Positions 1 to 64,000 of a stretch of DNA of 64,000 nucleotides are shown here, piece after piece. The notes beneath the pieces are model-generated. The model searched no databases. It was not told the DNA's origin and saw nothing but the letters and a program-made list of their open reading frames with translations. The DNA is taken from IMG/VR virus record IMGVR_UViG_3300027586_000003, positions 32,001 through 96,000 of that record. The stretch is one strand, 5' to 3'. Each line of letters starts with the position of its first letter. Position 1 is the stretch's first letter. Source of the DNA: a virus. The position numbers were made by a program, and so were the translations under genes.

Positions 1-2868
1 ACCACCATGCTCGCCCGGCGCAGCCCCCGGCGTGCTTGCGTCATCACCCGTAGGTTCACCACCCGTAGGTTCACCACCCGTAGGTGAGCCACCCGTAGGT
101 GAGCCACCCGTAGGTGAGCCACCCGTAGGTGAGCCACCCGTAGGTGAGCCACCCGTAGGTGAGCCGCCTGAGCCGCTTGGTTGTCCACCGCCACCGCCAC
201 CACCACTACCACCCGACCCTGCGAACGGGTATCCACCGCCGCCGCCTCCGCCACCCCCGCTAGTCGTGTATCCGCCTCCGCCCGGCCCGCCACTGCCACC
301 GCCACGATAACCTCCGCCACCACCTCCGCCCGGCCCTCCGGCCATCACCGGCCCGCCGCCGACACCAGTGACCGGGAAGACCCCGCCTGTCACCCCCACA
401 ATAATCACCGGAAGTGGGACTGGAATTCCACCAACCCCAGCAACCCCTTGGCCCACAACCGGCATTCCCGCTCTTGGTTGGCCCACAGGGACGCCGGAAG
501 CTGTCTGGGTTGCTGGAACTGTAGGGCCGACACCCGGAACGATTGGCTGGCCGCTTGGAGCCGCCGGAACCACAGGAACCGGCTGGCCCACGACAGGCGT
601 TACCCGTGGATACAACTGTGGGTTAGCCCCCGTATAAGGTGCGACCGGGGTTGTTGCGGGGGGCGCAAACTGACCCGTGGTGAAATCCACATCACCGCGC
701 TGGCGACCGACAGCATTGTTGGCGGCTGTTACGCCTCCTTCAAGCTCTGTCTGAGCAAGCCGTAACGCTGCTGGCGAACCGCTGGATTTAGCACCCGCTA
801 CGGCAGATTGTTTCTTTAACAACTCAATCTGTTGCTGGTTGGCGAAAATAGCCCTGTCCAAACTCTGCCGTTGGAAGTTGGTAGCGTTTCTCTTCTGAAG
901 AGAAAGCTCTGCGTTCTTAGCCTCAAGTGATTTCGCAGCTTCGTCCGGCGTGAAGCTGGCGTTCATTTGATCCATCTTCGACTGGTCGCCGATACGGTCA
1001 GCCTCCGCAGTCAAGCCGCGCACCCGTGGCATATTGGACATTTCTTTCGACTTGCGGGAATACTCGTTGCTGGCCTTGTCCAAAGCCTTCTTCAGTTCCC
1101 GCGTGCGCTTGCCGTTCTTATCCTCTTCCTCGATGCCGCTCGCCTTTGCCTTAGTCAAGCTCACCGCTCCATCATTCTCCAAATCCTGATTTTCCCCTCT
1201 GCTTAAACCGAACTCGGCATACACATCCGAAATTTTTGGCTCTTTAACATCCGCACCGCCACGCCCCTGAACAATTGCCGCAATCTTTGCCGCAGCATCC
1301 CGCCTCCGTTGCGCAAGAGACTTCTCAGCATGGAAATCGTCAGATTCTTTCTTGGCCTGCTGGTAGTTTTCTCCGGCCTCGAAAACCTCTGTGTCTTTTT
1401 TAGCAACCTTCAACTGATACTTTTCATTGTCAGCCTTGGCTCGCGCCCCCTGCCGCTGCTGCTCCGCCTGAACCTTGTTGATTTTGCCGCCTTTTTCATC
1501 GGCATCAATCTGAGCAAGCTTCAATTTAAGCTCGGCATCCACCAACTCCATCTGGGCTGAAATCTCTGCATTTAGCTCAGAAACGTATTCTTTGGTTGCT
1601 GCCGCCGCTTCCTCGGCTGCTACCTTGTTGTTTTTAAGTTGCTCCGTGCGGGCCTGCTCCGCCTCCTTGACCTTGGCTGCCGACGCTGCGTTGCGGTCGT
1701 TCTCAATCGTGATTTGTTCAAGTGACGGAATCAAATCTTGAATCCACTTCGGCAACGACTTCCAAGCATTGCCTAAATCGTCAACTTTTTTGTTTAACCA
1801 CTCCATCGCCGTAGCCGTCCCATAGAATATCTTGTCTAAGAGGAGGAAGCCCGCAACGAACTCGCCGACCTTTTCCTTTAGGTTGGAGAACTGAACGCCC
1901 ACCTTGTTAGTCATCCCAGAGAGCGTCTTGCCAGCCGCTTCCGCCAGCGGTGCGCCCTTGGTGTTAATCAGCGCAATGGCTTCCGCCAGTTCAGCGGCTT
2001 TGTTGCCAGACTGCGAAACGTCAATGCCCCACTTCTTGAGCATCCGACTGTTCCCCTCCATCACCCTCGAAAACATCATTGCGGCGCGTTCCGGCGATGT
2101 CCCCATAATCGCAGCGAGGTTTCTCACCGCCTCGCCGTAGCTCTCAATTGATTCGGTGGGAGCACCATGCTGCGTCAGCCGCGTCAAGACGCCCAACCAC
2201 CGCTCGCCGCCAATGCCAGAAGCGTTTGCAAGACTATCAGCAAGCCCCCTGTATCGCTGGCTCGTCTCCTCGGTGAGCGTGCCGTTGGCAGCCAGCGCGG
2301 AGTCCAGACGCACCACCGCTTGTTGCAACTGCTCGAATTCCGCAACCGCTTCTCGCCCAATGTCCACGCTCTTCTTGGCCGCATAACCCCACGCCAACCA
2401 AGAGCCTGCCCCGGCCTCCAGTGCCCCGTGCAGACCAGACAGCCCGCCGCCCGCATTCTTGTAGGCTGCCGTGAACTGACCGAGAGATTCCTTGGCCCGT
2501 GCAAGCGGCCCATCCACGTCTTGACCGAGTTGACGCCCGATGTCGCGGGCTTGATTGGTGTGGACGCTGGCCGCTGCTTGCTGGGATGCGCCGCCGCCCC
2601 TCGACAGCGTTGCCGCCATCTGCTTGTGCTGCTCTTGGGCGTAAATCAGCGCAGAAGCCTGCTCTGCGAGCTTGCGGTTGAGGGTGTCAACGGCTCCGGC
2701 AGCGTTGCGGTAGGCGTCACTTCCTTGGGCGAGGTTCTGTTGCTGGGCAGTGAGTTGCGCCCGCAGCTTCACCACCGCTTCATACTGCGCGATGGTTTCA
2801 ATCTTGAGAGCCTGAAGAGGCCCAAGATTTGCAGTGGTTAAGATGTCAACCGTGTATTGCTGCGACAT
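1..2868 (-). CDS. Tail tape measure protein (partial, >956 aa, runs off the window start)
   Basis: Not in the ORF track because no stop falls inside the window. Manual translation from ATG 2868: MSQQYTVDILTTANLGPLQALKIE..., Ala/Glu/Lys-rich helical body with a TMP-like core (RLDSALAANG...NLAAIMG...LKKWGIDV), then a Gly/Pro-rich distal part in the same frame. Confidence 0.8.
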   Translation of the reverse strand, partial: MSQQYTVDILTTANLGPLQALKIETIAQYEAVVKLRAQLTAQQQNLAQGSDAYRNAAGAVDTLNRKLAEQASALIYAQEQHKQMAATLSRGGGASQQAAASVHTNQARDIGRQLGQDVDGPLARAKESLGQFTAAYKNAGGGLSGLHGALEAGAGSWLAWGYAAKKSVDIGREAVAEFEQLQQAVVRLDSALAANGTLTEETSQRYRGLADSLANASGIGGERWLGVLTRLTQHGAPTESIESYGEAVRNLAAIMGTSPERAAMMFSRVMEGNSRMLKKWGIDVSQSGNKAAELAEAIALINTKGAPLAEAAGKTLSGMTNKVGVQFSNLKEKVGEFVAGFLLLDKIFYGTATAMEWLNKKVDDLGNAWKSLPKWIQDLIPSLEQITIENDRNAASAAKVKEAEQARTEQLKNNKVAAEEAAAATKEYVSELNAEISAQMELVDAELKLKLAQIDADEKGGKINKVQAEQQRQGARAKADNEKYQLKVAKKDTEVFEAGENYQQAKKESDDFHAEKSLAQRRRDAAAKIAAIVQGRGGADVKEPKISDVYAEFGLSRGENQDLENDGAVSLTKAKASGIEEEDKNGKRTRELKKALDKASNEYSRKSKEMSNMPRVRGLTAEADRIGDQSKMDQMNASFTPDEAAKSLEAKNAELSLQKRNATNFQRQSLDRAIFANQQQIELLKKQSAVAGAKSSGSPAALRLAQTELEGGVTAANNAVGRQRGDVDFTTGQFAPPATTPVAPYTGANPQLYPRVTPVVGQPVPVVPAAPSGQPIVPGVGPTVPATQTASGVPVGQPRAGMPVVGQGVAGVGGIPVPLPVIIVGVTGGVFPVTGVGGGPVMAGGPGGGGGGGYRGGGSGGPGGGGYTTSGGGGGGGGGYPFAGSGGSGGGGGGGQPSGSGGSPTGGSPTGGSPTGGSPTGGSPTGGSPTGGEPTGGEPTGDDASTPGAAPGEHGG
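46..165. repeat. 8 x 15-bp tandem repeat ACCCGTAGGT(GAG/TCA)CC, encoding (GGSPT/GGEPT)n in the tape measure frame
   Basis: Read directly from the sequence. Confidence 0.95.
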
Positions 2869-2876
2869 GGCTGCTT

Positions 2877-2902
2877 GTTACCACAACGGCCAGCGTTAGC
2901 AA
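2877..2902 (-). promoter_or_regulatory. Candidate late-type promoter TTGCTA-N14-GGTAAC upstream of the tape measure
   Basis: Same spacing as five other sites upstream of structural/cargo genes. Confidence 0.4.
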
Positions 2903-2905
2903 GAA

Positions 2906-2948
2906 AACGAACAAAAGCCCGGCTGCCGAATCAATCGGAAGCCGGGCT
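2906..2948 (-). terminator. Rho-independent terminator
   Basis: AGCCCGGCT...AGCCGGGCT inverted repeat followed by TTTTGTT on the minus strand, downstream of 2990..3394. Confidence 0.75.
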
Positions 2949-2989
2949 GCTCGCACCAATGGGCGTTTTCAGCCCGCAGAGGAACCTGT

Positions 2990-3394
2990 TCAGTCCACCG
3001 ACTCGGACAGGCTCGCAGCGTTGAAGCGAGGGCCGGGGTCGCCGCTGCTGATGGTTTTTGCGACTGTCAATGAGCCGTATTCGAGGCAGTTAGTAGCCCC
3101 CGTCGCAGCATCCCACTTTGAGTAGTGGGTAATGATTCCCCAGTTCGCTGTGGCGTCCGGGAACTGAACCGCGAGCTTGTTGGTAGCCGCGCCAGAAGCC
3201 GCCGTATTGAAGCCTACCGTGCTGTTCGCCAGCGAAGCCCGTGCGTAAGCTCCGCCCGTCACTTCGACTTGCGTTCCATTTTCACCGGGGTCGCCCGTAT
3301 GAAGGCCAAAATAAACGATGGCGGGGGGCGTGTAGGTAGCGACGCCGTTGATGTGGTCACGGATTTTGTTTTCGAGGTAGTTTGATGCGCTCAT
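2990..3394 (-). CDS. Phage tail/fibre-associated structural protein
   Basis: Widespread phage family pattern YLENK..DH...VYFGLHTGDPGE...GGAYAR...FPDATANWG.ITH. Confidence 0.7.
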   Translation of the reverse strand: MSASNYLENKIRDHINGVATYTPPAIVYFGLHTGDPGENGTQVEVTGGAYARASLANSTVGFNTAASGAATNKLAVQFPDATANWGIITHYSKWDAATGATNCLEYGSLTVAKTISSGDPGPRFNAASLSESVD

Positions 3395-3424
3395 ATTTTT
3401 GTTTTTTTAACTGTTTCAAAATGG

Positions 3425-6400
3425 TTAGCCAGATGTGTGAATTTGTCCAGTGTAATTTATTGCCTGATTAAAATTGTGTTCAACATTAACCCCAAGGGCG
3501 GATGTGCAAGCCGCAATTTTCATGCCGTCCGCCGACATGGCGATGGAACGCCAATTCCGGTTACTGTCCCGCGCCTTCCATGTCGCGCCGTAGTCGGTAG
3601 AAGTGTAAATTAGGCCGTTAGAAGACTCTTGTATTCCGAAGCTGTTTGTTATGTTCCCGACCACCGCCGCCAACCGCTTTCCATCCGCAGACATGGTGAT
3701 TGACTTCCAATTCCGGCGGGCGTCGGTCATACGCGCAACCCACGTAACACCGTAGTTGTTCGAGGTGTAAATGTAGCCGTCCAAAACGCCGCTACCGACC
3801 ACCGTCGTTATTGCCAAATATTTTCCGTCCGACGACATGACGATTGAACTTGCACCGGAAACCCCATTAATTAACCCACTTGGAGTCCAAGTCTCACCAG
3901 CGTTGTTAGAAGTCCAAACGGCAGAATGCATCAAAAGCATCGAATTAGTAAAAGCCGCAAGATATTGCCCGCTCGAAGACGAGGCGACGGCTTTCCAATT
4001 CATTAGGAGATATGCAGTAGAAGCATTACCCCCGCTATATATACGCGGATAAAAATTAGCACCGTAGTCTTTCGAGATGTAAATTAAGCCGGGATGATGC
4101 ACTGCCACCACAAGCCTCCCGTCCGCCGACGAGGCGATGCCAGTCCAATTACGGTTTCGTAATTCAATTATGCCTGTCCTTGCTTCATCCACTCGCTGAA
4201 TCCATGCTTGGTTCCAAGTCGCGCCAGAGTCAGACGAATACCAAATATTGCCGCCGAAGCCCGCCGGTTCGCCGACGCCGCCGTAGTGCGCCGCCACCAG
4301 CCTAGTGCCTCCCCACGACGTTGCGATGCAAGACCAATTCCGAGGCGCGTCGGCCATGCGCTGCACTAAACTAGAGCCTTTCAAAGTCCAAATATATCCA
4401 TTCCAAGAAGTCGCCGCAAATTGTGACCCGTCCGCAGAAGAGGTGATTGAACTCCAAATTTGAGACTGGAAGAAAGGCCCAGCCCATTCAACGCAAACCC
4501 CGACGCTAAGAACGGGAATTGCTACAAACGAAATACTCGACACCGAATTGAGAAGAAATTGCGAATTGAGTTTGCTTGCAGTTGCTCTAAGCTCAATGCG
4601 CGAATTCGCCGAAAGTTCCCAGCGGGTTGGGGCCGGGCCACCAGAGGTGTAAATCCGATCTCCGTAAGCCACCGCCGCCAGACTTTTCCAATTGGGTGTC
4701 GAAGCGATGCTAACCCAAAACCGAAGGGCGTCGGTCATACGCGCAACCCACGTCGCGCCGTAGTTTGTTGATGTGTAAATGTAGCCGTAATCAACCCCCG
4801 CCGCAAGCCTCGCCCCGTCCGGCGACATGGCAATGCTAGACCATCGCCGGACAGTCTCACGAGGAAGCCACGTCACGCCATAGTTGGTTGATGTGTAAAT
4901 CCGGTCGTTGTAAGCTACCGCAGCCAGATTTTTCCCGCCTTCCGACATGACAATGCTACGCCAATCTTTGTTGGCTGTAGGCATACTATCTATCCACGTC
5001 TCACCGTAGTTGTTTGATATGTAAATCGTTCCGTTGTGACTCCCCGCCGCCAAAACTTGTCCGTCAGACGAAGATGCGACGCATTGCAAATACCCTTGGG
5101 GTGTAGCACTGGCTGTATGCTCGACCCATGTCGCACCGTAGTTAGTCGAAGTCCAAATATGTCCATTTCCAACCGCTACCAGCCTGTCTCCTTTATCAGA
5201 CGATAAAATGGACTTCCAATTCCGGGCGATGCCGTCCACACGTCGAGTCCATGTAAAGCCAAAGTCAGTCGAGGTGTGAATGTAGCCATACATATTCGCC
5301 ATTACCAGATATTGCCCGGTTGACGAAGATGCGATGATTAAAGAGGCTCCTTCAGAATATTGAAAACTTTGAACACGCGCCGTCCACGCAATTCCCGCTT
5401 CGTTTGATGTGTAAACTTGACCGGAGATTGACGCAGTTGCCGCCAGACTTCTTCCGTCCTCTGACAAGGCTATACCTGTCCACAACCGTTCCTCGGTTGT
5501 CTGGTTTTTATAAACATTACGCTCAATCCAATCAAGTCCAGTTCCGGCACTTAATTTGGCGAATGATGAGAGATTAAAATCTACTCCAAGCGCAACAATA
5601 GAAGCTGGCGAAATATTGCTGCCAGCGGAAAGATTAAAATTTGCTCTAAGCTCAATGCGCGAATTCGTCGAAATATACGGACGGGTTGGGGCCGGGCCAC
5701 CAGAGGTGTAAATCTGTCCGTTCTCAACCACCGCTGCTAGATTCGTCCCGTCCGCCGACATGGCAATGCTAGACCATCGCCGGACAGTCTCACGCGCCAC
5801 CCATGTCACCCCGTAGTCGTTAGAAATGTAAATCTGGCTGTTCACACTCACCGCAGCCAGCCTTCTGCCGTCTGCTGACGAGTAGATAGAACGCCAATCC
5901 CGGTTGCTCTCCCGCGCCGTCCAATACTGGCCCGAGTCGGTCGATGTGTAAATCTGGCCGAGTTGAACCACCACCGCCAGCTTTCTTCCGTCTGCCGACG
6001 AGGCGACGGAAATCCAATTATAGCGGAGAGTCGTCCTCTGAAACCACGTCACACCCGAATCGGTCGAAGTCCAAATCGCGCCGTCGTAAACCACCGCCAC
6101 CAGCTTCGTCCCGTCCGCCGACGAGGCGATGCTCCTCCAGTTCCGGGTGTAAGCCCGCGCCGTCCAATACTCGCCCGAGTCGGTCGAGGTGTAAATATAG
6201 CTGTCGCTACCCACCGCAGCTAACATCTTCCCATCCTCCGACGATGTGATGGATTTCCAATTTCCGCCTATCTGACGCTCCACCCATGTCGCGCCGTAGT
6301 TGATCGAGGTGTAAATAAATCCAGCGTAATTTACTGCCGCTAAATTTTTGCCGTCTGCTGAAGAAGCGATAGAATTCCAATTTCGGATGCCGCTCGCCCG

Positions 6401-9400
6401 CGCTGCCCACGTCTCCCCGTAGTCGCTCGATGTGTAAATAAACGTATTTGGGCCAGCCGTCGCTAGGTATTTTCCGGTTTCATCAGATGCGACATAACTT
6501 GTAGAAGCGTTAATCCGAGGCGTCCATACTACACCACCTCCATGCGAAAGGTCTGCTTGTAATACACACTCAATGCTGCTCGACGTTGACACAAGCCTAG
6601 TCCGAGGAGTTAGGATTGCAGTTTCTTGAAAAACAATGCTCGCCGCTGTAGCAAGCTTTGCGCGGGCGGTTAGATTGGCGGTTGCTCTAAGCTCAACGAG
6701 CGATGAAGAGAGGGCTGTATTTAGCCCAGATCGAAAGGTTAGGTTTGAGGTTGCTCTAAGCGAAAACATCGAAGCTGTCGCAAAAATATCTCGGGTGGTG
6801 AGTCTGGCATGACTATACTGATAAAATTGATCTATTCTTGATTCTGCCTGAAGCTGATTTTTCCACGAGTTTGCTGTGTAAATCTGGCCGTCGTAAACCA
6901 CAGCAACCACAGCTAAACCATCCGCCGAAGAGGCGACGGCTTCCCAGTTTCGATTTCCGCTTGGCTTCGCCGCCCACGTCTCAGCGTAGTCGTTAGAAAT
7001 GTAAATCTCGCCATTTCTAGCTAACGCTACCAACCTTTGTCCATCACTAGACGACGCAATGGCAGACCAATCTCCCGACATCATACTTCTCCAGTCAATT
7101 CCGTAGTTTATCGAGATGAAAATTCCGCCTGATCCATATTCGTTAGAAGCCACCGCCGCCAAAACTTGTCCGGTTGAGGAAGACGCAATAGAACGAAATT
7201 TTGCACCATATGTTCGCCTCACCCATGTCAATCCGTAGTCCGTCGAAGTAAGAATCCCTCCCTGCCCAATACTAGAACTGGTTGCAGCTAAATTTTTACC
7301 GTCTGACGACGAGGCGATGGAAGTGTAATCCAAATAGGACGTGTAAATCTGAGAGGAGAACTGCCTTTGGATGCTTAAATCATAACTCAGAGCGATGTTG
7401 TAAATTTTTTCTGTCAATTGCCGAACCCACGTAACACCGTAGTTGTTTGAAGTCCAAATGCTTCCAGATGTAAGCCATACCGGGTGATAATATCCAATCG
7501 TAACTGCTGCCAGATATTGTCCGCTCGACGACGAAACAACGGTCTTAATATACTGTTGCCTAACGATCTCTGTCCCAGAATTGTAACTGTATTCACTAGC
7601 TTGAAGGAAACCTAATTGAACCCAGTTCAATCCCCCGTTAATGGAAGTGTAAATCGCGCCCATAGTCCCTGCCACCAACCTCTGCCCGTCCGACGAAGAG
7701 GCGACAGAAGTCCAATTCTCACCATTCCCATAACTTAGCTGCCACGTATCACCGTAGTTTTTCGATGTGTAAACCCCACCGCTTGCGCCTCCATTAACCG
7801 TTGCCGCCAGCTTTCTTCCGTCTGCCGACGAAGCAACGGAACTCCAATTCCGGTTCCTGTCTTCCGCACGAATCGCCCATTCCATGCCAACTCCGCTGAT
7901 AAAACTGCCAGTTGCTCCAAATGAAATGCTCGACTGCGTAAAAAGACTCGCTCTTCTGTATACCGGATAGCCGGATGTGTAAATAGCTCCCGCGATATGG
8001 CTTGTAGCAGCTAGAACATTTCCCTCTGTCGAATAGGCGACAGAAGTCCAACGGCTATTGCTTTCTCGAACCGTCCATGTTAGCCCGTAGTCGTTTGAAG
8101 TAAGAATGCTTTTCTGTCCAACATTGCTAAAAGGACTCCCAGAAACAGCAGCCATTTTCTTTCCATCGCCCGACGATGTGACGCCTGAAAAAGCGTGATT
8201 AACATCGTAGAATCTTGTTTCCCAGCTTAAACCATAATCGTTTGATACAAAAATGTGACCGTCACGAGTTGCTGCCACCAAACTTGCTCCGTCAAAAGAT
8301 GATGCTATTGAGCTATAATGCAGATAAGCAAATAGGGAAATCTTCCACGTTTTGCCGTAGTCATTCGAGGTGTAGATATATTCGGCTACTGCCGCCAAGA
8401 ACTGCCCGCCACCAGACGAGGCTATGGATGCCCAATAGTTGCTTTCGCCCACCTCTTTCCAATAAAGTCCTGAATTTTCCGAGATGTAAATTTTTCCGGG
8501 AGATTGAGCCGCAGCCATGTGAAGCCCATTGTGAGAAACTGCCACTTGACTCCAGTTTCCCGTTAGCAATATCTCATATCTGTTATCTACAATTACTTTA
8601 CCTATTGGAGACCACTCTTGATTTCCTCCTCTGTAAAGTTGGTTTCCCGCTGCTGCCAAAGACAGGTTTCCTTCATACGTAATAGCGATGTCAGTCCAAT
8701 TCAGAGCAGCGAGTTGGAATTTTGAGCTTACTTGCATTGTCCAAGTCACGCCGTAGTCGTTTGATTGATAAATACTGTCACCGTATGCCACAGCGGTCAT
8801 TGTTCTTCCATCCCCCGAACAAGCGATAGAAGTCCAATTCTTGTTTCCGCTCTGCTGCCCAGTCCATTCAACGCCAACCCCGGTGCCAAGAACTGCAATT
8901 TCACCAAACGAAAAGCTCGACACCGAATTGAGAAACAATTGAGATGCGAGAGGGGCAATTGCTCTAATCGAAACGCCCGACACCGACTCAAAATCTGAAA
9001 CCATACGGCCCCCATCGCCTGTTGTGTAAATCTTTCCAGCGTTGACTGTCCCAGACAACTTGACGCCATCCGACGACATGGCAATGCTAGTCCAATTCCG
9101 GTCGCTTTCTTCCGCCGCCCATGTCACTCCAAAGTCGCCAGAGGCGTAAATTCGACCGCCGTAAACCGTCGCTAACAGCTTTCCTCCGCTTGGCGATGAG
9201 GCGATGGAACGCCAATTGCGGTTGTTCTCACGCGGAAACCATGTCGCACCGTAGTTGCTTGATGTGTAAATTTGGCCGCCCTCAACCACTGCCGCTAGAT
9301 ATTGTCCGGTTGACGATGAGGCGATGGAACGCCAATTGCGGTTGTTCTCACGCTGAAGCCATGTCGCACCGTAGGTGCTTGATGTGTAAATTTGGCCGTT

Positions 9401-12400
9401 CCGGTCTGTCGCCGCTAGATATTGTCCGGTTGACGATGAGGCGATGGAAGACCAGTAAAAAGCTGCGTTCCCAGTCTGTGGGTGCCAGAAGACGCTTTGT
9501 TTCCATGTTACACCCGAATCGGTAGAGGTGAAAACCCCGCCATACCAAACCACTGCTGCCAGTTTTTCTCCGTCATCAGATGAAGCTATGCCAGACCAGT
9601 TCTCATTTGAATTTGAACCGTGAAAAGGCAAAACCCGCTCTGTCCACGTCGCGCCGTAGTTGATAGAGGTTATGATTTTACCGGGAAAAATAACAAGCAA
9701 TCCATACTTCAATCCGCTATCCACAGCCGCCAACTTTTGTCCACTCACAGACGATGCTACTAACCAATATCCATTGGAGCCGGTCATTCGAGGTGTCCAG
9801 CCTCTTCCAAAATCGTTTGAAGTGTAAATATAGCCTTCATAAACCCCTGCCACTTTATACTGTCCGGTTGACGAAGATGCGATGGAAAGCCAACTGCGGC
9901 TACTGTCACGCTCCGACCATAATAAAATAAGTTCGACAGTTGATCCGAGCAAAATTATAGACGCTGACTTAAAATTAGAGGCGGCGTAGAGATTAAAATT
10001 TACTCCAAGCGCAATAATAGAAGCTGACGAAATATTGCTGCCAGAGGAAAGATTGAAGTTTGCTCTAAGCTCAATGCGCGAATTCGTCTCTAGTTGACTA
10101 GGAGTGATTGGGTTTCCAGAAGTGAACACGTTGCCGTCACTTAACGCCACAAGCAGACCGTTTGCCTCCGCCGAAGAGGCTATATTTCTCCAAGCTTTGA
10201 TGTCTCCAAACCCTCTCCAAGTCAAACCTTCGTCGTTAGAAATGTAAATCTGCCCGCCGTCAATCGTTGCCGCCAGTCTTTTCCAATCTTTCGACGAGGC
10301 GATGTTGCTCCAATTCCGGTTGGCGTCGGTCATTCGCGCTGTCCACGTCGCGCCGTAATCTGCGGACGTGTAAATGTAGGCGTCGCCCCAAGCTGTGTGA
10401 ACCACCGCCGCAAGTTTCGACCCATCCCATGACGAGGTGATAGACTTCCATAACCGGTTGCTATCCCGCGCCGTCCACGTCACGCCGTAGTCGGTAGAAG
10501 TGTAAATCTGACCGCCCCGTGCCGTCGCTGCAATATTTTGTCCATTCCACGACGAGGTGATGGAATTCCACTGTCGGGCAATTTCACGCGCCGTCCACGT
10601 CACGCCAGAGTCGTTCGACGTGTAAATCCTTTCTAAGTAACCCGCCGCTACTAGATTAGTCCCGTCCCACGAAGATGCGAATGGCTCCCAATTCCGGTTG
10701 CTGTCCCGCGCCGTCCACGTCGCGCCCGCGTTGGTCGAGGTGTAAATCTGGCCGCCCCAAGCCCCTGCCACCAGCTTCTTCCCGTCCGCCGACGAGGCGA
10801 TGCCCCGCCAGTATTGGTTTGGTAAATATTGATTCCAGCCCTCGCCTGAGTTGGCAGAAGCCCAAATCGTCCCGCCCCAAGTCCCTGCCGCCAAATTTTT
10901 ACCAGTATGTGAAGATGCAATGCAGGTTAATCCTGTTCCACCATAAGAACGAGCCGACCACACCTTTCCGGCTCCATCCAAAAGACTTACTTGTGTTGGC
11001 AAAAACCAAATAAATGACAACCCAGTTAATTTCGCCCCCGCAACCAAAACGCCACCGTTTCCGATGGAAGCTCTTGACGCTACCCCCATTCCAACCCCCG
11101 CATTAAGGCTCCCGATTTCGGAAACAAGAATTTCGGATGAAAACGACAGCCCTTTCGGCGTTATAGTTTCTCCACTGTTCCCAATGGTGATTCCAGACAC
11201 CGCCGAGAAAAGTTGCGGCACCCCAATTACACCGCTGTTTCCGAAGGTGATTCCAGACACCGACGAGAAAAGTTTCGGCACTCCAATTACGCCACTGTTT
11301 CCGATGATAATTCCAGATGCCGATGAAATGATTTGCGGCAATCTAATTACACCAATGTTTCCGATGATAATTCCAGATGCCGAAGAAAGCTGCGATGGAA
11401 CGAGCGGGTCGCTTCCAGTTGTGTAAATCTTTTCTCCGTAAACCGTTGCCGCCAACTTGACGCCATCCGACGACATGGCAATGCTAGTCCAACTCCTGTC
11501 GCTTTCATCCGCTACCCATGTCTCGCCAGCGTTAGTCGAAGTCCAAATCTGTCCGTTCAGAACCACCGCCGCTAGATATTGTCCGGTTGACGATGAGGCG
11601 ATGGAACGCCAATTGCGGTTGTTCTCACGCGGAAACCATGTCGCACCGTAGTTGCTTGATGTGTAAATTTGGCTGCCCTCAACCACTGCCGCTAGATATT
11701 GTCCGGTTGACGATGAGGCGATGGAACGCCAATTGCGGTTAGGCTCACGCGGAAACCACGTATCGCCGTAGTTGGTCGAAGTCCAAATCTGTCCGTTCTC
11801 AACCACCGCCGCTAGATATTGTCCGGTTGACGATGATGCAACAGCAATCCAATTACGGCTACTCTCTTTCGCTGCCCACGATTGGCCGAAATTTATGGAT
11901 GTATAAATCTGCCCTCCGCGAGCCGTCGCTACTAGATATTGAAGGTTTGAGGACGAGGCGACGGAAGACCAAGCCCTGCTCACGTCGGTCTGCACGTTTA
12001 TCCAGCTAATTCCGTAGTCATGTGATATGTAAATAAAACCGTTATCAACCGTTGCTACCAGAGATTGTCCAGTTGAAGATGAAGCAATGCCGCTCCAATT
12101 CCGGTAGCTGCTTGCCTGAGCCGTCCAGCCTGAGCCGTAGTTGGTCGAGGTGTAAATCCGAGCGTTTTTATCCACCGCAGCAAGTCGTGCCCCGTCCGCC
12201 GAAGAAGCGATACTCCACCAACTGTGGGGCCAATCAGGTCTATCCAGAGGTGTTAAGCGGGCTTTCCATGACTTAAAAAGTCCGCTATTGTTATTGGTGG
12301 CGACTGCCAGCACGTTTCTTCCAGATGCCCCTTCAAATACTTGCCCAACATTCAGCACACCACCGTTTCCAATGGCGGTTTCAGACGCTACCTCCATTCC

Positions 12401-13480
12401 AACCCCCGCATTAAGGCTCCCGATTTCGGAAACAAGAATTTCGGATGAAGACGACAGCCCTTCTGGCGTTATAGTTTCTCCACTGTTCCCAATGGTGATT
12501 CCAGATGAAGACCAGAAAAGTTTAGCTACCCCAGTGTTGCCATTGTTTCCGGTGATAATCCCAGACACCGACGAGAAAAGTTTCGGCACTCCAATTACGC
12601 CACTGTTTCCGATGATAATTCCAGATGCCGATGAAATGATTTGCGGCAATCTAATTAAACCACTGTTTCCGATGGTGATTCCAGATGAAGACGATATAAG
12701 TTTAGGTTCATCAGTGTTTCCTTTGTTTTCAATGGAAATTCCAGACGTTGCCTCCACGCTCAACCCCGCATTTAGGCCACCACCGTTTCCGATGCTAATT
12801 CCAGACACCCCTTGAAAGGGTTGCCCAACATTCAGCACACCACCGTTTCCGATGATAAATCCTAACGCCGACGAGAGGGGTTGCGGCGTTACAATTACGC
12901 CACTGTTTCCGATGATAATTCCAGATGCCGATGAAATGATTTGCGGCAATCCAATTACACCAATGTTTCCGATGATAATCCCAGATGCCGATGAAATGAT
13001 TTGCGGCAATCCAATTACACCAATGTTTCCGATGGTGATTCCAGATGAAGACGATATAAGTTTAGGTTCATCCGTGTTTCCGTTGTTTTCAATGGAAATT
13101 CCAGACGTAGACGATAAGAATTTCGCCAACCCAAGAGCACTATTGTTTCCGATGGTAATTCCAGACACCACTTCAAAGACTTGTCCAACATTCAGCACGC
13201 CACTGTTTCCGATGATAATTCCAGATGCCGATGAAATGATTTGCGGCAATCTAATTAAACCACTGTTTCCGAAGGTGATTCCAGATGCCGAAGCAAGATG
13301 CTCCGAAGCGTTAAGGTTTGGAGCCGATGGAATCGTTATTGAAGACGCCGCTCTGAACTCAGCTACAAAGCTTAGTGCTATGGCGGACGCTATACCGCTG
13401 GCAATAGCAATAGAAGACACTGCGGACAGTGTAGCCGCTTTGGCAATCCCACGCCCGAAGATGAATGTGTTTAATGCCAC
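3425..13480 (-). CDS. Giant 3351-aa protein with about 8 tandem seven-bladed BNR/Asp-box beta-propellers (putative adhesin/receptor-binding protein)
   Basis: About 40-aa blades WxSIASSxDG..LAA....G.IYTS.(D/N)YG.TW grouped in sevens, separated by Ser/Ile/Gly-rich spacers; N-terminal SSASGIIIGNSG repeats. Confidence 0.8.
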   Translation of the reverse strand: MALNTFIFGRGIAKAATLSAVSSIAIASGIASAIALSFVAEFRAASSITIPSAPNLNASEHLASASGITFGNSGLIRLPQIISSASGIIIGNSGVLNVGQVFEVVSGITIGNNSALGLAKFLSSTSGISIENNGNTDEPKLISSSSGITIGNIGVIGLPQIISSASGIIIGNIGVIGLPQIISSASGIIIGNSGVIVTPQPLSSALGFIIGNGGVLNVGQPFQGVSGISIGNGGGLNAGLSVEATSGISIENKGNTDEPKLISSSSGITIGNSGLIRLPQIISSASGIIIGNSGVIGVPKLFSSVSGIITGNNGNTGVAKLFWSSSGITIGNSGETITPEGLSSSSEILVSEIGSLNAGVGMEVASETAIGNGGVLNVGQVFEGASGRNVLAVATNNNSGLFKSWKARLTPLDRPDWPHSWWSIASSADGARLAAVDKNARIYTSTNYGSGWTAQASSYRNWSGIASSSTGQSLVATVDNGFIYISHDYGISWINVQTDVSRAWSSVASSSNLQYLVATARGGQIYTSINFGQSWAAKESSRNWIAVASSSTGQYLAAVVENGQIWTSTNYGDTWFPREPNRNWRSIASSSTGQYLAAVVEGSQIYTSSNYGATWFPRENNRNWRSIASSSTGQYLAAVVLNGQIWTSTNAGETWVADESDRSWTSIAMSSDGVKLAATVYGEKIYTTGSDPLVPSQLSSASGIIIGNIGVIRLPQIISSASGIIIGNSGVIGVPKLFSSVSGITFGNSGVIGVPQLFSAVSGITIGNSGETITPKGLSFSSEILVSEIGSLNAGVGMGVASRASIGNGGVLVAGAKLTGLSFIWFLPTQVSLLDGAGKVWSARSYGGTGLTCIASSHTGKNLAAGTWGGTIWASANSGEGWNQYLPNQYWRGIASSADGKKLVAGAWGGQIYTSTNAGATWTARDSNRNWEPFASSWDGTNLVAAGYLERIYTSNDSGVTWTAREIARQWNSITSSWNGQNIAATARGGQIYTSTDYGVTWTARDSNRLWKSITSSWDGSKLAAVVHTAWGDAYIYTSADYGATWTARMTDANRNWSNIASSKDWKRLAATIDGGQIYISNDEGLTWRGFGDIKAWRNIASSAEANGLLVALSDGNVFTSGNPITPSQLETNSRIELRANFNLSSGSNISSASIIALGVNFNLYAASNFKSASIILLGSTVELILLWSERDSSRSWLSIASSSTGQYKVAGVYEGYIYTSNDFGRGWTPRMTGSNGYWLVASSVSGQKLAAVDSGLKYGLLVIFPGKIITSINYGATWTERVLPFHGSNSNENWSGIASSDDGEKLAAVVWYGGVFTSTDSGVTWKQSVFWHPQTGNAAFYWSSIASSSTGQYLAATDRNGQIYTSSTYGATWLQRENNRNWRSIASSSTGQYLAAVVEGGQIYTSSNYGATWFPRENNRNWRSIASSPSGGKLLATVYGGRIYASGDFGVTWAAEESDRNWTSIAMSSDGVKLSGTVNAGKIYTTGDGGRMVSDFESVSGVSIRAIAPLASQLFLNSVSSFSFGEIAVLGTGVGVEWTGQQSGNKNWTSIACSGDGRTMTAVAYGDSIYQSNDYGVTWTMQVSSKFQLAALNWTDIAITYEGNLSLAAAGNQLYRGGNQEWSPIGKVIVDNRYEILLTGNWSQVAVSHNGLHMAAAQSPGKIYISENSGLYWKEVGESNYWASIASSGGGQFLAAVAEYIYTSNDYGKTWKISLFAYLHYSSIASSFDGASLVAATRDGHIFVSNDYGLSWETRFYDVNHAFSGVTSSGDGKKMAAVSGSPFSNVGQKSILTSNDYGLTWTVRESNSRWTSVAYSTEGNVLAATSHIAGAIYTSGYPVYRRASLFTQSSISFGATGSFISGVGMEWAIRAEDRNRNWSSVASSADGRKLAATVNGGASGGVYTSKNYGDTWQLSYGNGENWTSVASSSDGQRLVAGTMGAIYTSINGGLNWVQLGFLQASEYSYNSGTEIVRQQYIKTVVSSSSGQYLAAVTIGYYHPVWLTSGSIWTSNNYGVTWVRQLTEKIYNIALSYDLSIQRQFSSQIYTSYLDYTSIASSSDGKNLAATSSSIGQGGILTSTDYGLTWVRRTYGAKFRSIASSSTGQVLAAVASNEYGSGGIFISINYGIDWRSMMSGDWSAIASSSDGQRLVALARNGEIYISNDYAETWAAKPSGNRNWEAVASSADGLAVVAVVYDGQIYTANSWKNQLQAESRIDQFYQYSHARLTTRDIFATASMFSLRATSNLTFRSGLNTALSSSLVELRATANLTARAKLATAASIVFQETAILTPRTRLVSTSSSIECVLQADLSHGGGVVWTPRINASTSYVASDETGKYLATAGPNTFIYTSSDYGETWAARASGIRNWNSIASSADGKNLAAVNYAGFIYTSINYGATWVERQIGGNWKSITSSEDGKMLAAVGSDSYIYTSTDSGEYWTARAYTRNWRSIASSADGTKLVAVVYDGAIWTSTDSGVTWFQRTTLRYNWISVASSADGRKLAVVVQLGQIYTSTDSGQYWTARESNRDWRSIYSSADGRRLAAVSVNSQIYISNDYGVTWVARETVRRWSSIAMSADGTNLAAVVENGQIYTSGGPAPTRPYISTNSRIELRANFNLSAGSNISPASIVALGVDFNLSSFAKLSAGTGLDWIERNVYKNQTTEERLWTGIALSEDGRSLAATASISGQVYTSNEAGIAWTARVQSFQYSEGASLIIASSSTGQYLVMANMYGYIHTSTDFGFTWTRRVDGIARNWKSILSSDKGDRLVAVGNGHIWTSTNYGATWVEHTASATPQGYLQCVASSSDGQVLAAGSHNGTIYISNNYGETWIDSMPTANKDWRSIVMSEGGKNLAAVAYNDRIYTSTNYGVTWLPRETVRRWSSIAMSPDGARLAAGVDYGYIYTSTNYGATWVARMTDALRFWVSIASTPNWKSLAAVAYGDRIYTSGGPAPTRWELSANSRIELRATASKLNSQFLLNSVSSISFVAIPVLSVGVCVEWAGPFFQSQIWSSITSSADGSQFAATSWNGYIWTLKGSSLVQRMADAPRNWSCIATSWGGTRLVAAHYGGVGEPAGFGGNIWYSSDSGATWNQAWIQRVDEARTGIIELRNRNWTGIASSADGRLVVAVHHPGLIYISKDYGANFYPRIYSGGNASTAYLLMNWKAVASSSSGQYLAAFTNSMLLMHSAVWTSNNAGETWTPSGLINGVSGASSIVMSSDGKYLAITTVVGSGVLDGYIYTSNNYGVTWVARMTDARRNWKSITMSADGKRLAAVVGNITNSFGIQESSNGLIYTSTDYGATWKARDSNRNWRSIAMSADGMKIAACTSALGVNVEHNFNQAINYTGQIHTSG

Positions 13481-13486
13481 AACAGC

Positions 13487-15469
<1,983 letters not shown>

Positions 15470-15471
15470 AG

Positions 15472-15870
15472 TTATTTTTGCTTGGCGTCCGAATCGCTGT
15501 CGTCAATGAGCCAGAACAGCGGCAGTAGGAGCGCGGGTTTAACCAGACTGTCGAACTCAACAATCTTCACTGACTTGACCGAAGGCGGAAGCGAAACCTC
15601 CTCGTCAAGTAGAGTCTTGAAAGCTGCTGCAAACTCCGCTTCCTTGCCTCCAAACTGGACGTTGTTTCCAACCACTGCCAACTTGCCGTCCGTGTCTTTT
15701 TCTCCGAACTGGTCGAGCAGTTTTTTGCGGGCCTCGTCGAAGTCAGTAACTTCACCGCTTACAAACTTGATGGCCTTCGCTATCCTGAACGCAACTACGG
15801 GTCGTTGCGGCATTCCAGCAAGTTCGTTAAGGGCTGCGGTGGATTCTACGATGTCTTTGAGTGTTGTCAT
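15472..15870 (-). CDS. DUF1617-like protein (possible fibre chaperone)
   Basis: [11 protein letters not shown]...[17 protein letters not shown] pattern; ATG 15870 preferred over TTG 15879. Confidence 0.55.
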
Positions 15871-15914
15871 TCTTGGCAATGGTGTGCTGCTTTTGGTAAG
15901 GAAAACAACTTATT

Positions 15915-16232
15915 TCAACCAATCTGCGACTTGATGACTGAAATTAGTGCCTTGCGGTCAGCGTAGGACATGGTTTTGGACGCCGTGGACAGCGACATAA
16001 CCGAGCGGTCAAATGCCTGCCGAGCATAGCTGGCAACCGCCTGCTGCACCATTGCGAGCAGATAGCTCTCCGGGGTCACTGCCGGGAGCGGTTCGGACGG
16101 AGGAACTTCGTGGGCGGCACGGAAAGCAACAGCCGAGTCAATAGCGGCCTGTGCGTCAGCGACCACGCCGAGTAGCGCGTCGTGTTCCTCGTCGTTGGTT
16201 TGAATGTCCGAGATAATGATTTCTAGTTTCAT
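15915..16232 (-). CDS. Hypothetical protein (tail cluster)
   Basis: 105-aa ORF, co-oriented, tightly packed. Confidence 0.6.
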   Translation of the reverse strand: MKLEIIISDIQTNDEEHDALLGVVADAQAAIDSAVAFRAAHEVPPSEPLPAVTPESYLLAMVQQAVASYARQAFDRSVMSLSTASKTMSYADRKALISVIKSQIG

Positions 16233-16252
16233 GGTGTTATGTTATCAACAAG

Positions 16253-16597
16253 TTACAGGTTTTGTTTCCGCAAAGTGAGGCCGAGGCTTGCCAACGAGCT
16301 TTCCATGAACTCGTATTCTGGCAGCCCCTCGCTCTCCATAATTACAAGATTCGGAAAGTAGTTCTCAAAATCCTTCAACCACACAAAGGCAGCGTCCGAT
16401 ACGTTATGGAAGTGTCGCGTGTAGTAGGCAGGAACCAACTGCTCAGAGTCGCCTACGGAGAACGCTGGTGCGGTTAGGAAGTCCTCATCATCAAAGACTA
16501 GGGGGTTGTTTAGCCATTCGTTCAGGGATGCTCGCTCCCCGGCTGGTATAAAGATTCGGATTTCTCTCACGATGCTGGTTGTGCTGGAGTTGCCCAC
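16253..16597 (-). CDS. Hypothetical protein (tail cluster)
   Basis: 114-aa ORF, co-oriented; start uncertain. Confidence 0.5.
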   Translation of the reverse strand: MGNSSTTSIVREIRIFIPAGERASLNEWLNNPLVFDDEDFLTAPAFSVGDSEQLVPAYYTRHFHNVSDAAFVWLKDFENYFPNLVIMESEGLPEYEFMESSLASLGLTLRKQNL

Positions 16598-17316
16598 TTG
16601 CTGCGAAGATATGTTTCAACCAATTGGCGGTTGGTGGTGCCTAGTGCGGAGTTGTAAATAATAATCTCGCACACGTCTGAGTTTGAACCTTCAGTGCCGT
16701 AGCTGGGGGAGGTCGCTCCTAAGCCGAGACTTGTTATGCTAGTAGCAGCAGACACCGAGCCTCGTTGAAACCCGTCCACGAAGTAGGTCATTACGGAACC
16801 AGTCGCTACCAAGCATCCTTGGTGAACGGAAGCCAGCGGCGTAGCCTGATAGCTTGCGATGTTCGTGCCACCAATGTAGCAGTTATTGCCCGAATTCCTC
16901 GCTGCAAGGTTGATGCAGGTTTCTGAACCGCCACCGTTGTTTATGGTTCTCGCATACGTCACGGAAGTAACGCCTTTCTCCACCAAGAAAATCGTGAAAG
17001 CACCGGAGACCGTGTATCCCGTCGTCATCTTGTGCGTAGTGGCGTCGAACCGAACGACAGGCAAACTGTTAATCAAATTCGCCGAGTTGTAGTAGGTTGG
17101 CCGCGTGGTTGTTACTCCGGTGGCGTGACGCGCTGCCCCGCTCAAATCCGTAAATGTCGTCAAAGCGGCGGCGTTGGCAAGGCCGGTAAGTTGTGAGGCG
17201 TCCATCCACAACTGACATCCAGCAATGGACGTGAGGACGTTGAACAGCGGCGAGGCATACGAATCCACAGGGCCGGGGATTCGGCTGCGTTGCCTACTTT
17301 GTGTCGCAACACTCAT
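16567..17316 (-). CDS. LamG/concanavalin A-like domain virion protein
   Basis: LWMDAS...DLSGAARHA...P.Y...IN.LPVVRFD...EIIIYNSAL....RQLVE.YL..KW. Confidence 0.7.
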   Translation of the reverse strand: MSVATQSRQRSRIPGPVDSYASPLFNVLTSIAGCQLWMDASQLTGLANAAALTTFTDLSGAARHATGVTTTRPTYYNSANLINSLPVVRFDATTHKMTTGYTVSGAFTIFLVEKGVTSVTYARTINNGGGSETCINLAARNSGNNCYIGGTNIASYQATPLASVHQGCLVATGSVMTYFVDGFQRGSVSAATSITSLGLGATSPSYGTEGSNSDVCEIIIYNSALGTTNRQLVETYLRSKWATPAQPAS

Positions 17317-17663
17317 GTCGTGTAATTGTTCACGTTCACAAAAAGGCTAATCACGTTTGTGGTTGAGGCCGCAGCCTTTACAAAAAGCCCGCCATTCAGC
17401 CTAATCCCCGGCACGACGAGATAAAGGCCGCTCTTGAACGCGATTGTAGCCTTAATACACTCTCCGGGGTCAACCACACCGCCCCACCCAATCACTAAAT
17501 CTACATTAACGGTGTGGTTGTTTTGCGCCCAAATCCAGATTTCGTCTATGTTTGCTGCTCCAGCGGTTGCGGTGTGAATGGTCGTGCCGGATGCAATGGC
17601 GGTAGCGACTACCAAAACAGGCTTATTGCTGGTGCCGAAAGTGACGGGGAGGAATGAGGCCAT
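17313..17663 (-). CDS. Small phage structural protein
   Basis: GTTIHTA...DEIWIWA.N pattern seen in fibre clusters; ATGA overlap with the next gene. Confidence 0.6.
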   Translation of the reverse strand: MASFLPVTFGTSNKPVLVVATAIASGTTIHTATAGAANIDEIWIWAQNNHTVNVDLVIGWGGVVDPGECIKATIAFKSGLYLVVPGIRLNGGLFVKAAASTTNVISLFVNVNNYTT

Positions 17664-17667
17664 AAAG

Positions 17668-20600
17668 TTAGTTCATCATTGAGTTGTAGATTGCTTCCAA
17701 ATTGGTCAGGCCGGTAATCCGAGCGACGGGAACGGTTCCGGCGGTCAAAAGTCCCGCACTACTGACAATAAAGCCACCTAAATTTGAGTCGCCGACAACG
17801 TGCAGAGTAGATGTGGGGATTGTGATGCCGATGCCGACTTTGCCGGTGTTAAATATCGCAGCCGGGTTTGTTCCATCCCCGACAACGTAAAGGCGAGCAG
17901 GGATTGTTACTGTCGCTGGAGCATCTGCGCCGATTATTTGGACATTTCCTCTACCGAGATTTAAGCTGGCGGCATCTAAACCAGCAGCAACAACAGCGTT
18001 ATTTGCACTATTTAAGAATTGCCAATAGGGAGAATTAGACACGTTGGCTAATTGCACATTGTGTCCACCAGACTTTTCAAACCTCGCGGGGAATCCGCTT
18101 GAAAAAACGTGGAGCGTATTCGCAGGACTCGTCGTCCCGATGCCGACTTTGCCCGTCCCGGCAGGGGCAATTATCACGTCAATGTTCGCCGCCCCCGTTC
18201 CCGCAGTCTCCGCTGCCAGAGTGAATGAGTTAGCTGTTTGATTTATGGAGAATCGCTGGTAGTTGCTCGCGTTAGTGTAGGCGTAGTAACTGCGAATAAC
18301 ACCCGTGTTTTCAATCGTGAAAACCTTTCTGCCGCTGCCTCCTGACGTGGTGAAGTCGAAGTTTTGGTATGCAACTAGATTAAGTGCTGCTGGCCCCGTC
18401 ATGCTGCATCCTGTGCCAGCCCAGTAAAATGTTTTTGCTGCCCCCATCGCAACGTCAATCAGGAACGTCGCGCTCGTATTGTCCGTCGTAAGCACATTGG
18501 TTCCGGTCTGCGGGGAGTAGAATATGAAGCCTGTGTATGGGGCCGATAGCACCATGTAGTTGCTGTATTCCTCAATCGTTCCGCCACCAGAAAACTTCAA
18601 GCCGTAGTTGTCACCTGTCGCAACAGTTAGTGCCTTGCTTGCGGCCATCGCCACCGCATTGGCGAAGGTGAAACTAGGCGCACTCCCCGCCGCCGTGAAC
18701 GTAGTAAGCCCCACACTGGAAACCGTCGTGTCCATGTAAGTCGTTGCGCTGCCGTTCGCATCGTTGTAGGTCAGGCGCAGAGCCGATGACGGGCCGAGGT
18801 TGATTTCACAAACCTTGTCGGGAGCGGTGGTGCCGATGCCGACGTTGCCGGAGGAAGTGATTCGCATCTTTTCCGTAACCGTTGCCAGCACGCTCTGTCC
18901 TGCGGTCGTGCTTTGTGTTCCAAAGACTAAAGCTCCGAGACTGTTCATGTATGTGGAGTTCTCCTTAACCCCTCCAATGCTGGCGAATGTGGTGTCCACA
19001 GCACCTTGACCAGCAGTGCTACCTCCAAAAACAATTGTGCCGCCGTTGCCTGCCGCATAAACTCCGTTCGTGGGGTTTTCGCCGACGAACAGATTCCCGA
19101 GCGTTGAACTCTTGGTGCTTCGCGTGTTAATGACACCTTGGACGAGAGTGTCTCCTGTGATGTCCACTGCCCCAACCACCATCAGTCCATAATTCGAGCT
19201 TGCACCTATGGAGGAGAAGTAGCCTGCGACCAAATTGTTGTTTGCTCCTCCTGTCAGGACGCTCCTTATCCCATAAACTGTCCCAGTGTTGTCGGGTGGG
19301 GAGATGGCAATGTGCAGGCTTCCCGCCGAGTTAATCTTCGCCAGCACAGTTCCGCTGCTGTTCTGCACTTCCAGTGCGTTCGCCGTTGCCGAGGCTGCGA
19401 GTTTGATTATTGAACCAATGGTTCCTGCTGCTCCAGCGTTGACCTGCAACTGTGCGCCGGGAGACGCCGTGCCGATGCCGACTTTGCGCGTGCTTCCATC
19501 AAAAAATGCTATCGCGTTTTGTTTACCATCAAAAACAGTCAAGCTTCTGAACCGAGTAGTGCCGCCATTATATCCGGTATAGTTTATGCCACCCGAATTA
19601 CCAGAAGTTGTATCAGCATCTAGCCCATAATCAAAATTTAATTGATTGCGGTTACCTATATATATACCGTATCCTGACTGGTCGGTTACTTTTAATGGAA
19701 TTGGAACAGTGGGGAAACTGCTGGAAATATCCAACTTCGCCCCCGGACTCGTCGTCCCGATGCCGACGTTGCCCGTCGCCGCAGATATTACAAGCCGCCT
19801 TAAAGCTGCCGCCTCATCGTGGATGTAGAATTGGGCGTCGTCAGTTCCGAGCCGGTAATGCTTAGTGCCGCCATTAAAATTCAGTTTCAGATAAGGCCCA
19901 CCGCCGCCTTGCCCGATAGTAAAGATGCCAGACGAAAGGCCATTGGAACCAGAAAATGAGCCATCAGCACCAACCTGAAAGTATGCGTTTCCAACAGAGT
20001 CCTCCACCGCGAATACCGGAGCAACGACTTGGGCGACTGCTGACCTTCGCACCAATAAACCTTTACCATTAAACGAGCCATCTTGAGTTATAAAAACAGA
20101 GGCTTCACTGGCAGCTACTGGTGTGTTAACACTAAGTTTATTTCCCGGACTCGTCGTGCCGATGCCGACGTTTCCTGCATGATACATCTTTGCATTAGCA
20201 TCAACGGAGTAAATGCTGAATGGCAGATTGGTCTGTGTGCCTGCTGTTTGAGAGCCTATGTAGAGGCCATAGGTGTCCGTTATGGTTCCACCGCTACTTA
20301 GGGCACTAATGTGGATTGCACGCCTGTCGGCGGTTGTTCCTCCAACGCTGGTGGAGCGATTTGCGGCGATGTGGAGGCCGGTTTGATTAGTGACTCCGCT
20401 AGATGCTTGGGCCGAAGCATTGACTATTGCTCCTACCAAAGTGGTAACGGCTCCCGCGCCCAAGGCTTGTGCTGCCAAGGAATAGGTTCCGTAACAATTT
20501 TGGAGGGTGCCAGTTCCATAGTGGTAGTTATACATCAACGAGGCATAAACCGCGTTGAGATTTTCACTATTGGTCGCAGGCACAACCGTTTGAATCCACT

Positions 20601-23600
20601 TGCCGTAGTAATTGTGTGAGCCGCCAGTCCCCAGTGTGGCCGCCACTGTCACCATTTCAACAAGACCTGTGCTGGTGCTATTTGTTACTGGGCCTGTGAT
20701 TGTGTAATTCAGCTTTGTGATGGCTGCACGGGTATTTCCCAAAAGGTCAACAAAAGAGGTTGGGATGGCTGACTGTGTAAGCGGGAGGTAATCAGTCGCG
20801 GCAGCCGTAGCTATTGTGCCGAGGCCAAGCGCAGTCCTCGCACCAGAATCAGTGGAGGCATTCGTGCCGCCGTTGGCTATGGGGAGGACACCCGTTACCT
20901 TGGTGGTGAGGTCTATAGAACCGGCCAACTGCGCGTTGGTGATGGTTCCGGTCAGGAGCGTGGTCGGGATTTCCCCTGCGGAGAGAGTGCCCACGGTGGA
21001 GATGTCCGTCCCTACCAGCTTGCTCGCTGCAATGCTCCCTGCGAGGTCGGCATCGAGAATCTCACCCGTAAGCACCAACTTTGAGTAGGCGATGGAACCC
21101 TCCAGCATCGCATTCGTAACCTTCAACGCACCAATGGTGGTCGCGTTTCCAACAGAGGTAACGTCACCAGTAAGGTTGGCGTTAGTAGTGACATTTCCGG
21201 CAGTTAGTCCTGAAGCTGTTCCGGTGAGGTTGGTTGCTGTGCCGCCAGATGGGGTGCCGAGTGCGCCACCGGAAAATAGCAGCGTGCTGCTCGCGTCCGG
21301 CAGGGTGAAAATCTTAGTGCTGGTGATTGGGCCTGTGAATTGAACGAAGTCACTGCCAGCAGCAAGTGCGGTGAGGGCGGCATCTAAAGGCTGTTTTGCA
21401 TCAAGTGCCGACTGCAATCCAGAGGTTTTGGCGATGGACAGCGCAGCATCGGCAATGGCCGTAGCCCCATCGGCGGTGCTGGTCACAACGCCTGAGTGAT
21501 TCGGGTGGACGTAGAGGTTAGCCCCAGTTGCAATGCCGTCTAATTTGGTCATGGCCGCAGCCGTCATGTGGCCCGCTACGGCTGCTGTGGCGGCTGGAAT
21601 GCTGATGGCTGGTGTAGTGCCGCCGGAGGAGACGACGGGGGCGGTGCCAGTAACACCTGTCACCGCGTCGCCGACATAGAGGATATTGCCGTCAGAAACG
21701 GCGGTATCGAATTGAGCCTTCGTGCCGGTGATGCCAACAATCGTTGTCTGGTCGCCTGAGTTTGTTCCAGTCAAGCCGAGGTCAGTCTTCAGCGTAGCCA
21801 GCGTGTTCACTTCAGGCGCACCCGCGTTTGCCGTCTTGCGATAGAAGACGCTCGCCGTCGCTACATCTGCCATCTTCGCCAAGCTCACCGCTGAGTTTGC
21901 AATGGTGGTTGCCACAGCCCCGGCAACGGTCGTTACATCCCCCGTAAGGGCTGGCATCCGTGCCGCAGGCAGCGTTCCAGAAGCGATGTTCGTCGCGTTG
22001 AGGGCGGTGAGGTTCACGCCGCTGAGAGCAGGCAACGTCGCCGGGAAGCGTGCATCTGCCAACGTGCCAGTGACGTGCGTGCCGCTCAGGTTGACAGCAG
22101 CGGCGGTGATGACTTGAGCGGAAATGCTCAGGTAGTTTTCGCCCGCCAGCGTCACGTCGCCCGTGTTTGTGTTAGAGGATGTCCCGCTGAAAGTTCCGCT
22201 CTGTGTTGCAAGCGTGCCGAGGCCAAGGTTGCTTCGTGCCGAGCTTGCGCTTGCCACGTCACTCAAGTTGTTCGCCGACAGCAGTGCGCCAACGAGGTTG
22301 TGTTCAAGTATGAACCAACTCGCGCCCACCGCCGACTGCGTGCCTCCGGCGTTGTCAGTCTGGCAAATGTATGTGTCTCCTATGTCAACGACTATCCCGC
22401 TCGCTCCGCCAATCTTTCCCGCAACTGTAACGTAGTAAGTGTCGCCCACGCTGCCTGCCGGGTAGTATGGATTGGTCGAGCAGTCTGCGCTCCCTTTCAG
22501 TTCCAGCAGTCCCGTCACGGCAAGGCTCACCGCCGCGCCCACGAAGGCCGTCGTAGCGATTTGAGTCGTGTTAGTGCCTCCGATAGCCGTAGGAGCGGTC
22601 GGGGTTCCTGTGAAGGTTCCACCGTTTATAGTCGGTGACGTGAGCGTTAGTCCTGCAACTGTGGCAGCGGTTGCGCCGAGTGAGACTGCGGTTGAGCCAA
22701 TCGTGACTGCGCTGTTGGAAAGTTTTGCGTTGGCAATCGAACCGTCGAGCATTGAGTTGGTGACTTTTCCTGCTCCAATGGCTGTGACGCCTGCGTTCGT
22801 GATGGTCACGTCACCAGAAACGGCTACTGAAGCAGCGACGTTGCTCCCGCTGCCAACTAAAATGTTGGCTGAAGTGAGAGCGGTTCCAACGGGGGTGCGG
22901 GCGTCTGATAGGCGCGAGTCGTTGCCCACGCAAGCCGTAGCTCCACTTGTTCCAAAGCCGGGGAATGTGATAATACCGCTGTAAAGCGAGTTCGCCGAAT
23001 TGTCGCCTGTGTTTGTGCCGGAGGATGTGCCGCTGAAGTTGCCGTTGATGTCCGAGTTGCCGGACACGGTCAGTTCACGGTTGGCGTTTCCGAGGAACAC
23101 CGCCAGCTTTCGATGTCCGGTGAGCGTTTCATCGCTTCCAATTTGAAGGTCGAAGCTGGCTGCACTAGAGCGTATGTCCAAACGCCTTACCCACGTTCTC
23201 AAGGCGGTGACTTCCATCGCCTCAATTGGGGCGTTGTCTGCGGTTCCTGAACTGGAGCCGGGCGCAGCAGAAAAGGCGAGTCCACTGACGCCCGTGCCTG
23301 TCGAGATTCCGCCGGACAAGGTCAGCCAGCCGCCGTGCTTGTTCGTCGCGCCGTTGCTCGCGCCACCGGCCTTCATGGTGAGCGAGTTTCCAGCCGTGTC
23401 GCTGGTGGTGTGGCGATTCATCCCAACTGTTTTTGCAGCGTTGCCGCCGAACGCCAGAGAGGAGCGCAGCCAGATGTCTTGCTCCGTCGTGCCGTCTTGC
23501 CCGTAGGCGGTCAACCAGCCCGCCTGCCAGTTCAACTCGTAGTCAATGGAGCAACGAAGCGAAATTCCCTTGTTGGCCCCGATTCCGAGGTCTGTAGTTC

Positions 23601-25167
23601 CCATCATTAGCCGCGAGCCATTCTGAAAAACGATTCCCGTCGGCTTTACTAACAGGTGGTTTGCCCCGTCATAAGTATCTATGCCGTCGAAAATCACCAT
23701 CGTCCCCTTGGAATGGTCGGCGGATAGTTGCACGCCAAGTCCCCAACCCGAAAGCTCGGAGTCGTGGCCGCCAGTGGATTCGGCTATAGTGACCGATGCG
23801 TCGGCGGCCATTGCACCGCCTGAAAGTTTTAGGTATCTTGCATCACCAAGGCTGTTGAAGTCGGTGATTCCGTATCCGCTGATGGTGGTGGGCGTGCCAG
23901 TGAGAGTTGCCCACGCCTGCGTGCCTGTGTGGTTTGCGCGGTCAAGCAGGTTCCCCACAGTGCTGCCTCCGTCCGACACCAGCTTGCCGGTGGTTCCATT
24001 AAAAACCACAACCCGAAGATTTACTGCCGATGAAGGCCCAACAATGTCTCCGGCCCCGTCGCCGGTTGCCCAAACACCATCACCACGGAGGTATGTGTTT
24101 GATGTCGGCGTCCCAGTGCCAAGTCGCGCCACGGCAATCACTCCGCTCACAACGTCCGCAGCCGCGTGCGTGTGGCTTGCTGCCGCAAAATCACCAGCGG
24201 CATTGAGTGCGGCACTGCCAAGGCCCAAGGTCGTTCTCGCAGCCGTCGCGCTCGTCAGGTCGGAGAGATTGTTTGCAGCCGCAAGGTAGCTCGAAGTCGC
24301 CGCCGTTGCGATTGTGCCGAGTCCAAGATTGGTTCGCGCCGTGGACGCACTTGCCAAATCTGAAAGGTTGTTAGTTACCGCAAGGTAGCTGGAAGCCGCT
24401 GCCACCGCTATCGTTCCGAGTCCAAGGTTTGTCCGAGCCGTGGACGCGCTCGCCAAGTTAGAAAGATTGTTTGCCGCTGACAAATAATCCTCCGCCGCCG
24501 CCCTAGCCATCGTTCCGAGTCCAAGGTTTGTCCTCGCATCTGACGCGCTGGTTGCACCAGTGCCGCCTTTAGCTATCGCAATCGCTGTTGCAGACCAAAC
24601 TCCGGTTAAAACAGTGCCAAGCGTTGCAACTTGCGTTGTGCCAGTCCAAGTCGAAAGTGCGGTGTTTTCAACATCGCTAAGGCTCAGGTCGCTTTTGGTG
24701 AGCGATACTGCCCCGATGTAGCCGTTGACCGACGAAACTTTGTCGGTGTTGTCCACCTTCTGCCAAGTTGATCCGCTGAAGATAATCCAGTCGCCGACAG
24801 ACCAATCGCTCTCGCCGTCAATCGTGGTGGCTCCAGCAACCGATACCTTGTAGTAGTAACCTGCCGTTCCGGTTGCTGAAACGATGGCCGGGCTGTTCGT
24901 GTTGGCGTTCCAAGCTCCACGGTAGTTCAAACCGCCAAGTGCCGCCGCTGGCAACTGAGCCGTCGCAATTTTACCGTCAGCGTCAAGCCCGCATAGACCG
25001 CCAGCCACATTCCTTTGAGCCTCCGCTGGAAACTGAACCGATAAAACCTTCCCGTCGCTGTCGAGTCCGCAAATGCCACCAGCCACATTACGCTTCGCGT
25101 CAATGCGGGCATCAGCCTGCGTTGAAAAATCAAAAATCTGCCTAGCGAGCGGTTTGGTTTCAGCCAT
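17668..25167 (-). CDS. Long tail fibre protein (2499 aa)
   Basis: GLD.DGK repeats, YRGAWNA.TN.P module, NNLSDLASASTARTNLGLG repeats, multiple GNVGIGTTSP beta-helix repeats. Confidence 0.85.
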   Translation of the reverse strand: MAETKPLARQIFDFSTQADARIDAKRNVAGGICGLDSDGKVLSVQFPAEAQRNVAGGLCGLDADGKIATAQLPAAALGGLNYRGAWNANTNSPAIVSATGTAGYYYKVSVAGATTIDGESDWSVGDWIIFSGSTWQKVDNTDKVSSVNGYIGAVSLTKSDLSLSDVENTALSTWTGTTQVATLGTVLTGVWSATAIAIAKGGTGATSASDARTNLGLGTMARAAAEDYLSAANNLSNLASASTARTNLGLGTIAVAAASSYLAVTNNLSDLASASTARTNLGLGTIATAATSSYLAAANNLSDLTSATAARTTLGLGSAALNAAGDFAAASHTHAAADVVSGVIAVARLGTGTPTSNTYLRGDGVWATGDGAGDIVGPSSAVNLRVVVFNGTTGKLVSDGGSTVGNLLDRANHTGTQAWATLTGTPTTISGYGITDFNSLGDARYLKLSGGAMAADASVTIAESTGGHDSELSGWGLGVQLSADHSKGTMVIFDGIDTYDGANHLLVKPTGIVFQNGSRLMMGTTDLGIGANKGISLRCSIDYELNWQAGWLTAYGQDGTTEQDIWLRSSLAFGGNAAKTVGMNRHTTSDTAGNSLTMKAGGASNGATNKHGGWLTLSGGISTGTGVSGLAFSAAPGSSSGTADNAPIEAMEVTALRTWVRRLDIRSSAASFDLQIGSDETLTGHRKLAVFLGNANRELTVSGNSDINGNFSGTSSGTNTGDNSANSLYSGIITFPGFGTSGATACVGNDSRLSDARTPVGTALTSANILVGSGSNVAASVAVSGDVTITNAGVTAIGAGKVTNSMLDGSIANAKLSNSAVTIGSTAVSLGATAATVAGLTLTSPTINGGTFTGTPTAPTAIGGTNTTQIATTAFVGAAVSLAVTGLLELKGSADCSTNPYYPAGSVGDTYYVTVAGKIGGASGIVVDIGDTYICQTDNAGGTQSAVGASWFILEHNLVGALLSANNLSDVASASSARSNLGLGTLATQSGTFSGTSSNTNTGDVTLAGENYLSISAQVITAAAVNLSGTHVTGTLADARFPATLPALSGVNLTALNATNIASGTLPAARMPALTGDVTTVAGAVATTIANSAVSLAKMADVATASVFYRKTANAGAPEVNTLATLKTDLGLTGTNSGDQTTIVGITGTKAQFDTAVSDGNILYVGDAVTGVTGTAPVVSSGGTTPAISIPAATAAVAGHMTAAAMTKLDGIATGANLYVHPNHSGVVTSTADGATAIADAALSIAKTSGLQSALDAKQPLDAALTALAAGSDFVQFTGPITSTKIFTLPDASSTLLFSGGALGTPSGGTATNLTGTASGLTAGNVTTNANLTGDVTSVGNATTIGALKVTNAMLEGSIAYSKLVLTGEILDADLAGSIAASKLVGTDISTVGTLSAGEIPTTLLTGTITNAQLAGSIDLTTKVTGVLPIANGGTNASTDSGARTALGLGTIATAAATDYLPLTQSAIPTSFVDLLGNTRAAITKLNYTITGPVTNSTSTGLVEMVTVAATLGTGGSHNYYGKWIQTVVPATNSENLNAVYASLMYNYHYGTGTLQNCYGTYSLAAQALGAGAVTTLVGAIVNASAQASSGVTNQTGLHIAANRSTSVGGTTADRRAIHISALSSGGTITDTYGLYIGSQTAGTQTNLPFSIYSVDANAKMYHAGNVGIGTTSPGNKLSVNTPVAASEASVFITQDGSFNGKGLLVRRSAVAQVVAPVFAVEDSVGNAYFQVGADGSFSGSNGLSSGIFTIGQGGGGPYLKLNFNGGTKHYRLGTDDAQFYIHDEAAALRRLVISAATGNVGIGTTSPGAKLDISSSFPTVPIPLKVTDQSGYGIYIGNRNQLNFDYGLDADTTSGNSGGINYTGYNGGTTRFRSLTVFDGKQNAIAFFDGSTRKVGIGTASPGAQLQVNAGAAGTIGSIIKLAASATANALEVQNSSGTVLAKINSAGSLHIAISPPDNTGTVYGIRSVLTGGANNNLVAGYFSSIGASSNYGLMVVGAVDITGDTLVQGVINTRSTKSSTLGNLFVGENPTNGVYAAGNGGTIVFGGSTAGQGAVDTTFASIGGVKENSTYMNSLGALVFGTQSTTAGQSVLATVTEKMRITSSGNVGIGTTAPDKVCEINLGPSSALRLTYNDANGSATTYMDTTVSSVGLTTFTAAGSAPSFTFANAVAMAASKALTVATGDNYGLKFSGGGTIEEYSNYMVLSAPYTGFIFYSPQTGTNVLTTDNTSATFLIDVAMGAAKTFYWAGTGCSMTGPAALNLVAYQNFDFTTSGGSGRKVFTIENTGVIRSYYAYTNASNYQRFSINQTANSFTLAAETAGTGAANIDVIIAPAGTGKVGIGTTSPANTLHVFSSGFPARFEKSGGHNVQLANVSNSPYWQFLNSANNAVVAAGLDAASLNLGRGNVQIIGADAPATVTIPARLYVVGDGTNPAAIFNTGKVGIGITIPTSTLHVVGDSNLGGFIVSSAGLLTAGTVPVARITGLTNLEAIYNSMMN

Positions 25168-25168
25168 A

Positions 25169-26503
25169 TTACGCCTTCACATAGTCAATTTTAGGAGCAT
25201 CGCCAATTAGCGGAGCAGTTGAAAAAACAATGCCGCTGGTTCCTGACTCTGAATAGCTTCCTGCAACTCTTGACTGCCGAATTCCACGGATATAGACCGC
25301 CGTTGAACCTGCCTTGAAGTCGTAAGCCGTGGTGTAAATCGTGTTTGAACCGTCAACCGTTCCCGTCACAAGCTCGTCCGTCACCAGAGTCCCGTTTTCA
25401 CCGGATTCAATTAGGACGCCACGATAATTCATCACTAGCCCCTTGGCGTCGGTGAGTCCAATCAAGACCGGCTTGGATACCTGACCATCCGCCGCCGGTT
25501 CCGTGGTGGTAATAAACCCCGCTATATCCTCCGAAAGAAAGTAAACCGTTCCAGACTCAAGACCGGACACGCCACGAAGCAATCCGCCGTTGCGAACCAA
25601 GATAAAATCGTTTCCATCAACGCGCTCCACAATCCCGACAGCCTCCGCGTTCACAACAGAGTTCGCTTGCGCCTTTACGTAATTTGCTCCGTCAAACCGC
25701 ACCACATTCATCGCCGTCAACCCGTGACCGGCCTGCGTCACTGTCTGCCGGTCGCTAAAGTAGCGGGCGTCCAACTCATCCGCTGAAAGGTAAATGTCGC
25801 CTCGCAAAACCGCCGTAACCAGTGCGGCGGGAGTTCCGTGAAGCGTGATGGTTCCGCCCTGAGCGTCCAGCACGCCGCTTGCGGTCAACGTCTCAGCCCC
25901 GTTCGTAACGGTGACCTCATTCGCTCCAAAGGCGATGCGATACGCCTTACCCATCGTCACCGAAACCGCGTAGTCTCCCGCGCCGTCATACACTGCCCCA
26001 ACTCCAATCAGGTTCCCGCCTTGAACCGGATAGTCAGAGTCTTTTGGGGTGCCGGGGTTAAAAACTGTGACGGTTGCGTAACCAGCAATAATCCACTTTC
26101 CAGACGTAGTGCGAAGCGAGCAAACGAGGAAGTAGCTTACGCTCACTTCACTTCCTAAATCAAAGTTTGTTTCGCTGTGTGGAAACTCAAAAACGCAGTG
26201 TTGAGCTATCCCGGCCTGCCAGTCCGCCAGCGTAACGGTTCCAACAATTCCACTAGCATCAACGGAGGCTGTCGCCAGCGCAGCCCCAGAGCGATTTGAA
26301 GTCGGCATGATTTCGATTTTAGCCGACTCGTAAATCGAAGCGTCAACCATCGCGTCGTTGAATGAGAAGCCGCATTCAAAACGCCAGTCGGTCTGCCGCC
26401 ACAAATCAACCCCCTTGCGCGTAATCTCATCACGACTGTCCGCGACGCTGTTCATTGAGAACATCAACCGAACTCTCTCACTGGTGTAAAATGGGGCTGG
26501 CAT
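25169..26503 (-). CDS. Tail/baseplate-associated structural protein
   Basis: 444 aa; QAGHGL...YVKAQAN...EAVGIV module and C-terminal GTVDGSN..YT...GIRQ pattern common in fibre-anchoring proteins. Confidence 0.6.
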   Translation of the reverse strand: MPAPFYTSERVRLMFSMNSVADSRDEITRKGVDLWRQTDWRFECGFSFNDAMVDASIYESAKIEIMPTSNRSGAALATASVDASGIVGTVTLADWQAGIAQHCVFEFPHSETNFDLGSEVSVSYFLVCSLRTTSGKWIIAGYATVTVFNPGTPKDSDYPVQGGNLIGVGAVYDGAGDYAVSVTMGKAYRIAFGANEVTVTNGAETLTASGVLDAQGGTITLHGTPAALVTAVLRGDIYLSADELDARYFSDRQTVTQAGHGLTAMNVVRFDGANYVKAQANSVVNAEAVGIVERVDGNDFILVRNGGLLRGVSGLESGTVYFLSEDIAGFITTTEPAADGQVSKPVLIGLTDAKGLVMNYRGVLIESGENGTLVTDELVTGTVDGSNTIYTTAYDFKAGSTAVYIRGIRQSRVAGSYSESGTSGIVFSTAPLIGDAPKIDYVKA

Positions 26504-26505
26504 AG

Positions 26506-26952
26506 TTATTTGGGGTCAGGGATGAGAACCGAACTTGACGGTTTCCCGCCAACAAATGCAAAAGTGGAGATGGTGGTTGCTCCAATAATTTTAACTTGAG
26601 TGTTCGTGAAGCCGCCTTTGATGTAAGCCCACTGAGAGCCATTCGGAGCGTCATCCACATTTCCCTTCCATAAGACTCCAACTCCAGACGTGCCAACCGC
26701 AAGCAGCATCGCGTGCGTGTTCGCGTCGGCTCCGGTGGCGTGAAGTTTTGTTACCACAAAGCCAATTTCGCTTTGATGGTTTCCACGGTTGAAAACCTTA
26801 ACTTCGCTGGCGTAAGTCGGCTGGAAAATATCCAGCACGTTCTTTCCACCAACTCCGGTCAGTTGCAGGGCGTCAGCGTTGCCGCAGATTTCAAGCTCCG
26901 CAGTAGTTGGCGGAGTAGCTGAACTGGTCGCATATCTGAACAAGACAAGCAC
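26506..26952 (-). CDS. Hypothetical tail protein
   Basis: 148-aa ORF directly downstream of the tail tube gene. Confidence 0.55.
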   Translation of the reverse strand: MLVLFRYATSSATPPTTAELEICGNADALQLTGVGGKNVLDIFQPTYASEVKVFNRGNHQSEIGFVVTKLHATGADANTHAMLLAVGTSGVGVLWKGNVDDAPNGSQWAYIKGGFTNTQVKIIGATTISTFAFVGGKPSSSVLIPDPK

Positions 26953-26973
26953 ACACGCAGGCTGTTGTTAAGT

Positions 26974-27951
26974 TTACACTGTCCCTATGACGAACAGTGG
27001 ATCGGGAAGACCAGCGGTGAAATTCCGCGTTGCCACAAACGAGAGTCCGCCGATGCGAGGCGTTGCCGCGCCGAACGCCATGCCGCCCTGCTTAATGGCA
27101 GCTTTGGTGATCGTCACTTTGGGGTCGCCAGCTACGTAGCCTCCAATTACAAGGTCGTTACCAGCAGCAGAAAAGCTTCCGCCGCGCTTTGTAGTGGTTT
27201 CCTGAAGCCCGGTTGCGACAAGAAGCTGCGCCTCCGTTAAGCCAAGCGGCATACAGCTTGCCGACGCATTCAAGTCGGCGAAAACCATGTCTACCACACC
27301 CAGTTCGTCCGTCTCAATCGGCTTCAAGGACATATCGAAGCTCACTTTGAACCCGTTGGATGAATTGAAATTAGTAAAACCGGCCACCGTTCCCCACGTC
27401 GCTTGGTAGCCAACGGTTTTAATGTCGGTGAGCAATAGGGTGCCAAGGTCGGCATCAGTGAACGCGCCTGCGGCTATTGTCATCAAGTTGTTGGCATCGT
27501 TCCAGTCCGTGTTGTCTTCACCGATTCCAGTGAACGTGACCGAGCCGATAGAAGTCTTCGTAGCGGACAACTCCAAGTCAGGCATTTTGGTGATAGCGGC
27601 GGACTTGAGCGTAATCACAGTGCCAGCAAGCGTGTTAATGACTAGCGGAAAGTCCGTGCCTGAGTTGGGCGTGGCGTAACTGGCCGGGTGGAAGATTGAT
27701 TTTCCGAGCCGCATTGCAGAGAACGGCCAAAGCACGTTAATGAAGTCTGTCGTAAGCGCACCAACCGGGGTGAACGAAACCTCTACCTTGCGGGCGGTAA
27801 TACGCTCGTCCAGCTTGCCGTGCGCGGAGGACTCCACGTTGAACGTGTCAAGCGAAGTGGAAAGCTGAATGTCATCCTTGGCGAAAAACTTCTGGCCGCG
27901 ATACGTGACCATCGCTGGCCCTTTGATGATATTATTGCGGATAATTGGCAT
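26974..27951 (-). CDS. Major tail tube protein (putative)
   Basis: Start corrected to ATG 27951 (MPIIRNNIIKGPA...); beta-rich, 325 aa, located after neck/terminator genes. Confidence 0.65.
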   Translation of the reverse strand: MPIIRNNIIKGPAMVTYRGQKFFAKDDIQLSTSLDTFNVESSAHGKLDERITARKVEVSFTPVGALTTDFINVLWPFSAMRLGKSIFHPASYATPNSGTDFPLVINTLAGTVITLKSAAITKMPDLELSATKTSIGSVTFTGIGEDNTDWNDANNLMTIAAGAFTDADLGTLLLTDIKTVGYQATWGTVAGFTNFNSSNGFKVSFDMSLKPIETDELGVVDMVFADLNASASCMPLGLTEAQLLVATGLQETTTKRGGSFSAAGNDLVIGGYVAGDPKVTITKAAIKQGGMAFGAATPRIGGLSFVATRNFTAGLPDPLFVIGTV

Positions 27952-27962
27952 ATTTTTTTTAG

Positions 27963-28685
27963 TTAAGTGAACACTGCACGAACAACATCGCTTGCAATCC
28001 AGCCTGCTTTGAACGCGCAAGCTCGTATGCTTTTTGAGTTCGTAACAGAAAAAGGAACGCTGTAAAGAGAAGAGTTCACATTCCCGGCATAGGGATGCGA
28101 GCCGTCCATAGTGTAATAAATTGCCGCCCCGGACGTGCTACAAGTCAGCGTCACGGTCTGAGGTGCAGCCCCCTCTTTTGGACTGGCTACCGGCTGCGAC
28201 ACTTTTAGGTAGGGTTCGCTGTCCGCTTCGTCCGTCTCAAACCTTACCTCGAAAGCGACTGGGGCCAAAGGGTCGTCCACAGGGATGATGCAACTCGACA
28301 GCGGTCGGAACGGCTGGCCGAAGCCATGCGGGCGGAAACCTGCAAGCAAGTCGAACAGTCGGCGCACGATAGCCGTAGCTGACATCAGTGTGCCGGTTGC
28401 GCCTTGATTCACCACTGGGTCTTCCAGCACGCGAAAGGCAAGCCCGATGGTCAATGGCGCACCCGGAACCCCAATCAGTCCGGGGTCTAGCTTCGCCGTC
28501 GGGGCCAGCACGATGATGCACGCGCCCACCTTGCTGCCGCGCTCGTTAAACGTGCCGAGCGAGGAAACCACATCATTCAGAATGTCGCCTTTGCGCTGAT
28601 TGATGACCGCCACCTGAGCAAGTCCGGCGTCAGCAACTACCCGGTAGTAGCCTTCATCTTGAAGATTTGTAATGCTGTCACTCAT
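27963..28685 (-). CDS. Tail terminator-like protein fused to a C-terminal FN3-associated/CHB_HEX_C-like domain
   Basis: Position before the tail tube; C-terminus VTL.CST.GAAIYYT.DGS.P....Y..PF......IRA.AFKAGW..S. Confidence 0.6.
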   Translation of the reverse strand: MSDSITNLQDEGYYRVVADAGLAQVAVINQRKGDILNDVVSSLGTFNERGSKVGACIIVLAPTAKLDPGLIGVPGAPLTIGLAFRVLEDPVVNQGATGTLMSATAIVRRLFDLLAGFRPHGFGQPFRPLSSCIIPVDDPLAPVAFEVRFETDEADSEPYLKVSQPVASPKEGAAPQTVTLTCSTSGAAIYYTMDGSHPYAGNVNSSLYSVPFSVTNSKSIRACAFKAGWIASDVVRAVFT

Positions 28686-29227
28686 GCTAACGCCTTCCCA
28701 ACTGCATCGTTAATTACTTCTTCAAACCGGTCAGCAGACGGCACCACTGCCGGGTCGCCAGCCTGTCGGACTGACTCTTTCATCACGAACATTCGCCTAC
28801 CTGTCATTGGTTCAGCCAAGGCCACCATGCGTGGGCTGCCGTTGATGTAGCGGATGACCGGCTCAAGATTCATGCTGCGCGGTGACTTGCCGTGCGCAAG
28901 GGCGTCAACCGGGATAGCGAGGTAGCGGCCATTTTTCGCAGTGATTACACCGCCGTAAATCCGCTGATTCACGCCCGGCCCGGTCGTCGTGACTCTTGCC
29001 CCCTCCTGCGTTTCAGAGGCCACCGTGTTTCCAGCGAGCTTTTGGTAATAACCAGTCGTAGTCCCGCCCAACTTGTTTGGGTGCGAGCCTCCGTAGCTGA
29101 CCAAGTGCTGCTTTATCTCATCCCTAACTGCCTTCGCTGCAATCATCGCAACCGCCTTCGGATTGAGCTTAGATTTGACGCGCTCAATCTCGGCGAGAAT
29201 GTCACCCTTGATGGTGATGGTGGTCAC
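28682..29227 (-). CDS. Neck/virion morphogenesis protein
   Basis: GTG 29227 start; YGGVITAKNGRYLAIP motif typical of Mu gpG/gpS-like neck proteins. Confidence 0.6.
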   Translation of the reverse strand: MTTITIKGDILAEIERVKSKLNPKAVAMIAAKAVRDEIKQHLVSYGGSHPNKLGGTTTGYYQKLAGNTVASETQEGARVTTTGPGVNQRIYGGVITAKNGRYLAIPVDALAHGKSPRSMNLEPVIRYINGSPRMVALAEPMTGRRMFVMKESVRQAGDPAVVPSADRFEEVINDAVGKALA

Positions 29228-29232
29228 GATAA

Positions 29233-29664
29233 CTACACTGTTCGCGGCCCGAACTTGGCATCCAACTCTTTCAGATACGCCTCCATCTCCGGTGACTGCT
29301 CCCACACCGTCCCGTCATCCGGCACAAGGCGGCGGTCAACATCCTTCGGAAACTGCGTGAAGCTCGCTACGTCATTCGGCGTTGGCAACAATTCGACAGC
29401 CCGCGCCGGGTCATCCATCGGCACCACGGACAGATTGTAGTTTCCGCACAGCCTGATAAGGCTGTCGCAGAACAACTCCGGCTCGTCGGTGATGTCCACG
29501 CTCCGCTCGCTCTCCGGGTCAAAAAAGTCCTGCTTGACGACCATTTCCGTCGCGGCGGTGTCCGTCCAGCGCATCCTGCCGTCCGGCAGAAACTCAATCT
29601 CACCAGCCCAAATTCTCGCCTGTGTTTCACGCGAAAACTCCTGAATTTGAATGTGACGGCTCAT
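29233..29664 (-). CDS. Acidic hypothetical protein translationally coupled to the kinase gene (candidate immunity/partner)
   Basis: ATGA overlap at 29661-29664; Asp/Glu-rich, 143 aa. Confidence 0.55.
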   Translation of the reverse strand: MSRHIQIQEFSRETQARIWAGEIEFLPDGRMRWTDTAATEMVVKQDFFDPESERSVDITDEPELFCDSLIRLCGNYNLSVVPMDDPARAVELLPTPNDVASFTQFPKDVDRRLVPDDGTVWEQSPEMEAYLKELDAKFGPRTV

Positions 29665-31355
29665 GGTGCTCTCAGTCTAGCAAGGAAATTATCCGCATCT
29701 TTCGTCCCATGCGCCGACTTGCGCATCGCCTTGAAAAAAGTCGGGTTTGCGCCGCCGCTGGCATGAAGCATGGGTTGCAGATTAGCCGCACGCTGTTTCA
29801 TTGTCGAGACTGAACCGGGCAACAATCCATGCGTTGCTCCAAAGGTGTCAAGCCACGTTGCGAATTCTGGAGAATTTACTTTTCTTGAAAGCTCTGAAAC
29901 TCTCCGGTCTGCCGCTGCATCCATCTGAACCTCGTGCGCAAAAACCATCGCCGTAGAGACGTTGCCCCCAACAAGCCCGGTGTGCTCGTAGGTGTGGTGG
30001 CTCTCTGGCAACGTCAATCCGTGGTCAATTGGATGAAGCCTTCCAACCTTGTCAACCATCATGTTGCCACTATGTCGGTCAGTGTTTCCAGTGATGTAGT
30101 CAAGCACTGCCAACTCCGCCAACCTAGACTTGTCATTATCCCAAAGTTTCGGCCAAAACTTCTTTGCGCGAACCTCATCCCCGTAAGCGTTTTTGGTAGG
30201 CACTGAATCAGGATCGAAGTCAATCAACGATTGCAGTGAGCCTTTCTTGCCGTCCACTATCACCATCGCTGTTATGGAATGCTCAATCCCAAGTTGTTTT
30301 GCAATATCGTAGGAGGCAACCTCACGCTTCGCGCCGCTAACTGCACGATCATCAATGTTCGATCTGGCACCCTTACCTTCACCCGATTCCGGCTTGAAGA
30401 CGCCTTTCGTAACGGTTCCGTCGGCTGCGGTAGCCTTCAGAATGAAAGACTGGCTGTAGTTTTGCCTGCCGCCCAACTTGTCCAATTTTCTTGTGGTTGA
30501 AGTTGCAATATCGCCCGCCACTTTCTGCTGTTCGGCGTGAATGTTGGATTGGAAATTTCCGGGTGTGACTGGCGCAATTGGCTGCGCTGCCGGGGCGGCT
30601 TGGGCTACGGGGGCCACGGGGCGCATCGAATTTCGCTCCATGTGCGCTATCACGTCCTGCTGCCACCTTTTAATCCGTGGGGCAGCACCGTTCAGATTCA
30701 CGCCGCGCACAGCAGCCACGTCGTTGCGATAAATCGCCTGATTGATTGCGGCGATTCCAGCCCTTCCGATTGGTGCGTGTGCCTGTGGCCTAATGACTGG
30801 CGCACGCGGTGGCAGATGTTGCGCCGCTGCTTGCCGTGCAATAATCGCCGCTTGGCCTCGCAACGGGCCAGCCGCCGGGGGTTGCACTGCTGCCTGCCGT
30901 GCGATGTCCGCCGCGATTTTAGCGTCACGGACGGCCTGTGCGTTGGCTTCGGCGGCACGGGCGTTGTGTTCGGCCACAATGACCGCCCGGCGGGCGTCCT
31001 CTGGCGACGGAACTGGCAATGGGGCCGGTCGCTGAATCGCCGGGCGTGCGGCCTGCGGCGGTGGAGCCGTGTCCGGTCTGCCGGGGAGCGCACGGCGAGG
31101 GGGCCACTCGGCTGACATCGGATTCGGTTTCTCAACATCCGCCACCCGTTGCAGCCTGCCGCCGACCTTGGCGTAGTGCTTCCTGCCAAACTTGGGTATC
31201 TTCCCAATATCGCCTTGATTACCAGCCCCAGCCCCGACGTGGCACTTCAGGTCGCCTGCGATGAATCCGTCGCCGCACGCCTTACCACCACGCACACGGG
31301 CGTTTGCCAGCGTGCGTGCCGTGCGAACAATCTCGGCGTATGCTTGGTTGAGCAT
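29661..31355 (-). CDS. CG-tag cargo protein with C-terminal PI3/PI4-kinase-like (HipA-like fold) domain
   Basis: GVFKP, REVASY, GSLQ, LDYITGNTDRH.GN, IDHGL motifs; start set at MLNQAYA (31355) by identity to the N-terminus of the adjacent paralog. Confidence 0.8.
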   Translation of the reverse strand: MLNQAYAEIVRTARTLANARVRGGKACGDGFIAGDLKCHVGAGAGNQGDIGKIPKFGRKHYAKVGGRLQRVADVEKPNPMSAEWPPRRALPGRPDTAPPPQAARPAIQRPAPLPVPSPEDARRAVIVAEHNARAAEANAQAVRDAKIAADIARQAAVQPPAAGPLRGQAAIIARQAAAQHLPPRAPVIRPQAHAPIGRAGIAAINQAIYRNDVAAVRGVNLNGAAPRIKRWQQDVIAHMERNSMRPVAPVAQAAPAAQPIAPVTPGNFQSNIHAEQQKVAGDIATSTTRKLDKLGGRQNYSQSFILKATAADGTVTKGVFKPESGEGKGARSNIDDRAVSGAKREVASYDIAKQLGIEHSITAMVIVDGKKGSLQSLIDFDPDSVPTKNAYGDEVRAKKFWPKLWDNDKSRLAELAVLDYITGNTDRHSGNMMVDKVGRLHPIDHGLTLPESHHTYEHTGLVGGNVSTAMVFAHEVQMDAAADRRVSELSRKVNSPEFATWLDTFGATHGLLPGSVSTMKQRAANLQPMLHASGGANPTFFKAMRKSAHGTKDADNFLARLRAP

Positions 31356-31364
31356 TTTTTGGAA

Positions 31365-31390
31365 ATTAACTAAGCCGCTTGCCATGTCAA
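31365..31390 (-). promoter_or_regulatory. Candidate late-type promoter TTGACA-N14-GTTAAT
   Basis: Shared motif and spacing; ATG follows within 10 nt. Confidence 0.45.
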
Positions 31391-31416
31391 TAGCGATGCT
31401 TTTTAGTTTGCGGCAA

Positions 31417-32355
31417 CTATGTCACCATGCGACTGACTCTTGCAGCCGCCCATGTTTGCCCCGCGTCTCCGCCCCACAATGCCCACGCAATGCGGCCTGC
31501 GGAGGGAAAGCCATCTTCATTAGGCGTAAAACCTTGCCCCTTTTTATCAACTTCGTGTCGCGCAAAAAACGAGTGCATCCGCTTAACGGTGTCGTCGGAA
31601 AGATTTGATTCGTTGCTAATGTCCCTAGCGCGAGCAACCCCGACCTCGGTTCCTCCTCGGTTGTGTTCTCTGCGCCAAGCCAGACCGCGAGCGGCTTCCT
31701 CAATCATGTCTTTGCTCGGCTTGTTCTGAGATTTCTCAAACTCGGCAGAGTTGTTGAATGACTCGCCGCACGGTTGCCCGCTGTTCGCCAAGGCAACCGG
31801 CCCGTCGCACGCCGCCATCAATTCATCGAAGCTGAACTTGCCACGGTTCCGTAGCTGAACGTCCCGCTCAGTGACGCCGCCGACCAAGTTCTTAACCTGC
31901 TTGGCGAAGTGCAACATCTCGTCGAATCCGCGACTCGCCGCGTCCTTGATTGAGTCGTAGCTGTTGTGGAACATGGCTTTTGGAATCTCGTCCACGACCT
32001 CTAGCAGCGTCGCCCTGAACGTCTTCTCCATCTCTGGAATGGTGAACGTCTTTTGATGCTCGGCCAGCACTGCCTCTGGATTCTGTTCGTAGGCGAACCT
32101 CGCCCCGGCCCGCGTGTTCTTGCTCGCCACGACCATGAAAACCCGCTGCGTGCCGCTGGCGTCCTTTGCCTTGAACGTGACCGCCGCCATTCTGGCTGTC
32201 TCAGGCACGTCCACTCCGAGTTTGTCGCCCTGACCGGCGTGGCACTCTTTGTCCGCTGCTATGAAGCTGTCACCGCACGCCTTACCACCACGCACACGGG
32301 CGTTTGCCAGCGTGCGTGCCGTGCGAACAATCTGGGCGTATGCTTGGTTGAGCAT
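31417..32355 (-). CDS. CG-tag two-module head-associated protein
   Basis: One full and one partial tag; C-terminal RGLAWRRE.NRGGTEVGVARARD...KRMHSFFARHE...IAWALWGGDAG domain seen in phage head-region proteins. Confidence 0.7.
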   Translation of the reverse strand: MLNQAYAQIVRTARTLANARVRGGKACGDSFIAADKECHAGQGDKLGVDVPETARMAAVTFKAKDASGTQRVFMVVASKNTRAGARFAYEQNPEAVLAEHQKTFTIPEMEKTFRATLLEVVDEIPKAMFHNSYDSIKDAASRGFDEMLHFAKQVKNLVGGVTERDVQLRNRGKFSFDELMAACDGPVALANSGQPCGESFNNSAEFEKSQNKPSKDMIEEAARGLAWRREHNRGGTEVGVARARDISNESNLSDDTVKRMHSFFARHEVDKKGQGFTPNEDGFPSAGRIAWALWGGDAGQTWAAARVSRMVT

Positions 32356-32370
32356 TTTTCGGGAAAGTAA

Positions 32371-35300
32371 TTAGGATTGCTGCGATGTAAACGCGAGTTC
32401 CGGGTGTTCGTCCGGCTCGTCAGCGCGATTCTTCATCGCCTCCGATTCTTCGAGAATCTTGGCACGAACCTGCTCCGGCGTGACCTCAAAGTTTTTTTCC
32501 AGCACCCAATCACGGACGGACGCCTTGACCGCCCCGATTTGAGTCCCCTTGAGCTTGGGAGCCGCAGCCATAATGTCCTTGCCGGTGAACACGGCTGAGA
32601 GCCGCTTTTCCATCTCCTCTTTCTTGCCGAACTGCTCAACCAAGCGGTCGGCACGGCCCATCTTTTTCTCGAAATCCTCCGCCTTGAACAGCGCACCACG
32701 GGACGCTTCATCGCTGCGCATGACCTCTCGCAGCAGCGGCCAGTTCTTCTCCTGCCGGAACCGCAGCGCGAGCCTGTCGCTCACCGCGTCGAAGTTGTGG
32801 CCGACCATGTGGTGTTCCACCGCCAGCGCAATCGCCTCTTTCTGCTCGTTGCTGAACTTCAACCGTGCGGCTGCCTTCTCCAAGAGCGGGATGCCAGCGG
32901 CCTCGTGCGCGATGTAGGTCGGCTGGCCGTCCTTCTCACCACGGGTGGTGGCCTTGCCGATGTCGTGAAGCAGAATGGCGACGTTCGTTGTCGCATCATT
33001 GGTGTTGCTGGCCTTGACCGCCTCCAAGACGTGCTCATACACGCCGCCCTCCGGGTGGTGCTTCGGGTTGTGCGGCAGTCCACGCATCGCCGCCACCTCT
33101 GGCAGCGTGTGCTCCAGCAGCCCGGCCTCGCTCATCACCGACACGAACTTCGCCAGCGACTTGCCGTTGTCCGCCGCCTTGAACACCTCGTCACGGATGC
33201 GCTCGCCGGAAATCGTGGCGACTGACGGAGCCAGTTTCTTCATGGCGTCCATCGTCTTCGCTTCAATGTCGAAGCCCAGCCGACCGGCGAACCTCGCCGC
33301 CCGAATCATCCGCAACGGGTCTTCAGTGAACCTTGCCTCCGGGTCGCCGACGGCGCGAATCACCTTGGCTTCTATGTCGGCTTTGCCGTTCTGCGGGTCA
33401 ACCAAGTTGCCTGCGGCGTCCATCGCCATCGCATTGATGGTAAAGTCACGACGCTTCGAGTCTTCATCGAAGCTGCCCGCCGCCGTGACAGAATCCGGCC
33501 TGCGCTGGTCGGTGTAAGCCCCGTCCGTGCGGAACTGTGCGACCTCGAATGTGTGGCCCTCATGTGGAATCGCCACAATGCCAAAGTCTGCGCTGTTGCC
33601 GATTTCGTGCGAGCGGAAAGCGGACTGCAACTTCGCTGCGGGCAGCGGCGTCGCAATGTCGAAGTCCTTCGGCGTCTTGCCCATCACCATGTCTCTGACC
33701 GCGCCGCCGACAATGAGCGGATTCGTGCCGGGGAACTGCCGTTCAATCTCACCGAGGATGGACACGGCAGCCTTGGCCTGCGGGTTCGACTCAGCCATCT
33801 CTTTCAATCCGCCGCCTTCCTTGGGTGCGAACTTGCCGTCGGCGGCGCGAGGGTGAAGCGACTCCTCAAACTCGCCGGAGTTACTGATTTTGTTGCTCGA
33901 CTTGTTGAACCGTTTAGAGAGCGGGATGACGTTGCCTTGGTCGTCGCGGGTGATGGGGTCGGCGGATTTGATTTGGGAGGGGCTGAAGACGACAGTGACA
34001 TTGCTCGTGGCTGTCTGCCCCCCTTCGACTACGTTGCTTACCTTGAGAGAATCATGCCCGCGAGTTTGGGCAATGCCTGCGATGTCTCCTATGTCGCTGC
34101 GAGTATTGCCGTAGGTTACATCATACCACTGGGAGCCTTTTGCATCGACTGACAGCGGGTTATTAGTTTTAAGAAACACCTCCATTTGTGGCAGGTCGTT
34201 CACCGGAGAGTCTGCAAAGTATATCCCGTCACCTACGTCGTTTGAAAATTCAGTGAACTTCTTATCTGTCCCGTGATAAGCCTTGGTGCCATACCCCGCC
34301 GCCTTCGCCGCCTCATCCACCATCTTCTGAGCCGTGAACGTGTCGCCCGACGCCACCGCGCCTGCGTAGGCCGCGTCCTGCTCAGGTGTGACCCCCACAT
34401 GGCAAGTGTCGCCGGACTCAATAAAGCTCTCGCCGCAGGGCTGGCCGCTGTTGCTGATTTTGTTGCTCGCCCTGTTGAACCGTTTAGAAAGTGGGATGAC
34501 GTTGCCAGCGGAGTCGAACACAACAGGTGAAGACGACTTTATCCTAGCGGAGTCGAAAACAGCTATCTCCCTGCTGCGAGTTTTCACTTCACCAAGCCCA
34601 CCAGCCGTCATATATCCACTGACAGAATTGAATCCTTTTCTTATTAAGTCATCAATGTCTCTGCTAGATATGTTACTTGAAGACCTTATCCCGTCTTTAA
34701 CTGTTGCCGTTCGCCCCAAGTTGACAAAGTATTTTACAGGCTTCATCATACCAACACCAATGTCTGTGAACTTCAAAAGCCTGTTTGAATCTTCAACCGT
34801 CGGTGTTAGATAGACTGCTTTCCTATACGTTGTTTTTCCAACGCCTTCAGATGGCTTGTAGTCGTCCGGCAACTTGCCAGCGTCAACCGCCTTGACCCAA
34901 GCATCGGCCCCGTGCTTGGCCGCAAAGTCACCCCAAACCTCATTCTCAATCGAAAGCGGTGTCCGTGGATACTCGGTTTGAAAAACCTCAATCGGCGACC
35001 CATTTCTGGTTCGATGGTAGGCAACCGTGTAGCCAGCCGCCTTCGCCGCATCGTCCACCATCTTCTGAGCGGTCACAGTGTCACCCGCCGCCACCGCACC
35101 CGTATAGGCTGCGTCCTGCTCCGGCGTAACTCCGACGTGGCAAGTGTCTCCGGCTTCGATGAATGAATCACCGCACGGCTGGCCGCTGTTGCTGATGTTC
35201 CTGTCGCCCTTACTCCATGTGCCACGGTTGAATGCCGATTTAATCTGTTCAGGACGCAATGCGATGTAACTTGTGCCTTTGGACTCGCCCTTGTTATCGT

Positions 35301-38300
35301 AAATAACACCGTCGTAACCAATGCTGTTGAGCCACTTCACGTTCACGAGCCATCGCCCCTTGCTGCCATAGGTCGAGTTCTCGTTCAGTTCATCAATCCA
35401 TTCTTTGTGTTTGGATTTAGAGATTACCCCTTCGTTGAACATCTTGTTGTGAACATTGTGCCAATCAAAATCATCCAGCCTTAGTGGGTTTTTTATGCTG
35501 ATATAAACAGGCTTTATGTTCGCGCCTTCGGCGTAGGCTGGGTTTTCGTATCCTTGAAAGAATCGGCTTCTAAAGTTGTAATTTATGATGTCGTTTGCCT
35601 GCTGTGCCGTTCCGAAATGCGAGCCTAAACCTTCCTTTACCCTTCCAAACTCCGTGAAACCAGCATTGGTTCCGTGATAGACCACAAGCGGCTTCCCGTC
35701 CTTATCCACAACCTTCGAGTCTCCGAACCATTCCTTGAACTCAGGCGATTCTGTGCTGGCGGGCCTGAGTGCTGGCGCGGTCTGGCCTTCACCTTCACCA
35801 ACATGGCACGTTTTGTCTGCGGAGATTGACGACTCACCGCACGGCTTGCCGGTGTTTCTGTTCAGCATCGGTTCGTCACGATTCGCCAGCTTCTTCGGCG
35901 CAATGCCCATCTCCTTTGTGAACTTGTTTGCCGCCTTCAACACATCTTTGATGTCCATGTCAATTCGGCGCGTCTTGATTTTTGTGTCGCCGAACTTTCC
36001 GTCCTTCGCATCCAGCCCAATCTTCGCCGCCCAGCGGTGGTGCCCATCAATCACATAGCCATCACGCGACACGAAGATGGAGTTCTCATCAAGGCCGACC
36101 GCCTTCTGACCCTCCGGCGACATCATAAACGCCACGTTGCTGCCCTTCAACTCGCTCTGCGACGCTTTCAATGAAGAAGCAGGTTGGTCAATGTCTTCGG
36201 TCTTGACGCCCTTCTTTAAGAGGCTCTGAACGAACGCTTCGCCGACATTAACCTCGCCCGCTTTATCCTTCGGGAAATTTTTCTCATCGTCCACGGTTGA
36301 ACCTTTTACCGGAAACCCAGCCAGTTGCGGCATCTCGGAGCGTGGAATCGGCTTACCGTCGTCGCCCTTCAATGACTCGCCGCAGAACAGGTTGGTTCCC
36401 GGCACGGACACCTTGCACAGATTCAGGTTTACCTTCTCGCCGCTCTTCTTAGCTTCGTTAGCAAACTTGTGGATTTCCTCAATTGCGGTGTTGACCTCTT
36501 TCACGCTTTTCAGAACCACGTCACCACCGCCTTTAAGCGCAGTGACCGCCGCCTTGCCAGCCTCCTCTTCCGCTGTGGCCTTCACCGGCTTCTCCTCAAC
36601 CGCCTTGACCGCAGCTTCCGGTGCCTTCGGCGATTCAGCCGCCTTGGCCGCTTCCGGCTGTGCGCCAAGATACTCGCCTATCTTGTCGGAAAGTTTGCGC
36701 GACGCGCCGATGGCTCGCTGTTGCTGCTGCAAGGCGTGAAGGACTTTCAGTTCCTTCATCTTGTCTGTGTCAGGAAGAGCCTTCGCTGTCTCGACGTGCG
36801 CCTTCAACTCGCCAAGCAATTTGCCAACCTCTTCGATGCTTTTCGGCTTCACCATCTTGATTTGGCCGGACGCTGCCATTGTGGACATGGGCTTGGCACC
36901 CGCAGAATCCGTCTTGCCCGCCTTATCCGCCTTCGGAGTCGCCGCCACCGCCGCCGTGACCGGCGCATCCTTTGTCGGGGCTGTCTCGCCAATGTGGCAC
37001 TCCATTTCCTCGCCGATGAATGACTTGCCGCACGCCTTGTTTTCCAGTGTGCCTTCGCTGTTCTCCTTGACCAACTTCGCAATCTGTTCGTGCATCTCCT
37101 CTGCGGACACACCACGCGGGAATATAAAGCTCACGCGCCCGCCCGGAGCGGCATTCTGCAAGCGAATCTCCGCCATCTTGCCAAGGTCGAAAATAGCGAG
37201 TTCCTTCAACTGCTTGGCCTGCTCCATTGCGCCGCCGACCGCCTTGTGAATCTGAACCACGTCCAAGAAAATCTTGCCGCTCACCTTGTCAAACCAGCCG
37301 CCCATGTGCGCCAGAGGGTCTTTCTTCAACGTCTCTGCCGCCCGGTCGAAGAAACCCTTCACCGCCTTGACGGAAAGCTGCTTGGCGTTCAACACCACCT
37401 CTAAATGCTTGTAGGCACTGACTGCGAAGCCGGACTTTGGAGACTTGTTCTGAGCCGGTTCGTAGGTGAAGCCGCCTGACTTCCTGAGCTTCGTCACCAA
37501 CTGCTTTCCCTCTGCGTGTGAGAAGTCACCTTCACGGCACGTCTTGTCATCGGAAATGAAGGACGCACCGCATGGCTTGTTCGACAGCGCATCGTCTTCA
37601 ATCCACGGTGCGTCGTTGTCCAGTTCTTCGCTGACCGGCTGCGTCGTGTCCTCCATCTTCAACCACGCCTTGAACTCGTCAACCGTCATCGGCGTCACGT
37701 CGCCGACCCGCTCTGCACCGCGACCGTCGCTGAATCCCTTATGATATGTGCTGAGTGCGGTGAACAGGTTCGGGAACGCCAGCATGACCTTGTGTTCGTC
37801 AAAGTCACCCGTGTTGGCATCCACTTGGTCAATCACAAACACCTTGCTGGAATCGGGTGCGTCGCCGAGATACACGTCAACCTCATCTCCGTCGGCTCCC
37901 TCAGTGTCAATGACGTAGCCATACGAAGCTGGCATCACCGTCGCCCAAGTTTCCCCTTCACTGTTCGTCCCACTACGGACGCCGCCCTTGGGATTCTCGA
38001 CGCTGATTGACAGGCCGTTCCACGTCGCCTCGCCCTTCAGGTAGTTGCCGGACTCTTTCTGCGCATCCGTCGGAGCCGCCGCCACCGTCACCGGCTGGCC
38101 TAGCACGGTCGCTGCCACTATGTCGGTGCGGTTGTTGAACTTGCTGTTGTTGCTATTGAACCGCTGGGAAAGCGGAATCACACTGCCAGTATCATCACGA
38201 ACAACCGCATCACTTCGCTTGAATTTTGAAGTGTCAAAGATTGCAATATGCCTTCCGGTCGCTCCCGGCCCGTCGTGTATCGCCGCCGAGAATCCAGCCT

Positions 38301-39009
38301 TCAAAAGTCCAGCGGCTACGCTGCCATACCGACGCTCCAGCGAGATAAGCGGCAAAGCGTCAGTCACAGTTCTTCCGAGAAGTGTTCCGACGGCACCCGC
38401 AACTTCCGGCGTTATTGGCTTTGTCATGTCAACCACACGACCGCCAACGTAACCGGACGCAACTCGGCCAGAGGCAAGTTGCGCTGGATTCCAAGAGCCT
38501 TCCAAGGTCGCATAAATCGCGGGGCCAAGCACCGCTCCTTCCCTTGACTTTGAAATGTCGAAGTCTGCAAAATTAGCATTGGTTCTGTGAACAGCCGGGC
38601 CAACCGTATATCCAGCCGCCGCCGCCGCTTCATCCACCATCTTCTGAGCCGTGGCCGTGTCACCAGACTCCACCGCCTTCGCATACGCCGCGTCCTTCTC
38701 CGGCGTCACCCCAACATGGCAAGTGTCGCCATCCTCAACAAATCCAGCCCCGCACGGCTGGCCGTTCGTAAGCCGCTCAAACGAGTTTGGAACGCTAACC
38801 GCAGGATTAGCCCATTCACTCACCCTGTTCGCCCACGCGCCAGCCTGACGCGCAGGCGGGCCATTCTGGATGAACTCTTTGAACGCAGCACCTCCGGGAA
38901 GGACGGATTGCAATACTTGGCGGGTGACTGCCGCCGGAAACCGGGAGCGGTTCAGGAACGCAACCACCTCACGAACCCGCGTAGCGTAAATAACGGAGGG
39001 GTTGTGCAT
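32371..39009 (-). CDS. 2212-aa polyvalent polyprotein: ART-PolyVal x4, inorganic pyrophosphatase, unknown module, ParB/Srx, CCA-adding nucleotidyltransferase with HD domain
   Basis: YHGT..F..F/G.YF/KNPL/QIKS ART-PolyVal patterns; GNYLKG..ISVENPKG..RSG..YGY..GADGDEVDVY InPase; IDGHHRWAA ParB; VGGAVRD..DFDIAT, EDSKRRDFTINA, EDPLRMIRAARF, HHPEG, LLHDIGK for CCA-HD. Confidence 0.85.
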   Translation of the reverse strand: MHNPSVIYATRVREVVAFLNRSRFPAAVTRQVLQSVLPGGAAFKEFIQNGPPARQAGAWANRVSEWANPAVSVPNSFERLTNGQPCGAGFVEDGDTCHVGVTPEKDAAYAKAVESGDTATAQKMVDEAAAAAGYTVGPAVHRTNANFADFDISKSREGAVLGPAIYATLEGSWNPAQLASGRVASGYVGGRVVDMTKPITPEVAGAVGTLLGRTVTDALPLISLERRYGSVAAGLLKAGFSAAIHDGPGATGRHIAIFDTSKFKRSDAVVRDDTGSVIPLSQRFNSNNSKFNNRTDIVAATVLGQPVTVAAAPTDAQKESGNYLKGEATWNGLSISVENPKGGVRSGTNSEGETWATVMPASYGYVIDTEGADGDEVDVYLGDAPDSSKVFVIDQVDANTGDFDEHKVMLAFPNLFTALSTYHKGFSDGRGAERVGDVTPMTVDEFKAWLKMEDTTQPVSEELDNDAPWIEDDALSNKPCGASFISDDKTCREGDFSHAEGKQLVTKLRKSGGFTYEPAQNKSPKSGFAVSAYKHLEVVLNAKQLSVKAVKGFFDRAAETLKKDPLAHMGGWFDKVSGKIFLDVVQIHKAVGGAMEQAKQLKELAIFDLGKMAEIRLQNAAPGGRVSFIFPRGVSAEEMHEQIAKLVKENSEGTLENKACGKSFIGEEMECHIGETAPTKDAPVTAAVAATPKADKAGKTDSAGAKPMSTMAASGQIKMVKPKSIEEVGKLLGELKAHVETAKALPDTDKMKELKVLHALQQQQRAIGASRKLSDKIGEYLGAQPEAAKAAESPKAPEAAVKAVEEKPVKATAEEEAGKAAVTALKGGGDVVLKSVKEVNTAIEEIHKFANEAKKSGEKVNLNLCKVSVPGTNLFCGESLKGDDGKPIPRSEMPQLAGFPVKGSTVDDEKNFPKDKAGEVNVGEAFVQSLLKKGVKTEDIDQPASSLKASQSELKGSNVAFMMSPEGQKAVGLDENSIFVSRDGYVIDGHHRWAAKIGLDAKDGKFGDTKIKTRRIDMDIKDVLKAANKFTKEMGIAPKKLANRDEPMLNRNTGKPCGESSISADKTCHVGEGEGQTAPALRPASTESPEFKEWFGDSKVVDKDGKPLVVYHGTNAGFTEFGRVKEGLGSHFGTAQQANDIINYNFRSRFFQGYENPAYAEGANIKPVYISIKNPLRLDDFDWHNVHNKMFNEGVISKSKHKEWIDELNENSTYGSKGRWLVNVKWLNSIGYDGVIYDNKGESKGTSYIALRPEQIKSAFNRGTWSKGDRNISNSGQPCGDSFIEAGDTCHVGVTPEQDAAYTGAVAAGDTVTAQKMVDDAAKAAGYTVAYHRTRNGSPIEVFQTEYPRTPLSIENEVWGDFAAKHGADAWVKAVDAGKLPDDYKPSEGVGKTTYRKAVYLTPTVEDSNRLLKFTDIGVGMMKPVKYFVNLGRTATVKDGIRSSSNISSRDIDDLIRKGFNSVSGYMTAGGLGEVKTRSREIAVFDSARIKSSSPVVFDSAGNVIPLSKRFNRASNKISNSGQPCGESFIESGDTCHVGVTPEQDAAYAGAVASGDTFTAQKMVDEAAKAAGYGTKAYHGTDKKFTEFSNDVGDGIYFADSPVNDLPQMEVFLKTNNPLSVDAKGSQWYDVTYGNTRSDIGDIAGIAQTRGHDSLKVSNVVEGGQTATSNVTVVFSPSQIKSADPITRDDQGNVIPLSKRFNKSSNKISNSGEFEESLHPRAADGKFAPKEGGGLKEMAESNPQAKAAVSILGEIERQFPGTNPLIVGGAVRDMVMGKTPKDFDIATPLPAAKLQSAFRSHEIGNSADFGIVAIPHEGHTFEVAQFRTDGAYTDQRRPDSVTAAGSFDEDSKRRDFTINAMAMDAAGNLVDPQNGKADIEAKVIRAVGDPEARFTEDPLRMIRAARFAGRLGFDIEAKTMDAMKKLAPSVATISGERIRDEVFKAADNGKSLAKFVSVMSEAGLLEHTLPEVAAMRGLPHNPKHHPEGGVYEHVLEAVKASNTNDATTNVAILLHDIGKATTRGEKDGQPTYIAHEAAGIPLLEKAAARLKFSNEQKEAIALAVEHHMVGHNFDAVSDRLALRFRQEKNWPLLREVMRSDEASRGALFKAEDFEKKMGRADRLVEQFGKKEEMEKRLSAVFTGKDIMAAAPKLKGTQIGAVKASVRDWVLEKNFEVTPEQVRAKILEESEAMKNRADEPDEHPELAFTSQQS

Positions 39010-39456
39010 TTATAATCCGTCTTGGTCACGAAATGTTCGTTTGCGAGCATCAATTGTCGGCGTGAAAACTTGAGTTGTCTCAGCGTCTAGCACGCTCGGC
39101 AAGTCCACCGCAAAATTACAACGTGCCACGTCACGCAGAATCGCCATTGCCTCCCGCGCCGAATTCGCCCGGTGTCCGTTCGGGTCAATCAGCTTGCCAG
39201 CGCACCGCTTCTCCACCTCAACCACCAACAGGTCAAGTGTTGCCCCCAGAAGCTTCTCAGGAATCGTGTCATCCGGGCCAAGCCGATTTCGCTGGCACGC
39301 CGCAATGTAGCCCCGCACCAAATCTACAACCTGCAACGTCACCGCCGCTACCGGGTCGGCCTGCCCAGCCGCCAATGCCGCCGAACGGAAGGCCGCTAGT
39401 TCCGGGCCGCTGATGCGGGTCTTTAACGAGTTTTCAGAAACAAGAATCCAAGCCAT
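39010..39456 (-). CDS. Head-tail adaptor, Mu gp36/DUF1320-like
   Basis: 148 aa; VRGYI...IP..L....LDL......R.........R......A...LRDVA pattern; position after capsid. Confidence 0.7.
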   Translation of the reverse strand: MAWILVSENSLKTRISGPELAAFRSAALAAGQADPVAAVTLQVVDLVRGYIAACQRNRLGPDDTIPEKLLGATLDLLVVEVEKRCAGKLIDPNGHRANSAREAMAILRDVARCNFAVDLPSVLDAETTQVFTPTIDARKRTFRDQDGL

Positions 39457-39497
39457 AGTGCGAACCGCCGCAGGTCTGCGGCACGGCTCACGCCGTT

Positions 39498-39523
39498 GGT
39501 AACTGCGCCACCGTGGATTTCAA
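39498..39523 (-). promoter_or_regulatory. Candidate late-type promoter TTGAAA-N14-GTTACC
   Basis: Shared motif and spacing. Confidence 0.4.
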
Positions 39524-39549
39524 GCGCAAACGGCTGTCTAGGAATTAAA

Positions 39550-39912
39550 TCAGCCGGAATTAAAAAGCGAACTGCACTTCGGACGGTCAACCTGATGCGC
39601 AAACACCTTCAACCCGCCACGCTTCGCCTCCTGTATCAGCCCGTCAACATCCTCCCCGCTTCGCACCACAACCAAGGCGTCCGCATACGCAATCATCTGC
39701 CGCCGCTGAACTTGAGTCATCCGGTCACTGGCATCGTCTGACGGAAGCCGCCGAACAGGTATCCCGTGTTCCTCTGCCCACTGCTCGCCAAGCGCATCCT
39801 CTGCTGCGCAACCCAACACCACTTCCGACACCGCAAACGGATAAGCCATCATCGCCGCAAATACCTCTCGATACTCCGCCACGCCACCACAACCAGCGAT
39901 GATCGTTCGCAT
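39550..39912 (-). CDS. SLOG/YspA-related (DUF2493-like) protein
   Basis: MRTIIAG...EVV.G.A..DALGE.WA...GIPV...R.QM..YADALV; ATG 39912. Confidence 0.65.
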   Translation of the reverse strand: MRTIIAGCGGVAEYREVFAAMMAYPFAVSEVVLGCAAEDALGEQWAEEHGIPVRRLPSDDASDRMTQVQRRQMIAYADALVVVRSGEDVDGLIQEAKRGGLKVFAHQVDRPKCSSLFNSG

Positions 39913-39993
39913 GGTTACGAAACCTCTTAGAATCAGCAACGTGGTCAAGAGGAAACGGTTGAACTTGTGCCGCGTTGACCGTTTCTAAAAAGC

Positions 39994-40028
39994 AAAAACC
40001 CCGGCTCCTTTCGGAAACCGGGGCTTTT
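39994..40028. terminator. Rho-independent terminator after the major capsid gene (possibly bidirectional)
   Basis: AAAAA-CCCCGG...CCGGGG-CTTTT. Confidence 0.8.
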
Positions 40029-40042
40029 GTTGAGATTTTCGC

Positions 40043-40972
40043 TTAGGAGGTGATGTTCAGTCGGACGGCGGCAGTCGAGTTTGTCACCTTGACATCCTCA
40101 CTCCAGTCAAACTTGGCGACTTCCACACGCCCGTCGTCGCGGACGTAGCTGCCCGGCACCATGTAGTTGTTGGTGAGGCGGAACGTCTTCATAAACGACG
40201 GGTCGCGGCGCGTGGGGTTAGCGCGGCGGGCGAAGATGAGGACGGTGGAATCCAGCACGAAGTTGATGTCTTCGGCGACGCCTTCGGGGGCGTTGTCATA
40301 CACCATGTAGGACACGCGCACGTCAGGGGAGCCGAGGAACAGCGAGGACGCGGATTCCGGGGTGATGTTCGGGATGGCATTGCCGCCAGCCGTGGTGAAG
40401 CGAGCGCGGACGTTCGCCTGATTCTTGAAGATGCGAAACGCAGACGCACCGAACAGGACGCCGACACCCATGAGGGAGCCATACTTCGCGGCCTTGATGA
40501 CGGCGAGAACATAGGTGTCAATGTCGTTGACGGGGTCGGCGGACGAGTTCCACGTCTTGTCGGTTCCCGCTCCGATGCTGGAGAGCGCGGTATCCACGAC
40601 AAGCTTTTCGTGGGCGAGGCCCGCGATTTCAGCGACGAGGGTGGCACCCTCTTCGAGCACGGATTCCAGCCCTTCAGCTTCAAGCTCTTCGAGGTTGTCC
40701 ACAGGGAAGTCGAGGGCGTGCGGGGCGCAATTATAGGTTGCGTCGGCGACGGCGAACGAGAGTTCCGTGGCGCGTCCACCGATGCCACGAAGGGTGGCGG
40801 GGATGCGGAAGCGGTTCTTCTCGGTGTATTGCTTGTAGCGGCCAACGCTGGCAGCGACAGGCACGGTGGGGGCGATGAAGTCGGCGACAGGCTGAACGCC
40901 TTCCTGAGCCGCGCCTTGCGCGTAATCACGAAGCATCTTGCTCTCACTGACGGATTGGAGACGTGTAGGCAT
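40043..40972 (-). CDS. Major capsid protein
   Basis: 309 aa; VAD.IAP.VPV...GRY..Y pattern; follows protease, scaffold and cement, followed by a terminator. Confidence 0.8.
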   Translation of the reverse strand: MPTRLQSVSESKMLRDYAQGAAQEGVQPVADFIAPTVPVAASVGRYKQYTEKNRFRIPATLRGIGGRATELSFAVADATYNCAPHALDFPVDNLEELEAEGLESVLEEGATLVAEIAGLAHEKLVVDTALSSIGAGTDKTWNSSADPVNDIDTYVLAVIKAAKYGSLMGVGVLFGASAFRIFKNQANVRARFTTAGGNAIPNITPESASSLFLGSPDVRVSYMVYDNAPEGVAEDINFVLDSTVLIFARRANPTRRDPSFMKTFRLTNNYMVPGSYVRDDGRVEVAKFDWSEDVKVTNSTAAVRLNITS

Positions 40973-41014
40973 ATTTTGTTTTTGCTGGTTGTTTGGATTG
41001 ACTCGTCAGTATTA

Positions 41015-41440
41015 CTAGATAGTGACGTTGCCGATGTGAACCGGCAACACGTTGACAAGCTGGCCGTCAACGAAATCTTCGAGGGCGATGCCGATAACGG
41101 CATAGGTGCCACTGGCACCGGGGATAGCGCGAACCTTGCCCGCGTCGGCGGCGGTCGCCGGGTCAGCGTTCACCAAGCGAACGCCAGCAGCACCAGTGCT
41201 CTTGGCCTTCACGCGAACCGAGCCGCCGGAGAAGATGGGGCGAAGGGTGGATTTCTCGCCAGCCCCGGCCCCGTCCTCAACCACGCACAGGGCGTTGTCG
41301 GTGATGGCGGCGGGAACAGCGGCGGTCGCGGCACTGGAGGCCGATGCGATGACGACGAGGTAGCCCTCTTTACCGGACAGAGAGGCCGTGCTGTTCACGG
41401 CAATCAGGCCCGACTGAGTGTTCGACATTGTGGGGGACAT
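41015..41440 (-). CDS. Capsid cement/decoration protein (DUF2190-like)
   Basis: Ala/Gly-rich, 141 aa, ending GIALE...DGQLV.VL; directly upstream of the capsid gene. Confidence 0.65.
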   Translation of the reverse strand: MSPTMSNTQSGLIAVNSTASLSGKEGYLVVIASASSAATAAVPAAITDNALCVVEDGAGAGEKSTLRPIFSGGSVRVKAKSTGAAGVRLVNADPATAADAGKVRAIPGASGTYAVIGIALEDFVDGQLVNVLPVHIGNVTI

Positions 41441-41478
41441 ATTTTGGTTTGGTTTGTTCTGATTACGTGGACAGTGAG

Positions 41479-42063
41479 TTAAATGGAGTTTTTGATGGAC
41501 AGTTCCGTGCGTGCCTTATGGAAGGCGTCTCGGTGAGCCATACCCTTGTTGGAAAGCTGAATCTCGGTTGTCCGGTTGCGAATCCACGCGCTGTCAGAGG
41601 CGGGCATGGTGGCAGCGGAATCGCCGACGATGGATGCCGGGAGAGCGGAACGGTTGCGATTATGCAACGGGGCGGACACGGTGGCGGTGTCAGCCGAAGG
41701 AGCAGCGGGAGCCGACTTCAGGCCGGTGAGGAACTTATACGTCGCATCACGGTTGGAAATCAGAGACTCCTTTACGGAGGCGGCGTCGCGGATGACCGAC
41801 TTGAACGCTTCCACGTCGCGGTTGGCAAGCTCTTCGAGGAGGACAACCGTGCGGTTCTGGAGCGACACAATCCGCTCATTAGAAGCGGTCGTCTCAGCGT
41901 TTGCGACAGCGACTTCATCGCGTGCCTTGAGGATGGCATCGTCCATCTGCTCCTTGTAGCCGACCATATCCTTTTGGAAGGATGAGTTAGCCAAAGAGAT
42001 TTCCTCGTCAGTGGCCGAATTCGCCAGACCGAGCAGACTGATAAGTTGTTCTTTGTGATTCAT
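41479..42063 (-). CDS. Head scaffolding protein
   Basis: LLGL..SATDEEI start typical of Mu gpZ-like scaffolds; coiled-coil character; lies between protease and cement. Confidence 0.7.
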   Translation of the reverse strand: MNHKEQLISLLGLANSATDEEISLANSSFQKDMVGYKEQMDDAILKARDEVAVANAETTASNERIVSLQNRTVVLLEELANRDVEAFKSVIRDAASVKESLISNRDATYKFLTGLKSAPAAPSADTATVSAPLHNRNRSALPASIVGDSAATMPASDSAWIRNRTTEIQLSNKGMAHRDAFHKARTELSIKNSI

Positions 42064-42085
42064 ATATCGCGTTCGTTATTGCGGA

Positions 42086-42111
42086 TGTAATTCAAGCCGC
42101 ATGGTTGTCAA
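42086..42111 (-). promoter_or_regulatory. Candidate late-type promoter TTGACA-N14-ATTACA
   Basis: Shared motif; AT-rich upstream element. Confidence 0.45.
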
Positions 42112-42131
42112 AACAATTTTAAGAAATTTTT

Positions 42132-43352
42132 TCACCGTGAAATAGGAGTTAGACCCTTTAGGTTTGGCTCATTAGTCAAAGCTACTGAATCTAGCACCAT
42201 TGGACGCAACTGGCCGTTGTCAAGTGTTTCGCAATTGCGCTTGAGCCATACTGGCGAGACGAGCCTATACCGCCCGCCGTTGACCGCCTTCTCGCCTACG
42301 TCTGTCCATCGCACCTGTCCCCACATACCGTCGTTACGCTTGGCAAGGTTTTCAATCCAGCCGCCCGCCTCCGATGGCTTATCGCCTGACTGAGAGAAGT
42401 GGTCAAAGTCCAGCAATGCTCCGGTGAAGTTTTTGTCGCTGGCCTTGCGGGCGGCAAAGTTCGCCACCATAGCGTCCACCGATTTTGCATCAATCAGTTG
42501 CACCACGCCGGTTGGATGAGGATGGCTGCCGAACGGTGCAAGGTGAATCCAGCCGTCGGATGGAACACTGAATCGGTTGTTCAGCTTGCTCACGGCTTCA
42601 ACGCAGATGCCAAGCCGGACTTCGGATGTGTTTCCGTAAATGGTTTTACTCCGCAGCGGATACATCACCTTCACGCCTGACGAGTCTATCCTTTCCTCGT
42701 TGCTTTGAAGCGCGACTGGGATTCTCGTCCCCTTCGCGTAGGTGTCCACCCGGTATCCCTGCTTGTATTTTTCGCCTTCGTTAATCGTTCGATGCGTCTC
42801 GTCGGTTGTGACAGAGCTTAGAAGCGGGAGTTTCAAAGAGCGGCGGATGAAATCAGGAGTCGGTATCCCGTGGTCGTCTGTCGGAGCACTCACGAACTTG
42901 CCATCACTCATGTATTGCCAAACGGGTTGCTTGGTTTCCGGGTTCCACGTTCTGACGGATAAATTAGCCCGGTCAAAATCGGAAATGTCATGCGAACCTT
43001 CACCGCCGACATGGCATTGATGACCGTCAGGGATGTGCGAGTCGCCGCACGGCTGCCCGTTCGCCAAAGCCTGCTCACCGCTCAGGCTGTGCATCGGAGC
43101 CACCGTGTCGCCCTGTTCCTGTTTCGTAGCGTCTTCCGTAGCAGCGGAATCAATCTCCATCCGGGGAACGGTCTTCTGCCGCTCCCGATACTCACGCTGC
43201 TTCGCTGACGCCGTGATGCGGGCCAAACGGTCAGGGGTCAGGTTGTGCTGCCCAACGGCTACCTTCTTGGCGGTGACGTGCTGAGAGACACGGGCACGCG
43301 ACGGCGCGGCGGTCGTCTTGGTGCTGGCACGGTTGAAGAGTTTGTAGAACAT
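42132..43352 (-). CDS. Mu-like prohead protease (gpI family) with an N-terminal extension carrying a CG tag
   Basis: WIHLAP.G, LDFDH, A.GWI, GQVRWT..G...V....YR.VSPV, SVALTN.PNL motifs. Confidence 0.85.
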   Translation of the reverse strand: MFYKLFNRASTKTTAAPSRARVSQHVTAKKVAVGQHNLTPDRLARITASAKQREYRERQKTVPRMEIDSAATEDATKQEQGDTVAPMHSLSGEQALANGQPCGDSHIPDGHQCHVGGEGSHDISDFDRANLSVRTWNPETKQPVWQYMSDGKFVSAPTDDHGIPTPDFIRRSLKLPLLSSVTTDETHRTINEGEKYKQGYRVDTYAKGTRIPVALQSNEERIDSSGVKVMYPLRSKTIYGNTSEVRLGICVEAVSKLNNRFSVPSDGWIHLAPFGSHPHPTGVVQLIDAKSVDAMVANFAARKASDKNFTGALLDFDHFSQSGDKPSEAGGWIENLAKRNDGMWGQVRWTDVGEKAVNGGRYRLVSPVWLKRNCETLDNGQLRPMVLDSVALTNEPNLKGLTPISR

Positions 43353-43355
43353 GGG

Positions 43356-45641
43356 CTACTCGTGCTTTTTTTGCCACTTCTCGCCAGCAATGCGTCGGCG
43401 TTCAATCATCTTACGAAATTGTGGTGAGCGAACACGGGCGTCCATCGCTGCCCGCTCTTCAGCGGTTCCAACTTGAACTGGCAGATGTTCGACTTTCACC
43501 ACCTTATGCAACTTCTCATTGCTCCGCTCAAACGGCCTGCCGAGATAATGCTTCTCCACATCTTCCTTAGTGCCGTTTATTTCTGTGGCGAAACTGTCGC
43601 CGCTGTCAAAGTGAACCTTCACGGCCCGGCGTTTGAAAACAGCGTCGTCCACGGAGGCTGGCGTTGCGGATTCTCCGACACGGCACGTCAGACCGGCTGC
43701 GATGTGCGAGTCGCCGCAGGGCTGTCCACCGGCACCAGCGTTCACAATCGTTTCGAGCGGTTCTGTGACGGAGCGGTTCTCGTGCTTTTCTTGCCATTTC
43801 TTACCAGCAATGCGTCGGCGTTCAATCATCTTGCGAAATTGTGGCGAGCGAACGCGGGCGTCCATCGCGGCCTGTTCAGCCGCAGTTCCAACTTGAACTG
43901 CCGATGGGCCGGGACTCGCTGTTGGCGGAGCCGCAACGGGCGCAATGTCACGCGCCTTCTTGCCCTGTTCGTAAAACTGCCGCATCCGCCGAAACGCAAT
44001 CTCTGTCATTTTGTCTGATTCAATCTCGCCTCGCTCTGTCGGCTCGCCTGTAACGGCGCGGTCGTAGCGGCGTCTCTCGTCCACCGACAAGAACCGCTTG
44101 AATGATGAGGCGTTGGCGGGAAGCGCAGCCTCAACCGGGTCGGTATCAATGTCATCGCCGCCAAGCGAAAGATGATGAACACCATCGCCATTACGCCGCG
44201 TCTCCCAAGATTTCCTCACACCCTCGCTCGTTCCCGCATTCGCTATCTTTTCCCGGTCTTTGTTCAGCACTTTGAAAACTTCTCCAACCCCTTCGAGGGA
44301 CTCAACGTGCAGGAAAAGTTCCGGCAGCTTTCTAGCCTCATTTGGCTCGGCGCGGCCAGCGGCCAATACGTGTCCAGCCCCATACTTTTTGGCAGTGAAT
44401 GTCTCCCTGCCAGACCGCTCAACCAATGCCTTTTGAGTCTTGCTAAGGCGGCACGTCAGACCGGCTGCGATGTGCGAGTCGCCGCACGGCTGTCCGCCAG
44501 CACCCGCATTCACCATCGCCTCCAGCGCATCATGGTAGCGGTTAGCGTAACCCGGACGGTCACGCTCAACCATGTGGTCAATCGTCTCCATCAGGTTGTC
44601 GGCATACACGTCGTCGCGCTTGCCCTGCGGCTTCCACTGGCCCATCCGCACCTTGCCAGTTTCAACCATATAAGTGTCGTTCGCCATGAGGCGCACCTTC
44701 ACGATGCCGTGACCGAGCTTGCCGCCGTTGACTTTGAACTGAACGCCGCCCCTCTGGTAGCCGCCGTCCGGTGTCGAGCCAGCGGGCATGATGGTAAGAT
44801 TTCTGGTGCCCCACGCCATTATAGCACTGCGGTCGGTGGCTTTGATTTGGTCAATAATCGTGGTGGCTATGTAGCGTTCCTCGTGCTTTTGATCGGTATC
44901 GGAATTAGGGGTTGTCTTCGGCTCGCTCTGATACGTTGGACGGGAACCGTCCCCGACACGGCATTGATGCCCATCGGGAATGTGCGAGTCGCCGCAGGGT
45001 TGAGAATTTGAATAGCGGCGAGGAGGTGGCAAGTCGGCGGATAGGTATTTCCCATATTTAGGGTGAGTTTTCTCCGAAATGATAACAGCACGCTTGTCGC
45101 CGTCACGTAATCGGTCAATACGCGACGATGAAGCATGAATCTCAACAATCTGGCCGTTAAACTTAACGTATTTCGCCCCATCCCCGAGAATTACCGCATC
45201 TATGCGAGCAATCTGTTTTGACGACTCTTGTGGAGCCGCGCCTTGACCGACACGGCATTGATGCCCGTCGGGGATGTGGCTGTCGCCGCAGGGCTGTGAG
45301 TTGAACAGGCTGCCGACGCTGTTGCTAACCGAGTGCGAGTCCTTCCACATCTTCCGCTCCTTGATTTCCTCACCAACCTTGGCGAGTCCTTCAAGCGAGT
45401 TCGGGTCATCCTTCGTGACGAGTGCGCTCTCCGAAAGTGACGCGAGACGCGAGTTTCGCATTGCGCTCATTGCCGCCCGGTAGCCGCCGTTCTCCATCTC
45501 TTCATCGTCGTCACCTTCATAGTCGTTGACGATCTTGGTGTCATAGTCGTTGACAATCTTGGTGTCGGCGGCTTGCTCGTCGTCGGCCTCACACTTGGCG
45601 CAGCCGCACCCGCCGTTAAACAGTTTGTAGAACTGTGTCAT
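43356..45641 (-). CDS. 761-aa CG-tag polyprotein of small uncharacterised modules
   Basis: Four QPCGDSHI-x5-CR tags, one GTSEG..KSWETRR tag, and an internal duplication of about 40 aa. Confidence 0.75.
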   Translation of the reverse strand: MTQFYKLFNGGCGCAKCEADDEQAADTKIVNDYDTKIVNDYEGDDDEEMENGGYRAAMSAMRNSRLASLSESALVTKDDPNSLEGLAKVGEEIKERKMWKDSHSVSNSVGSLFNSQPCGDSHIPDGHQCRVGQGAAPQESSKQIARIDAVILGDGAKYVKFNGQIVEIHASSSRIDRLRDGDKRAVIISEKTHPKYGKYLSADLPPPRRYSNSQPCGDSHIPDGHQCRVGDGSRPTYQSEPKTTPNSDTDQKHEERYIATTIIDQIKATDRSAIMAWGTRNLTIMPAGSTPDGGYQRGGVQFKVNGGKLGHGIVKVRLMANDTYMVETGKVRMGQWKPQGKRDDVYADNLMETIDHMVERDRPGYANRYHDALEAMVNAGAGGQPCGDSHIAAGLTCRLSKTQKALVERSGRETFTAKKYGAGHVLAAGRAEPNEARKLPELFLHVESLEGVGEVFKVLNKDREKIANAGTSEGVRKSWETRRNGDGVHHLSLGGDDIDTDPVEAALPANASSFKRFLSVDERRRYDRAVTGEPTERGEIESDKMTEIAFRRMRQFYEQGKKARDIAPVAAPPTASPGPSAVQVGTAAEQAAMDARVRSPQFRKMIERRRIAGKKWQEKHENRSVTEPLETIVNAGAGGQPCGDSHIAAGLTCRVGESATPASVDDAVFKRRAVKVHFDSGDSFATEINGTKEDVEKHYLGRPFERSNEKLHKVVKVEHLPVQVGTAEERAAMDARVRSPQFRKMIERRRIAGEKWQKKHE

Positions 45642-45644
45642 AGC

Positions 45645-47204
45645 TCAGTTTTGTTCATCCATCCACTCCTCGTATTGCTCACGAAGGTCGTCCGGCAGCG
45701 TTTCCCCGTTGCTGGCATAGTCCGCTACTTCATCCAGCATCTCTTGAACGTCGTGCTGGTAGTTCTTCAGCAGACCGCCACGGAAGCTGTTGAGCAGCGC
45801 ACCGTAGGCACGGTTTCCGAGCGATGATGCGTGCGCGGCCTTGGCCTTCACCAGTGCGGGGTGATACTTGCTGTGAATCTCCTTGAGAATGGATTCAGCC
45901 TTGGCCTTGAGTGCGTTCTGCGCCTCAGTGCCATCGCCGAAGTCACGGGCGCGGGCGTAGTAAGCCTTAGCGCGGGACACGTTCTGACCGATGAGGCCGT
46001 TCGCCTTGTCCGGCTCGCTGCCCTTGCCGTATTTCTCGCGGATGCCGCCGGGCTTCGTCACTGGCTCGTAGCCGTGGATGGTGTGGAAATCTTCGCCACG
46101 GGAATTCTTCTCGAAGTCCGCATTCGGTTTCCAAGAACCCGCTGCAATCGCGGTGTGAACGTCCTTCGGCAAATCCAGTTCGATGTTCTTCTGCCCATCA
46201 AGCTGACCTTGGATTGTCAACTTGACGTGCTTGCCGCTGCCGCTTTCGTGGTCGAACGTGTCGCCAGCACGGACGCCGCCGCGACGGGTCAGCCAACCTT
46301 CGTGTGCGCCTTCGGAGTTGCCTGCGTTCTCCACGCCGTCTTTCTTCCACGGCGGAACCCACGCTTTCTTGCCGTCTTTATCCTCTTCATCGCCGTCATC
46401 GTTCGGGCCTTTGCCGTCTTTGTGTTCCGGCTCTTTCTTGGCGTCGTCTTTTATGTCGCCAAGGGAGTTTTGGCCCTTCTTGAACAGCACGAACTCGCCG
46501 TTTGCCATCTTTTTGTTCGCGCCTTCACCTTCTTTTTCTTCGTCTATTCCGCCATCCTTCGCATCCTCTTCTTTATCTTTGGACTCGTCTGCCGCGATGT
46601 CGCCAAGGGAGTTCTGCCCTTTCTTGAACAGCTTGAACTCGCCGTTCGCCAGCGCGTCGGCGGGCTTCGTGGCGGCGGCGAGCTTGTTGGCGAGGGTGTC
46701 GGCGTCGGGCTGTGCTGAATTTTTATATGCCGGAGTCGCCCCACCTTTCACAAGCCTCGCTTTCAAAGTTGGGTGCATCTTCGTTGCGTCATGCGGGAAA
46801 TCCCAAGTGGACGACCTTGGGTGAACTGGGTTGGAGTAGGTCTCGTTGTCCGCGTGAAGGTATTGAACCCCGTCCTTGTGTTTCTTAATCAAGGGAGGCC
46901 CGTCGCCGTTTGATGCGTCCACAACCCGCTTATTCGCATCCTCGCTTCCTGCCCACTTCACATACTCTTCCAACCGCTTCCTTTGCTCAGGAAATTCTTT
47001 CGGGTCATTGGCTGCGATGCTGGCGCGAACACTGGCAACCGTGTCTTTTGGCTGTAATCCGCCACCTCCCGCCCGCCGCGTCTCCCAGCCTTTCAGCGCA
47101 CCTTCCGACGTGCCGTTCACCAGCGCAAGGTCGGAAGCCCGCTTGGCCGCAAGGCTGTTTCCGTGGTTGCGTCCGTTGCTTACCGAAAAAGGAGTGCGCT
47201 TCAT
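45645..47204 (-). CDS. 519-aa charged head-associated (cargo-like) protein
   Basis: Two G(T/N)SEGA..GW.TRR motifs, duplicated ANGEF.LFKKGQNSLGDI, many hydrophobic-x-N sites. Confidence 0.7.
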   Translation of the reverse strand: MKRTPFSVSNGRNHGNSLAAKRASDLALVNGTSEGALKGWETRRAGGGGLQPKDTVASVRASIAANDPKEFPEQRKRLEEYVKWAGSEDANKRVVDASNGDGPPLIKKHKDGVQYLHADNETYSNPVHPRSSTWDFPHDATKMHPTLKARLVKGGATPAYKNSAQPDADTLANKLAAATKPADALANGEFKLFKKGQNSLGDIAADESKDKEEDAKDGGIDEEKEGEGANKKMANGEFVLFKKGQNSLGDIKDDAKKEPEHKDGKGPNDDGDEEDKDGKKAWVPPWKKDGVENAGNSEGAHEGWLTRRGGVRAGDTFDHESGSGKHVKLTIQGQLDGQKNIELDLPKDVHTAIAAGSWKPNADFEKNSRGEDFHTIHGYEPVTKPGGIREKYGKGSEPDKANGLIGQNVSRAKAYYARARDFGDGTEAQNALKAKAESILKEIHSKYHPALVKAKAAHASSLGNRAYGALLNSFRGGLLKNYQHDVQEMLDEVADYASNGETLPDDLREQYEEWMDEQN

Positions 47205-47216
47205 AGGTAGCGCACA

Positions 47217-47242
47217 CGTAACTTTACCGCCATCGTTTGCAA
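47217..47242 (-). promoter_or_regulatory. Candidate late-type promoter TTGCAA-N14-GTTACG at the start of the head operon
   Basis: Shared motif and spacing. Confidence 0.45.
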
Positions 47243-47272
47243 GCGCAAAACGTCAGGCGACCGTCGGCAGGT

Positions 47273-48247
47273 TCATGCAGCTACCAAAGCCCTCGCCACG
47301 GTCAACGCCCGATACTTCACCTTGGCACCGTTGCCCCACCAGACGTGCTCCAAGCGGCGGCTGGACTTGTCTTCGGCGTAGTAGGGCCGGTAGTCCTCGT
47401 ATTCGGTCACGGCATTGTAAGCCGCCCACAGCGTCCCGCGCACCCCGCGCTCGGCGTTGCCCCGGCCAGTCTCGAAAAGCTGCGTCAGCTTGTCCTCCGC
47501 ACGCCACCCGGTTAAGGCTGGACGCTGATACACCTTACGGAAGTATGCGTTTACCGTTTCTGCATTCAGGTTTACGCCCGCCATGCCGGTGAACAGTTCG
47601 CCCGCTTTCTCGAAAGTGTTGACCGCAGTTTCCATGATGCGTGACGCCGCTGCGACGTTCTCCGCTACGTTCAGCCGGTGACGACTGCCGCCGAACGCTT
47701 CGTAATCGCTGAGTGCCAGCCGCAGCGTATTCTCGCAGCAGACTCGGACGCCCGTGAAGCCGTATAGAACACGGGATTGACCGTCGTGCGAGTTCGACAA
47801 CAGCGCATACTTCCGCACCACGTCGTCTCGCTTCACCCGAATCTCGCCCGCTAGTCGCACCAACGCCCACACGCGCCGACCGCCATGAAGCGAGCCTGCC
47901 GTTTCATAACAGCCGCCATGCTCCCGCAGAATCGGGTCAAAGAAGGCGAAGGCGTCCCGGTTTTGAAAGGACGTATAGTGATTGCCGACCACCCCCACTG
48001 CCCGCTCGGTGTCCATCCGCACGTTGACGAACGCACTTGCGACTGTCTCGTGCCCGCCCGTGCGCTTGAACAGCACGGGACGCTTCTCGACGCTCCAGTT
48101 CAGCCCGGCGGCGTCAATCGCAAGGCTGCTGTCTCGGCAGTTGTCGCCGATGTCCAGCCCTAGCCCGTGCCACGCTGGCTGCGTGTTAAAGGCCATTGTC
48201 TCGACGCCGCCACTGGCGGTCGGTGTTGCTTGTGTTTGTCTTGGCAT
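47273..48247 (-). CDS. DUF932 domain protein (TIGR03299-like)
   Basis: PAWHGLG, AGLNW.V, Y...QN.DAF.FFD, YETAGSL.GG.RVW, NSHDG, RV.C.NTL, GTLW.AYNAVTEY.D. Confidence 0.9.
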   Translation of the reverse strand: MPRQTQATPTASGGVETMAFNTQPAWHGLGLDIGDNCRDSSLAIDAAGLNWSVEKRPVLFKRTGGHETVASAFVNVRMDTERAVGVVGNHYTSFQNRDAFAFFDPILREHGGCYETAGSLHGGRRVWALVRLAGEIRVKRDDVVRKYALLSNSHDGQSRVLYGFTGVRVCCENTLRLALSDYEAFGGSRHRLNVAENVAAASRIMETAVNTFEKAGELFTGMAGVNLNAETVNAYFRKVYQRPALTGWRAEDKLTQLFETGRGNAERGVRGTLWAAYNAVTEYEDYRPYYAEDKSSRRLEHVWWGNGAKVKYRALTVARALVAA

Positions 48248-48252
48248 AATGG

Positions 48253-48621
48253 TTATCGGTCAGCCGCAGTGTCAGCGAAGTGTTCAGTCCGGCACGTATC
48301 ATCTTCCGGCTCACGGTCTGGCGGCTCCGGGCCGTCGTCATCCGCACCCGCCAAGCTCTCACGGGCCGCTTCCTCCAAGGCTTCCTTGCATCGTGCAGGA
48401 ATGAAATCCCATTCAAGCTCTGTGCCGTCATCCTTGCGAGTGACCTTGATGATTTCAACCTCGTCCGGTTCCTCCGGGTGTCCGGGGTCGCCGTTGCGGA
48501 GATACATGACCGCCGCATGGCCGGGCCAATAGTTCGCCTCCACGTTGACCTCGACCTCGACACACTCAGTCTCCGTGTCAACGAGCGTCAGCGTCATTCC
48601 AAATTGCAGTTTGCGTTTCAT
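48253..48621 (-). CDS. Acidic hypothetical protein
   Basis: 122 aa; AC-rich leader. Confidence 0.6.
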   Translation of the reverse strand: MKRKLQFGMTLTLVDTETECVEVEVNVEANYWPGHAAVMYLRNGDPGHPEEPDEVEIIKVTRKDDGTELEWDFIPARCKEALEEAARESLAGADDDGPEPPDREPEDDTCRTEHFADTAADR

Positions 48622-48633
48622 TTCAGTGTTTGG

Positions 48634-49128
48634 TTAAGCCGCCGGGAAGTTTACCACAGGTGCGCCGCCCTCTTTGCGATACGTGACGTTGTAGCCAGCC
48701 ACCTTCAGATGCCCAGCCGTTGCCCGGGCGTGCGCCAATGCCTTTGCCGCCGGAACGTCGGGCCACTGCGCAACCACCAAGGCCGCAATCTCACGGGCCG
48801 TCAGCACGCCGTCAAAGACGTGCTCGGCAATGAAGGCACGCCTGCCACCCCAAGTCAGCACGGGCCGTCCTGCGGGCCTCGCCACGGGCAAGGAAGCCAC
48901 GGGTGCGATGCCAGCCGCAGTTAACACCACGGGAGCCGCCACGGGCGAGGGGGCCGCCTCCTTTGGCACCAGAGCGAACTGGCGGTCTTTCCAAATCCCG
49001 AAGTCGAATGACTTGCCGGGAATCAGGGTGTCGAAGTTGTCACGCCGCACCACAACCGAAACGCCGTCAACTAGCTGGCGTGCGTGGGTTGCTTTGGTCG
49101 GCCAATGGATTTCAGATTTTGCGCTCAT
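48634..49128 (-). CDS. Hypothetical protein
   Basis: 164 aa, downstream of an early-type promoter. Confidence 0.6.
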   Translation of the reverse strand: MSAKSEIHWPTKATHARQLVDGVSVVVRRDNFDTLIPGKSFDFGIWKDRQFALVPKEAAPSPVAAPVVLTAAGIAPVASLPVARPAGRPVLTWGGRRAFIAEHVFDGVLTAREIAALVVAQWPDVPAAKALAHARATAGHLKVAGYNVTYRKEGGAPVVNFPAA

Positions 49129-49163
49129 GTCGTTGTCGTTGTTGTTGTCGTTATCTGCCGTGT

Positions 49164-49192
49164 ATCTTTGCAGCTACATAGTTTGAAGTCAA
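49164..49192 (-). promoter_or_regulatory. Early-type promoter TTGACT-N17-AAAGAT
   Basis: Member of a repeated family with A-rich upstream element. Confidence 0.55.
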
Positions 49193-49200
49193 CTCTTTTC

Positions 49201-49443
49201 TCAACTTTCTTCACGCCCCATGAATGCCCGTGCAATGTCCGCCGGATGCTCCCCCGTCTCTTCCCCCCAAAAGTGGCGAGCCGCAAGCAACTGGCCGGAC
49301 GAGTTGTATTCCCGACCGCACCGGCAGTCCACGTCGCCTCCCGCCCGCCAGCCTTCCAAGGTGCAACCGCAGTCGCAGCGCATTTGCATCGGCTTGATGC
49401 TCCGGTCTTCGTTGCGTTCCCATCGTTGAATCAGTCTGCTCAT
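49201..49443 (-). CDS. Small Cys-rich (Zn-ribbon-like) protein
   Basis: CDCG...CRCGREYNSSGQ.LA pattern. Confidence 0.6.
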   Translation of the reverse strand: MSRLIQRWERNEDRSIKPMQMRCDCGCTLEGWRAGGDVDCRCGREYNSSGQLLAARHFWGEETGEHPADIARAFMGREES

Positions 49444-49580
49444 TCAGTTGCCTTTCCGATTGCCGCTTTCTCGATGCGGCGGGTTGCCCGATTTGCCATT
49501 TGCTTACCTTCACGGCGAAGATGTTTCCACCAGCCGCAAAGCGACCGTGCCTTGGTTGAAGTGGCGTAGGTGATTTTCAT
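49440..49580 (-). CDS. Small basic hypothetical protein (46 aa)
   Basis: MKITYATST...WWKHLRR; fits exactly between neighbours with an ATGA overlap. Confidence 0.5.
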   Translation of the reverse strand: MKITYATSTKARSLCGWWKHLRREGKQMANRATRRIEKAAIGKATE

Positions 49581-49581
49581 T

Positions 49582-49941
49582 TCACGCAGGCCAGACAGCC
49601 GAAAGTTGCAGCCCGAACCGGGCCGGGTTGACCGCCGCACGGAAGGCGTTGGCGAAGGCCGCTTCATCCGCCGCCATCGCAGCCTGCTCCGCAAGCTCCC
49701 GCTCTTGCTGCTCCCGCTCGTTGGCGATGCAGGCGTCCACGCAGTTGAAGTATTCCGCCGCACACTCCTCGACCGATGCGAGGGCCATCCAGCGAGGGCG
49801 GATGCCGTGGGCGTCCTTGTGGGCGTCGCTCACCATGCTGTAGGCGAACTGCTGCGGGCCACTGTAGCCGTGTTCCTCCAGCCATGCGGCGTCGGGAATC
49901 TCTGCGACGAACCGGGCGAGGGATTCAGGTGAGAGTTTCAT
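49582..49941 (-). CDS. Hypothetical phage protein
   Basis: SDAHKDAHGIRPR motif; start set at ATG 49941. Confidence 0.6.
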   Translation of the reverse strand: MKLSPESLARFVAEIPDAAWLEEHGYSGPQQFAYSMVSDAHKDAHGIRPRWMALASVEECAAEYFNCVDACIANEREQQERELAEQAAMAADEAAFANAFRAAVNPARFGLQLSAVWPA

Positions 49942-49943
49942 CA

Positions 49944-49976
49944 GTGTTTGGTGTTTGGTGTTTGGTGTTTGGTGTT
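49944..49976. repeat. 4.7 x heptamer GTGTTTG (CAAACAC on the coding strand) in a 5' leader
   Basis: Read directly from the sequence. Confidence 0.9.
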
Positions 49977-49988
49977 CTAACTGTTGTG

Positions 49989-50017
49989 AGTATGCAGCCA
50001 CAGACTTCTCACGTCAA
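49989..50017 (-). promoter_or_regulatory. Early-type promoter TTGACG-N17-CATACT
   Basis: Member of the repeated family. Confidence 0.6.
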
Positions 50018-50024
50018 GAGTTTT

Positions 50025-50303
50025 TTACCACAATCTTTTCGACATGGAAATTTTACGGGTAGCTTTCGCCAGCGCAATCCTAGCCTCCAGCGACGCTTGC
50101 CTCTGCGCTCGCTCCTTGCACCGGCACGAAGGGCAGAGGAAACGCCCGTCGAAGCTAAGGAATGAAATGCCCATCCATTCGATGCAACCGTTGTCAATTC
50201 CACGGTCGCACTTGTCGCACGTCTCCGTGTAATCGTAGCCGAACAAGCTCCGTAAGCTGGCCTGTGACCGGCTCTTGCCTTTGATGGAAATGCTTGGATA
50301 CAT
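50025..50303 (-). CDS. Small Zn-finger-like protein
   Basis: CDKC...CPSC. Confidence 0.55.
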   Translation of the reverse strand: MYPSISIKGKSRSQASLRSLFGYDYTETCDKCDRGIDNGCIEWMGISFLSFDGRFLCPSCRCKERAQRQASLEARIALAKATRKISMSKRLW

Positions 50304-50318
50304 AGTGGTGTTGGTGTT

Positions 50319-50684
50319 TCAGAATGGAGCCTGCTCGCCGATTTCGGAGTCGAAAACTGGAACCAGCGCAACGACCGGCAGGCGTGGATACACGCACAAG
50401 CCGCCATCGCAGTAGCCCGAAAGTTCATCCGCCTTGGCGTCGGCCTCCGCACGGCTGGCGAAGTCTCCGGCGATGTTTTCCTGCGAAAACAAAACCGCAT
50501 CCGTGTAGCGGCAGTGAACGTAATCGTCCGTGGTGACGACGAACCGGCCAACAGCAACCAAGGCCGCAATGTCGCCGGAAATGTCAACCCGATGCTCGCT
50601 CATGCGAGACACCTCGAAGGCCCGCTGGAACTCGTTGCTGCAACCGTCCCCGAATTCTTCGTCTGCAATCAGTGCGTTATTCAT
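50319..50684 (-). CDS. Hypothetical protein
   Basis: 121 aa; ATG 6 nt after a -10 box. Confidence 0.6.
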   Translation of the reverse strand: MNNALIADEEFGDGCSNEFQRAFEVSRMSEHRVDISGDIAALVAVGRFVVTTDDYVHCRYTDAVLFSQENIAGDFASRAEADAKADELSGYCDGGLCVYPRLPVVALVPVFDSEIGEQAPF

Positions 50685-50690
50685 ACCAGC

Positions 50691-50719
50691 ACTGTCTCAC
50701 GCTACTTGAAATCTGTCAA
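50691..50719 (-). promoter_or_regulatory. Early-type leaderless promoter TTGACA-N17-GACAGT-N6-ATG
   Basis: Member of the repeated family. Confidence 0.6.
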
Positions 50720-50734
50720 GGGTATTTCTTGCAG

Positions 50735-52006
50735 CTACAAAGTTGCGTAACCAAGCCGCCGATACAGGTCGTGACGGACTCGGCTGTGTTTAGCAGCGAG
50801 TGGATGCCAGTAGTCTGCGAAGTCGTAAATCACACCCGATGATTTTCCGGCGAAGCTGCGAAGCACCCGTCCAGTGCGCTGCTCTGTCCGTGCGTTGCTG
50901 CGACCGGCTGACACAAGCACAAGCACATTGGCCCTCGGCAAATCCAATCCCTCATCAGCCAGACTCGTCGCCACGATGCACGGGCAATGACCGGCGGCGA
51001 ACTCCGCCAGCGTCTCCCGGCGTTTCTTGACACCCATCTTGGAGAAGCACGCCACCGCACCGGGTATCATCTCGGCAATCGCCTTGGCGTGGTCAACGTG
51101 GTTCACTAGCACAATCACGGAATCTCTGCGGTGTGCGACCGCCTTGGCGACGGCGGCGCGGGTGCGAAGCTTGTTGCGGACTATCCCAAGCTCCACGCAT
51201 TTCTGGAAAGCAACCTGCCCCCAAAGTATTGCCTCGAACTTCGCCATCATCGCCACCGCCGCACGCTTCCGCTCCTCGGACGCTGATGTGTCGGCCAAGG
51301 TGCGTCGGCACATGGCAACCTCGCCCGTGTGCCAGTAGCGGCGGCGGTAAGCCATCGCACCGTCAATCTCTTGGTCTATCGCGTCCTTCAGGCCGGGGTC
51401 GGTTGCTGAGAGCGTGACGACGCGGGCTTGAACGAGGCGCGAACCAACCTCCTCACGCTCCACGGTGAAGAACTCGTTCCCAAAAATCGCCTTGTATGGC
51501 GGGAACCGTTCGTCGCCTTCCACGGGCGGCGTTGCGGTAAAGCCCCACACCGCTCCATGACAAGTTGCAATCTGTTCAGCCCAGCCTTGGGCTACGGCGT
51601 GCTGGCATTCATCCACCACCAACGCCACGCAGTCGCTCCAATCCGTTGCAGCAGCAGCGCACGCCACCCGCACGTCCGCGCACGAGGCTATGTGTGGGAA
51701 GTGTGCGAGGGCTGACCGCGCTTGGGATGCTTGCTCAACGGTGTTGCACATCCAGCCGATTTGCACCCGTCCTTGGCGCGGCTTTGAGGCCAGCACGGAG
51801 TCAAGTGTCGCCGCACCGATGATGGTCTTGCCTGAGCCTGCGGGCGAGTGGACTGCTCCCCGCCGCTTGGTGCGCAGCCAAGCCACGGCGCGGGCCTGAT
51901 ACGGTTCCAGCACCACGCTTAAAAGGAAATCCCCCTGACTGGCCTCGTGCTTCAGCCGCTCCACGTCCACGCGCTCGCGGATTCCCGTTACTGTGTCTGT
52001 CATCAT
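50735..52006 (-). CDS. SF2 DEAD/DEAH-box helicase
   Basis: PYQ, PAGSGKT, VVDECQH, GFTATP, ATSLADEGLDLP, QRTGRVLR; start 52006 from the ATGA overlap. Confidence 0.9.
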   Translation of the reverse strand: MMTDTVTGIRERVDVERLKHEASQGDFLLSVVLEPYQARAVAWLRTKRRGAVHSPAGSGKTIIGAATLDSVLASKPRQGRVQIGWMCNTVEQASQARSALAHFPHIASCADVRVACAAAATDWSDCVALVVDECQHAVAQGWAEQIATCHGAVWGFTATPPVEGDERFPPYKAIFGNEFFTVEREEVGSRLVQARVVTLSATDPGLKDAIDQEIDGAMAYRRRYWHTGEVAMCRRTLADTSASEERKRAAVAMMAKFEAILWGQVAFQKCVELGIVRNKLRTRAAVAKAVAHRRDSVIVLVNHVDHAKAIAEMIPGAVACFSKMGVKKRRETLAEFAAGHCPCIVATSLADEGLDLPRANVLVLVSAGRSNARTEQRTGRVLRSFAGKSSGVIYDFADYWHPLAAKHSRVRHDLYRRLGYATL

Positions 52007-52272
52007 GTTCGCTCCACGAACGCCAGCGGGCCGCTGAATACCCAAGCCCATTGACCAGCGGTGACAACATCCGCTCCTGTGGCGTCTTTGAACGTCAGCC
52101 CTGCCTCCGGGTTCACCTTCAGCTTGGTGAATGCGAACTCGCTCTTGCTGCCTTCCATTGTGACCACCACCGTATCAGGTGAGTCAGTGGCAGACGGCGA
52201 GGGCAACAAGCCCACGAGCTTTACGATTTCTTCGGGGGTGAGAACGGTTTGGTTTTCGAGATGAATCATCAT
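52003..52272 (-). CDS. Hypothetical protein
   Basis: 89 aa; coupled to the helicase gene. Confidence 0.6.
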   Translation of the reverse strand: MMIHLENQTVLTPEEIVKLVGLLPSPSATDSPDTVVVTMEGSKSEFAFTKLKVNPEAGLTFKDATGADVVTAGQWAWVFSGPLAFVERT

Positions 52273-52284
52273 AGTTTTGTTTGG

Positions 52285-52575
52285 TTAATTTCCTGAAAAT
52301 CTGTGCGCCCCGTTCACAACACGCTCCTGCTGTGTAAAACCTACGGTGCGAACCTCGTTGTGCAAGCTGTCCATGAAGTCAATCTCCTGCTTGTCGGTTT
52401 TGTTCTCGTTGATGGATTGAGCCACGACCGCCATGCAGGAGACCGCGCCCGCATGAAACGCCTGTCGCACTTGCTTCTCCTGCTCATAGGCCATCCCAAC
52501 CGGGTAGGCGCGTGACTTGTAATCCGACCACTCTGCTGTGAATGGATTGCTGTATTTCGATTTGCTCTTGCTCAT
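52285..52575 (-). CDS. Hypothetical protein
   Basis: RQAFHAGA motif; ATGA overlap with rusA. Confidence 0.6.
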   Translation of the reverse strand: MSKSKSKYSNPFTAEWSDYKSRAYPVGMAYEQEKQVRQAFHAGAVSCMAVVAQSINENKTDKQEIDFMDSLHNEVRTVGFTQQERVVNGAHRFSGN

Positions 52576-53096
52576 ATTGTTGCGTTTAGTTTCCACACTG
52601 AAACCACTACTCGCGGGTTAAGTTTGTCGTCGAATCGTTGCGCTTCGATGCGCTCAATCTGAGCGTCGTCAGCGTAGGCGAATCCTTGCAGCACATCTTC
52701 AATCACCTTGATGCGGTTGCCAAGGTCGCCCCGGCGAATCGGGCGGTGAACCAGCAGCTTGATTCCCACCGGGCCTTCAAATGGACGCTTGAAGGCGGCG
52801 GCAGCAATTATGGCGCACTTCGCCTTATATTGCCGCGCCTCGGCGGACACCAGCACCCGCACGGCTCCCTTAATCACAATCGAACGCCAGTAACGGTTGG
52901 CCGAAGGAGGATACGGCAGTGTCAGGGTGACGCTCTCATGCTCTCGCTCTAAAAGCGCAGGCCCACTGAGGATGCTCGTTGCCAGAACGAGTGTTGTGAG
53001 TGGATTAAGCTTAATAGCCGCACGCGCCAGTTCGGCATCAACGAATTTTCGGCCAACCTTAGTTGCCGCAAGCTGTTGGGTTGTCCACTTAGGCAC
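52572..53096 (-). CDS. rusA: RusA family Holliday junction resolvase
   Basis: LPYPPSANRYWR, RRGDLGNRIKV.ED.L.G..Y.DD.QI. Confidence 0.85.
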   Translation of the reverse strand: MPKWTTQQLAATKVGRKFVDAELARAAIKLNPLTTLVLATSILSGPALLEREHESVTLTLPYPPSANRYWRSIVIKGAVRVLVSAEARQYKAKCAIIAAAAFKRPFEGPVGIKLLVHRPIRRGDLGNRIKVIEDVLQGFAYADDAQIERIEAQRFDDKLNPRVVVSVWKLNATI

Positions 53097-53113
53097 GTTT
53101 AGCCTCTTTGAGT

Positions 53114-53410
53114 TCAGTAGCCAGCTTCGATAGCTCGCTTGCGAAGTTCTGCACTGCGGTCAAATTTTCGCCACGGATGGCCGCTTGCAATGCTGCCCGC
53201 ACTTCGCGGTATCTTTTCCATTTCTTTGATTCGCTCATTGTCTTTGTCTTGTTGTTTATGTTTTGCTTTTGAAGCCAACTTTCGGGCCTCTGTCATTGTC
53301 CTTCCTGTGCCTTCAACTACCACCGACTCTGACGCCATTAGACGCCACCGCACTCCGCTTGCTGTGCGGATGAACACCATGCGCGTCGTCTGTATGTATA
53401 ACTTGCCCAC
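53114..53410 (-). CDS. Basic hypothetical protein (start uncertain)
   Basis: ORF track; overlaps the 3' end of the HNH gene. Confidence 0.4.
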   Translation of the reverse strand: MGKLYIQTTRMVFIRTASGVRWRLMASESVVVEGTGRTMTEARKLASKAKHKQQDKDNERIKEMEKIPRSAGSIASGHPWRKFDRSAELRKRAIEAGY

Positions 53411-53918
53411 GTTGAATCAGTGCTGCATTTCTGTCAAGTGTTTTCTGACGCTGTTCAGGCGACGTGTTCCACTGGCCGCTCGGCGCAATCAGCCCAAGCG
53501 CACGCGCCTCAACCGGATGGCTGCCGACCCAGTCGTGGTGCATCCGGCAGAGCGGCTTCCACCACCGGGCATCCGTCAGCAAAGCCCCAATCTTCCCTCT
53601 GGAATGGTGACAGTCCGTAGTCGGTTTGTCGCACCCGCCGGTATAACTGCACATCCGATTCTCTGGCAACGCCTTCCACGCTTTAACCATCCGGCTATAC
53701 TCACGCAACTGGGCTGAACGGACTTTGGACACATGATTGACCGTTTTGCGAGGTTTTTTTGCAGTCACAGAGTTTATAGTGCAGCGAGTTATGCCAGCCG
53801 CTTTGAGTTCAGGATTCAACTTGGCGGGCTTTTCAGCGGCGACACAGGGATTCGTCCCGACCTTGTTCAAAGTCCACAAGGCAGGCTTTGTTGTTGGCTT
53901 ATATCCGTAGAGGCTCAC
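53313..53918 (-). CDS. HNH endonuclease-like protein
   Basis: C....C..TTDCHHSRGK...PLCRMHHDWV..HP..A...GL; start GTG 53918 from the GTGA overlap. Confidence 0.7.
   Translation of the reverse strand: MSLYGYKPTTKPALWTLNKVGTNPCVAAEKPAKLNPELKAAGITRCTINSVTAKKPRKTVNHVSKVRSAQLREYSRMVKAWKALPENRMCSYTGGCDKPTTDCHHSRGKIGALLTDARWWKPLCRMHHDWVGSHPVEARALGLIAPSGQWNTSPEQRQKTLDRNAALIQRGQVIHTDDAHGVHPHSKRSAVASNGVRVGGS
53409..53437 (-). promoter_or_regulatory. Early-type promoter TTGACA-N17-CAACGT
   Basis: AAAACAC-TTGACA as in other family members. Confidence 0.45.
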
Positions 53919-54097
53919 TTTTTCCACTCCTCTCCCGGCGTGTCGTCGTCTCCAAGCGTGCTGTGCCGTCCAAGGGCAGTCGTCGCCTGCTCGTAGATAG
54001 CCCTCTCCCCTTCCGACCACCTGTGACCGTGCTGCGACAGGGCTGTAGCCAGCGAGTCTAACGCACCAAGAATGAGTTGCTTGTCGTCGGCGTTCAT
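53915..54097 (-). CDS. Hypothetical protein
   Basis: 60 aa, coupled on both sides. Confidence 0.55.
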   Translation of the reverse strand: MNADDKQLILGALDSLATALSQHGHRWSEGERAIYEQATTALGRHSTLGDDDTPGEEWKK

Positions 54098-54567
54098 TGT
54101 GGATTTGCAATAGAGTCCATGATGGATTTAACAGCGACCGTGAATGGTGCGACGAACGGCTTCGGCGGTGACAGCTTCGCCACCCGATTGCGCTCGGCAA
54201 CCTCAACCGCCTTGAAGTGACCGAACAGCACGATGGCTGAGAAGACGTGCTTGCAGCTTTGCCACGCATCCGGCTCCTGAACGTCCCGCTTGTTACAGGT
54301 GAAGCTCTCACAAGTGCAGCGACCACGCCCGCCGTTGCTCACCACGTCCACAAGATAGCTGACCGGCTCGGCAGCGGCCCCGCAGTGCGGACACGGCTTC
54401 TCCGACTTGCTGGTGAACTTCACCATGCACGACGGGCAGCGATACCGGGTGTCTGAGAAGGCGTGGAAGCGGCCTTCTTCCCCGTCAATCGGCTGGAGGT
54501 TGACCGCAAAGCCCACTGCGCTTGTTACCCGATATAGCGGGCCTTCACCGATGACCTTGATTTGCAT
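54094..54567 (-). CDS. SWIM zinc-finger protein with an additional Zn ribbon
   Basis: CPSC..CPHCG and CTCESF...CKHV. Confidence 0.7.
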   Translation of the reverse strand: MQIKVIGEGPLYRVTSAVGFAVNLQPIDGEEGRFHAFSDTRYRCPSCMVKFTSKSEKPCPHCGAAAEPVSYLVDVVSNGGRGRCTCESFTCNKRDVQEPDAWQSCKHVFSAIVLFGHFKAVEVAERNRVAKLSPPKPFVAPFTVAVKSIMDSIANPQ

Positions 54568-54588
54568 TGTCGTTGTCTTGTTAAGGGA

Positions 54589-54619
54589 GGGCGACGGCAG
54601 GGGTTGCCTGCCGCCGCTC
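54589..54619. terminator. Strong GC-rich hairpin after the PAPS-reductase cassette
   Basis: GGGCGACGGCAGG-ggttg-CCTGCCGCCGCTC; weak U tract. Confidence 0.45.
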
Positions 54620-54630
54620 GAAATTACTGT

Positions 54631-54792
54631 TTACTGGCGACCGGCGACTTCAGCGGCTCGGCGAAGGAAGCCAGCACCGTCACCGGGCGGAGGTGAAGCC
54701 CCACCACCGGCACCGCCGCGACCGGGGAAGTTGACTCCACCACCTCGGTAATTACGGGTGCCATCACGGGCGTTACGATTGATTCGTTGCAT
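54631..54792 (-). CDS. Gly/Arg-rich 53-aa peptide
   Basis: Manual translation MQRINRNARDGTRNYRGGGVNFPGRGGAGGGASPPPGDGAGFLRRAAEVAGRQ; starts 2 nt after the upstream stop. Confidence 0.55.
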   Translation of the reverse strand: MQRINRNARDGTRNYRGGGVNFPGRGGAGGGASPPPGDGAGFLRRAAEVAGRQ

Positions 54793-54794
54793 GA

Positions 54795-55223
54795 TTACTC
54801 ACCCCCTTCCTGCGGAAGCGGTTCGATTGGGTCGAAGTTCAAAGTCATTGCCTTGTCTTGCTTCTCGCCGATGAAGTTGACGGCCTGTTCAGGGATTGCA
54901 ACCCCAAACTTTTTCGCCACCAACCGCCCGTCGAGGTAGCGAGGGCCAAGCTCGGTCAACCCGGCGTTTTCGAGGAAGGCCATCTTCTGCGCCTCGCTCT
55001 GGAAAACGAGGCAGCACCAATAGTTCGTGTCCATCGCCAGCCCTTGCCGGTCGTTCTCTTTCTTCTCCTTGCCCTTGAAGTGACCCGCCTTCACCTTCTG
55101 CTCGGCAAAGGCGTCCGTCATGGCCTTCTGCTCGTCGTAGCTATCGCTCTCGATGTTCCCAGTGACAGGCAGTTTCGCCAGCGGGTCTTTGACGGGCGTG
55201 TATTTCAATGTTTTGTCGCTCAT
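54795..55223 (-). CDS. Conserved partner of the PAPS-reductase-like gene
   Basis: DTNYWCCLVFQSEAQK.AFL...RYLDG; ATGA overlap. Confidence 0.65.
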   Translation of the reverse strand: MSDKTLKYTPVKDPLAKLPVTGNIESDSYDEQKAMTDAFAEQKVKAGHFKGKEKKENDRQGLAMDTNYWCCLVFQSEAQKMAFLENAGLTELGPRYLDGRLVAKKFGVAIPEQAVNFIGEKQDKAMTLNFDPIEPLPQEGGE

Positions 55224-55951
55224 AAATGGTCTTTCATTCCGGCGAACTCGCCACGCTTCAACTCGCACTCGATGAGTGGGAAGTATTCACGAAGCCGTTC
55301 GTAATCCTTCGGGAAATGTTTTTTTATGGGGGCGATGAAGCGGTAGTCCAACCCGTCCAACGACCGGCCAAAAATCCAGTAGTCAACCGGCAGCTTCAGC
55401 TTCGCCTTGAAGATTTCCACACGAACCTCTTCCTTAGTCCAGTCCCACACCGGGTAGAACTTTTTGTTTTTGTGATTTATCGCCCCGCTGCGGGTGAACA
55501 TCGTCCGGCGGAAGATTGAATCCGCCGCCCGCACGCCAAGGGCCGTGAACGTGGTCGCCGGGAGCTTCAAATGCTGGATGACACCAGCCTGAAGGTCGTG
55601 TGCGTTGAACACCGGAAGCGATGAAGCCATGCACGGTGCAACCTGCTCTGGTGTGGCATACGTGCAGTCAATCCACCACCGATAAAGCATTGGTGACGGA
55701 ACCCGTGTGATTTTCTCACCGAACTTCTCCTCGTAGTAGTCAATCGTGCGGTTCACGAACTCCAAGTGCGGATGGATGTAGTAGAAATACGGGAACACCT
55801 TCACACCCCGTCGTTGCAGCGCAATCATGGCGGCAACCGCATCCTTGCCGCCGCTGAACGCCAGCGACACCTTGCCGCCGCTCTGTGCGGCCACTTGGTC
55901 AATGATGGCCTCGCTTGGAAGGACGCCTTTGATTTCTATTCGCTGTGGCAT
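55220..55951 (-). CDS. PAPS reductase family (PP-loop) protein
   Basis: LAFSGGKDAVA, GVRAADS..RR, YPVWDW. Confidence 0.85.
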   Translation of the reverse strand: MPQRIEIKGVLPSEAIIDQVAAQSGGKVSLAFSGGKDAVAAMIALQRRGVKVFPYFYYIHPHLEFVNRTIDYYEEKFGEKITRVPSPMLYRWWIDCTYATPEQVAPCMASSLPVFNAHDLQAGVIQHLKLPATTFTALGVRAADSIFRRTMFTRSGAINHKNKKFYPVWDWTKEEVRVEIFKAKLKLPVDYWIFGRSLDGLDYRFIAPIKKHFPKDYERLREYFPLIECELKRGEFAGMKDHL

Positions 55952-56151
55952 CAGGCGATGGTAATTTCCAAGTTGGCGGTCGGTGCCGGGAGGCTTCCCA
56001 GCTTGGCGATAATGCCGTTGCGTTGCTTGGTCAGCACGGCGAGACGCTTGTTCACGTAGGAACGGGGGAACTCACCGTCGCCGCACAGGTTCTCAGGCGA
56101 GAGTTGGCAGTCCACATCCGCCAACTGATTCAGCAAGGCTTGTCTTGTCAT
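55951..56151 (-). CDS. Hypothetical protein (66 aa)
   Basis: LSPENLCGDGE motif; leaderless start at 56151. Confidence 0.6.
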   Translation of the reverse strand: MTRQALLNQLADVDCQLSPENLCGDGEFPRSYVNKRLAVLTKQRNGIIAKLGSLPAPTANLEITIA

Positions 56152-56157
56152 GCGAGG

Positions 56158-56186
56158 AGCTTTGCACGACCGCCGCCCGTCGTCAA
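56158..56186 (-). promoter_or_regulatory. Early-type leaderless promoter TTGACG-N17-AAAGCT-N6-ATG
   Basis: Member of the repeated family. Confidence 0.6.
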
Positions 56187-56203
56187 GTGTTTTGTAGCAC
56201 CAA

Positions 56204-56401
56204 TTACACGCCTGCCGAACGTGCGGCCCGGACAATTTCGGCGTATGTGGACGGGCCTGCCGCATTGACCGGCGGAACAACCCGTGTCAGCGTGTCCGGC
56301 AGCGGAAGGCCATCAACATCTTTGATAGTCCCGTCTGGAGACACGTCCAGAAAGCAAACGTCCGGCTCTGCGAAGTCATCATCTTCAGTTACGTCGTTCA
56401 T
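56204..56401 (-). CDS. Small acidic protein downstream of the GNAT-tipped protein (candidate partner)
   Basis: 65 aa, Asp-rich N-terminus, starts 6 nt after the upstream stop. Confidence 0.5.
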   Translation of the reverse strand: MNDVTEDDDFAEPDVCFLDVSPDGTIKDVDGLPLPDTLTRVVPPVNAAGPSTYAEIVRAARSAGV

Positions 56402-56407
56402 AATGGA

Positions 56408-59400
56408 TTAACAACTTGGCGTGTTTTCCGGCGTCTTTTTTCGCATGACATACCGCTTCGTTTCATCAAGGTTAGCCGTAGCCATCTTTATTGTTCCGTG
56501 AAACGTCTTGCCGACGAACATTTCAGCACCGATTTTAATGCACCCGTATTTAGCGGATGCCAGCCGAATCAGGTCACGCGGGTCGCCGCTGTCAACCAGC
56601 TTCATTAACTCTGTGTAAGCCTCTTCCGAAATCTTGGTTCCGGGGAGTGGAACATTGTCCGTCTTGTGGTTGTAAATTGAGTTTTTGTTAATCAGCGCAT
56701 TGCGTTTTTGCGACGCTTCATCTTTGGTGATTACGTTGTTTTTTTCATCGGTATCAATCTTGGCGATTTTAACAGCCGTGTCAGGCTTTGTGTGCCGACC
56801 GTCGCTCGCTAAGTTTGCGCCCTGCGTCTTCAGCCGCGCAAGCGTTGATCGGGCAATGGTGCGGTAGTTTTCCGCGCTGCCGTCTGATTCATCCGGCACG
56901 AATCCATGTTTAAGCCATACGTATCCGCCGTGCGAAAGCGCAGCAAAAACTTTTATTTCTTTCACCCCAGCCCGCTCGTATGCGCCAATGCTCTGCTTGA
57001 ACAGTCGTTGTGAAATCCCCTCTCCTTTGTTGTCTCCCGCATTAAAATAGCCATGATAAACAGATAGCCCATTTGCGCCCATGCTGAAGCTGCGCGTAAT
57101 AGCGGAAGGCATTCCCGGATGAATGAATGAAACTTCAAGCCCGCCACCGGAATCAGCGACGGCCTTCACTTGCCATTTCGCTGTGACGCTGCCAATTTTT
57201 TCAGGCAAATCACTCACCATTGACAGCACCGTGTCCTTTATTTTTGCCGCAACCTCTGTTTGTGGCACTCCAAACGTCGCCGCAACCACTCTGGCGTGTC
57301 TGATTAACGATGCGTCTTCAACATACGTTGCGTTGTGACCGGCTGCGCTGTTCGGCACAAAGTCAGACGGCTGAAAAATTACCGTCCCGTCACTTCTAGT
57401 TAAAGTTGCGCTCGCTTTGCCAACCCTCGCAAGAGTCTCCTCCTTTTCTAAGCGGCTGATTTCTTGAACCCGGCGTTCAGCCGAAAGTCTTGCAGCTTCA
57501 CGGGCTGGAGCAACCTCACTGGTTCTAGCCAGTAAGGCGGCACGATGCGCTTCGTTAGCGCGTTCTAAATCTGCGGCTGCGGTGCGTGTATTTGATTCAG
57601 CTTGAGCAATCGCTGGCGCGTGACTAGCAAAAGCCTGCCGCTCTGCCGCAGCGGCAGCGTTCCGCTCGGTTTCGGAACGGCTTTCAACGGCTTGCCGCTC
57701 GGAATCAATCCGGTTAATATCAGCCTGCTCTTCTGCGCTCAAGCTCCTTCCCGGTGGAATCACAACTGGATACACTGGATTCAACCGCGCCTGCATCGCC
57801 TCATCACGCACACGCTCCCTCTCAACGCGAGCTACCTCACGCGCCCTCGCTTCGGGGGTTAATGCAGCCTCACGCGCCTGCTGTTCCATGTGTGCAACGA
57901 CATTGGTGTGCCACGTCCGGTGCTGTGAAAGCGGCTCACCACCGCCAGCCCCAGCGGCCCGAACAGCATCTAAGTTGCCCGTGGCAATTGCGGTGTTCAC
58001 GCGGTCAACAAAAGCGCGAGTGTGGGGGTAGTCGTCAGACCTGCCAGCGCGGTCGCTTGGAATCTCTGGCGCGGCGGGTATCGAGTTCTGCGCAAGTTGT
58101 GCGGGTGCAGCGGGTGCAGCGGGTGCAGCAGCCTGTCCTGCTTGCGCTGCTTGTGAAAAACCATACTGACCAACGTGGTCAATGAGCCGCTGGTGATACT
58201 CACGTAGTATCGCATATTGACCGCGACTTGCATCCGAACCCGCCATCCTCAGATAGCGGATTGAGTCTGGATTGCGGCTGGCAACAGCAGAGCGGATACG
58301 ACTCAAATATCTCTGTCCCTCAACGTGATTCGGGTTGGTGTGTGGCTCACGCGGCAGCGGGGGCGCAACCACGGGGCTTGCTGCCGCTACGGGGCTTGCT
58401 GCCGCCACGGCTGCGGCTGCGGCTGCGGCTACGGGTGCGGCTACGGGTGTTGGGGCGGCGACCGGGACAGCGGCCTGCGCGGGAGTTCCGTTCTGCTCCA
58501 TGTGCCGAATCACGGCGGCTTGCCAGTCACGGGCGTTCTGATTGATTGGAGGGCTTGGAGAAATCGCCCTAACCGCAGCCAAGTTGCCAGTTCCAGCCGC
58601 CTCCCGAACCGCCAACACATAAGCGTGCGACAGCGGAGCGTTCGCCGGGTCGGAGAACGGCTGAACCGGAAGCGCGGCAATGAGTCCAGCGCGAACAGGG
58701 TCGGCCTGTGCGCCGCTGTTAATCGCCATCACCGCAGCTAAATCGTTTGCGGCGGCAGCGTCATTGGCTCGCAGATAGTCAACAACCGACTGACGCCACG
58801 CACGAACGTCCGCGTTCACTGAGGGTTCCAACTCCAAATCGGAAATCGCGTTGTAATTTCCAGCCCGCGCTAGTGGCAGAATTGTTGCGACCGCAGCCGT
58901 GCTGTCTGGAAATCTGCGCTGTATGTCCTGCAAACTGTATCTCTGTGGAGCCTCTGGCATCACTGACTGCGCCACGGGGGCCGCAGCGGGCGCGGAAACC
59001 GGAGCGGGTTGCCTTGCCTCCGGCTGCGCTGCCGCCTGAACCGCTGCCGCCACCCGTGCATCAGCCTCACTAGCGGCGCGTCTGGTGATTTCAATGGCCT
59101 GTTGAACGGCCTCCGCTCGTGCGGCATTCTCCCGCCCCATCGTCGCCGCCATCGCCGCGTCCAGAGTCGGTGAAGCGGAGACAGCGGGAACATCATCCAC
59201 AGTCGCTCGACGCCACCACCGCCCCGCCTGAAGTGTTGCCGCCTGCCTCGCCGCTTCAGCAGCCCGGTCAGTTTCAAGCTGCGCCGCCCGCGCATCAATC
59301 TCGGCGTGCCGCCGCGCAATAGCCGAAGTGTCCTCCGCCGGTTGTGCGGGTGCCGCAACCGGCTCTGGCCGCTGAATCGCCGGACGCTGCGCTTGACCGG

Positions 59401-59701
59401 ATTCTCGTGCGTGCAGGTTCGCTTCCCGACGGTCGGCTGCCCTCCTGAGAGTTTGGTAAGCGGCGGCTGGAATCTGGCTCCTTTCCTGTGGCAATCCTTG
59501 CGTCCGCTTCATTTCACGCTGAATCTCCAATACCCTCGCCTGACGCTCTGGCGTCCGCCGTGAACCCGCCCGCTGTGCGTCACCGGCCCCGACGTGGCAT
59601 TCAAGCCCCCCGGCGATGAAGCCGTCGCCGCAAGGCTGCCCCGTGTTCGCCAGTAGGCGGGCGTCATTTACGATAACTGTGTAGGCAGCAGTGGCGGTCA
59701 C
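56408..59701 (-). CDS. 1097-aa CG-tag protein with helical repeats and a C-terminal GNAT-like domain
   Basis: LANTGQPCGDGFIAGGLECHVG; repeated GNL.AVRA...W...V..HMEQ; KGEGISQRL...GVKEIKV.A...GGYVW.K.GF. Confidence 0.7.
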   Translation of the reverse strand: MTATAAYTVIVNDARLLANTGQPCGDGFIAGGLECHVGAGDAQRAGSRRTPERQARVLEIQREMKRTQGLPQERSQIPAAAYQTLRRAADRREANLHARESGQAQRPAIQRPEPVAAPAQPAEDTSAIARRHAEIDARAAQLETDRAAEAARQAATLQAGRWWRRATVDDVPAVSASPTLDAAMAATMGRENAARAEAVQQAIEITRRAASEADARVAAAVQAAAQPEARQPAPVSAPAAAPVAQSVMPEAPQRYSLQDIQRRFPDSTAAVATILPLARAGNYNAISDLELEPSVNADVRAWRQSVVDYLRANDAAAANDLAAVMAINSGAQADPVRAGLIAALPVQPFSDPANAPLSHAYVLAVREAAGTGNLAAVRAISPSPPINQNARDWQAAVIRHMEQNGTPAQAAVPVAAPTPVAAPVAAAAAAAVAAASPVAAASPVVAPPLPREPHTNPNHVEGQRYLSRIRSAVASRNPDSIRYLRMAGSDASRGQYAILREYHQRLIDHVGQYGFSQAAQAGQAAAPAAPAAPAQLAQNSIPAAPEIPSDRAGRSDDYPHTRAFVDRVNTAIATGNLDAVRAAGAGGGEPLSQHRTWHTNVVAHMEQQAREAALTPEARAREVARVERERVRDEAMQARLNPVYPVVIPPGRSLSAEEQADINRIDSERQAVESRSETERNAAAAAERQAFASHAPAIAQAESNTRTAAADLERANEAHRAALLARTSEVAPAREAARLSAERRVQEISRLEKEETLARVGKASATLTRSDGTVIFQPSDFVPNSAAGHNATYVEDASLIRHARVVAATFGVPQTEVAAKIKDTVLSMVSDLPEKIGSVTAKWQVKAVADSGGGLEVSFIHPGMPSAITRSFSMGANGLSVYHGYFNAGDNKGEGISQRLFKQSIGAYERAGVKEIKVFAALSHGGYVWLKHGFVPDESDGSAENYRTIARSTLARLKTQGANLASDGRHTKPDTAVKIAKIDTDEKNNVITKDEASQKRNALINKNSIYNHKTDNVPLPGTKISEEAYTELMKLVDSGDPRDLIRLASAKYGCIKIGAEMFVGKTFHGTIKMATANLDETKRYVMRKKTPENTPSC

Positions 59702-59709
59702 TGGCTTCG

Positions 59710-59735
59710 TTTAGTGAATCGTGGGGCGATTGCAA
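59710..59735 (-). promoter_or_regulatory. Candidate late-type promoter TTGCAA-N14-ACTAAA
   Basis: Same spacing as the structural-gene sites. Confidence 0.35.
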
Positions 59736-59741
59736 GCAGCT

Positions 59742-60116
59742 TCATCGGGCACTGTTAATCTCCGTCATCGGGCACACGTCGTTTCGATTCGTGATTACCC
59801 TGTCGCCGCTGACCGTGTTTCTGGCGACCTGAGTTCCATACTCGCACTGAACCGGCGGAACCGTCTTCACCCACCCAACGGGCAGATTGAACGTGTAGTC
59901 GAACTGCCGGAAGCTTTCGATGGTTTCCCTGTTGCTCCTACGTGCGACCGGGTTGCCAAGTAGAATCGTCATCTTCACGCTGGCGTTTGGCACTGTGATG
60001 AACACGCCGCTTGGCCGATACCCGCCTCTGGCACGCTCCTGCTGCTGCATCGCTTGAACGAAACCGGCACGCCGGGAAGTGCGGGGTTGCCGGACTCGGT
60101 AAATGAAACCGCTCAC
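59742..60116 (-). CDS. Hypothetical protein
   Basis: GTGA overlap with the HDAC stop; basic. Confidence 0.45.
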   Translation of the reverse strand: MSGFIYRVRQPRTSRRAGFVQAMQQQERARGGYRPSGVFITVPNASVKMTILLGNPVARRSNRETIESFRQFDYTFNLPVGWVKTVPPVQCEYGTQVARNTVSGDRVITNRNDVCPMTEINSAR

Positions 60117-60991
60117 TTGCCACCCCACACTTCCGCCGCCGCCTTGAACGTGCCGACGTGCAACGCCACCACCTTGTCCAAGGTGGAGTAACCACCAGCA
60201 AGATTGAACAGAACCGGGATGCCCGCCGCCTTGAAGTGGCGGAACACCGTCAGGTCACGCTCGTAAATCTGCTCTGTCGTGAGGTTGGCACCACCAAGCG
60301 GGTCATCGCAGTGTGCGTCCATCCCAGCCTGATAAAGAACGATGCCCGGCTTGAAGACCGCCGCTGCCTTGAACGCCCGCCCAAGTGCCTCGGCATACGG
60401 CTTGAAGTCACCCGTCAGCATCACATGGTCAACCACGCTGCGACTGTGCGACTCCGCACCAAACATCGAACCGCAGACCGAGTAGTTGAACAGATTTGGA
60501 AGCGACTTAGCGAACTCCGCCGTGCCATCGCCGCCATGATTATCGCAATCCAACACGAACACCCGGCGACCGGGGGTTTCCTTAGCGACAAGAGCCAACC
60601 CGTTGAACGTGCAGAACCCGCCGCCGTGATTCGGTTGGCTGTGATGAAATCCTTGGCTCACACACGCCGCAATGCCGTGCGCAATCGCCAGCCGTGCGCC
60701 TGAGAGCATCCCGGCATTCATCGCTAACACGCCGTCACGAATCTGCGGACTCCAAGTGAATCCGTTGGAACTCGCCAGTCGGCCCTCTCCACTCACGAAC
60801 GCAGCAACGTAATCCGGGTCGTGAAGCGCATTTAAGCGGGTCACGATTCCCAGCAAGTGCGCCAAGTCCGGCTCCTGCAACTGTGCGTAGCCGAGCTTCG
60901 CCGCTGCCGCCGCCACCGGGGCCAGCTTACGCATGGACGGGGTCGGCGTGTTGGCCGCAAACTTCGGGCTGAATACCGTTTGGATTTTCAC
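60113..60991 (-). CDS. Histone deacetylase family (AcuC/AphA-like) Zn amidohydrolase
   Basis: H..DYV, GFHH....GGGFCTFN, LDCDNHGGDGT, YQAG.D.H.DDPLG, AGGY. Confidence 0.9.
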   Translation of the reverse strand: MKIQTVFSPKFAANTPTPSMRKLAPVAAAAAKLGYAQLQEPDLAHLLGIVTRLNALHDPDYVAAFVSGEGRLASSNGFTWSPQIRDGVLAMNAGMLSGARLAIAHGIAACVSQGFHHSQPNHGGGFCTFNGLALVAKETPGRRVFVLDCDNHGGDGTAEFAKSLPNLFNYSVCGSMFGAESHSRSVVDHVMLTGDFKPYAEALGRAFKAAAVFKPGIVLYQAGMDAHCDDPLGGANLTTEQIYERDLTVFRHFKAAGIPVLFNLAGGYSTLDKVVALHVGTFKAAAEVWGGK

Positions 60992-61173
60992 TGTGTCACA
61001 ATCCTTTTCCCCGCAACGTGCGGAATTCCACGGCGCACCAACTCTGCCGCCACAAGCGGCTCATTCTCGTGAACGCCGCCGTTGAGAGTCCGGCGAAGGA
61101 ACTGCATCACGTTCCAAGTGGCGACAACCTCACGGCTTGTCATTTCACTTAATTCAGAATTCAGTTTTAACAT
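60988..61173 (-). CDS. Hypothetical protein (61 aa)
   Basis: Leaderless start MLKLNSEL at 61173; GTGA overlap with the HDAC gene. Confidence 0.55.
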   Translation of the reverse strand: MLKLNSELSEMTSREVVATWNVMQFLRRTLNGGVHENEPLVAAELVRRGIPHVAGKRIVTQ

Positions 61174-61179
61174 GGCGTG

Positions 61180-61208
61180 ACTCTCGCACTTCGACCGGCT
61201 TCTGTCAA
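61180..61208 (-). promoter_or_regulatory. Early-type leaderless promoter TTGACA-N17-GAGAGT-N6-ATG
   Basis: Member of the repeated family. Confidence 0.6.
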
Positions 61209-61219
61209 GTGTATTGTTT

Positions 61220-61414
61220 TCAATCGCCCCAATCTTTTCGGTCTTCCTCGCCGTCGTAGGCCGCACGATACTCCGCAATCTCGGCGGGCGTCATCTTGTC
61301 CTCTTCAACCCGCTGACTGTCAGCGGTGATATAGTGCGGGCATGGCAAGCGGTTATACCAAGCATCCGCTGAACCTCTGTCGGCGGGGCAGCCGTGGCGT
61401 GGCCGACCGCTCAT
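61220..61414 (-). CDS. Conserved small phage protein
   Basis: HG.P.DRGSADAWY.R...PHY...MT..EI.EY...Y.....KDW. Confidence 0.65.
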   Translation of the reverse strand: MSGRPRHGCPADRGSADAWYNRLPCPHYITADSQRVEEDKMTPAEIAEYRAAYDGEEDRKDWGD

Positions 61415-61641
61415 GCGAACCTCCGGGGCGTGACCGCCGCCATCATGGACTGATGCTGCCGATGGTCGAAGGCCAGCGGGCCAGCCGGATAGTGTTCACG
61501 GCAGAACTCGTCCACGGGGTCGGCGGGCTGGCGGGCCGGGTCGTAGAAGCGCAGCACCGAATGAAGGGCGTGCTTTGCGGACTTGCCGCACTTGCAACAG
61601 GAATTCCACTCCGTCGGTGAACCATCAATCTCGTAATACAT
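61411..61641 (-). CDS. Small Cys/His-rich protein
   Basis: CCKCG...FCREH. Confidence 0.55.
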   Translation of the reverse strand: MYYEIDGSPTEWNSCCKCGKSAKHALHSVLRFYDPARQPADPVDEFCREHYPAGPLAFDHRQHQSMMAAVTPRRFA

Positions 61642-61647
61642 GGTGCG

Positions 61648-61675
61648 ACCTTACACCATGCGTGCAGCCTGTCAA
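61648..61675 (-). promoter_or_regulatory. Early-type leaderless promoter TTGACA-N16-TAAGGT-N6-ATG
   Basis: Member of the repeated family. Confidence 0.6.
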
Positions 61676-61688
61676 GTGTATTTGTTTG

Positions 61689-62174
61689 TCAATCTTTGAA
61701 CTTGTAGGAACAGGAAGGGCAGACGTGATGCTTGGCCTCTTTCGGCTCTGCTTCAGCGTCGTCAGCGGGCGGGTCATCAAATCCAAGGCCAAGCTCAACA
61801 TCGCTGAACCCCCACGCTTTCAGGTCGTCCAGTTCAAAATTGTTGGCGAGCACGTCGTAGTTCCACTCGCCCGTGTTTTTGTTGAGCCGAACCACAAGCT
61901 CTTTGAACTCCGCTGCGGTCAGTGGACGGCTCGGCACCCGCACGTCAATCACAGTGTCCGCCATCCCAAGCTCAATCATCACCCGCACCCGCTGGTGTCC
62001 GCCGATGAGCCGGTTGTCGGGGTTGACGATGGGAACGTCAGCCAGCCCGAACTTCTGCAACGACTCGGTGAGCAGCCGGTGCTGGTCGGCGGTCAACTGG
62101 CGCGGGTTGTATTCGTAGGGCGTCAGGTCGCGCACCTTGCGCTTCTCCGTTGTCCACGTAATCGGTTCACTCAT
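61689..62174 (-). CDS. ParB N-terminal domain protein
   Basis: LTPYEYNPR, SLQKFG...PIVN, IGGHQRV, LNKNTGEW; ATG 62174. Confidence 0.85.
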   Translation of the reverse strand: MSEPITWTTEKRKVRDLTPYEYNPRQLTADQHRLLTESLQKFGLADVPIVNPDNRLIGGHQRVRVMIELGMADTVIDVRVPSRPLTAAEFKELVVRLNKNTGEWNYDVLANNFELDDLKAWGFSDVELGLGFDDPPADDAEAEPKEAKHHVCPSCSYKFKD

Positions 62175-62181
62175 AATCTGG

Positions 62182-62355
62182 TCACTTGGCCTTGGCGTGA
62201 CGTTCCTTGGGCACCACCACTGCCAGACCTTCCACCAACTCAGCCCCTTCGCTTGTCGCAATGATGGTGACGTGCGGATGGTAGCTGCGCAGGAGCGCGA
62301 GCAACGGCTTCGTGGCCTTGGCGAGTTCCTTGATTTGCTTTTGGTTCAGTATCAT
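62182..62355 (-). CDS. Small hypothetical protein (57 aa)
   Basis: Manual translation MILNQKQIKELAKATKPLLALLRSYHPHVTII...; lies directly after a promoter. Confidence 0.6.
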   Translation of the reverse strand: MILNQKQIKELAKATKPLLALLRSYHPHVTIIATSEGAELVEGLAVVVPKERHAKAK

Positions 62356-62360
62356 AGGAC

Positions 62361-62389
62361 ACTTTTGATTTTAGAAGCGAGCCAGTCAA
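62361..62389 (-). promoter_or_regulatory. Early-type leaderless promoter TTGACT-N17-AAAAGT-N5-ATG
   Basis: Member of the repeated family. Confidence 0.6.
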
Positions 62390-62419
62390 GTGTTTTCTTT
62401 GAAGCGGTGCGTGGTCAAA

Positions 62420-62461
62420 TGGTTGGCCCGGTCGGGTTCTTACCGACAACCTTACGGGCCG
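62420..62461 (-). ncRNA. tRNA-like minihelix (acceptor stem, T arm and ACCA end)
   Basis: C-GGCCCG-TAAGGTT-GTCGG-TAAGAAC-CCGAC-CGGGCC-A-ACCA. Confidence 0.45.
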
Positions 62462-62601
62462 AAAGTTTCCGCGCCGTTCCACAACAGGTGGAGTCCGCTA
62501 CTGGATTAGTTGCATTTCAATGGTGAAGCGAACGCGGCGCGAAAAGTGGTTGGCAACCGGAGCGGAACTAAGCGTCGTTACTGCCCAAGGTTAGGCAGCA
62601 A

Positions 62602-62940
62602 TCACGCCAGCTTCATTTCCATCACGTCAAGTGCGGCGGACTGAATGACCGCCCGCAACATGGGCTTCAGCTTCTTGCGGCCCTTCAGGATGCTGATGAA
62701 ATTCATCGCGGCTTCGTAGGCTCCGCACTTACGCTGCTTCATGTCCTTCACAATGAGGCTCCGCCACGTTCCAACGCGGGTGTGATACCGCTCACCCCAA
62801 GCCGTCTTGAGTTGGCGACGCTCCGCCTCCATGCGGTGTGCGTGCTTTCGTATTAAGATGTTAGGCCCAGCCTGAACCGGCGTGATAATACGAGACGAGG
62901 CGCGGGTAAGAATGCGGTTTTCAGGCTCTAAGTTCTGCAT
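62602..62940 (-). CDS. Basic hypothetical protein
   Basis: 112 aa; AACCAAACCAAAT leader. Confidence 0.6.
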   Translation of the reverse strand: MQNLEPENRILTRASSRIITPVQAGPNILIRKHAHRMEAERRQLKTAWGERYHTRVGTWRSLIVKDMKQRKCGAYEAAMNFISILKGRKKLKPMLRAVIQSAALDVMEMKLA

Positions 62941-63042
62941 AGCTTATTTGGTTTGGTTATTGAGGGGTGTGTAAATTGAGTCTGACCGTGGAGCCTCACC
63001 GCGCATCGGAGGCGTTCAACAGCCCAGTTGTCAGACTTGAAA

Positions 63043-63168
63043 TTACTTTTTCACCGCGTCAATAACGCTGCCCACTTTTTCAACGATGCTTTTGTTGCGG
63101 CGGCTGAACAAAAGGCATCCAACAAAACCCACAGCCGCTCCAGCAACGAACGTAAACACGTATGACAT
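63043..63168 (-). CDS. Small single-TM membrane protein (41 aa)
   Basis: Manual translation MSYVFTFVAGAAVGFVGCLLFSRRNKSIVEKVGSVIDAVKK. Confidence 0.55.
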   Translation of the reverse strand: MSYVFTFVAGAAVGFVGCLLFSRRNKSIVEKVGSVIDAVKK

Positions 63169-63218
63169 AGGATGGATTGATACTCGACGCGGTTCAACTC
63201 AGTCAACCGCAAAAGGAA

Positions 63219-63617
63219 TGGACACGGTGGGAGTCGAACCCACGTCCTACAAATGTTCAAACGTCACATCCACACGCTTCCCTTGACTGCCCGCCGTCGC
63301 AGCCCGCCAAGGATGGCTGTAGCGACGTTTTTGTGGGCTTGGATACGTCAGAGTGCCGCCCTTGCACCCCGCTCCGTCCTGCTATCTTCAGCGCATCGCC
63401 TTAGCAGGCGTCCAGCGTGCGCTGTCGGGGCTGATTAAGCCGCGAGAGCTTCCTCGACGAAGCCGAACCGTGCGAGAATCGCATCGGCCTCGGCCAGTGA
63501 GGGAGCCATGTCTAGTGCGTTAGCATTTGACTGGTGATTGGAGATTTAACGAGGCCAACAATCATCCTCGGCGTGTCGCGCCGTCCTAGTTTTCGTAGTC
63601 AAAACCATGACGTGCCC
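63219..63617 (-). ncRNA. ssrA: tmRNA
   Basis: 5' GGGCACG-TCATGGTTTTGAC pairs with 3' CGTGTCC-A including G3:U70; T arm GTGGG-TTCGACT-CCCAC; pk1-like GCCGAGG...GGCCTCG; tag ORF 63524-63435 ending EEALAA*. Confidence 0.92.
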
Positions 63618-64000
63618 GTAAAAAGTTGAAGCCTTCTGATTGGTGGTCATCCAGCTTCAGGGGACGCAGCGGTTTCCCGTGCGCTTCCACCACTCGCCGG
63701 GTGACTGGCAAGACGGTTCACAACGCTTGAAAGCGTTTACTTCGCCATTAAATCGTTGTCGCCCGCACCTTCAAGCAGCCTGCAACGGCTGGTTGCCACG
63801 GTGACGACACTTAGCCGCTTCTTAGCCGTTGACCGAAGTCGGTTGCACGACTGCGGGCGGCGTCTGCGGCTACGTTGTGGACTCAGTTGCAGGTTACAAG
63901 TGCCTGCGGCTTGCCTCCGTTAGCGGGAGGCCGCTCTGAATCCGAAAAGTATACAAGTTGAGGAATTTTACCCCGCTTTTTTAGAGTCACACTACTTGTC

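Follow-up and report, generated by a model that had tools for sequence, protein, structure and literature searches.

Phage-delivered effectors are a growing topic in the context of host takeover and counter-defence, and the head region of one uncultured phage raises the question of how polyvalent proteins of this kind are packaged and separated. The DNA analysed here is a window of 64,000 nt, corresponding to positions 32,001-96,000 of the uncultured phage record IMGVR_UViG_3300027586_000003 (105,001 b; 105 kb). All coordinates below are those of the window, and every feature located by them lies on the minus strand. We asked what the recurrent cysteine motif of this region is, what precedes it, and what this may say about the fate of the proteins that carry it.

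A two-cysteine hairpin recurs in six phage proteins

An earlier reading of the window, made from the letters alone (hereafter the sequence-only reading), had counted about 15 copies of a cysteine motif in six genes. A six-frame regex scan bears out this count, returning 14 strict copies, each within a long ORF of the minus strand, of an 18-residue two-cysteine hairpin with the consensus G(Q/K)(P/A)CG-x-(S/G)-x-(I/V)-x5-C(H/R), here called the tag; no strict copy appeared in 100 codon-block shuffles. Six copies fall in the ORF at 32371..39009 (copies 1 to 6 at 38716..38763, 37534..37581, 36994..37041, 35803..35850, 35137..35184 and 34399..34446) and four in that at 43356..45641 (copies 1 to 4 at 45252..45299, 44958..45005, 44448..44495 and 43680..43727). 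The ORFs at 31417..32355, 29661..31385, 42132..43352 and 56408..59701 have one strict copy each (32239..32286, 31239..31286, 43011..43058 and 59594..59641, respectively). A profile search of the entire 105,001-b record recovered the identical 14 copies together with a truncated 15th in 31417..32355 (about 31756..31797), which keeps the first half only (GQPCGESF, then divergent), and found no copies outside the window.

Position +4 of the tag is F, H, W, Y or C, the residue after Cys2 is H, R, K or N, and a Gly/Ala/Pro-rich spacer lies behind the hairpin. Because the two Cys alone are invariant, the metal binding that had been thought possible is doubtful; the four conserved metal ligands (Cys/His) of a zinc ribbon or zinc knuckle are absent from the tag. 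The hairpin is a real junction element that is undescribed in Pfam, NCBIfam, the PDB or the literature found: neither Pfam (LPD models included) nor NCBIfam nor PHROGs holds a model for it, the PDB searched by sequence profile, a fold search with an AF2 model of the tag and the ESM Atlas gave no match, and literature searches returned no paper on it, a word search with the tag peptide being empty. It defines a previously unannotated mini-domain, which we found in at least 310 protein clusters; most of these are phage polyvalent proteins. Thirty-nine other tag-bearing proteins hold ART, InPase, NUDIX, 2H, kinase and LPD1 domains, and a zincin-like (ATLF) match occurs in a single distant tag protein.

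The tagged proteins and their gene neighbourhood

The 2212-aa polyvalent protein (32371..39009), with six tags (Cys1 at aa 86, 480, 660, 1057, 1279 and 1525), contains InPase, ART-PolyVal and ART-like modules and a CCA-adding enzyme (PolyA_pol/CCA) with HD. Its tags lie between the Pfam domains (InPase 315-451, ART-PolyVal 1102-1262, CCA enzyme 1766-2072), so that the earlier statement that a new module begins at each tag agrees with the modules to which a domain could be assigned. No peptidase domain was detected in this protein at E<=0.01. The gene is situated between that of a Mu gp36-like head-tail adaptor (39010..39456; a weak match), which places the head/neck border ahead of the polyvalent gene, and the neck/tail genes; the gene for the major head protein (40043..40972; phrog_1005) is 1 kb away. 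This synteny is kept in a related record, L002.

Directly upstream of the protease gene is that of a 761-aa protein (43356..45641) with the leader MTQFYKLFN and four tags (aa 118, 216, 386 and 642). Its domain at aa 250-360 is a standalone gene elsewhere; a metagenome scan for relatives returned only standalone copies of one domain of the protein, and a fold search with an AF2 model of that domain gave no match among solved structures. The protease itself is a 406-aa protein (42132..43352) comprising a leader (MFYKLFN), LAN-G and a tag (aa 102), an unassigned middle domain, and a C-terminal Mu-like prohead protease domain (aa 269-404). The latter matches PF10123 over profile positions 1-133, scoring 72.4 bits where the curated cut-off is 25.2; its score in the genome search was 74.4 bits. 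When aligned to Mu gpI, its LDFDH and LVSPVW correspond to IDYEH and YLSAVF, keeping the core His and Ser, which we take to be the catalytic residues from what is known of HK97/assemblin-type proteases. The protein ends 12 residues past the protease domain, a C-terminal scaffold (gpZ) part is absent from the gene, and the scaffold is a separate ORF.

Three further proteins carry the tag near a leader: a 312-aa protein (31417..32355) with a leader helix, LAN, a tag (aa 27) and the truncated second tag; a 574-aa PI3/PI4-kinase-like protein (29661..31385) with a leader helix, LAN and a tag (aa 37); and a 1097-aa Ala-rich protein (56408..59701) with a leader, LAN-T and a tag (aa 24). The gene for the last is ~9 kb from the head genes amid replication-type genes, and the protein could be cytoplasmic. 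The short N-terminal leaders of tagged proteins, FYKLFN and AYxxIVRxARxLAN, end in the Asn site described below. Domain content and gene neighbourhood mark the proteins as polyvalent-type effector arrays adjoining head genes, in support of the sequence-only reading.

A protease-like site ahead of the hairpin

Each tag had been said to follow directly, or to lie near, a hydrophobic-x-Asn site, and we found this to be so. An Asn occurs 3-9 residues before Cys1 (2-8 residues between) in all 14 copies, and the tripeptide ending at that Asn is hydrophobic-x-Asn in 13 of them (LTN, LSN, LEN, ISN twice, LFN, YSN, MVN, IVN and LAN four times); the exceptional copy has NRN, with MLN two residues further up. 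At the position following the junction Asn the residue varies among G, S, T, A, K and R.

The main evidence for a protease site comes from a 194-aa scaffold-like protein (41479..42063), in which 10 of the 12 Asn have L, I, V, M, F or Y at -2 (p=5e-5), with no enrichment of other polar residues in the same context; these scaffold sites carry no hairpin. The motif also takes in 4 of 6 Asn in a 141-aa protein (41015..41440) with a weak scaffold match (phrog_673), and 11 of 30 in a 519-aa low-complexity protein (45645..47204) that has other short post-Asn motifs as well. Pooling of the head-interior proteins gave 105 of 288 Asn in the motif (p=1.4e-6), as against 109 of 426 (p=0.66, no enrichment) for four pooled tail proteins, and shuffle tests of the enrichment gave 0/500. 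In the kinase-like and 1097-aa proteins the site is not enriched beyond their one junction each. The 519-aa ORF was considered as a portal and rejected; the Mu-type portal of the phage is located outside the window, and its C-terminal tail contains MLN-R, LEN-I and VDN-K. No MuF domain was found in the record.

Taken as sequence statistics, these distributions indicate that hydrophobic-x-Asn is probably the cleavage motif of the phage's own head protease. The earlier proposal that the Mu-like protease cuts after Asn stands in so far as the site behaves like a prohead-protease site, enriched in the head interior and not in the tail, but it does not extend to Mu-like proteases in general, an idea we rejected on finding that the Mu and PaMx73 scaffolds have no Asn-site enrichment. 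The JBD30 structure paper does not give a cleavage specificity. Nor is the tag tied to this protease family: PF10123 was present in just two of eight tag-bearing viral records tested, and an exclusive link was rejected.

Co-variation of site and scaffold in a second lineage

The lineage of the window phage is represented here by two records only, the second being L002. A search for related loci with a neck protein returned the record of L002 again and nothing else, and a search with the protease alone returned no loci. L002 encodes a Mu-like protease-scaffold fusion in which 14 of 23 Asn are in the motif, mostly as FANE; [FA]ANEGG stands ahead of its tags, and SFANE is found in the tail of its portal. 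A second lineage has a different protease (phrog_530), and there R-x-D (Arg-x-Asp) lies upstream of 247 of 266 tags. In the protease-scaffold homologues of this lineage R-hydrophobic-D was observed 160 times against 29 expected, a 5.5-fold enrichment that does not amount to 30 independent observations because the homologues counted are interrelated. Hydrophobic-x-Asn reaches 1.08x in the same proteins, the reverse of the pattern in the window phage. The pre-tag motif co-varies with the scaffold motif in the relatives and the second lineage.

Tag genes are found inside or beside head modules in the window phage, L002 and L066, and a further record, L007, encodes a portal-tag-InPase fusion protein with the tag between portal and cargo. 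Among GenBank phages there were no relatives of the head-region DNA, the 761-aa protein or the lineage-2 tag proteins, and the tag did not occur in phages S-CBS4 (1-22 kb) and P-SS2 (1-50 kb).

A model for cargo processing and the role of the hairpin

Because a hairpin situated right after an apparent protease site precedes each enzyme module, these chains are probable capsid cargo cut into separate enzymes. To judge from its sequence, the system would be protease-processed phage cargo of a known kind with a new hairpin junction element. We would put at about even the chances that all six proteins are head-packaged cargo, or cargo-bearing head proteins, of the polyvalent kind with a protease site and hairpin cassette ahead of each module. 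The cassette would be made up of a prohead-protease site (hydrophobic-x-Asn), 0-6 residues, the autonomous 18-residue hairpin (GQPCG-x-S-x-I-x5-CHxG) and the Gly/Ala/Pro-rich spacer. Uncut precursors would go into the prohead, brought there by their N-terminal leaders or by head proteins to which they belong or bind. The Mu-like protease domain of the 406-aa protein (aa 269-404) would then degrade the scaffold at hydrophobic-x-Asn, cutting after the Asn, and would cut the cargo chains at their junctions, freeing enzymes (pyrophosphatase, ADP-ribosyltransferases, CCA-adding enzyme, kinase and others) with the hairpin as a new N-terminal cap, to be ejected along with the DNA. We infer cleavage, packaging and ejection from the motif and its positions, the site statistics, co-variation, domains and neighbourhood described above. 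As for the job of the hairpin, it might be a shared handle by which cargo is held or retained in the core or, with equal tentativeness, have some other function, for instance as a redox or metal latch or after ejection; a structured primed-side element that presents or times the cut seems only slightly less likely than either.

The sequence-only reading had assigned recruitment of cargo into the prohead to the tag. As the capsid-targeting signal, the hairpin itself would bind capsid, scaffold or portal and stay on each released enzyme, a role suited to a tag that is common to unrelated proteins (one of them encoded ~9 kb from the head genes), that some relatives carry at their very N-terminus, that is also present on the protease and the neighbouring 761-aa protein and that within phages is restricted to head-module and polyvalent proteins. 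However, the cargo of the portal-tag-InPase fusion needs no such signal, its location being already given, up to six copies per chain would be redundant, and the leaders, which end in a cut site, occupy the place that the targeting sequence has in T4 and therefore compete with the hairpin for the role. Recruitment by the tag is not supported in the face of these three observations, and with hairpin relatives in secreted bacterial proteins as well, we consider targeting unlikely. That the hairpin keeps its place just behind the cut site in both lineages, despite their different proteases, suggests a cleavage-linked role. Such a role could be that of a substrate signal with no part in targeting, the hairpin being a rigid primed-side element that presents the junctions or delays the cut until assembly is finished. 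The 2-8 residues that alone separate Asn from Cys1, the coupling of site and hairpin kept despite the differing protease family and site between lineages, and the hairpins at portal-cargo and protease-internal junctions are consistent with this, but the scaffold sites have no hairpin, which is therefore not needed by the protease. Moreover, some tag proteins begin with a mere 5-10-residue leader followed by the tag, or start at the tag, so that little or nothing would be released, and across the wider family 57% of copies lack a nearby Asn, while some lack any obvious site. We regard a pure substrate signal as more doubtful still than targeting.

It is quite improbable that the proteins are not cargo and that the hairpin is a generic Cys-stapled or metal-binding linker of large phage enzymes active in the infected cell, the Asn pattern being a lineage habit. 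Hairpin relatives in cellular secreted proteins and the position of the 1097-aa gene amid non-structural genes would agree with such a linker, whereas the confinement of Asn enrichment to head-interior proteins with none in tail proteins, its co-variation with a different motif in the other lineage, the location of the genes inside head modules and a domain repertoire that is that of phage-type polyvalent proteins all argue for cargo. Viral coat proteins and inteins are known to cleave at Asn, and the invariant Asn at the junction could cyclise and so cleave the chain in the manner of asparagine peptide lyases, aided by the hairpin and without a protease. Such self-cleavage is most unlikely given that the same motif fills the scaffold with no hairpin, that the residue after Asn is variable, that the second lineage has Asp in that place and that a conserved protease is encoded next door.

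Under the favoured reading, that of protease-processed head cargo, the finding bears on the packaging and separation of polyvalent proteins through a simple rule, namely that a cut motif shared with the scaffold and then a conserved hairpin precede each module, which holds in two lineages with different proteases. The rule would let the specificity of prohead proteases, the cargo set of uncultured phages and the mature ends of the enzymes be read from metagenomic sequence. Should the hairpin serve as a handle for loading or retention, it would offer a compact way of putting proteins into phage capsids. It is conceivable, if unlikely, that it is a portable, lineage-independent cargo handle which, with any prohead-protease site, forms a general load-cut-release system across hundreds of uncultured phage lineages; in that event sequence alone would reveal cargo sets and protease specificities, and a cassette of ~30 residues would suffice to bring foreign proteins into capsids.

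Comparison with known systems

InPase, ART-PolyVal and phage-type polyvalent proteins were defined by Iyer, Burroughs, Anand, de Souza and Aravind (2017; PMC5512222), who proposed that polyvalent proteins are packaged into the head, injected and processed into functional units, chiefly via embedded zincin metallopeptidases that are present in ~36% of members and not obligatory. Their paper does not mention the Cys hairpin, the words 'cysteine', 'Cys' and 'ZnR' having zero occurrences. The proteins described here resemble theirs in being long chains encoded near virion genes that join unrelated effector domains, but no zincin was found in the 2212-aa protein, and the cut would fall to a trans-acting prohead protease whose motif is shared with the scaffold.

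In T4, the internal proteins and Alt have a capsid targeting sequence that is cut by the gp21 prohead protease (PMC9026906). The leaders of the window phage likewise end in a probable protease motif of the hydrophobic-x-P1 form, the same protease would degrade the scaffold, and enzymes would, as in T4, be loaded into the prohead core. The gp21 cleavage site of T4 is L/I-x-E, whereas P1 here is Asn, not Glu, and the protease belongs to another, Mu-like family (PF10123). T4 also differs from a polyprotein cargo with internal sites, and has no counterpart to a conserved hairpin that would be left on the mature N-terminus. The giant phage SPN3US processes many head and ejection proteins at one short motif (A-x-E) by means of gp245, a protease that cuts propeptides several times and processes itself (PMC10052503). 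Unlike the cuts proposed here, those of SPN3US remove N-terminal propeptides of single proteins, and that paper describes no shared post-site module or effector polyproteins.

Mu gpI-gpZ and its equivalents in Casadabanvirus (D3112-like) have a protease domain homologous to that of the window phage (Pfam 72 bits, 25-30% identity, conserved His and Ser, LTN[DE]P end), and the window phage also follows Mu in its head gene order and portal type. The window phage differs from Mu in its separate scaffold gene, in the extra N-terminal 260 residues of its protease, which include the tag, and in the Asn signal that the Mu/PaMx73 scaffolds lack.

Relatives of the hairpin in secreted bacterial proteins, with the C-terminal motif CCKxC...GKPCGDSCI...CHKGxGCAC, indicate that the fold is not virion-specific. 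The core and spacing CG-D-S/G-x-I/V-x5-C are common to the tag and to cysteine-rich bacterial modules such as the Myxococcus cysteine-rich repeat (DUF4215/TIGR02232), tag matches to DUF4215 falling below its threshold. The cellular forms have 3-9 Cys, signal peptides and no protease site, whereas the phage tag retains just two Cys and is synthesised cytoplasmically.

Source record and head module

The window spans positions 32001-96000 of a linear IMG/VR virus record of 105,001 b with an estimated completeness of 77%, for which no related phage was found in GenBank, and nearly all long ORFs of the window lie on its minus strand. The head module around the tagged genes is Mu-like. It includes a major head protein (40043-40972, minus strand; phrog_1005), a pair of scaffold-like ORFs (41479-42063 and 41015-41440, both minus strand), a 406-aa protein (42132-43352) that ends in a Mu-like prohead protease of 140 residues (PF10123, 72 bits), and a gp36-like adaptor with the neck and tail genes after it. 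The Mu-type portal gene (PF06074; locus L142) is not in the window but at 102513-104102 of the record, ~25 kb away from the other head genes across a stretch containing replication-type genes, and the 519-aa ORF adjoining the head genes (45645-47204) was rejected as the portal. No MuF domain was found in this record. A TIGR03299/phrog_1221 'phage/plasmid-like protein' is encoded at 47273-48247, and its homologues in L053, L066 and L088, three records of a second tag lineage, lie upstream of the terminase.

A two-cysteine tag between protein modules

A six-frame scan of the window for [GNS][QKL][PA]CG-x-[SG]-x-[IV]-x5-C[HRG] identified 14 copies of the tag, all on the minus strand and within six long ORFs. 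Searching the complete record with a profile recovered these 14 and a truncated fifteenth in the 312-aa gene (31417-32355) but none elsewhere, and 100 codon-block shuffles produced no strict copy. Every one of the 14 copies has an Asn 3-9 residues ahead of its first Cys, as part of a hydrophobic-x-Asn motif in 13. Tags of the 2212-aa protein (32371-39009) fall between recognisable domains, namely InPase (residues 315-451), ART-PolyVal (1102-1262) and a CCA-adding enzyme (from 1766). The resulting per-gene counts, truncated copy included, exactly equal those of the sequence-only reading, whose observation is confirmed.

Hydrophobic-x-Asn as a putative prohead protease site

Three kinds of sequence evidence point towards hydrophobic-x-Asn being the site of the prohead protease. 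L, I, V, M, F or Y stands two residues before Asn in 10 of 12 instances in the 194-aa scaffold-like protein (26% expected; p=5e-5), with no such upstream excess at its other polar residues. Ten head-region proteins pooled have 105 of 288 Asn in the motif (p=1.4e-6), and four large tail proteins show no enrichment (109/426; p=0.66). Per-protein shuffling reached the observed count in 0 of 500 trials for both the scaffold and the 761-aa protein (43356-45641). These motif-rich head proteins look like substrates of T4-type and giant phage prohead proteases; SPN3US gp245, for instance, cleaves propeptides at numerous sites, each after A-x-E (PMC10052503). The protease of the window phage retains the His and Ser aligned with Mu gpI, and the portal of this phage has MLN-R, LEN-I and VDN-K clustered within the last 50 residues. 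This clustering fits with the C-terminal trimming undergone by the Mu portal. The Asn signal is absent from the classical Mu and PaMx73 scaffolds, so that Asn specificity as a general property of Mu-like proteases was rejected and, if real, would be a trait of this lineage. A conserved hydrophobic-T-N-[DE]-P ends all four Mu-like protease domains (window 42132-42590, L002:6018-6620, Mu gpI and PaMx73 gpI), and could be structural or an ancestral site of self-processing at the protease-scaffold boundary.

Lineage 1 is represented by two records, that of the window and L002, a 58.7-kb IMG/VR record syntenic with the window from protease to neck genes. The Mu-like protease-scaffold fusion of L002 has the motif at 14 of 23 Asn (p=9e-5), most often as FANE; FANEGG or AANEGG stands ahead of the L002 tags, and SFANE occurs in the portal tail of this record, indicating that the residue after Asn changes jointly in scaffold and cargo junctions. 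The second tag lineage is abundant (132 IMG/VR loci), with a gene order in L066 of terminase, portal, tag protein, MuF, three further tag ORFs, phrog_530 protease and major head protein. Here, Arg-x-Asp is found at most 14 residues upstream of 247 of 266 tags, and Asn is nearby in only 41. Protease-scaffold homologues of this lineage contain 160 Arg-hydrophobic-Asp against 29 expected, in contrast to a 0.7-fold ratio in the terminase, and hydrophobic-x-Asn at merely 1.08-fold, although homologues within one lineage are kin and such enrichments represent few independent events. The pattern is reversed in the window scaffolds, and two further records with phrog_530 proteases have 5 Arg-hydrophobic-Asp in the scaffold half versus 0.6-0.8 expected. 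This reciprocity matches what a protease site shared by scaffold and cargo would predict.

Nature and possible role of the hairpin

The hairpin core, G-(Q/K)-P-C-G-(D/E)-S-(F/H/W/Y)-I-x5-C-(H/R/K)-x-G, is followed by a Gly/Ala/Pro-rich spacer and has no match among Pfam or NCBIfam models or PDB sequences. AF2 on a 29-sequence tag alignment predicts a small hairpin (core pLDDT ~80), for which no structural neighbour was found. With just two invariant Cys, a complete zinc site inside a single hairpin appears unlikely, and the hairpin is probably stapled by its own Cys pair. Searching 1.84 billion representative proteins with the tag profile returned at least 310 clusters at E<=1e-3 (57 at E<=1e-10), most of them long proteins with 2-6 copies and the top match being the 2212-aa protein itself. 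Recognisable domains in 39 tag proteins are of phage polyvalent-protein types (ART-PolyVal, InPase, other ARTs, NUDIX, 2H, LRAT, DnaJ, kinases, NAPRTase and LPD1). Cellular proteins with the same core include short secreted repeat proteins, and a Myxococcus cysteine-rich repeat gives weak sub-threshold matches. About 35 bacterial proteins (L010-L052; e.g. L017:3638-3862:- and L035:660-917:-) from Alphaproteobacteria, Myxococcota, Gemmatimonadota and others, most of which have signal peptides, carry at their C-termini a nine-cysteine motif, CC[KR]xC-x2-3-G[KQ]PCGD[ST]CI-x5-C[HN]KG-xGCAC, which has no Pfam or NCBIfam match and whose centre (GKPCGDSCI-x5-CHKG) equals the phage tag. The hairpin is thus an autonomous mini-fold recruited by phages.

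The hairpin had been proposed to target cargo to the capsid, a role that is possible but not favoured over its rivals. One of the tag proteins is a portal-tag-InPase fusion, and cargo fused to the portal has no need of targeting; six copies in one chain would likewise be superfluous, and the place of the T4 targeting sequence is occupied by short N-terminal leaders ending in a putative cut site. One such leader, (M)FYKLFN, begins the 406-aa protease, the 761-aa protein and the relatives P0008 and P0039, and an amphipathic one, AYxxIVRxARxLAN, is present on the kinase (29661-31385), 312-aa and 1097-aa (56408-59701) proteins. Retention of the tag on a gene lying 9 kb away from the head operon, and on proteins beginning directly with it, does argue for a common handle function of some kind. 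In lineages whose proteases differ, the hairpin lies 2-8 residues past the putative cut site, and this position suggests a function linked to the cut or to being a new N-terminus. Overall, the preferred model, at about even odds, is that the prohead protease would cut at junction cassettes of site, tag and spacer, freeing the cargo enzymes. For the hairpin itself the odds are divided almost equally among a shared handle that would keep cargo in the core, a structured element that would present or time the cut (marginally the least likely), and some other role, such as a redox or metal latch or a function following ejection.

The tagged proteins share their theme with phage polyvalent proteins (PMC5512222), and the proposed processing logic is similar to that of T4 and giant phages. 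They would be processed in trans by the head protease rather than by an embedded zincin, and they possess a conserved post-site hairpin and, in the window phage, a site ending in Asn. None of these three features was described in the literature searched.

Possible module exchange and other junction motifs

In their DNA, tags together with the flanking sequence share 60-89% identity. Direct repeats at cassettes (29661-45641) are possible recombination points: a repeat of 132 nt (89%) is shared by the beginnings of the kinase and 312-aa genes, one of 170 nt (75-81%) recurs where three ART modules start, and one of 66 nt (88%) lies at module ends. The second tag of the 312-aa gene stops half-way, exactly where the relative P0010 runs on into an ART module, and the domain at residues 250-360 of the 761-aa protein is elsewhere a standalone untagged 110-aa gene. 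These observations fit with module exchange at cassettes. The latter domain (residues 232-372; 44526-44948) corresponds to a widespread phage gene (L135:9878-10186, L136:8135-8449, L136:13120-13518 and L141:9797-10093), and its AF2 model (pLDDT 75) comprises two helices, a five-stranded sheet and a C-terminal helix with no clear PDB neighbour.

Other motifs occur at junctions. SEGxxKGWxTRR is found behind hydrophobic-x-Asn in three places (LVN-G, VEN-AG and IAN-AG; residues 30-45 and 293-310 of 45645-47204, and 467-485 of 43356-45641) and may be another post-site element. EFEESLHPRxxDGKF after ISN-SG replaces the tag before the CCA-adding module (32371-39009, residues 1710-1727, ~nt 33829-33882), with a degenerate copy in 31417-32355 (residues 200-210). 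Another tag lineage has GQ[ML]x[LS]L[FDN] ahead of the hairpin (proteins P0028, P0038, P0044 and P0051, and record L001 with tags at 3122-3235, 4052-4165, 5921-6034 and 7486-7599), which is similar to QL[SD]LF, the beta-clamp-binding motif of bacteria.

What the first reader, a model, noticed from the sequence alone, without database searches (positions are those of the whole stretch)
32371..39009. Polyvalent head-region protein ending in a complete CCA-adding enzyme, with its own pyrophosphatase
Seen module order with approximate coordinates: ART-PolyVal (38710-38150), InPase (38080-37630), unknown GGFT..GFAV..GGW.D..FLDV module, ParB/Srx (36430-35900), three more ART-PolyVal domains (35750-33900), then a class II nucleotidyltransferase with HD domain (33760-32440) preceded by ISN-S and an EESLHPRAADGKF motif. 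Known: CCA enzymes repair tRNA 3' ends and release PPi, and their HD domains can process 2',3'-cyclic phosphate ends. Inference: a virion-delivered tRNA-repair kit against host defences that attack acceptor ends, with the InPase pulling the reaction forward. A CCA enzyme embedded in a structural-region polyprotein is unusual.
Basis: partly seen in the sequence, partly recalled or inferred. Interest (0 to 1): 0.82.

Follow-up and report, generated by a model that had tools for sequence, protein, structure and literature searches.

The report
Phage multi-effector protein ending in CCA enzyme
An uncultured phage encodes, among its head genes, one 2212-residue chain of enzyme modules whose last module is an intact-looking tRNA CCA-adding/repair enzyme, so the phage may carry tRNA repair into the cell inside its particle; delivery and activity are inferred, not shown.

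Summary
Pfam finds InPase, two ART-PolyVal domains, and a class II NTase head, RNA-binding neck and HD domain. The other two ART-like modules are paralogues of a Pfam-positive one. The ParB/Srx call holds at fold level. One module stays unknown.

The C-terminal module scores better against CCA-adding enzymes than poly(A) polymerases, and all motifs are intact. It is also the most conserved part among relatives.

The gene follows protease, scaffold and capsid genes in a 105-kb virus record. Every module is preceded by h-x-Asn plus a Cys tag or an HPR motif. The tag, with a similar leader, also opens three other proteins. Packaging and cleavage are therefore plausible but untested.

The record has no tRNA genes, but its tmRNA lacks an encoded CCA, which gives a simpler substrate.

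The fusion is rare (37 of 37 viral relatives are stand-alone) and absent from the polyvalent-protein papers read. It is a new variant of a known kind. Earlier notes on this exist only for this same genome.

The parts
32371..39009 (-). Whole 2212-aa polyvalent protein gene (P0001). Its start abuts the stop of the upstream 148-aa gene.
38764..39009 (-). N-terminal domain, aa 1-82. It includes a leader (aa 5-20, SVIYATRVREVVAFLN) that resembles the N-terminal leaders of three other tagged proteins. Candidate capsid-targeting part.
   Evidence: 61-66% identical in P0002 and P0003 and about 60-66% across the N-terminal ~460-495 aa of P0060-62; leader comparison; no Pfam or PHROG hit
38710..38763 (-). 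Cys tag 1 (GQPCGAGFVEDGDTCHVG), preceded by LTN
38110..38709 (-). ART-like module M1, aa 101-300. No Pfam hit; paralogue of M3 and M4.
37657..38067 (-). InPase module, aa 315-451 (type I inorganic pyrophosphatase of polyvalent proteins)
   Evidence: PF18823, 162 bits, profile positions 1-135 of 135; PHROG hits to virion structural, minor head and DarB-like families
37528..37578 (-). Cys tag 2 (KPCGASFISDDKTCREG), preceded by LSN
37042..37527 (-). Unknown alpha/beta module, aa 495-656 (GGFTYEP..GFAVS..GGWFD..FLDVV)
   Evidence: homologues only in P0208, P0209 and close relatives; AlphaFold2 pLDDT 78; no fold match
36988..37038 (-). Cys tag 3 (KACGKSFIGEEMECHIG), preceded by LEN
36553..36987 (-). 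Ala/Lys/Glu/Pro-rich linker, aa 675-819
   Evidence: sequence; helices at the start of the model
35875..36552 (-). ParB/Srx-fold module, aa 820-1045, with invariant DGHHRW at aa 988-993
   Evidence: phrog_2859; the same module lies in the 3.8-kaa 'structural protein 5' of Pseudomonas phage Epa33
35797..35850 (-). Cys tag 4 (GKPCGESSISADKTCHVG), preceded by MLN-RN
35224..35706 (-). ART-PolyVal module M2, aa 1102-1262
   Evidence: PF18760, E 1e-20
35131..35184 (-). Cys tag 5 (GQPCGDSFIEAGDTCHVG), preceded by ISN
34450..35130 (-). ART-like module M3, aa 1294-1520. No Pfam hit; paralogue of M1 and M4.
34393..34446 (-). Cys tag 6 (GQPCGESFIESGDTCHVG), preceded by ISN
33880..34392 (-). ART-PolyVal module M4, aa 1540-1710
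   Evidence: PF18760, E 5e-10
33829..33879 (-). Junction ISN|SGEFEESLHPRAADGKF. This is the HPR-type inter-module motif that introduces the CCA module.
33355..33714 (-). Class II nucleotidyltransferase head, aa 1766-1885. Carries motif A (GGAVRD..DFD), the flexible loop (FRTDGAYTDQRRPDSV) and motif B (RRD).
   Evidence: PF01743, E 4e-31; 162 bits to CCA-adding enzyme 6ibp; motifs
33088..33324 (-). Motif D (EDPLRMIRAARF), the neck/RNA-binding domain (aa 1912-1974) and motif E (GERIRDEVFK)
   Evidence: PF12627, E 3e-12
32794..33072 (-). HD phosphohydrolase domain, aa 1980-2072 (KHHPE, LLHDIGK, AHEAAG, VEHHM)
   Evidence: PF01966; TIGR00277 HDIG below its cut-off at 23.6 bits against 27.6; similarity to the Aquifex class II enzyme 3wfo body; motifs
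32374..32793 (-). C-terminal tail of the CCA module, aa 2073-2212. Colinear with actinobacterial CCA enzymes to about aa 2173.
   Evidence: TIGR02692 match, residues 31-453 of the 492-aa query against profile positions 15-450 of 466

Best explanation
P0001 is a phage polyvalent (multi-effector) precursor made late together with the head proteins.

Shown by sequence:
- It strings together an N-terminal leader domain, four ART-type modules, an InPase, an unknown module, a ParB/Srx-fold module and, last, a complete class II CCA-adding tRNA nucleotidyltransferase with an HD phosphohydrolase.
- Every module is introduced by a hydrophobic-x-Asn site followed by a Cys tag (CG.SFI.....CH.G) or, for the CCA module, an EF-E..HPR...GKF motif.

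Inferred:
- The leader and tags direct the chain into the prohead.
- The Mu gpI-like prohead protease cuts it at the h-x-Asn sites into single modules.
- The modules leave the capsid with the DNA.

Inferred function of the last module:
- Immediately after entry, before any phage gene is expressed, it rebuilds missing or partial CCA ends on host tRNAs. The HD domain would clear 2',3'-cyclic phosphate, 3'-phosphate or possibly pyrophosphate blocks.
- This would keep translation running against host enzymes that trim, block or extend tRNA 3' ends.
- It would also mature the phage's own tmRNA, whose gene lacks CCA.

The InPase is a general polyvalent module that may remove PPi. It is not a dedicated partner of the CCA module.
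For: Architecture.

CCA identity:
- Best NCBIfam models are CCA tRNA nucleotidyltransferases (NF009814 223 bits; TIGR02692 216 bits, colinear over the full length). PcnB scores 169 and 105 bits.
- Best solved structures are CCA-adding enzymes 6ibp and 1miv (162 and 157 bits). E. coli poly(A) polymerase scores 101 bits.
- Motifs A-E, the flexible loop and the HD motifs are intact in P0001-P0003. P0004 keeps motifs A-E and the core HD motifs, but its loop is divergent.

Selection: the CCA module is the most conserved part between relatives. It is 92-93% identical, against 72-82% for InPase to ParB and 61-66% for the N-terminus, while the middle modules are swapped.

Head context: Mu-like protease, scaffold and major head protein lie directly upstream on the same strand.

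Cargo signal:
- The Cys tag occurs 9 times in the record. Six copies lie between modules here. Three lie at aa 24-37 of a 312-aa, a 574-aa (PI3/4-kinase-like) and a 1097-aa protein, and those three have similar leaders.
- h-x-Asn precedes every tag.
- In the 194-aa scaffold-like ORF beside the protease, 10 of 13 Asn have L/I/V/M at position -2 (p = 4e-5).

The HPR motif is a general junction of such proteins. It is in 28 of 148 ParB-module proteins, at N-termini and between modules, and it brackets the CCA module in P0003 and in the unrelated P0059.

Virion link for other modules: PHROG families named virion structural, minor head and DarB-like. The ParB-like module lies in the 3.8-kaa 'structural protein 5' of Pseudomonas phage Epa33.

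Literature:
- Polyvalent proteins are predicted to be packaged and injected (PMC5512222).
- tRNA 3'-end attack is a real defence mode: toxSAS pyrophosphorylation is reversed by alarmone-hydrolase (SAH) enzymes (10.1101/2021.04.30.441581; PMC9712102).
- MenT toxins extend tRNA acceptor ends (PMC10435456).

A substrate in the genome: the tmRNA at 63216-63617 (-) scores 98 bits in Rfam and ends ..GUGUCCA|UUC.
Against: - No direct evidence of packaging, cleavage or ejection.
- No MuF, portal-fusion or MPTase domain was detected.
- h-x-Asn is not enriched over the whole protein: 24 observed against 18.6 expected.
- The CCA module stays below all NCBIfam equivalog cut-offs, so activity and specificity are unproven.
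- All 37 related viral CCA genes are stand-alone and, where inspected (L003 only, by ORF sizes without family searches), appear not to lie among structural genes. CCA enzymes therefore normally work as ordinary expressed enzymes.
- An in-frame Met (aa 1738) sits where stand-alone enzymes begin.
- The host and its defences are unknown.
- The record is only 77% complete.
Confidence: 0.45

Rival explanations
1. The CCA module is a housekeeping or maturation enzyme used inside the infected cell, not a delivered weapon. It would be released from the late polyprotein, or made from the internal Met1738. It would add CCA to the phage tmRNA, and to any tRNAs in the missing 23% of the genome, during the same infection cycle. 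Its fusion to the polyvalent protein would be an accident of gene order.
For: - The tmRNA gene lacks an encoded CCA.
- Stand-alone CCA genes are the rule in viral contigs, 37 of 37.
- Stand-alone CCA enzymes are common in large phages as RNA-repair or maturation enzymes (PMC7824862).
- An in-frame ATG lies at aa 1738, where stand-alone homologues start.
Against: - The host's own CCA enzyme would normally suffice.
- The sequence before Met1738 has no convincing Shine-Dalgarno site at proper spacing.
- The fusion with the same junction is kept in P0002 and P0003 while the middle modules are shuffled.
- CCA modules bracketed by the same HPR junction motif recur in the unrelated P0059.
- Late expression is poorly timed for a maturation enzyme.
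Confidence: 0.25
2. The important activity is the HD phosphohydrolase, together with InPase and, in relatives, a 2H/Acb1-like domain. The kit would destroy nucleotide second messengers, or 2',3'-cyclic phosphate species, made by host immunity such as CBASS or type III CRISPR. The NTase part would serve mainly as an RNA- or nucleotide-binding scaffold.
For: - P0002 and P0003 carry a 2H domain, with weak Acb1 similarity in P0003. P0041 combines Acb1/2H with CCA.
- PMC5512222 proposes that InPase and 2H domains of polyvalent proteins target nucleotides made in response to infection.
Against: - All NTase catalytic motifs are intact and strongly conserved.
- The HD domain is the ordinary body domain of many bacterial CCA enzymes. 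The query is colinear with TIGR02692 and NF008137.
- P0001 itself has no 2H domain.
Confidence: 0.1
3. The module is a poly(A) polymerase or another RNA-tailing enzyme. It would mark host RNAs for decay or stabilise phage RNAs.
For: - The Pfam family name is PolyA_pol.
- PcnB models also match: TIGR01942, 169 bits.
Against: - CCA models and CCA structures score about 50-60 bits higher than poly(A) polymerase ones.
- The flexible loop, motif D (EDxxR) and motif E match CCA-adding enzymes at about 50% identity over 200 residues.
- The closest PHROG is tRNA nucleotidyltransferase, E 2e-79.
Confidence: 0.07

Closest known systems
Phage polyvalent proteins (Iyer et al. 2017, PMC5512222)
   Same: Many effector domains in one polypeptide encoded among virion genes. 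It shares the hallmark ART-PolyVal and InPase domains and a ParB-type module. Orthologues are mosaic.
   Different: No MuF, portal or MPTase domain was detected. [quoted passage not shown] The junctions here carry a clade-specific Cys tag, which is absent from 29 other InPase-bearing polyvalent ORFs.
Bacterial class II CCA-adding enzymes (structures 6ibp from Planococcus and 1miv from Geobacillus; HD-bearing forms covered by models NF008137 and TIGR02692)
   Same: Head, neck and HD body in the same order. Motifs A-E and the flexible loop are present. About 50% identity over the catalytic 200 residues.
   Different: It is the C-terminal module of a 2212-aa protein. It scores below the equivalog cut-offs. 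Activity is untested.
Stand-alone phage tRNA nucleotidyltransferases (phrog_2244; jumbo-phage RNA-repair set, PMC7824862)
   Same: Same family: E 2e-79 to phrog_2244 and up to 50% identity to IMG/VR genes.
   Different: Those are separate genes of 340-557 aa, in 37 of 37 loci. This one is fused behind effector modules in the head-gene block.
Other long viral CCA fusion proteins (P0034 type, 1735 aa, cytidylyltransferase + CCA; P0019 and P0041 types with kinase, 2H/Acb1 and DUF5661)
   Same: A CCA module embedded in a long multidomain viral protein. The P0034 type lies about 1.4 kb upstream of terminase and portal genes.
   Different: Different partner domains, with no ART-PolyVal, InPase, ParB or Cys tag. 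CCA identity to P0001 is only 34-40%.
T4 Alt and internal proteins (capsid-targeting leader, prohead-protease processing, injection)
   Same: A working analogy. Effectors with a short N-terminal leader are loaded into the prohead, cut by the head protease at a short motif, and injected (Alt packaging per PMC5512222; leader and cleavage details from general knowledge).
   Different: No sequence relationship. Here there are many modules on one chain, and the putative cut site is h-x-Asn rather than T4's L/I-x-Glu. Nothing here has been shown experimentally.

Membership tests
Phage polyvalent protein | Two or more unrelated effector domains in one polypeptide | tested here: met
   InPase, ART-PolyVal x2 (plus 2 paralogues), a ParB/Srx fold, and CCA-NTase with HD
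Phage polyvalent protein | Encoded among virion or late genes of a phage | tested here: met
   Protease, scaffold and major head protein lie upstream and tail-fibre-like genes downstream on the same strand. The record is an IMG/VR virus.
Phage polyvalent protein | Presence in the virion and transfer into the host | not testable with these tools
   Only indirect evidence: PHROG family names, the annotation 'structural protein 5' in phage Epa33, and the shared leader and tag
Phage polyvalent protein | MuF/portal anchor or MPTase processing domain (frequent, not obligatory) | tested here: not met
   No such Pfam hit in the whole protein or in its segments
Class II CCA-adding enzyme | NTase head with motif A (GGxVRD...DxD) and motif B (RRD) | tested here: met
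   GGAVRDMVMGKTPKDFD and RRDFTINAMA; PF01743, E 4e-31
Class II CCA-adding enzyme | Motif D (EDxxR), the protein template for CTP and ATP, and the flexible loop needed for A addition (roles from established knowledge) | tested here: met
   EDPLRMIRAARF and FRTDGAYTDQRRPDSV, aligned to 6ibp FRTESSYSDNRRPDSV
Class II CCA-adding enzyme | Neck, body and tail for tRNA binding, colinear with known enzymes | tested here: met
   PF12627, E 3e-12. TIGR02692 is matched over profile positions 15-450 of 466.
Class II CCA-adding enzyme | Score above a curated equivalog cut-off | tested here: not met
   NF009814: 223 bits against a cut-off of 290. TIGR02692: 216 against 439. NF008137: 177 against 451. CCA models still outrank PcnB models.
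Class II CCA-adding enzyme | Adds exactly C-C-A to tRNA 3' ends | not testable with these tools
   Needs an enzyme assay or cca complementation
HD phosphohydrolase | H...HD...H...D metal-binding motifs | tested here: met
   KHHPE, LLHDIGK, AHEAAG and VEHHM; PF01966, 27-30 bits against a cut-off of 22
InPase (PF18823) | Full-length match above the Pfam gathering score | tested here: met
   162 bits against 26.8; profile positions 1-135 of 135
ART-PolyVal (PF18760) | Match above the Pfam gathering score | tested here: met
   M2 scores 75 bits and M4 40.6 bits against a cut-off of 31.2. M1 and M3 have no Pfam hit and are assigned only by 37% identity to M4. The H-Y-D triad was not checked rigorously.
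ParB/Srx superfamily | ParB/Srx fold with a conserved nucleotide-binding motif | tested here: inconclusive
   Model pLDDT 90. Foldseek probability 0.99 but E about 0.01. VIA Z 4.9-6.6 over 64-106 residues, with rows 1-23 all ParB, Srx, Noc, KorB or SerK. DGHHRW is invariant. No Pfam ParBc or DdrB-ParB hit.

The most novel reading that the evidence does not exclude
The capsid delivers a ready-made tRNA 3'-end repair enzyme (CCA-NTase with HD, possibly helped by InPase). At the moment of DNA entry it reverses host immunity that blocks, trims or extends tRNA CCA ends, for example toxSAS/CapRel pyrophosphorylation or MenT/AbiE-type extension. It also arms the phage tmRNA. This would be the first pre-packaged RNA-repair counter-defence. 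Loading and release would run through a previously undescribed leader, Cys-tag and h-x-Asn cargo system shared by at least four proteins of this phage.
Probability: 0.2. Interest if true: 0.85.

Novelty: new variant of a known kind. Interest (0 to 1): 0.6.

Why it matters
Host attack on tRNAs is emerging as a major route of anti-phage immunity. The attacks include cleavage of anticodon arms, pyrophosphorylation of the 3' CCA end and extension of the 3' end. Known phage answers are expressed after entry: phage tRNAs and ligase/kinase repair enzymes.

A CCA/HD repair enzyme carried in the particle would act before any phage gene is expressed. That would add RNA repair to the known repertoire of injected effectors.

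The idea can be tested directly with a 500-residue module. The repeated junction signals (Cys tag, HPR motif, h-x-Asn) also offer a way to learn how polyvalent proteins are loaded and cut up. The HPR motif is widespread in such proteins.

Tried and rejected
The gene neighbourhoods of P0002, P0003, P0004 and P0059 could not be fetched, and no dN/dS could be computed.
There are no expression or environment data.
- P0059 was not found in viral contigs or metagenome contigs.
- Megablast of the gene against cultured phages found no match. tblastn of the major head protein against cultured phages also found no match. No cultured relative is available.
- Unknown module (aa 495-656). Pfam and NCBIfam gave nothing significant. 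PDB sequence search gave only E > 0.6. The ESM Atlas returned only unnamed viral clusters. Foldseek's best hit was E 0.1. The VIA-wide best was Z 5.0, below the usual noise level. No fold is assigned; the fold may still be a known one.
- ParB-like segment: Pfam, NCBIfam and PDB sequence searches found nothing. Only the structural comparison gave a signal.
- The downstream 312-aa protein is not a paralogue of the ParB module, even though both hit phrog_2859.
- The idea of a dedicated InPase-CCA pair was rejected on co-occurrence.
- An internal start at Met1738 was considered, but no convincing ribosome-binding site was seen.
- Global enrichment of h-x-Asn in P0001 was tested and not found. The enrichment is in the scaffold-like and 761-aa ORFs.
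- An assembly artefact or frameshift fusion was rejected, because independent assemblies share the junction.

Full report
**What is there**

The window is bases 32001-96000 of a 105,001-base IMG/VR virus record estimated to be 77% complete. ORF 32371..39009 on the - strand is uninterrupted and encodes 2212 aa, P0001.

Pfam on the whole protein and on segments gives the following:
- InPase, aa 315-451, E 8e-48, full-length match.
- ART-PolyVal, aa 1102-1262, E 1e-20.
- ART-PolyVal, about aa 1575-1685, E 5e-10.
- PolyA_pol head, aa 1766-1885, E 4e-31.
- PolyA_pol_RNAbd, aa 1912-1974.
- HD, aa 2000-2072.

Two further modules have no Pfam hit: M1 (aa 101-300) and M3 (aa 1294-1520). M1 is 37% identical to the Pfam-positive M4, and M3 is 31% identical to it outside the shared N-terminal stretch (BLASTP E 1e-37 and 1e-15). 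They are diverged ART-type paralogues.

It belongs to a very common phage module, with 2700 library hits at E <= 0.001. An AlphaFold2 model from 31 sequences has pLDDT 90. Its top structural matches are all ParB N-domains, sulfiredoxins, Noc, KorB or serine kinase: Foldseek probability 0.99 at E about 0.01, and VIA Z 4.9-6.6 for rows 1-23. DGHHRW is invariant in the 31-sequence alignment. I accept the fold call as probable.

The GGFT..GFAV..GGW.D..FLDV module (aa 495-656) is real and conserved in relatives. It has no family or fold match.

**The terminal module**

The last 490 residues match phrog_2244 (tRNA nucleotidyltransferase) at E 2e-79.

Among NCBIfam models, the CCA enzymes score highest. 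NF009814 scores 223 bits and TIGR02692 scores 216 bits, the latter colinear over profile positions 15-450 of 466. The PcnB poly(A) polymerase models score 169 and 105 bits. No equivalog cut-off is reached.

Among solved structures, the best are the CCA-adding enzymes 6ibp and 1miv, at 162 and 157 bits and roughly 50% identity over 200 residues. E. coli poly(A) polymerase scores 101 bits.

The following motifs are all present:
- Motif A: GGAVRD...DFD.
- Flexible loop: FRTDGAYTDQRRPDSV.
- Motif B: RRD.
- Motif C.
- Motif D: EDPLRMIRAARF.
- Motif E: GERIRDEVFK.
- HD motifs: KHHPE, LLHDIGK, AHEAAG, VEHHM.

From established knowledge of class II enzymes, motif D is the protein template for CTP and ATP, and the loop is needed for A addition. 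'Complete CCA-adding enzyme' is therefore the best reading, at about 0.85, but it is untested.

**Context and relatives**

Directly upstream on the same strand lie a Mu gpI-like protease (PF10123, E 6e-20), a scaffold-like protein, a major head protein (phrog_1005, E 5e-25) and a weak Mu gp36-like protein. Tail-fibre-like giants lie downstream.

The protein database holds two close relatives, P0002 (2355 aa) and P0003 (2751 aa). They are mosaics of P0001. The N-terminal 82 aa are 61-66% identical, InPase to ParB is 72-82% identical, and the CCA module is 92-93% identical. The ART modules are replaced by others, including a 2H/Acb1-like domain. The CCA module is thus the most conserved part, and the junction sequence is retained. 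This argues for function and against an assembly artefact.

P0004 (1683 aa, ART-PolyVal plus CCA at 37% identity) and P0059 (1514 aa, CCA at 28%) are further lineages that are probably independent.

By contrast, all 37 IMG/VR loci with a related CCA gene (up to 50% identity) hold stand-alone genes of 340-557 aa. A different and abundant class of long viral CCA fusions also exists. The P0034 type combines cytidylyltransferase with CCA, occurs in at least 130 IMG/VR stretches, and lies about 1.4 kb upstream of terminase and portal genes. Others carry kinase, 2H/Acb1 or DUF5661 domains.

The polyvalent-protein survey and two later surveys from the same group do not list a CCA enzyme as a polyvalent module. 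They describe CCA enzymes only as stand-alone RNA-repair genes of jumbo phages.

**Junction signals**

Six module boundaries carry N.(G)(K/Q)(P/A)CG.SFI.....C(H/R).G. The same tag occurs at aa 24-37 of three other proteins of this phage. Two are the next genes downstream, of 312 aa and 574 aa; the 574-aa protein has a PI3/4-kinase-like domain. The third is a 1097-aa protein about 17 kb away on the other side of the head genes. Nothing else in the record has the tag.

The three N-terminal leaders resemble each other and, more distantly, aa 5-20 of P0001: Y-x-x-x-V-R...L-x-N.

Each tag is preceded by a hydrophobic-x-Asn site. h-x-Asn is not enriched in P0001 as a whole, at 24 observed against 18.6 expected. 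It is strikingly enriched in the 194-aa scaffold-like ORF next to the protease, where 10 of 13 Asn fit (p = 4e-5), and in the 761-aa ORF (p = 9e-4).

The CCA module is introduced by ISN|SGEFEESLHPRAADGKF instead. The HPR...G.[FWY] motif is found in 28 of 148 proteins that share the ParB-like module, at N-termini and between modules. It brackets the CCA module in P0003 and P0059.

These patterns make a common fate for the tagged proteins likely. Loading into the prohead and cutting by the head protease is the natural reading, by analogy with T4 Alt and the internal proteins. It remains inference.

Annotation-level support comes from PHROG families named virion structural, minor head and DarB-like for the InPase region. 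The ParB-like module also lies in the 3.8-kaa 'structural protein 5' of Pseudomonas phage Epa33.

The InPase is not specifically the CCA module's pyrophosphatase. I fetched 29 InPase-bearing polyvalent ORFs from IMG/VR, some longer than 5300 aa. None contains a CCA module, and none has one within 10 kb. P0004 shows no InPase in the Pfam scan, and P0059 has none in its precomputed Pfam list. PPi removal may still help, as PMC5512222 proposed in general terms.

The 105-kb record has no tRNA genes. It does have a genuine tmRNA at 63216-63617 (-), scoring 98 bits in Rfam against a gathering score of 47. It has a G3:U pair in the acceptor stem, and its 3' end is ...GUGUCCA followed by UUC, so CCA is not encoded. 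This gives the CCA enzyme a substrate within the phage and feeds a less exotic rival explanation.

Host defences that act on tRNA 3' ends do exist. toxSAS enzymes (CapRel, FaRel2) pyrophosphorylate the CCA end, and this is reversed by alarmone hydrolases (10.1101/2021.04.30.441581; PMC9712102). MenT toxins extend acceptor ends (PMC10435456). Nothing ties this phage to any of them.

**Verdict**

The object is a new variant of a known kind: a polyvalent head-region protein that has recruited a CCA/HD tRNA-repair module, with clade-specific junction tags.

My confidence in each step:
- Architecture: 0.95.
- CCA-type enzyme: 0.85.
- Packaged and processed: about 0.6.
- Counter-defence by tRNA 3'-end repair: about 0.4.

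Earlier notes of this scan concern this same genome only. No look-alike on other DNA was on record.

Noticed in passing
window 63216-63617 (-): A phage-encoded tmRNA: Rfam RF00023 at 98 bits (E 4e-37), also called by ARAGORN. The predicted tag peptide ends ..EEALAA. It has a G3:U pair in the acceptor stem, and its 3' end has no encoded CCA (..GUGUCCA|UUC). ARAGORN found no tRNA genes in the whole 105-kb record.
   Followed up: partly
window 31417-32355 (-), 29661-31385 (-), 56408-59701 (-): Three other proteins (312, 574 and 1097 aa) start with a similar ~20-aa leader ending L-A-N, followed by the same Cys tag (CG.[SG]FI.....CH.G) that separates the modules of the polyvalent protein. The 574-aa protein has a PI3/PI4-kinase-like domain (PF00454, E 1.5e-11). 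This is a candidate shared cargo or processing signal.
   Followed up: partly
window 41479-42063 (-) and 43356-45641 (-): In the 194-aa scaffold-like ORF next to the Mu gpI-like protease, 10 of 13 Asn have L/I/V/M at position -2 (p = 4e-5). The 761-aa ORF (portal candidate) has 12 of 26 (p = 9e-4). This is consistent with a head protease that cuts after h-x-Asn.
   Followed up: partly
proteins P0068-P0195 (hits); P0059: A short motif, [WF]-[NDE]-[PE]-x-x-HPR-[DG]-x-x-G-[KR]-[FW], recurs at N-termini and between modules. It is in 28 of 148 phage proteins that carry the ParB-like module, and three times in P0059. It looks like a general junction or docking motif of polyvalent proteins. I found no description of it in the papers read.
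   Followed up: partly
L068:7965-13172 (+), with matches in 130 IMG/VR stretches (79 loci kept): An abundant family of about 1700-aa viral proteins combines an N-terminal cytidylyltransferase-like domain with a central CCA-NTase/HD. In a 276-kb contig it lies about 1.4 kb upstream of terminase and portal genes and downstream of nucleotide-sugar epimerases.
   Followed up: partly
window 3425-13480 (-) and 17668-25167 (-): Two more giant ORFs. The 3351-aa ORF has no PHROG hit at E <= 1e-5. The 2499-aa ORF has only a weak tail-fibre hit.
   Followed up: no
window 37042-37527 (-): A 162-aa alpha/beta module of the polyvalent protein has a confident core model (pLDDT about 90 for residues 31-120) but no match to any solved fold (best Z 5.0). 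Homologues are confined to a few phage proteins (P0208, P0209).
   Followed up: yes
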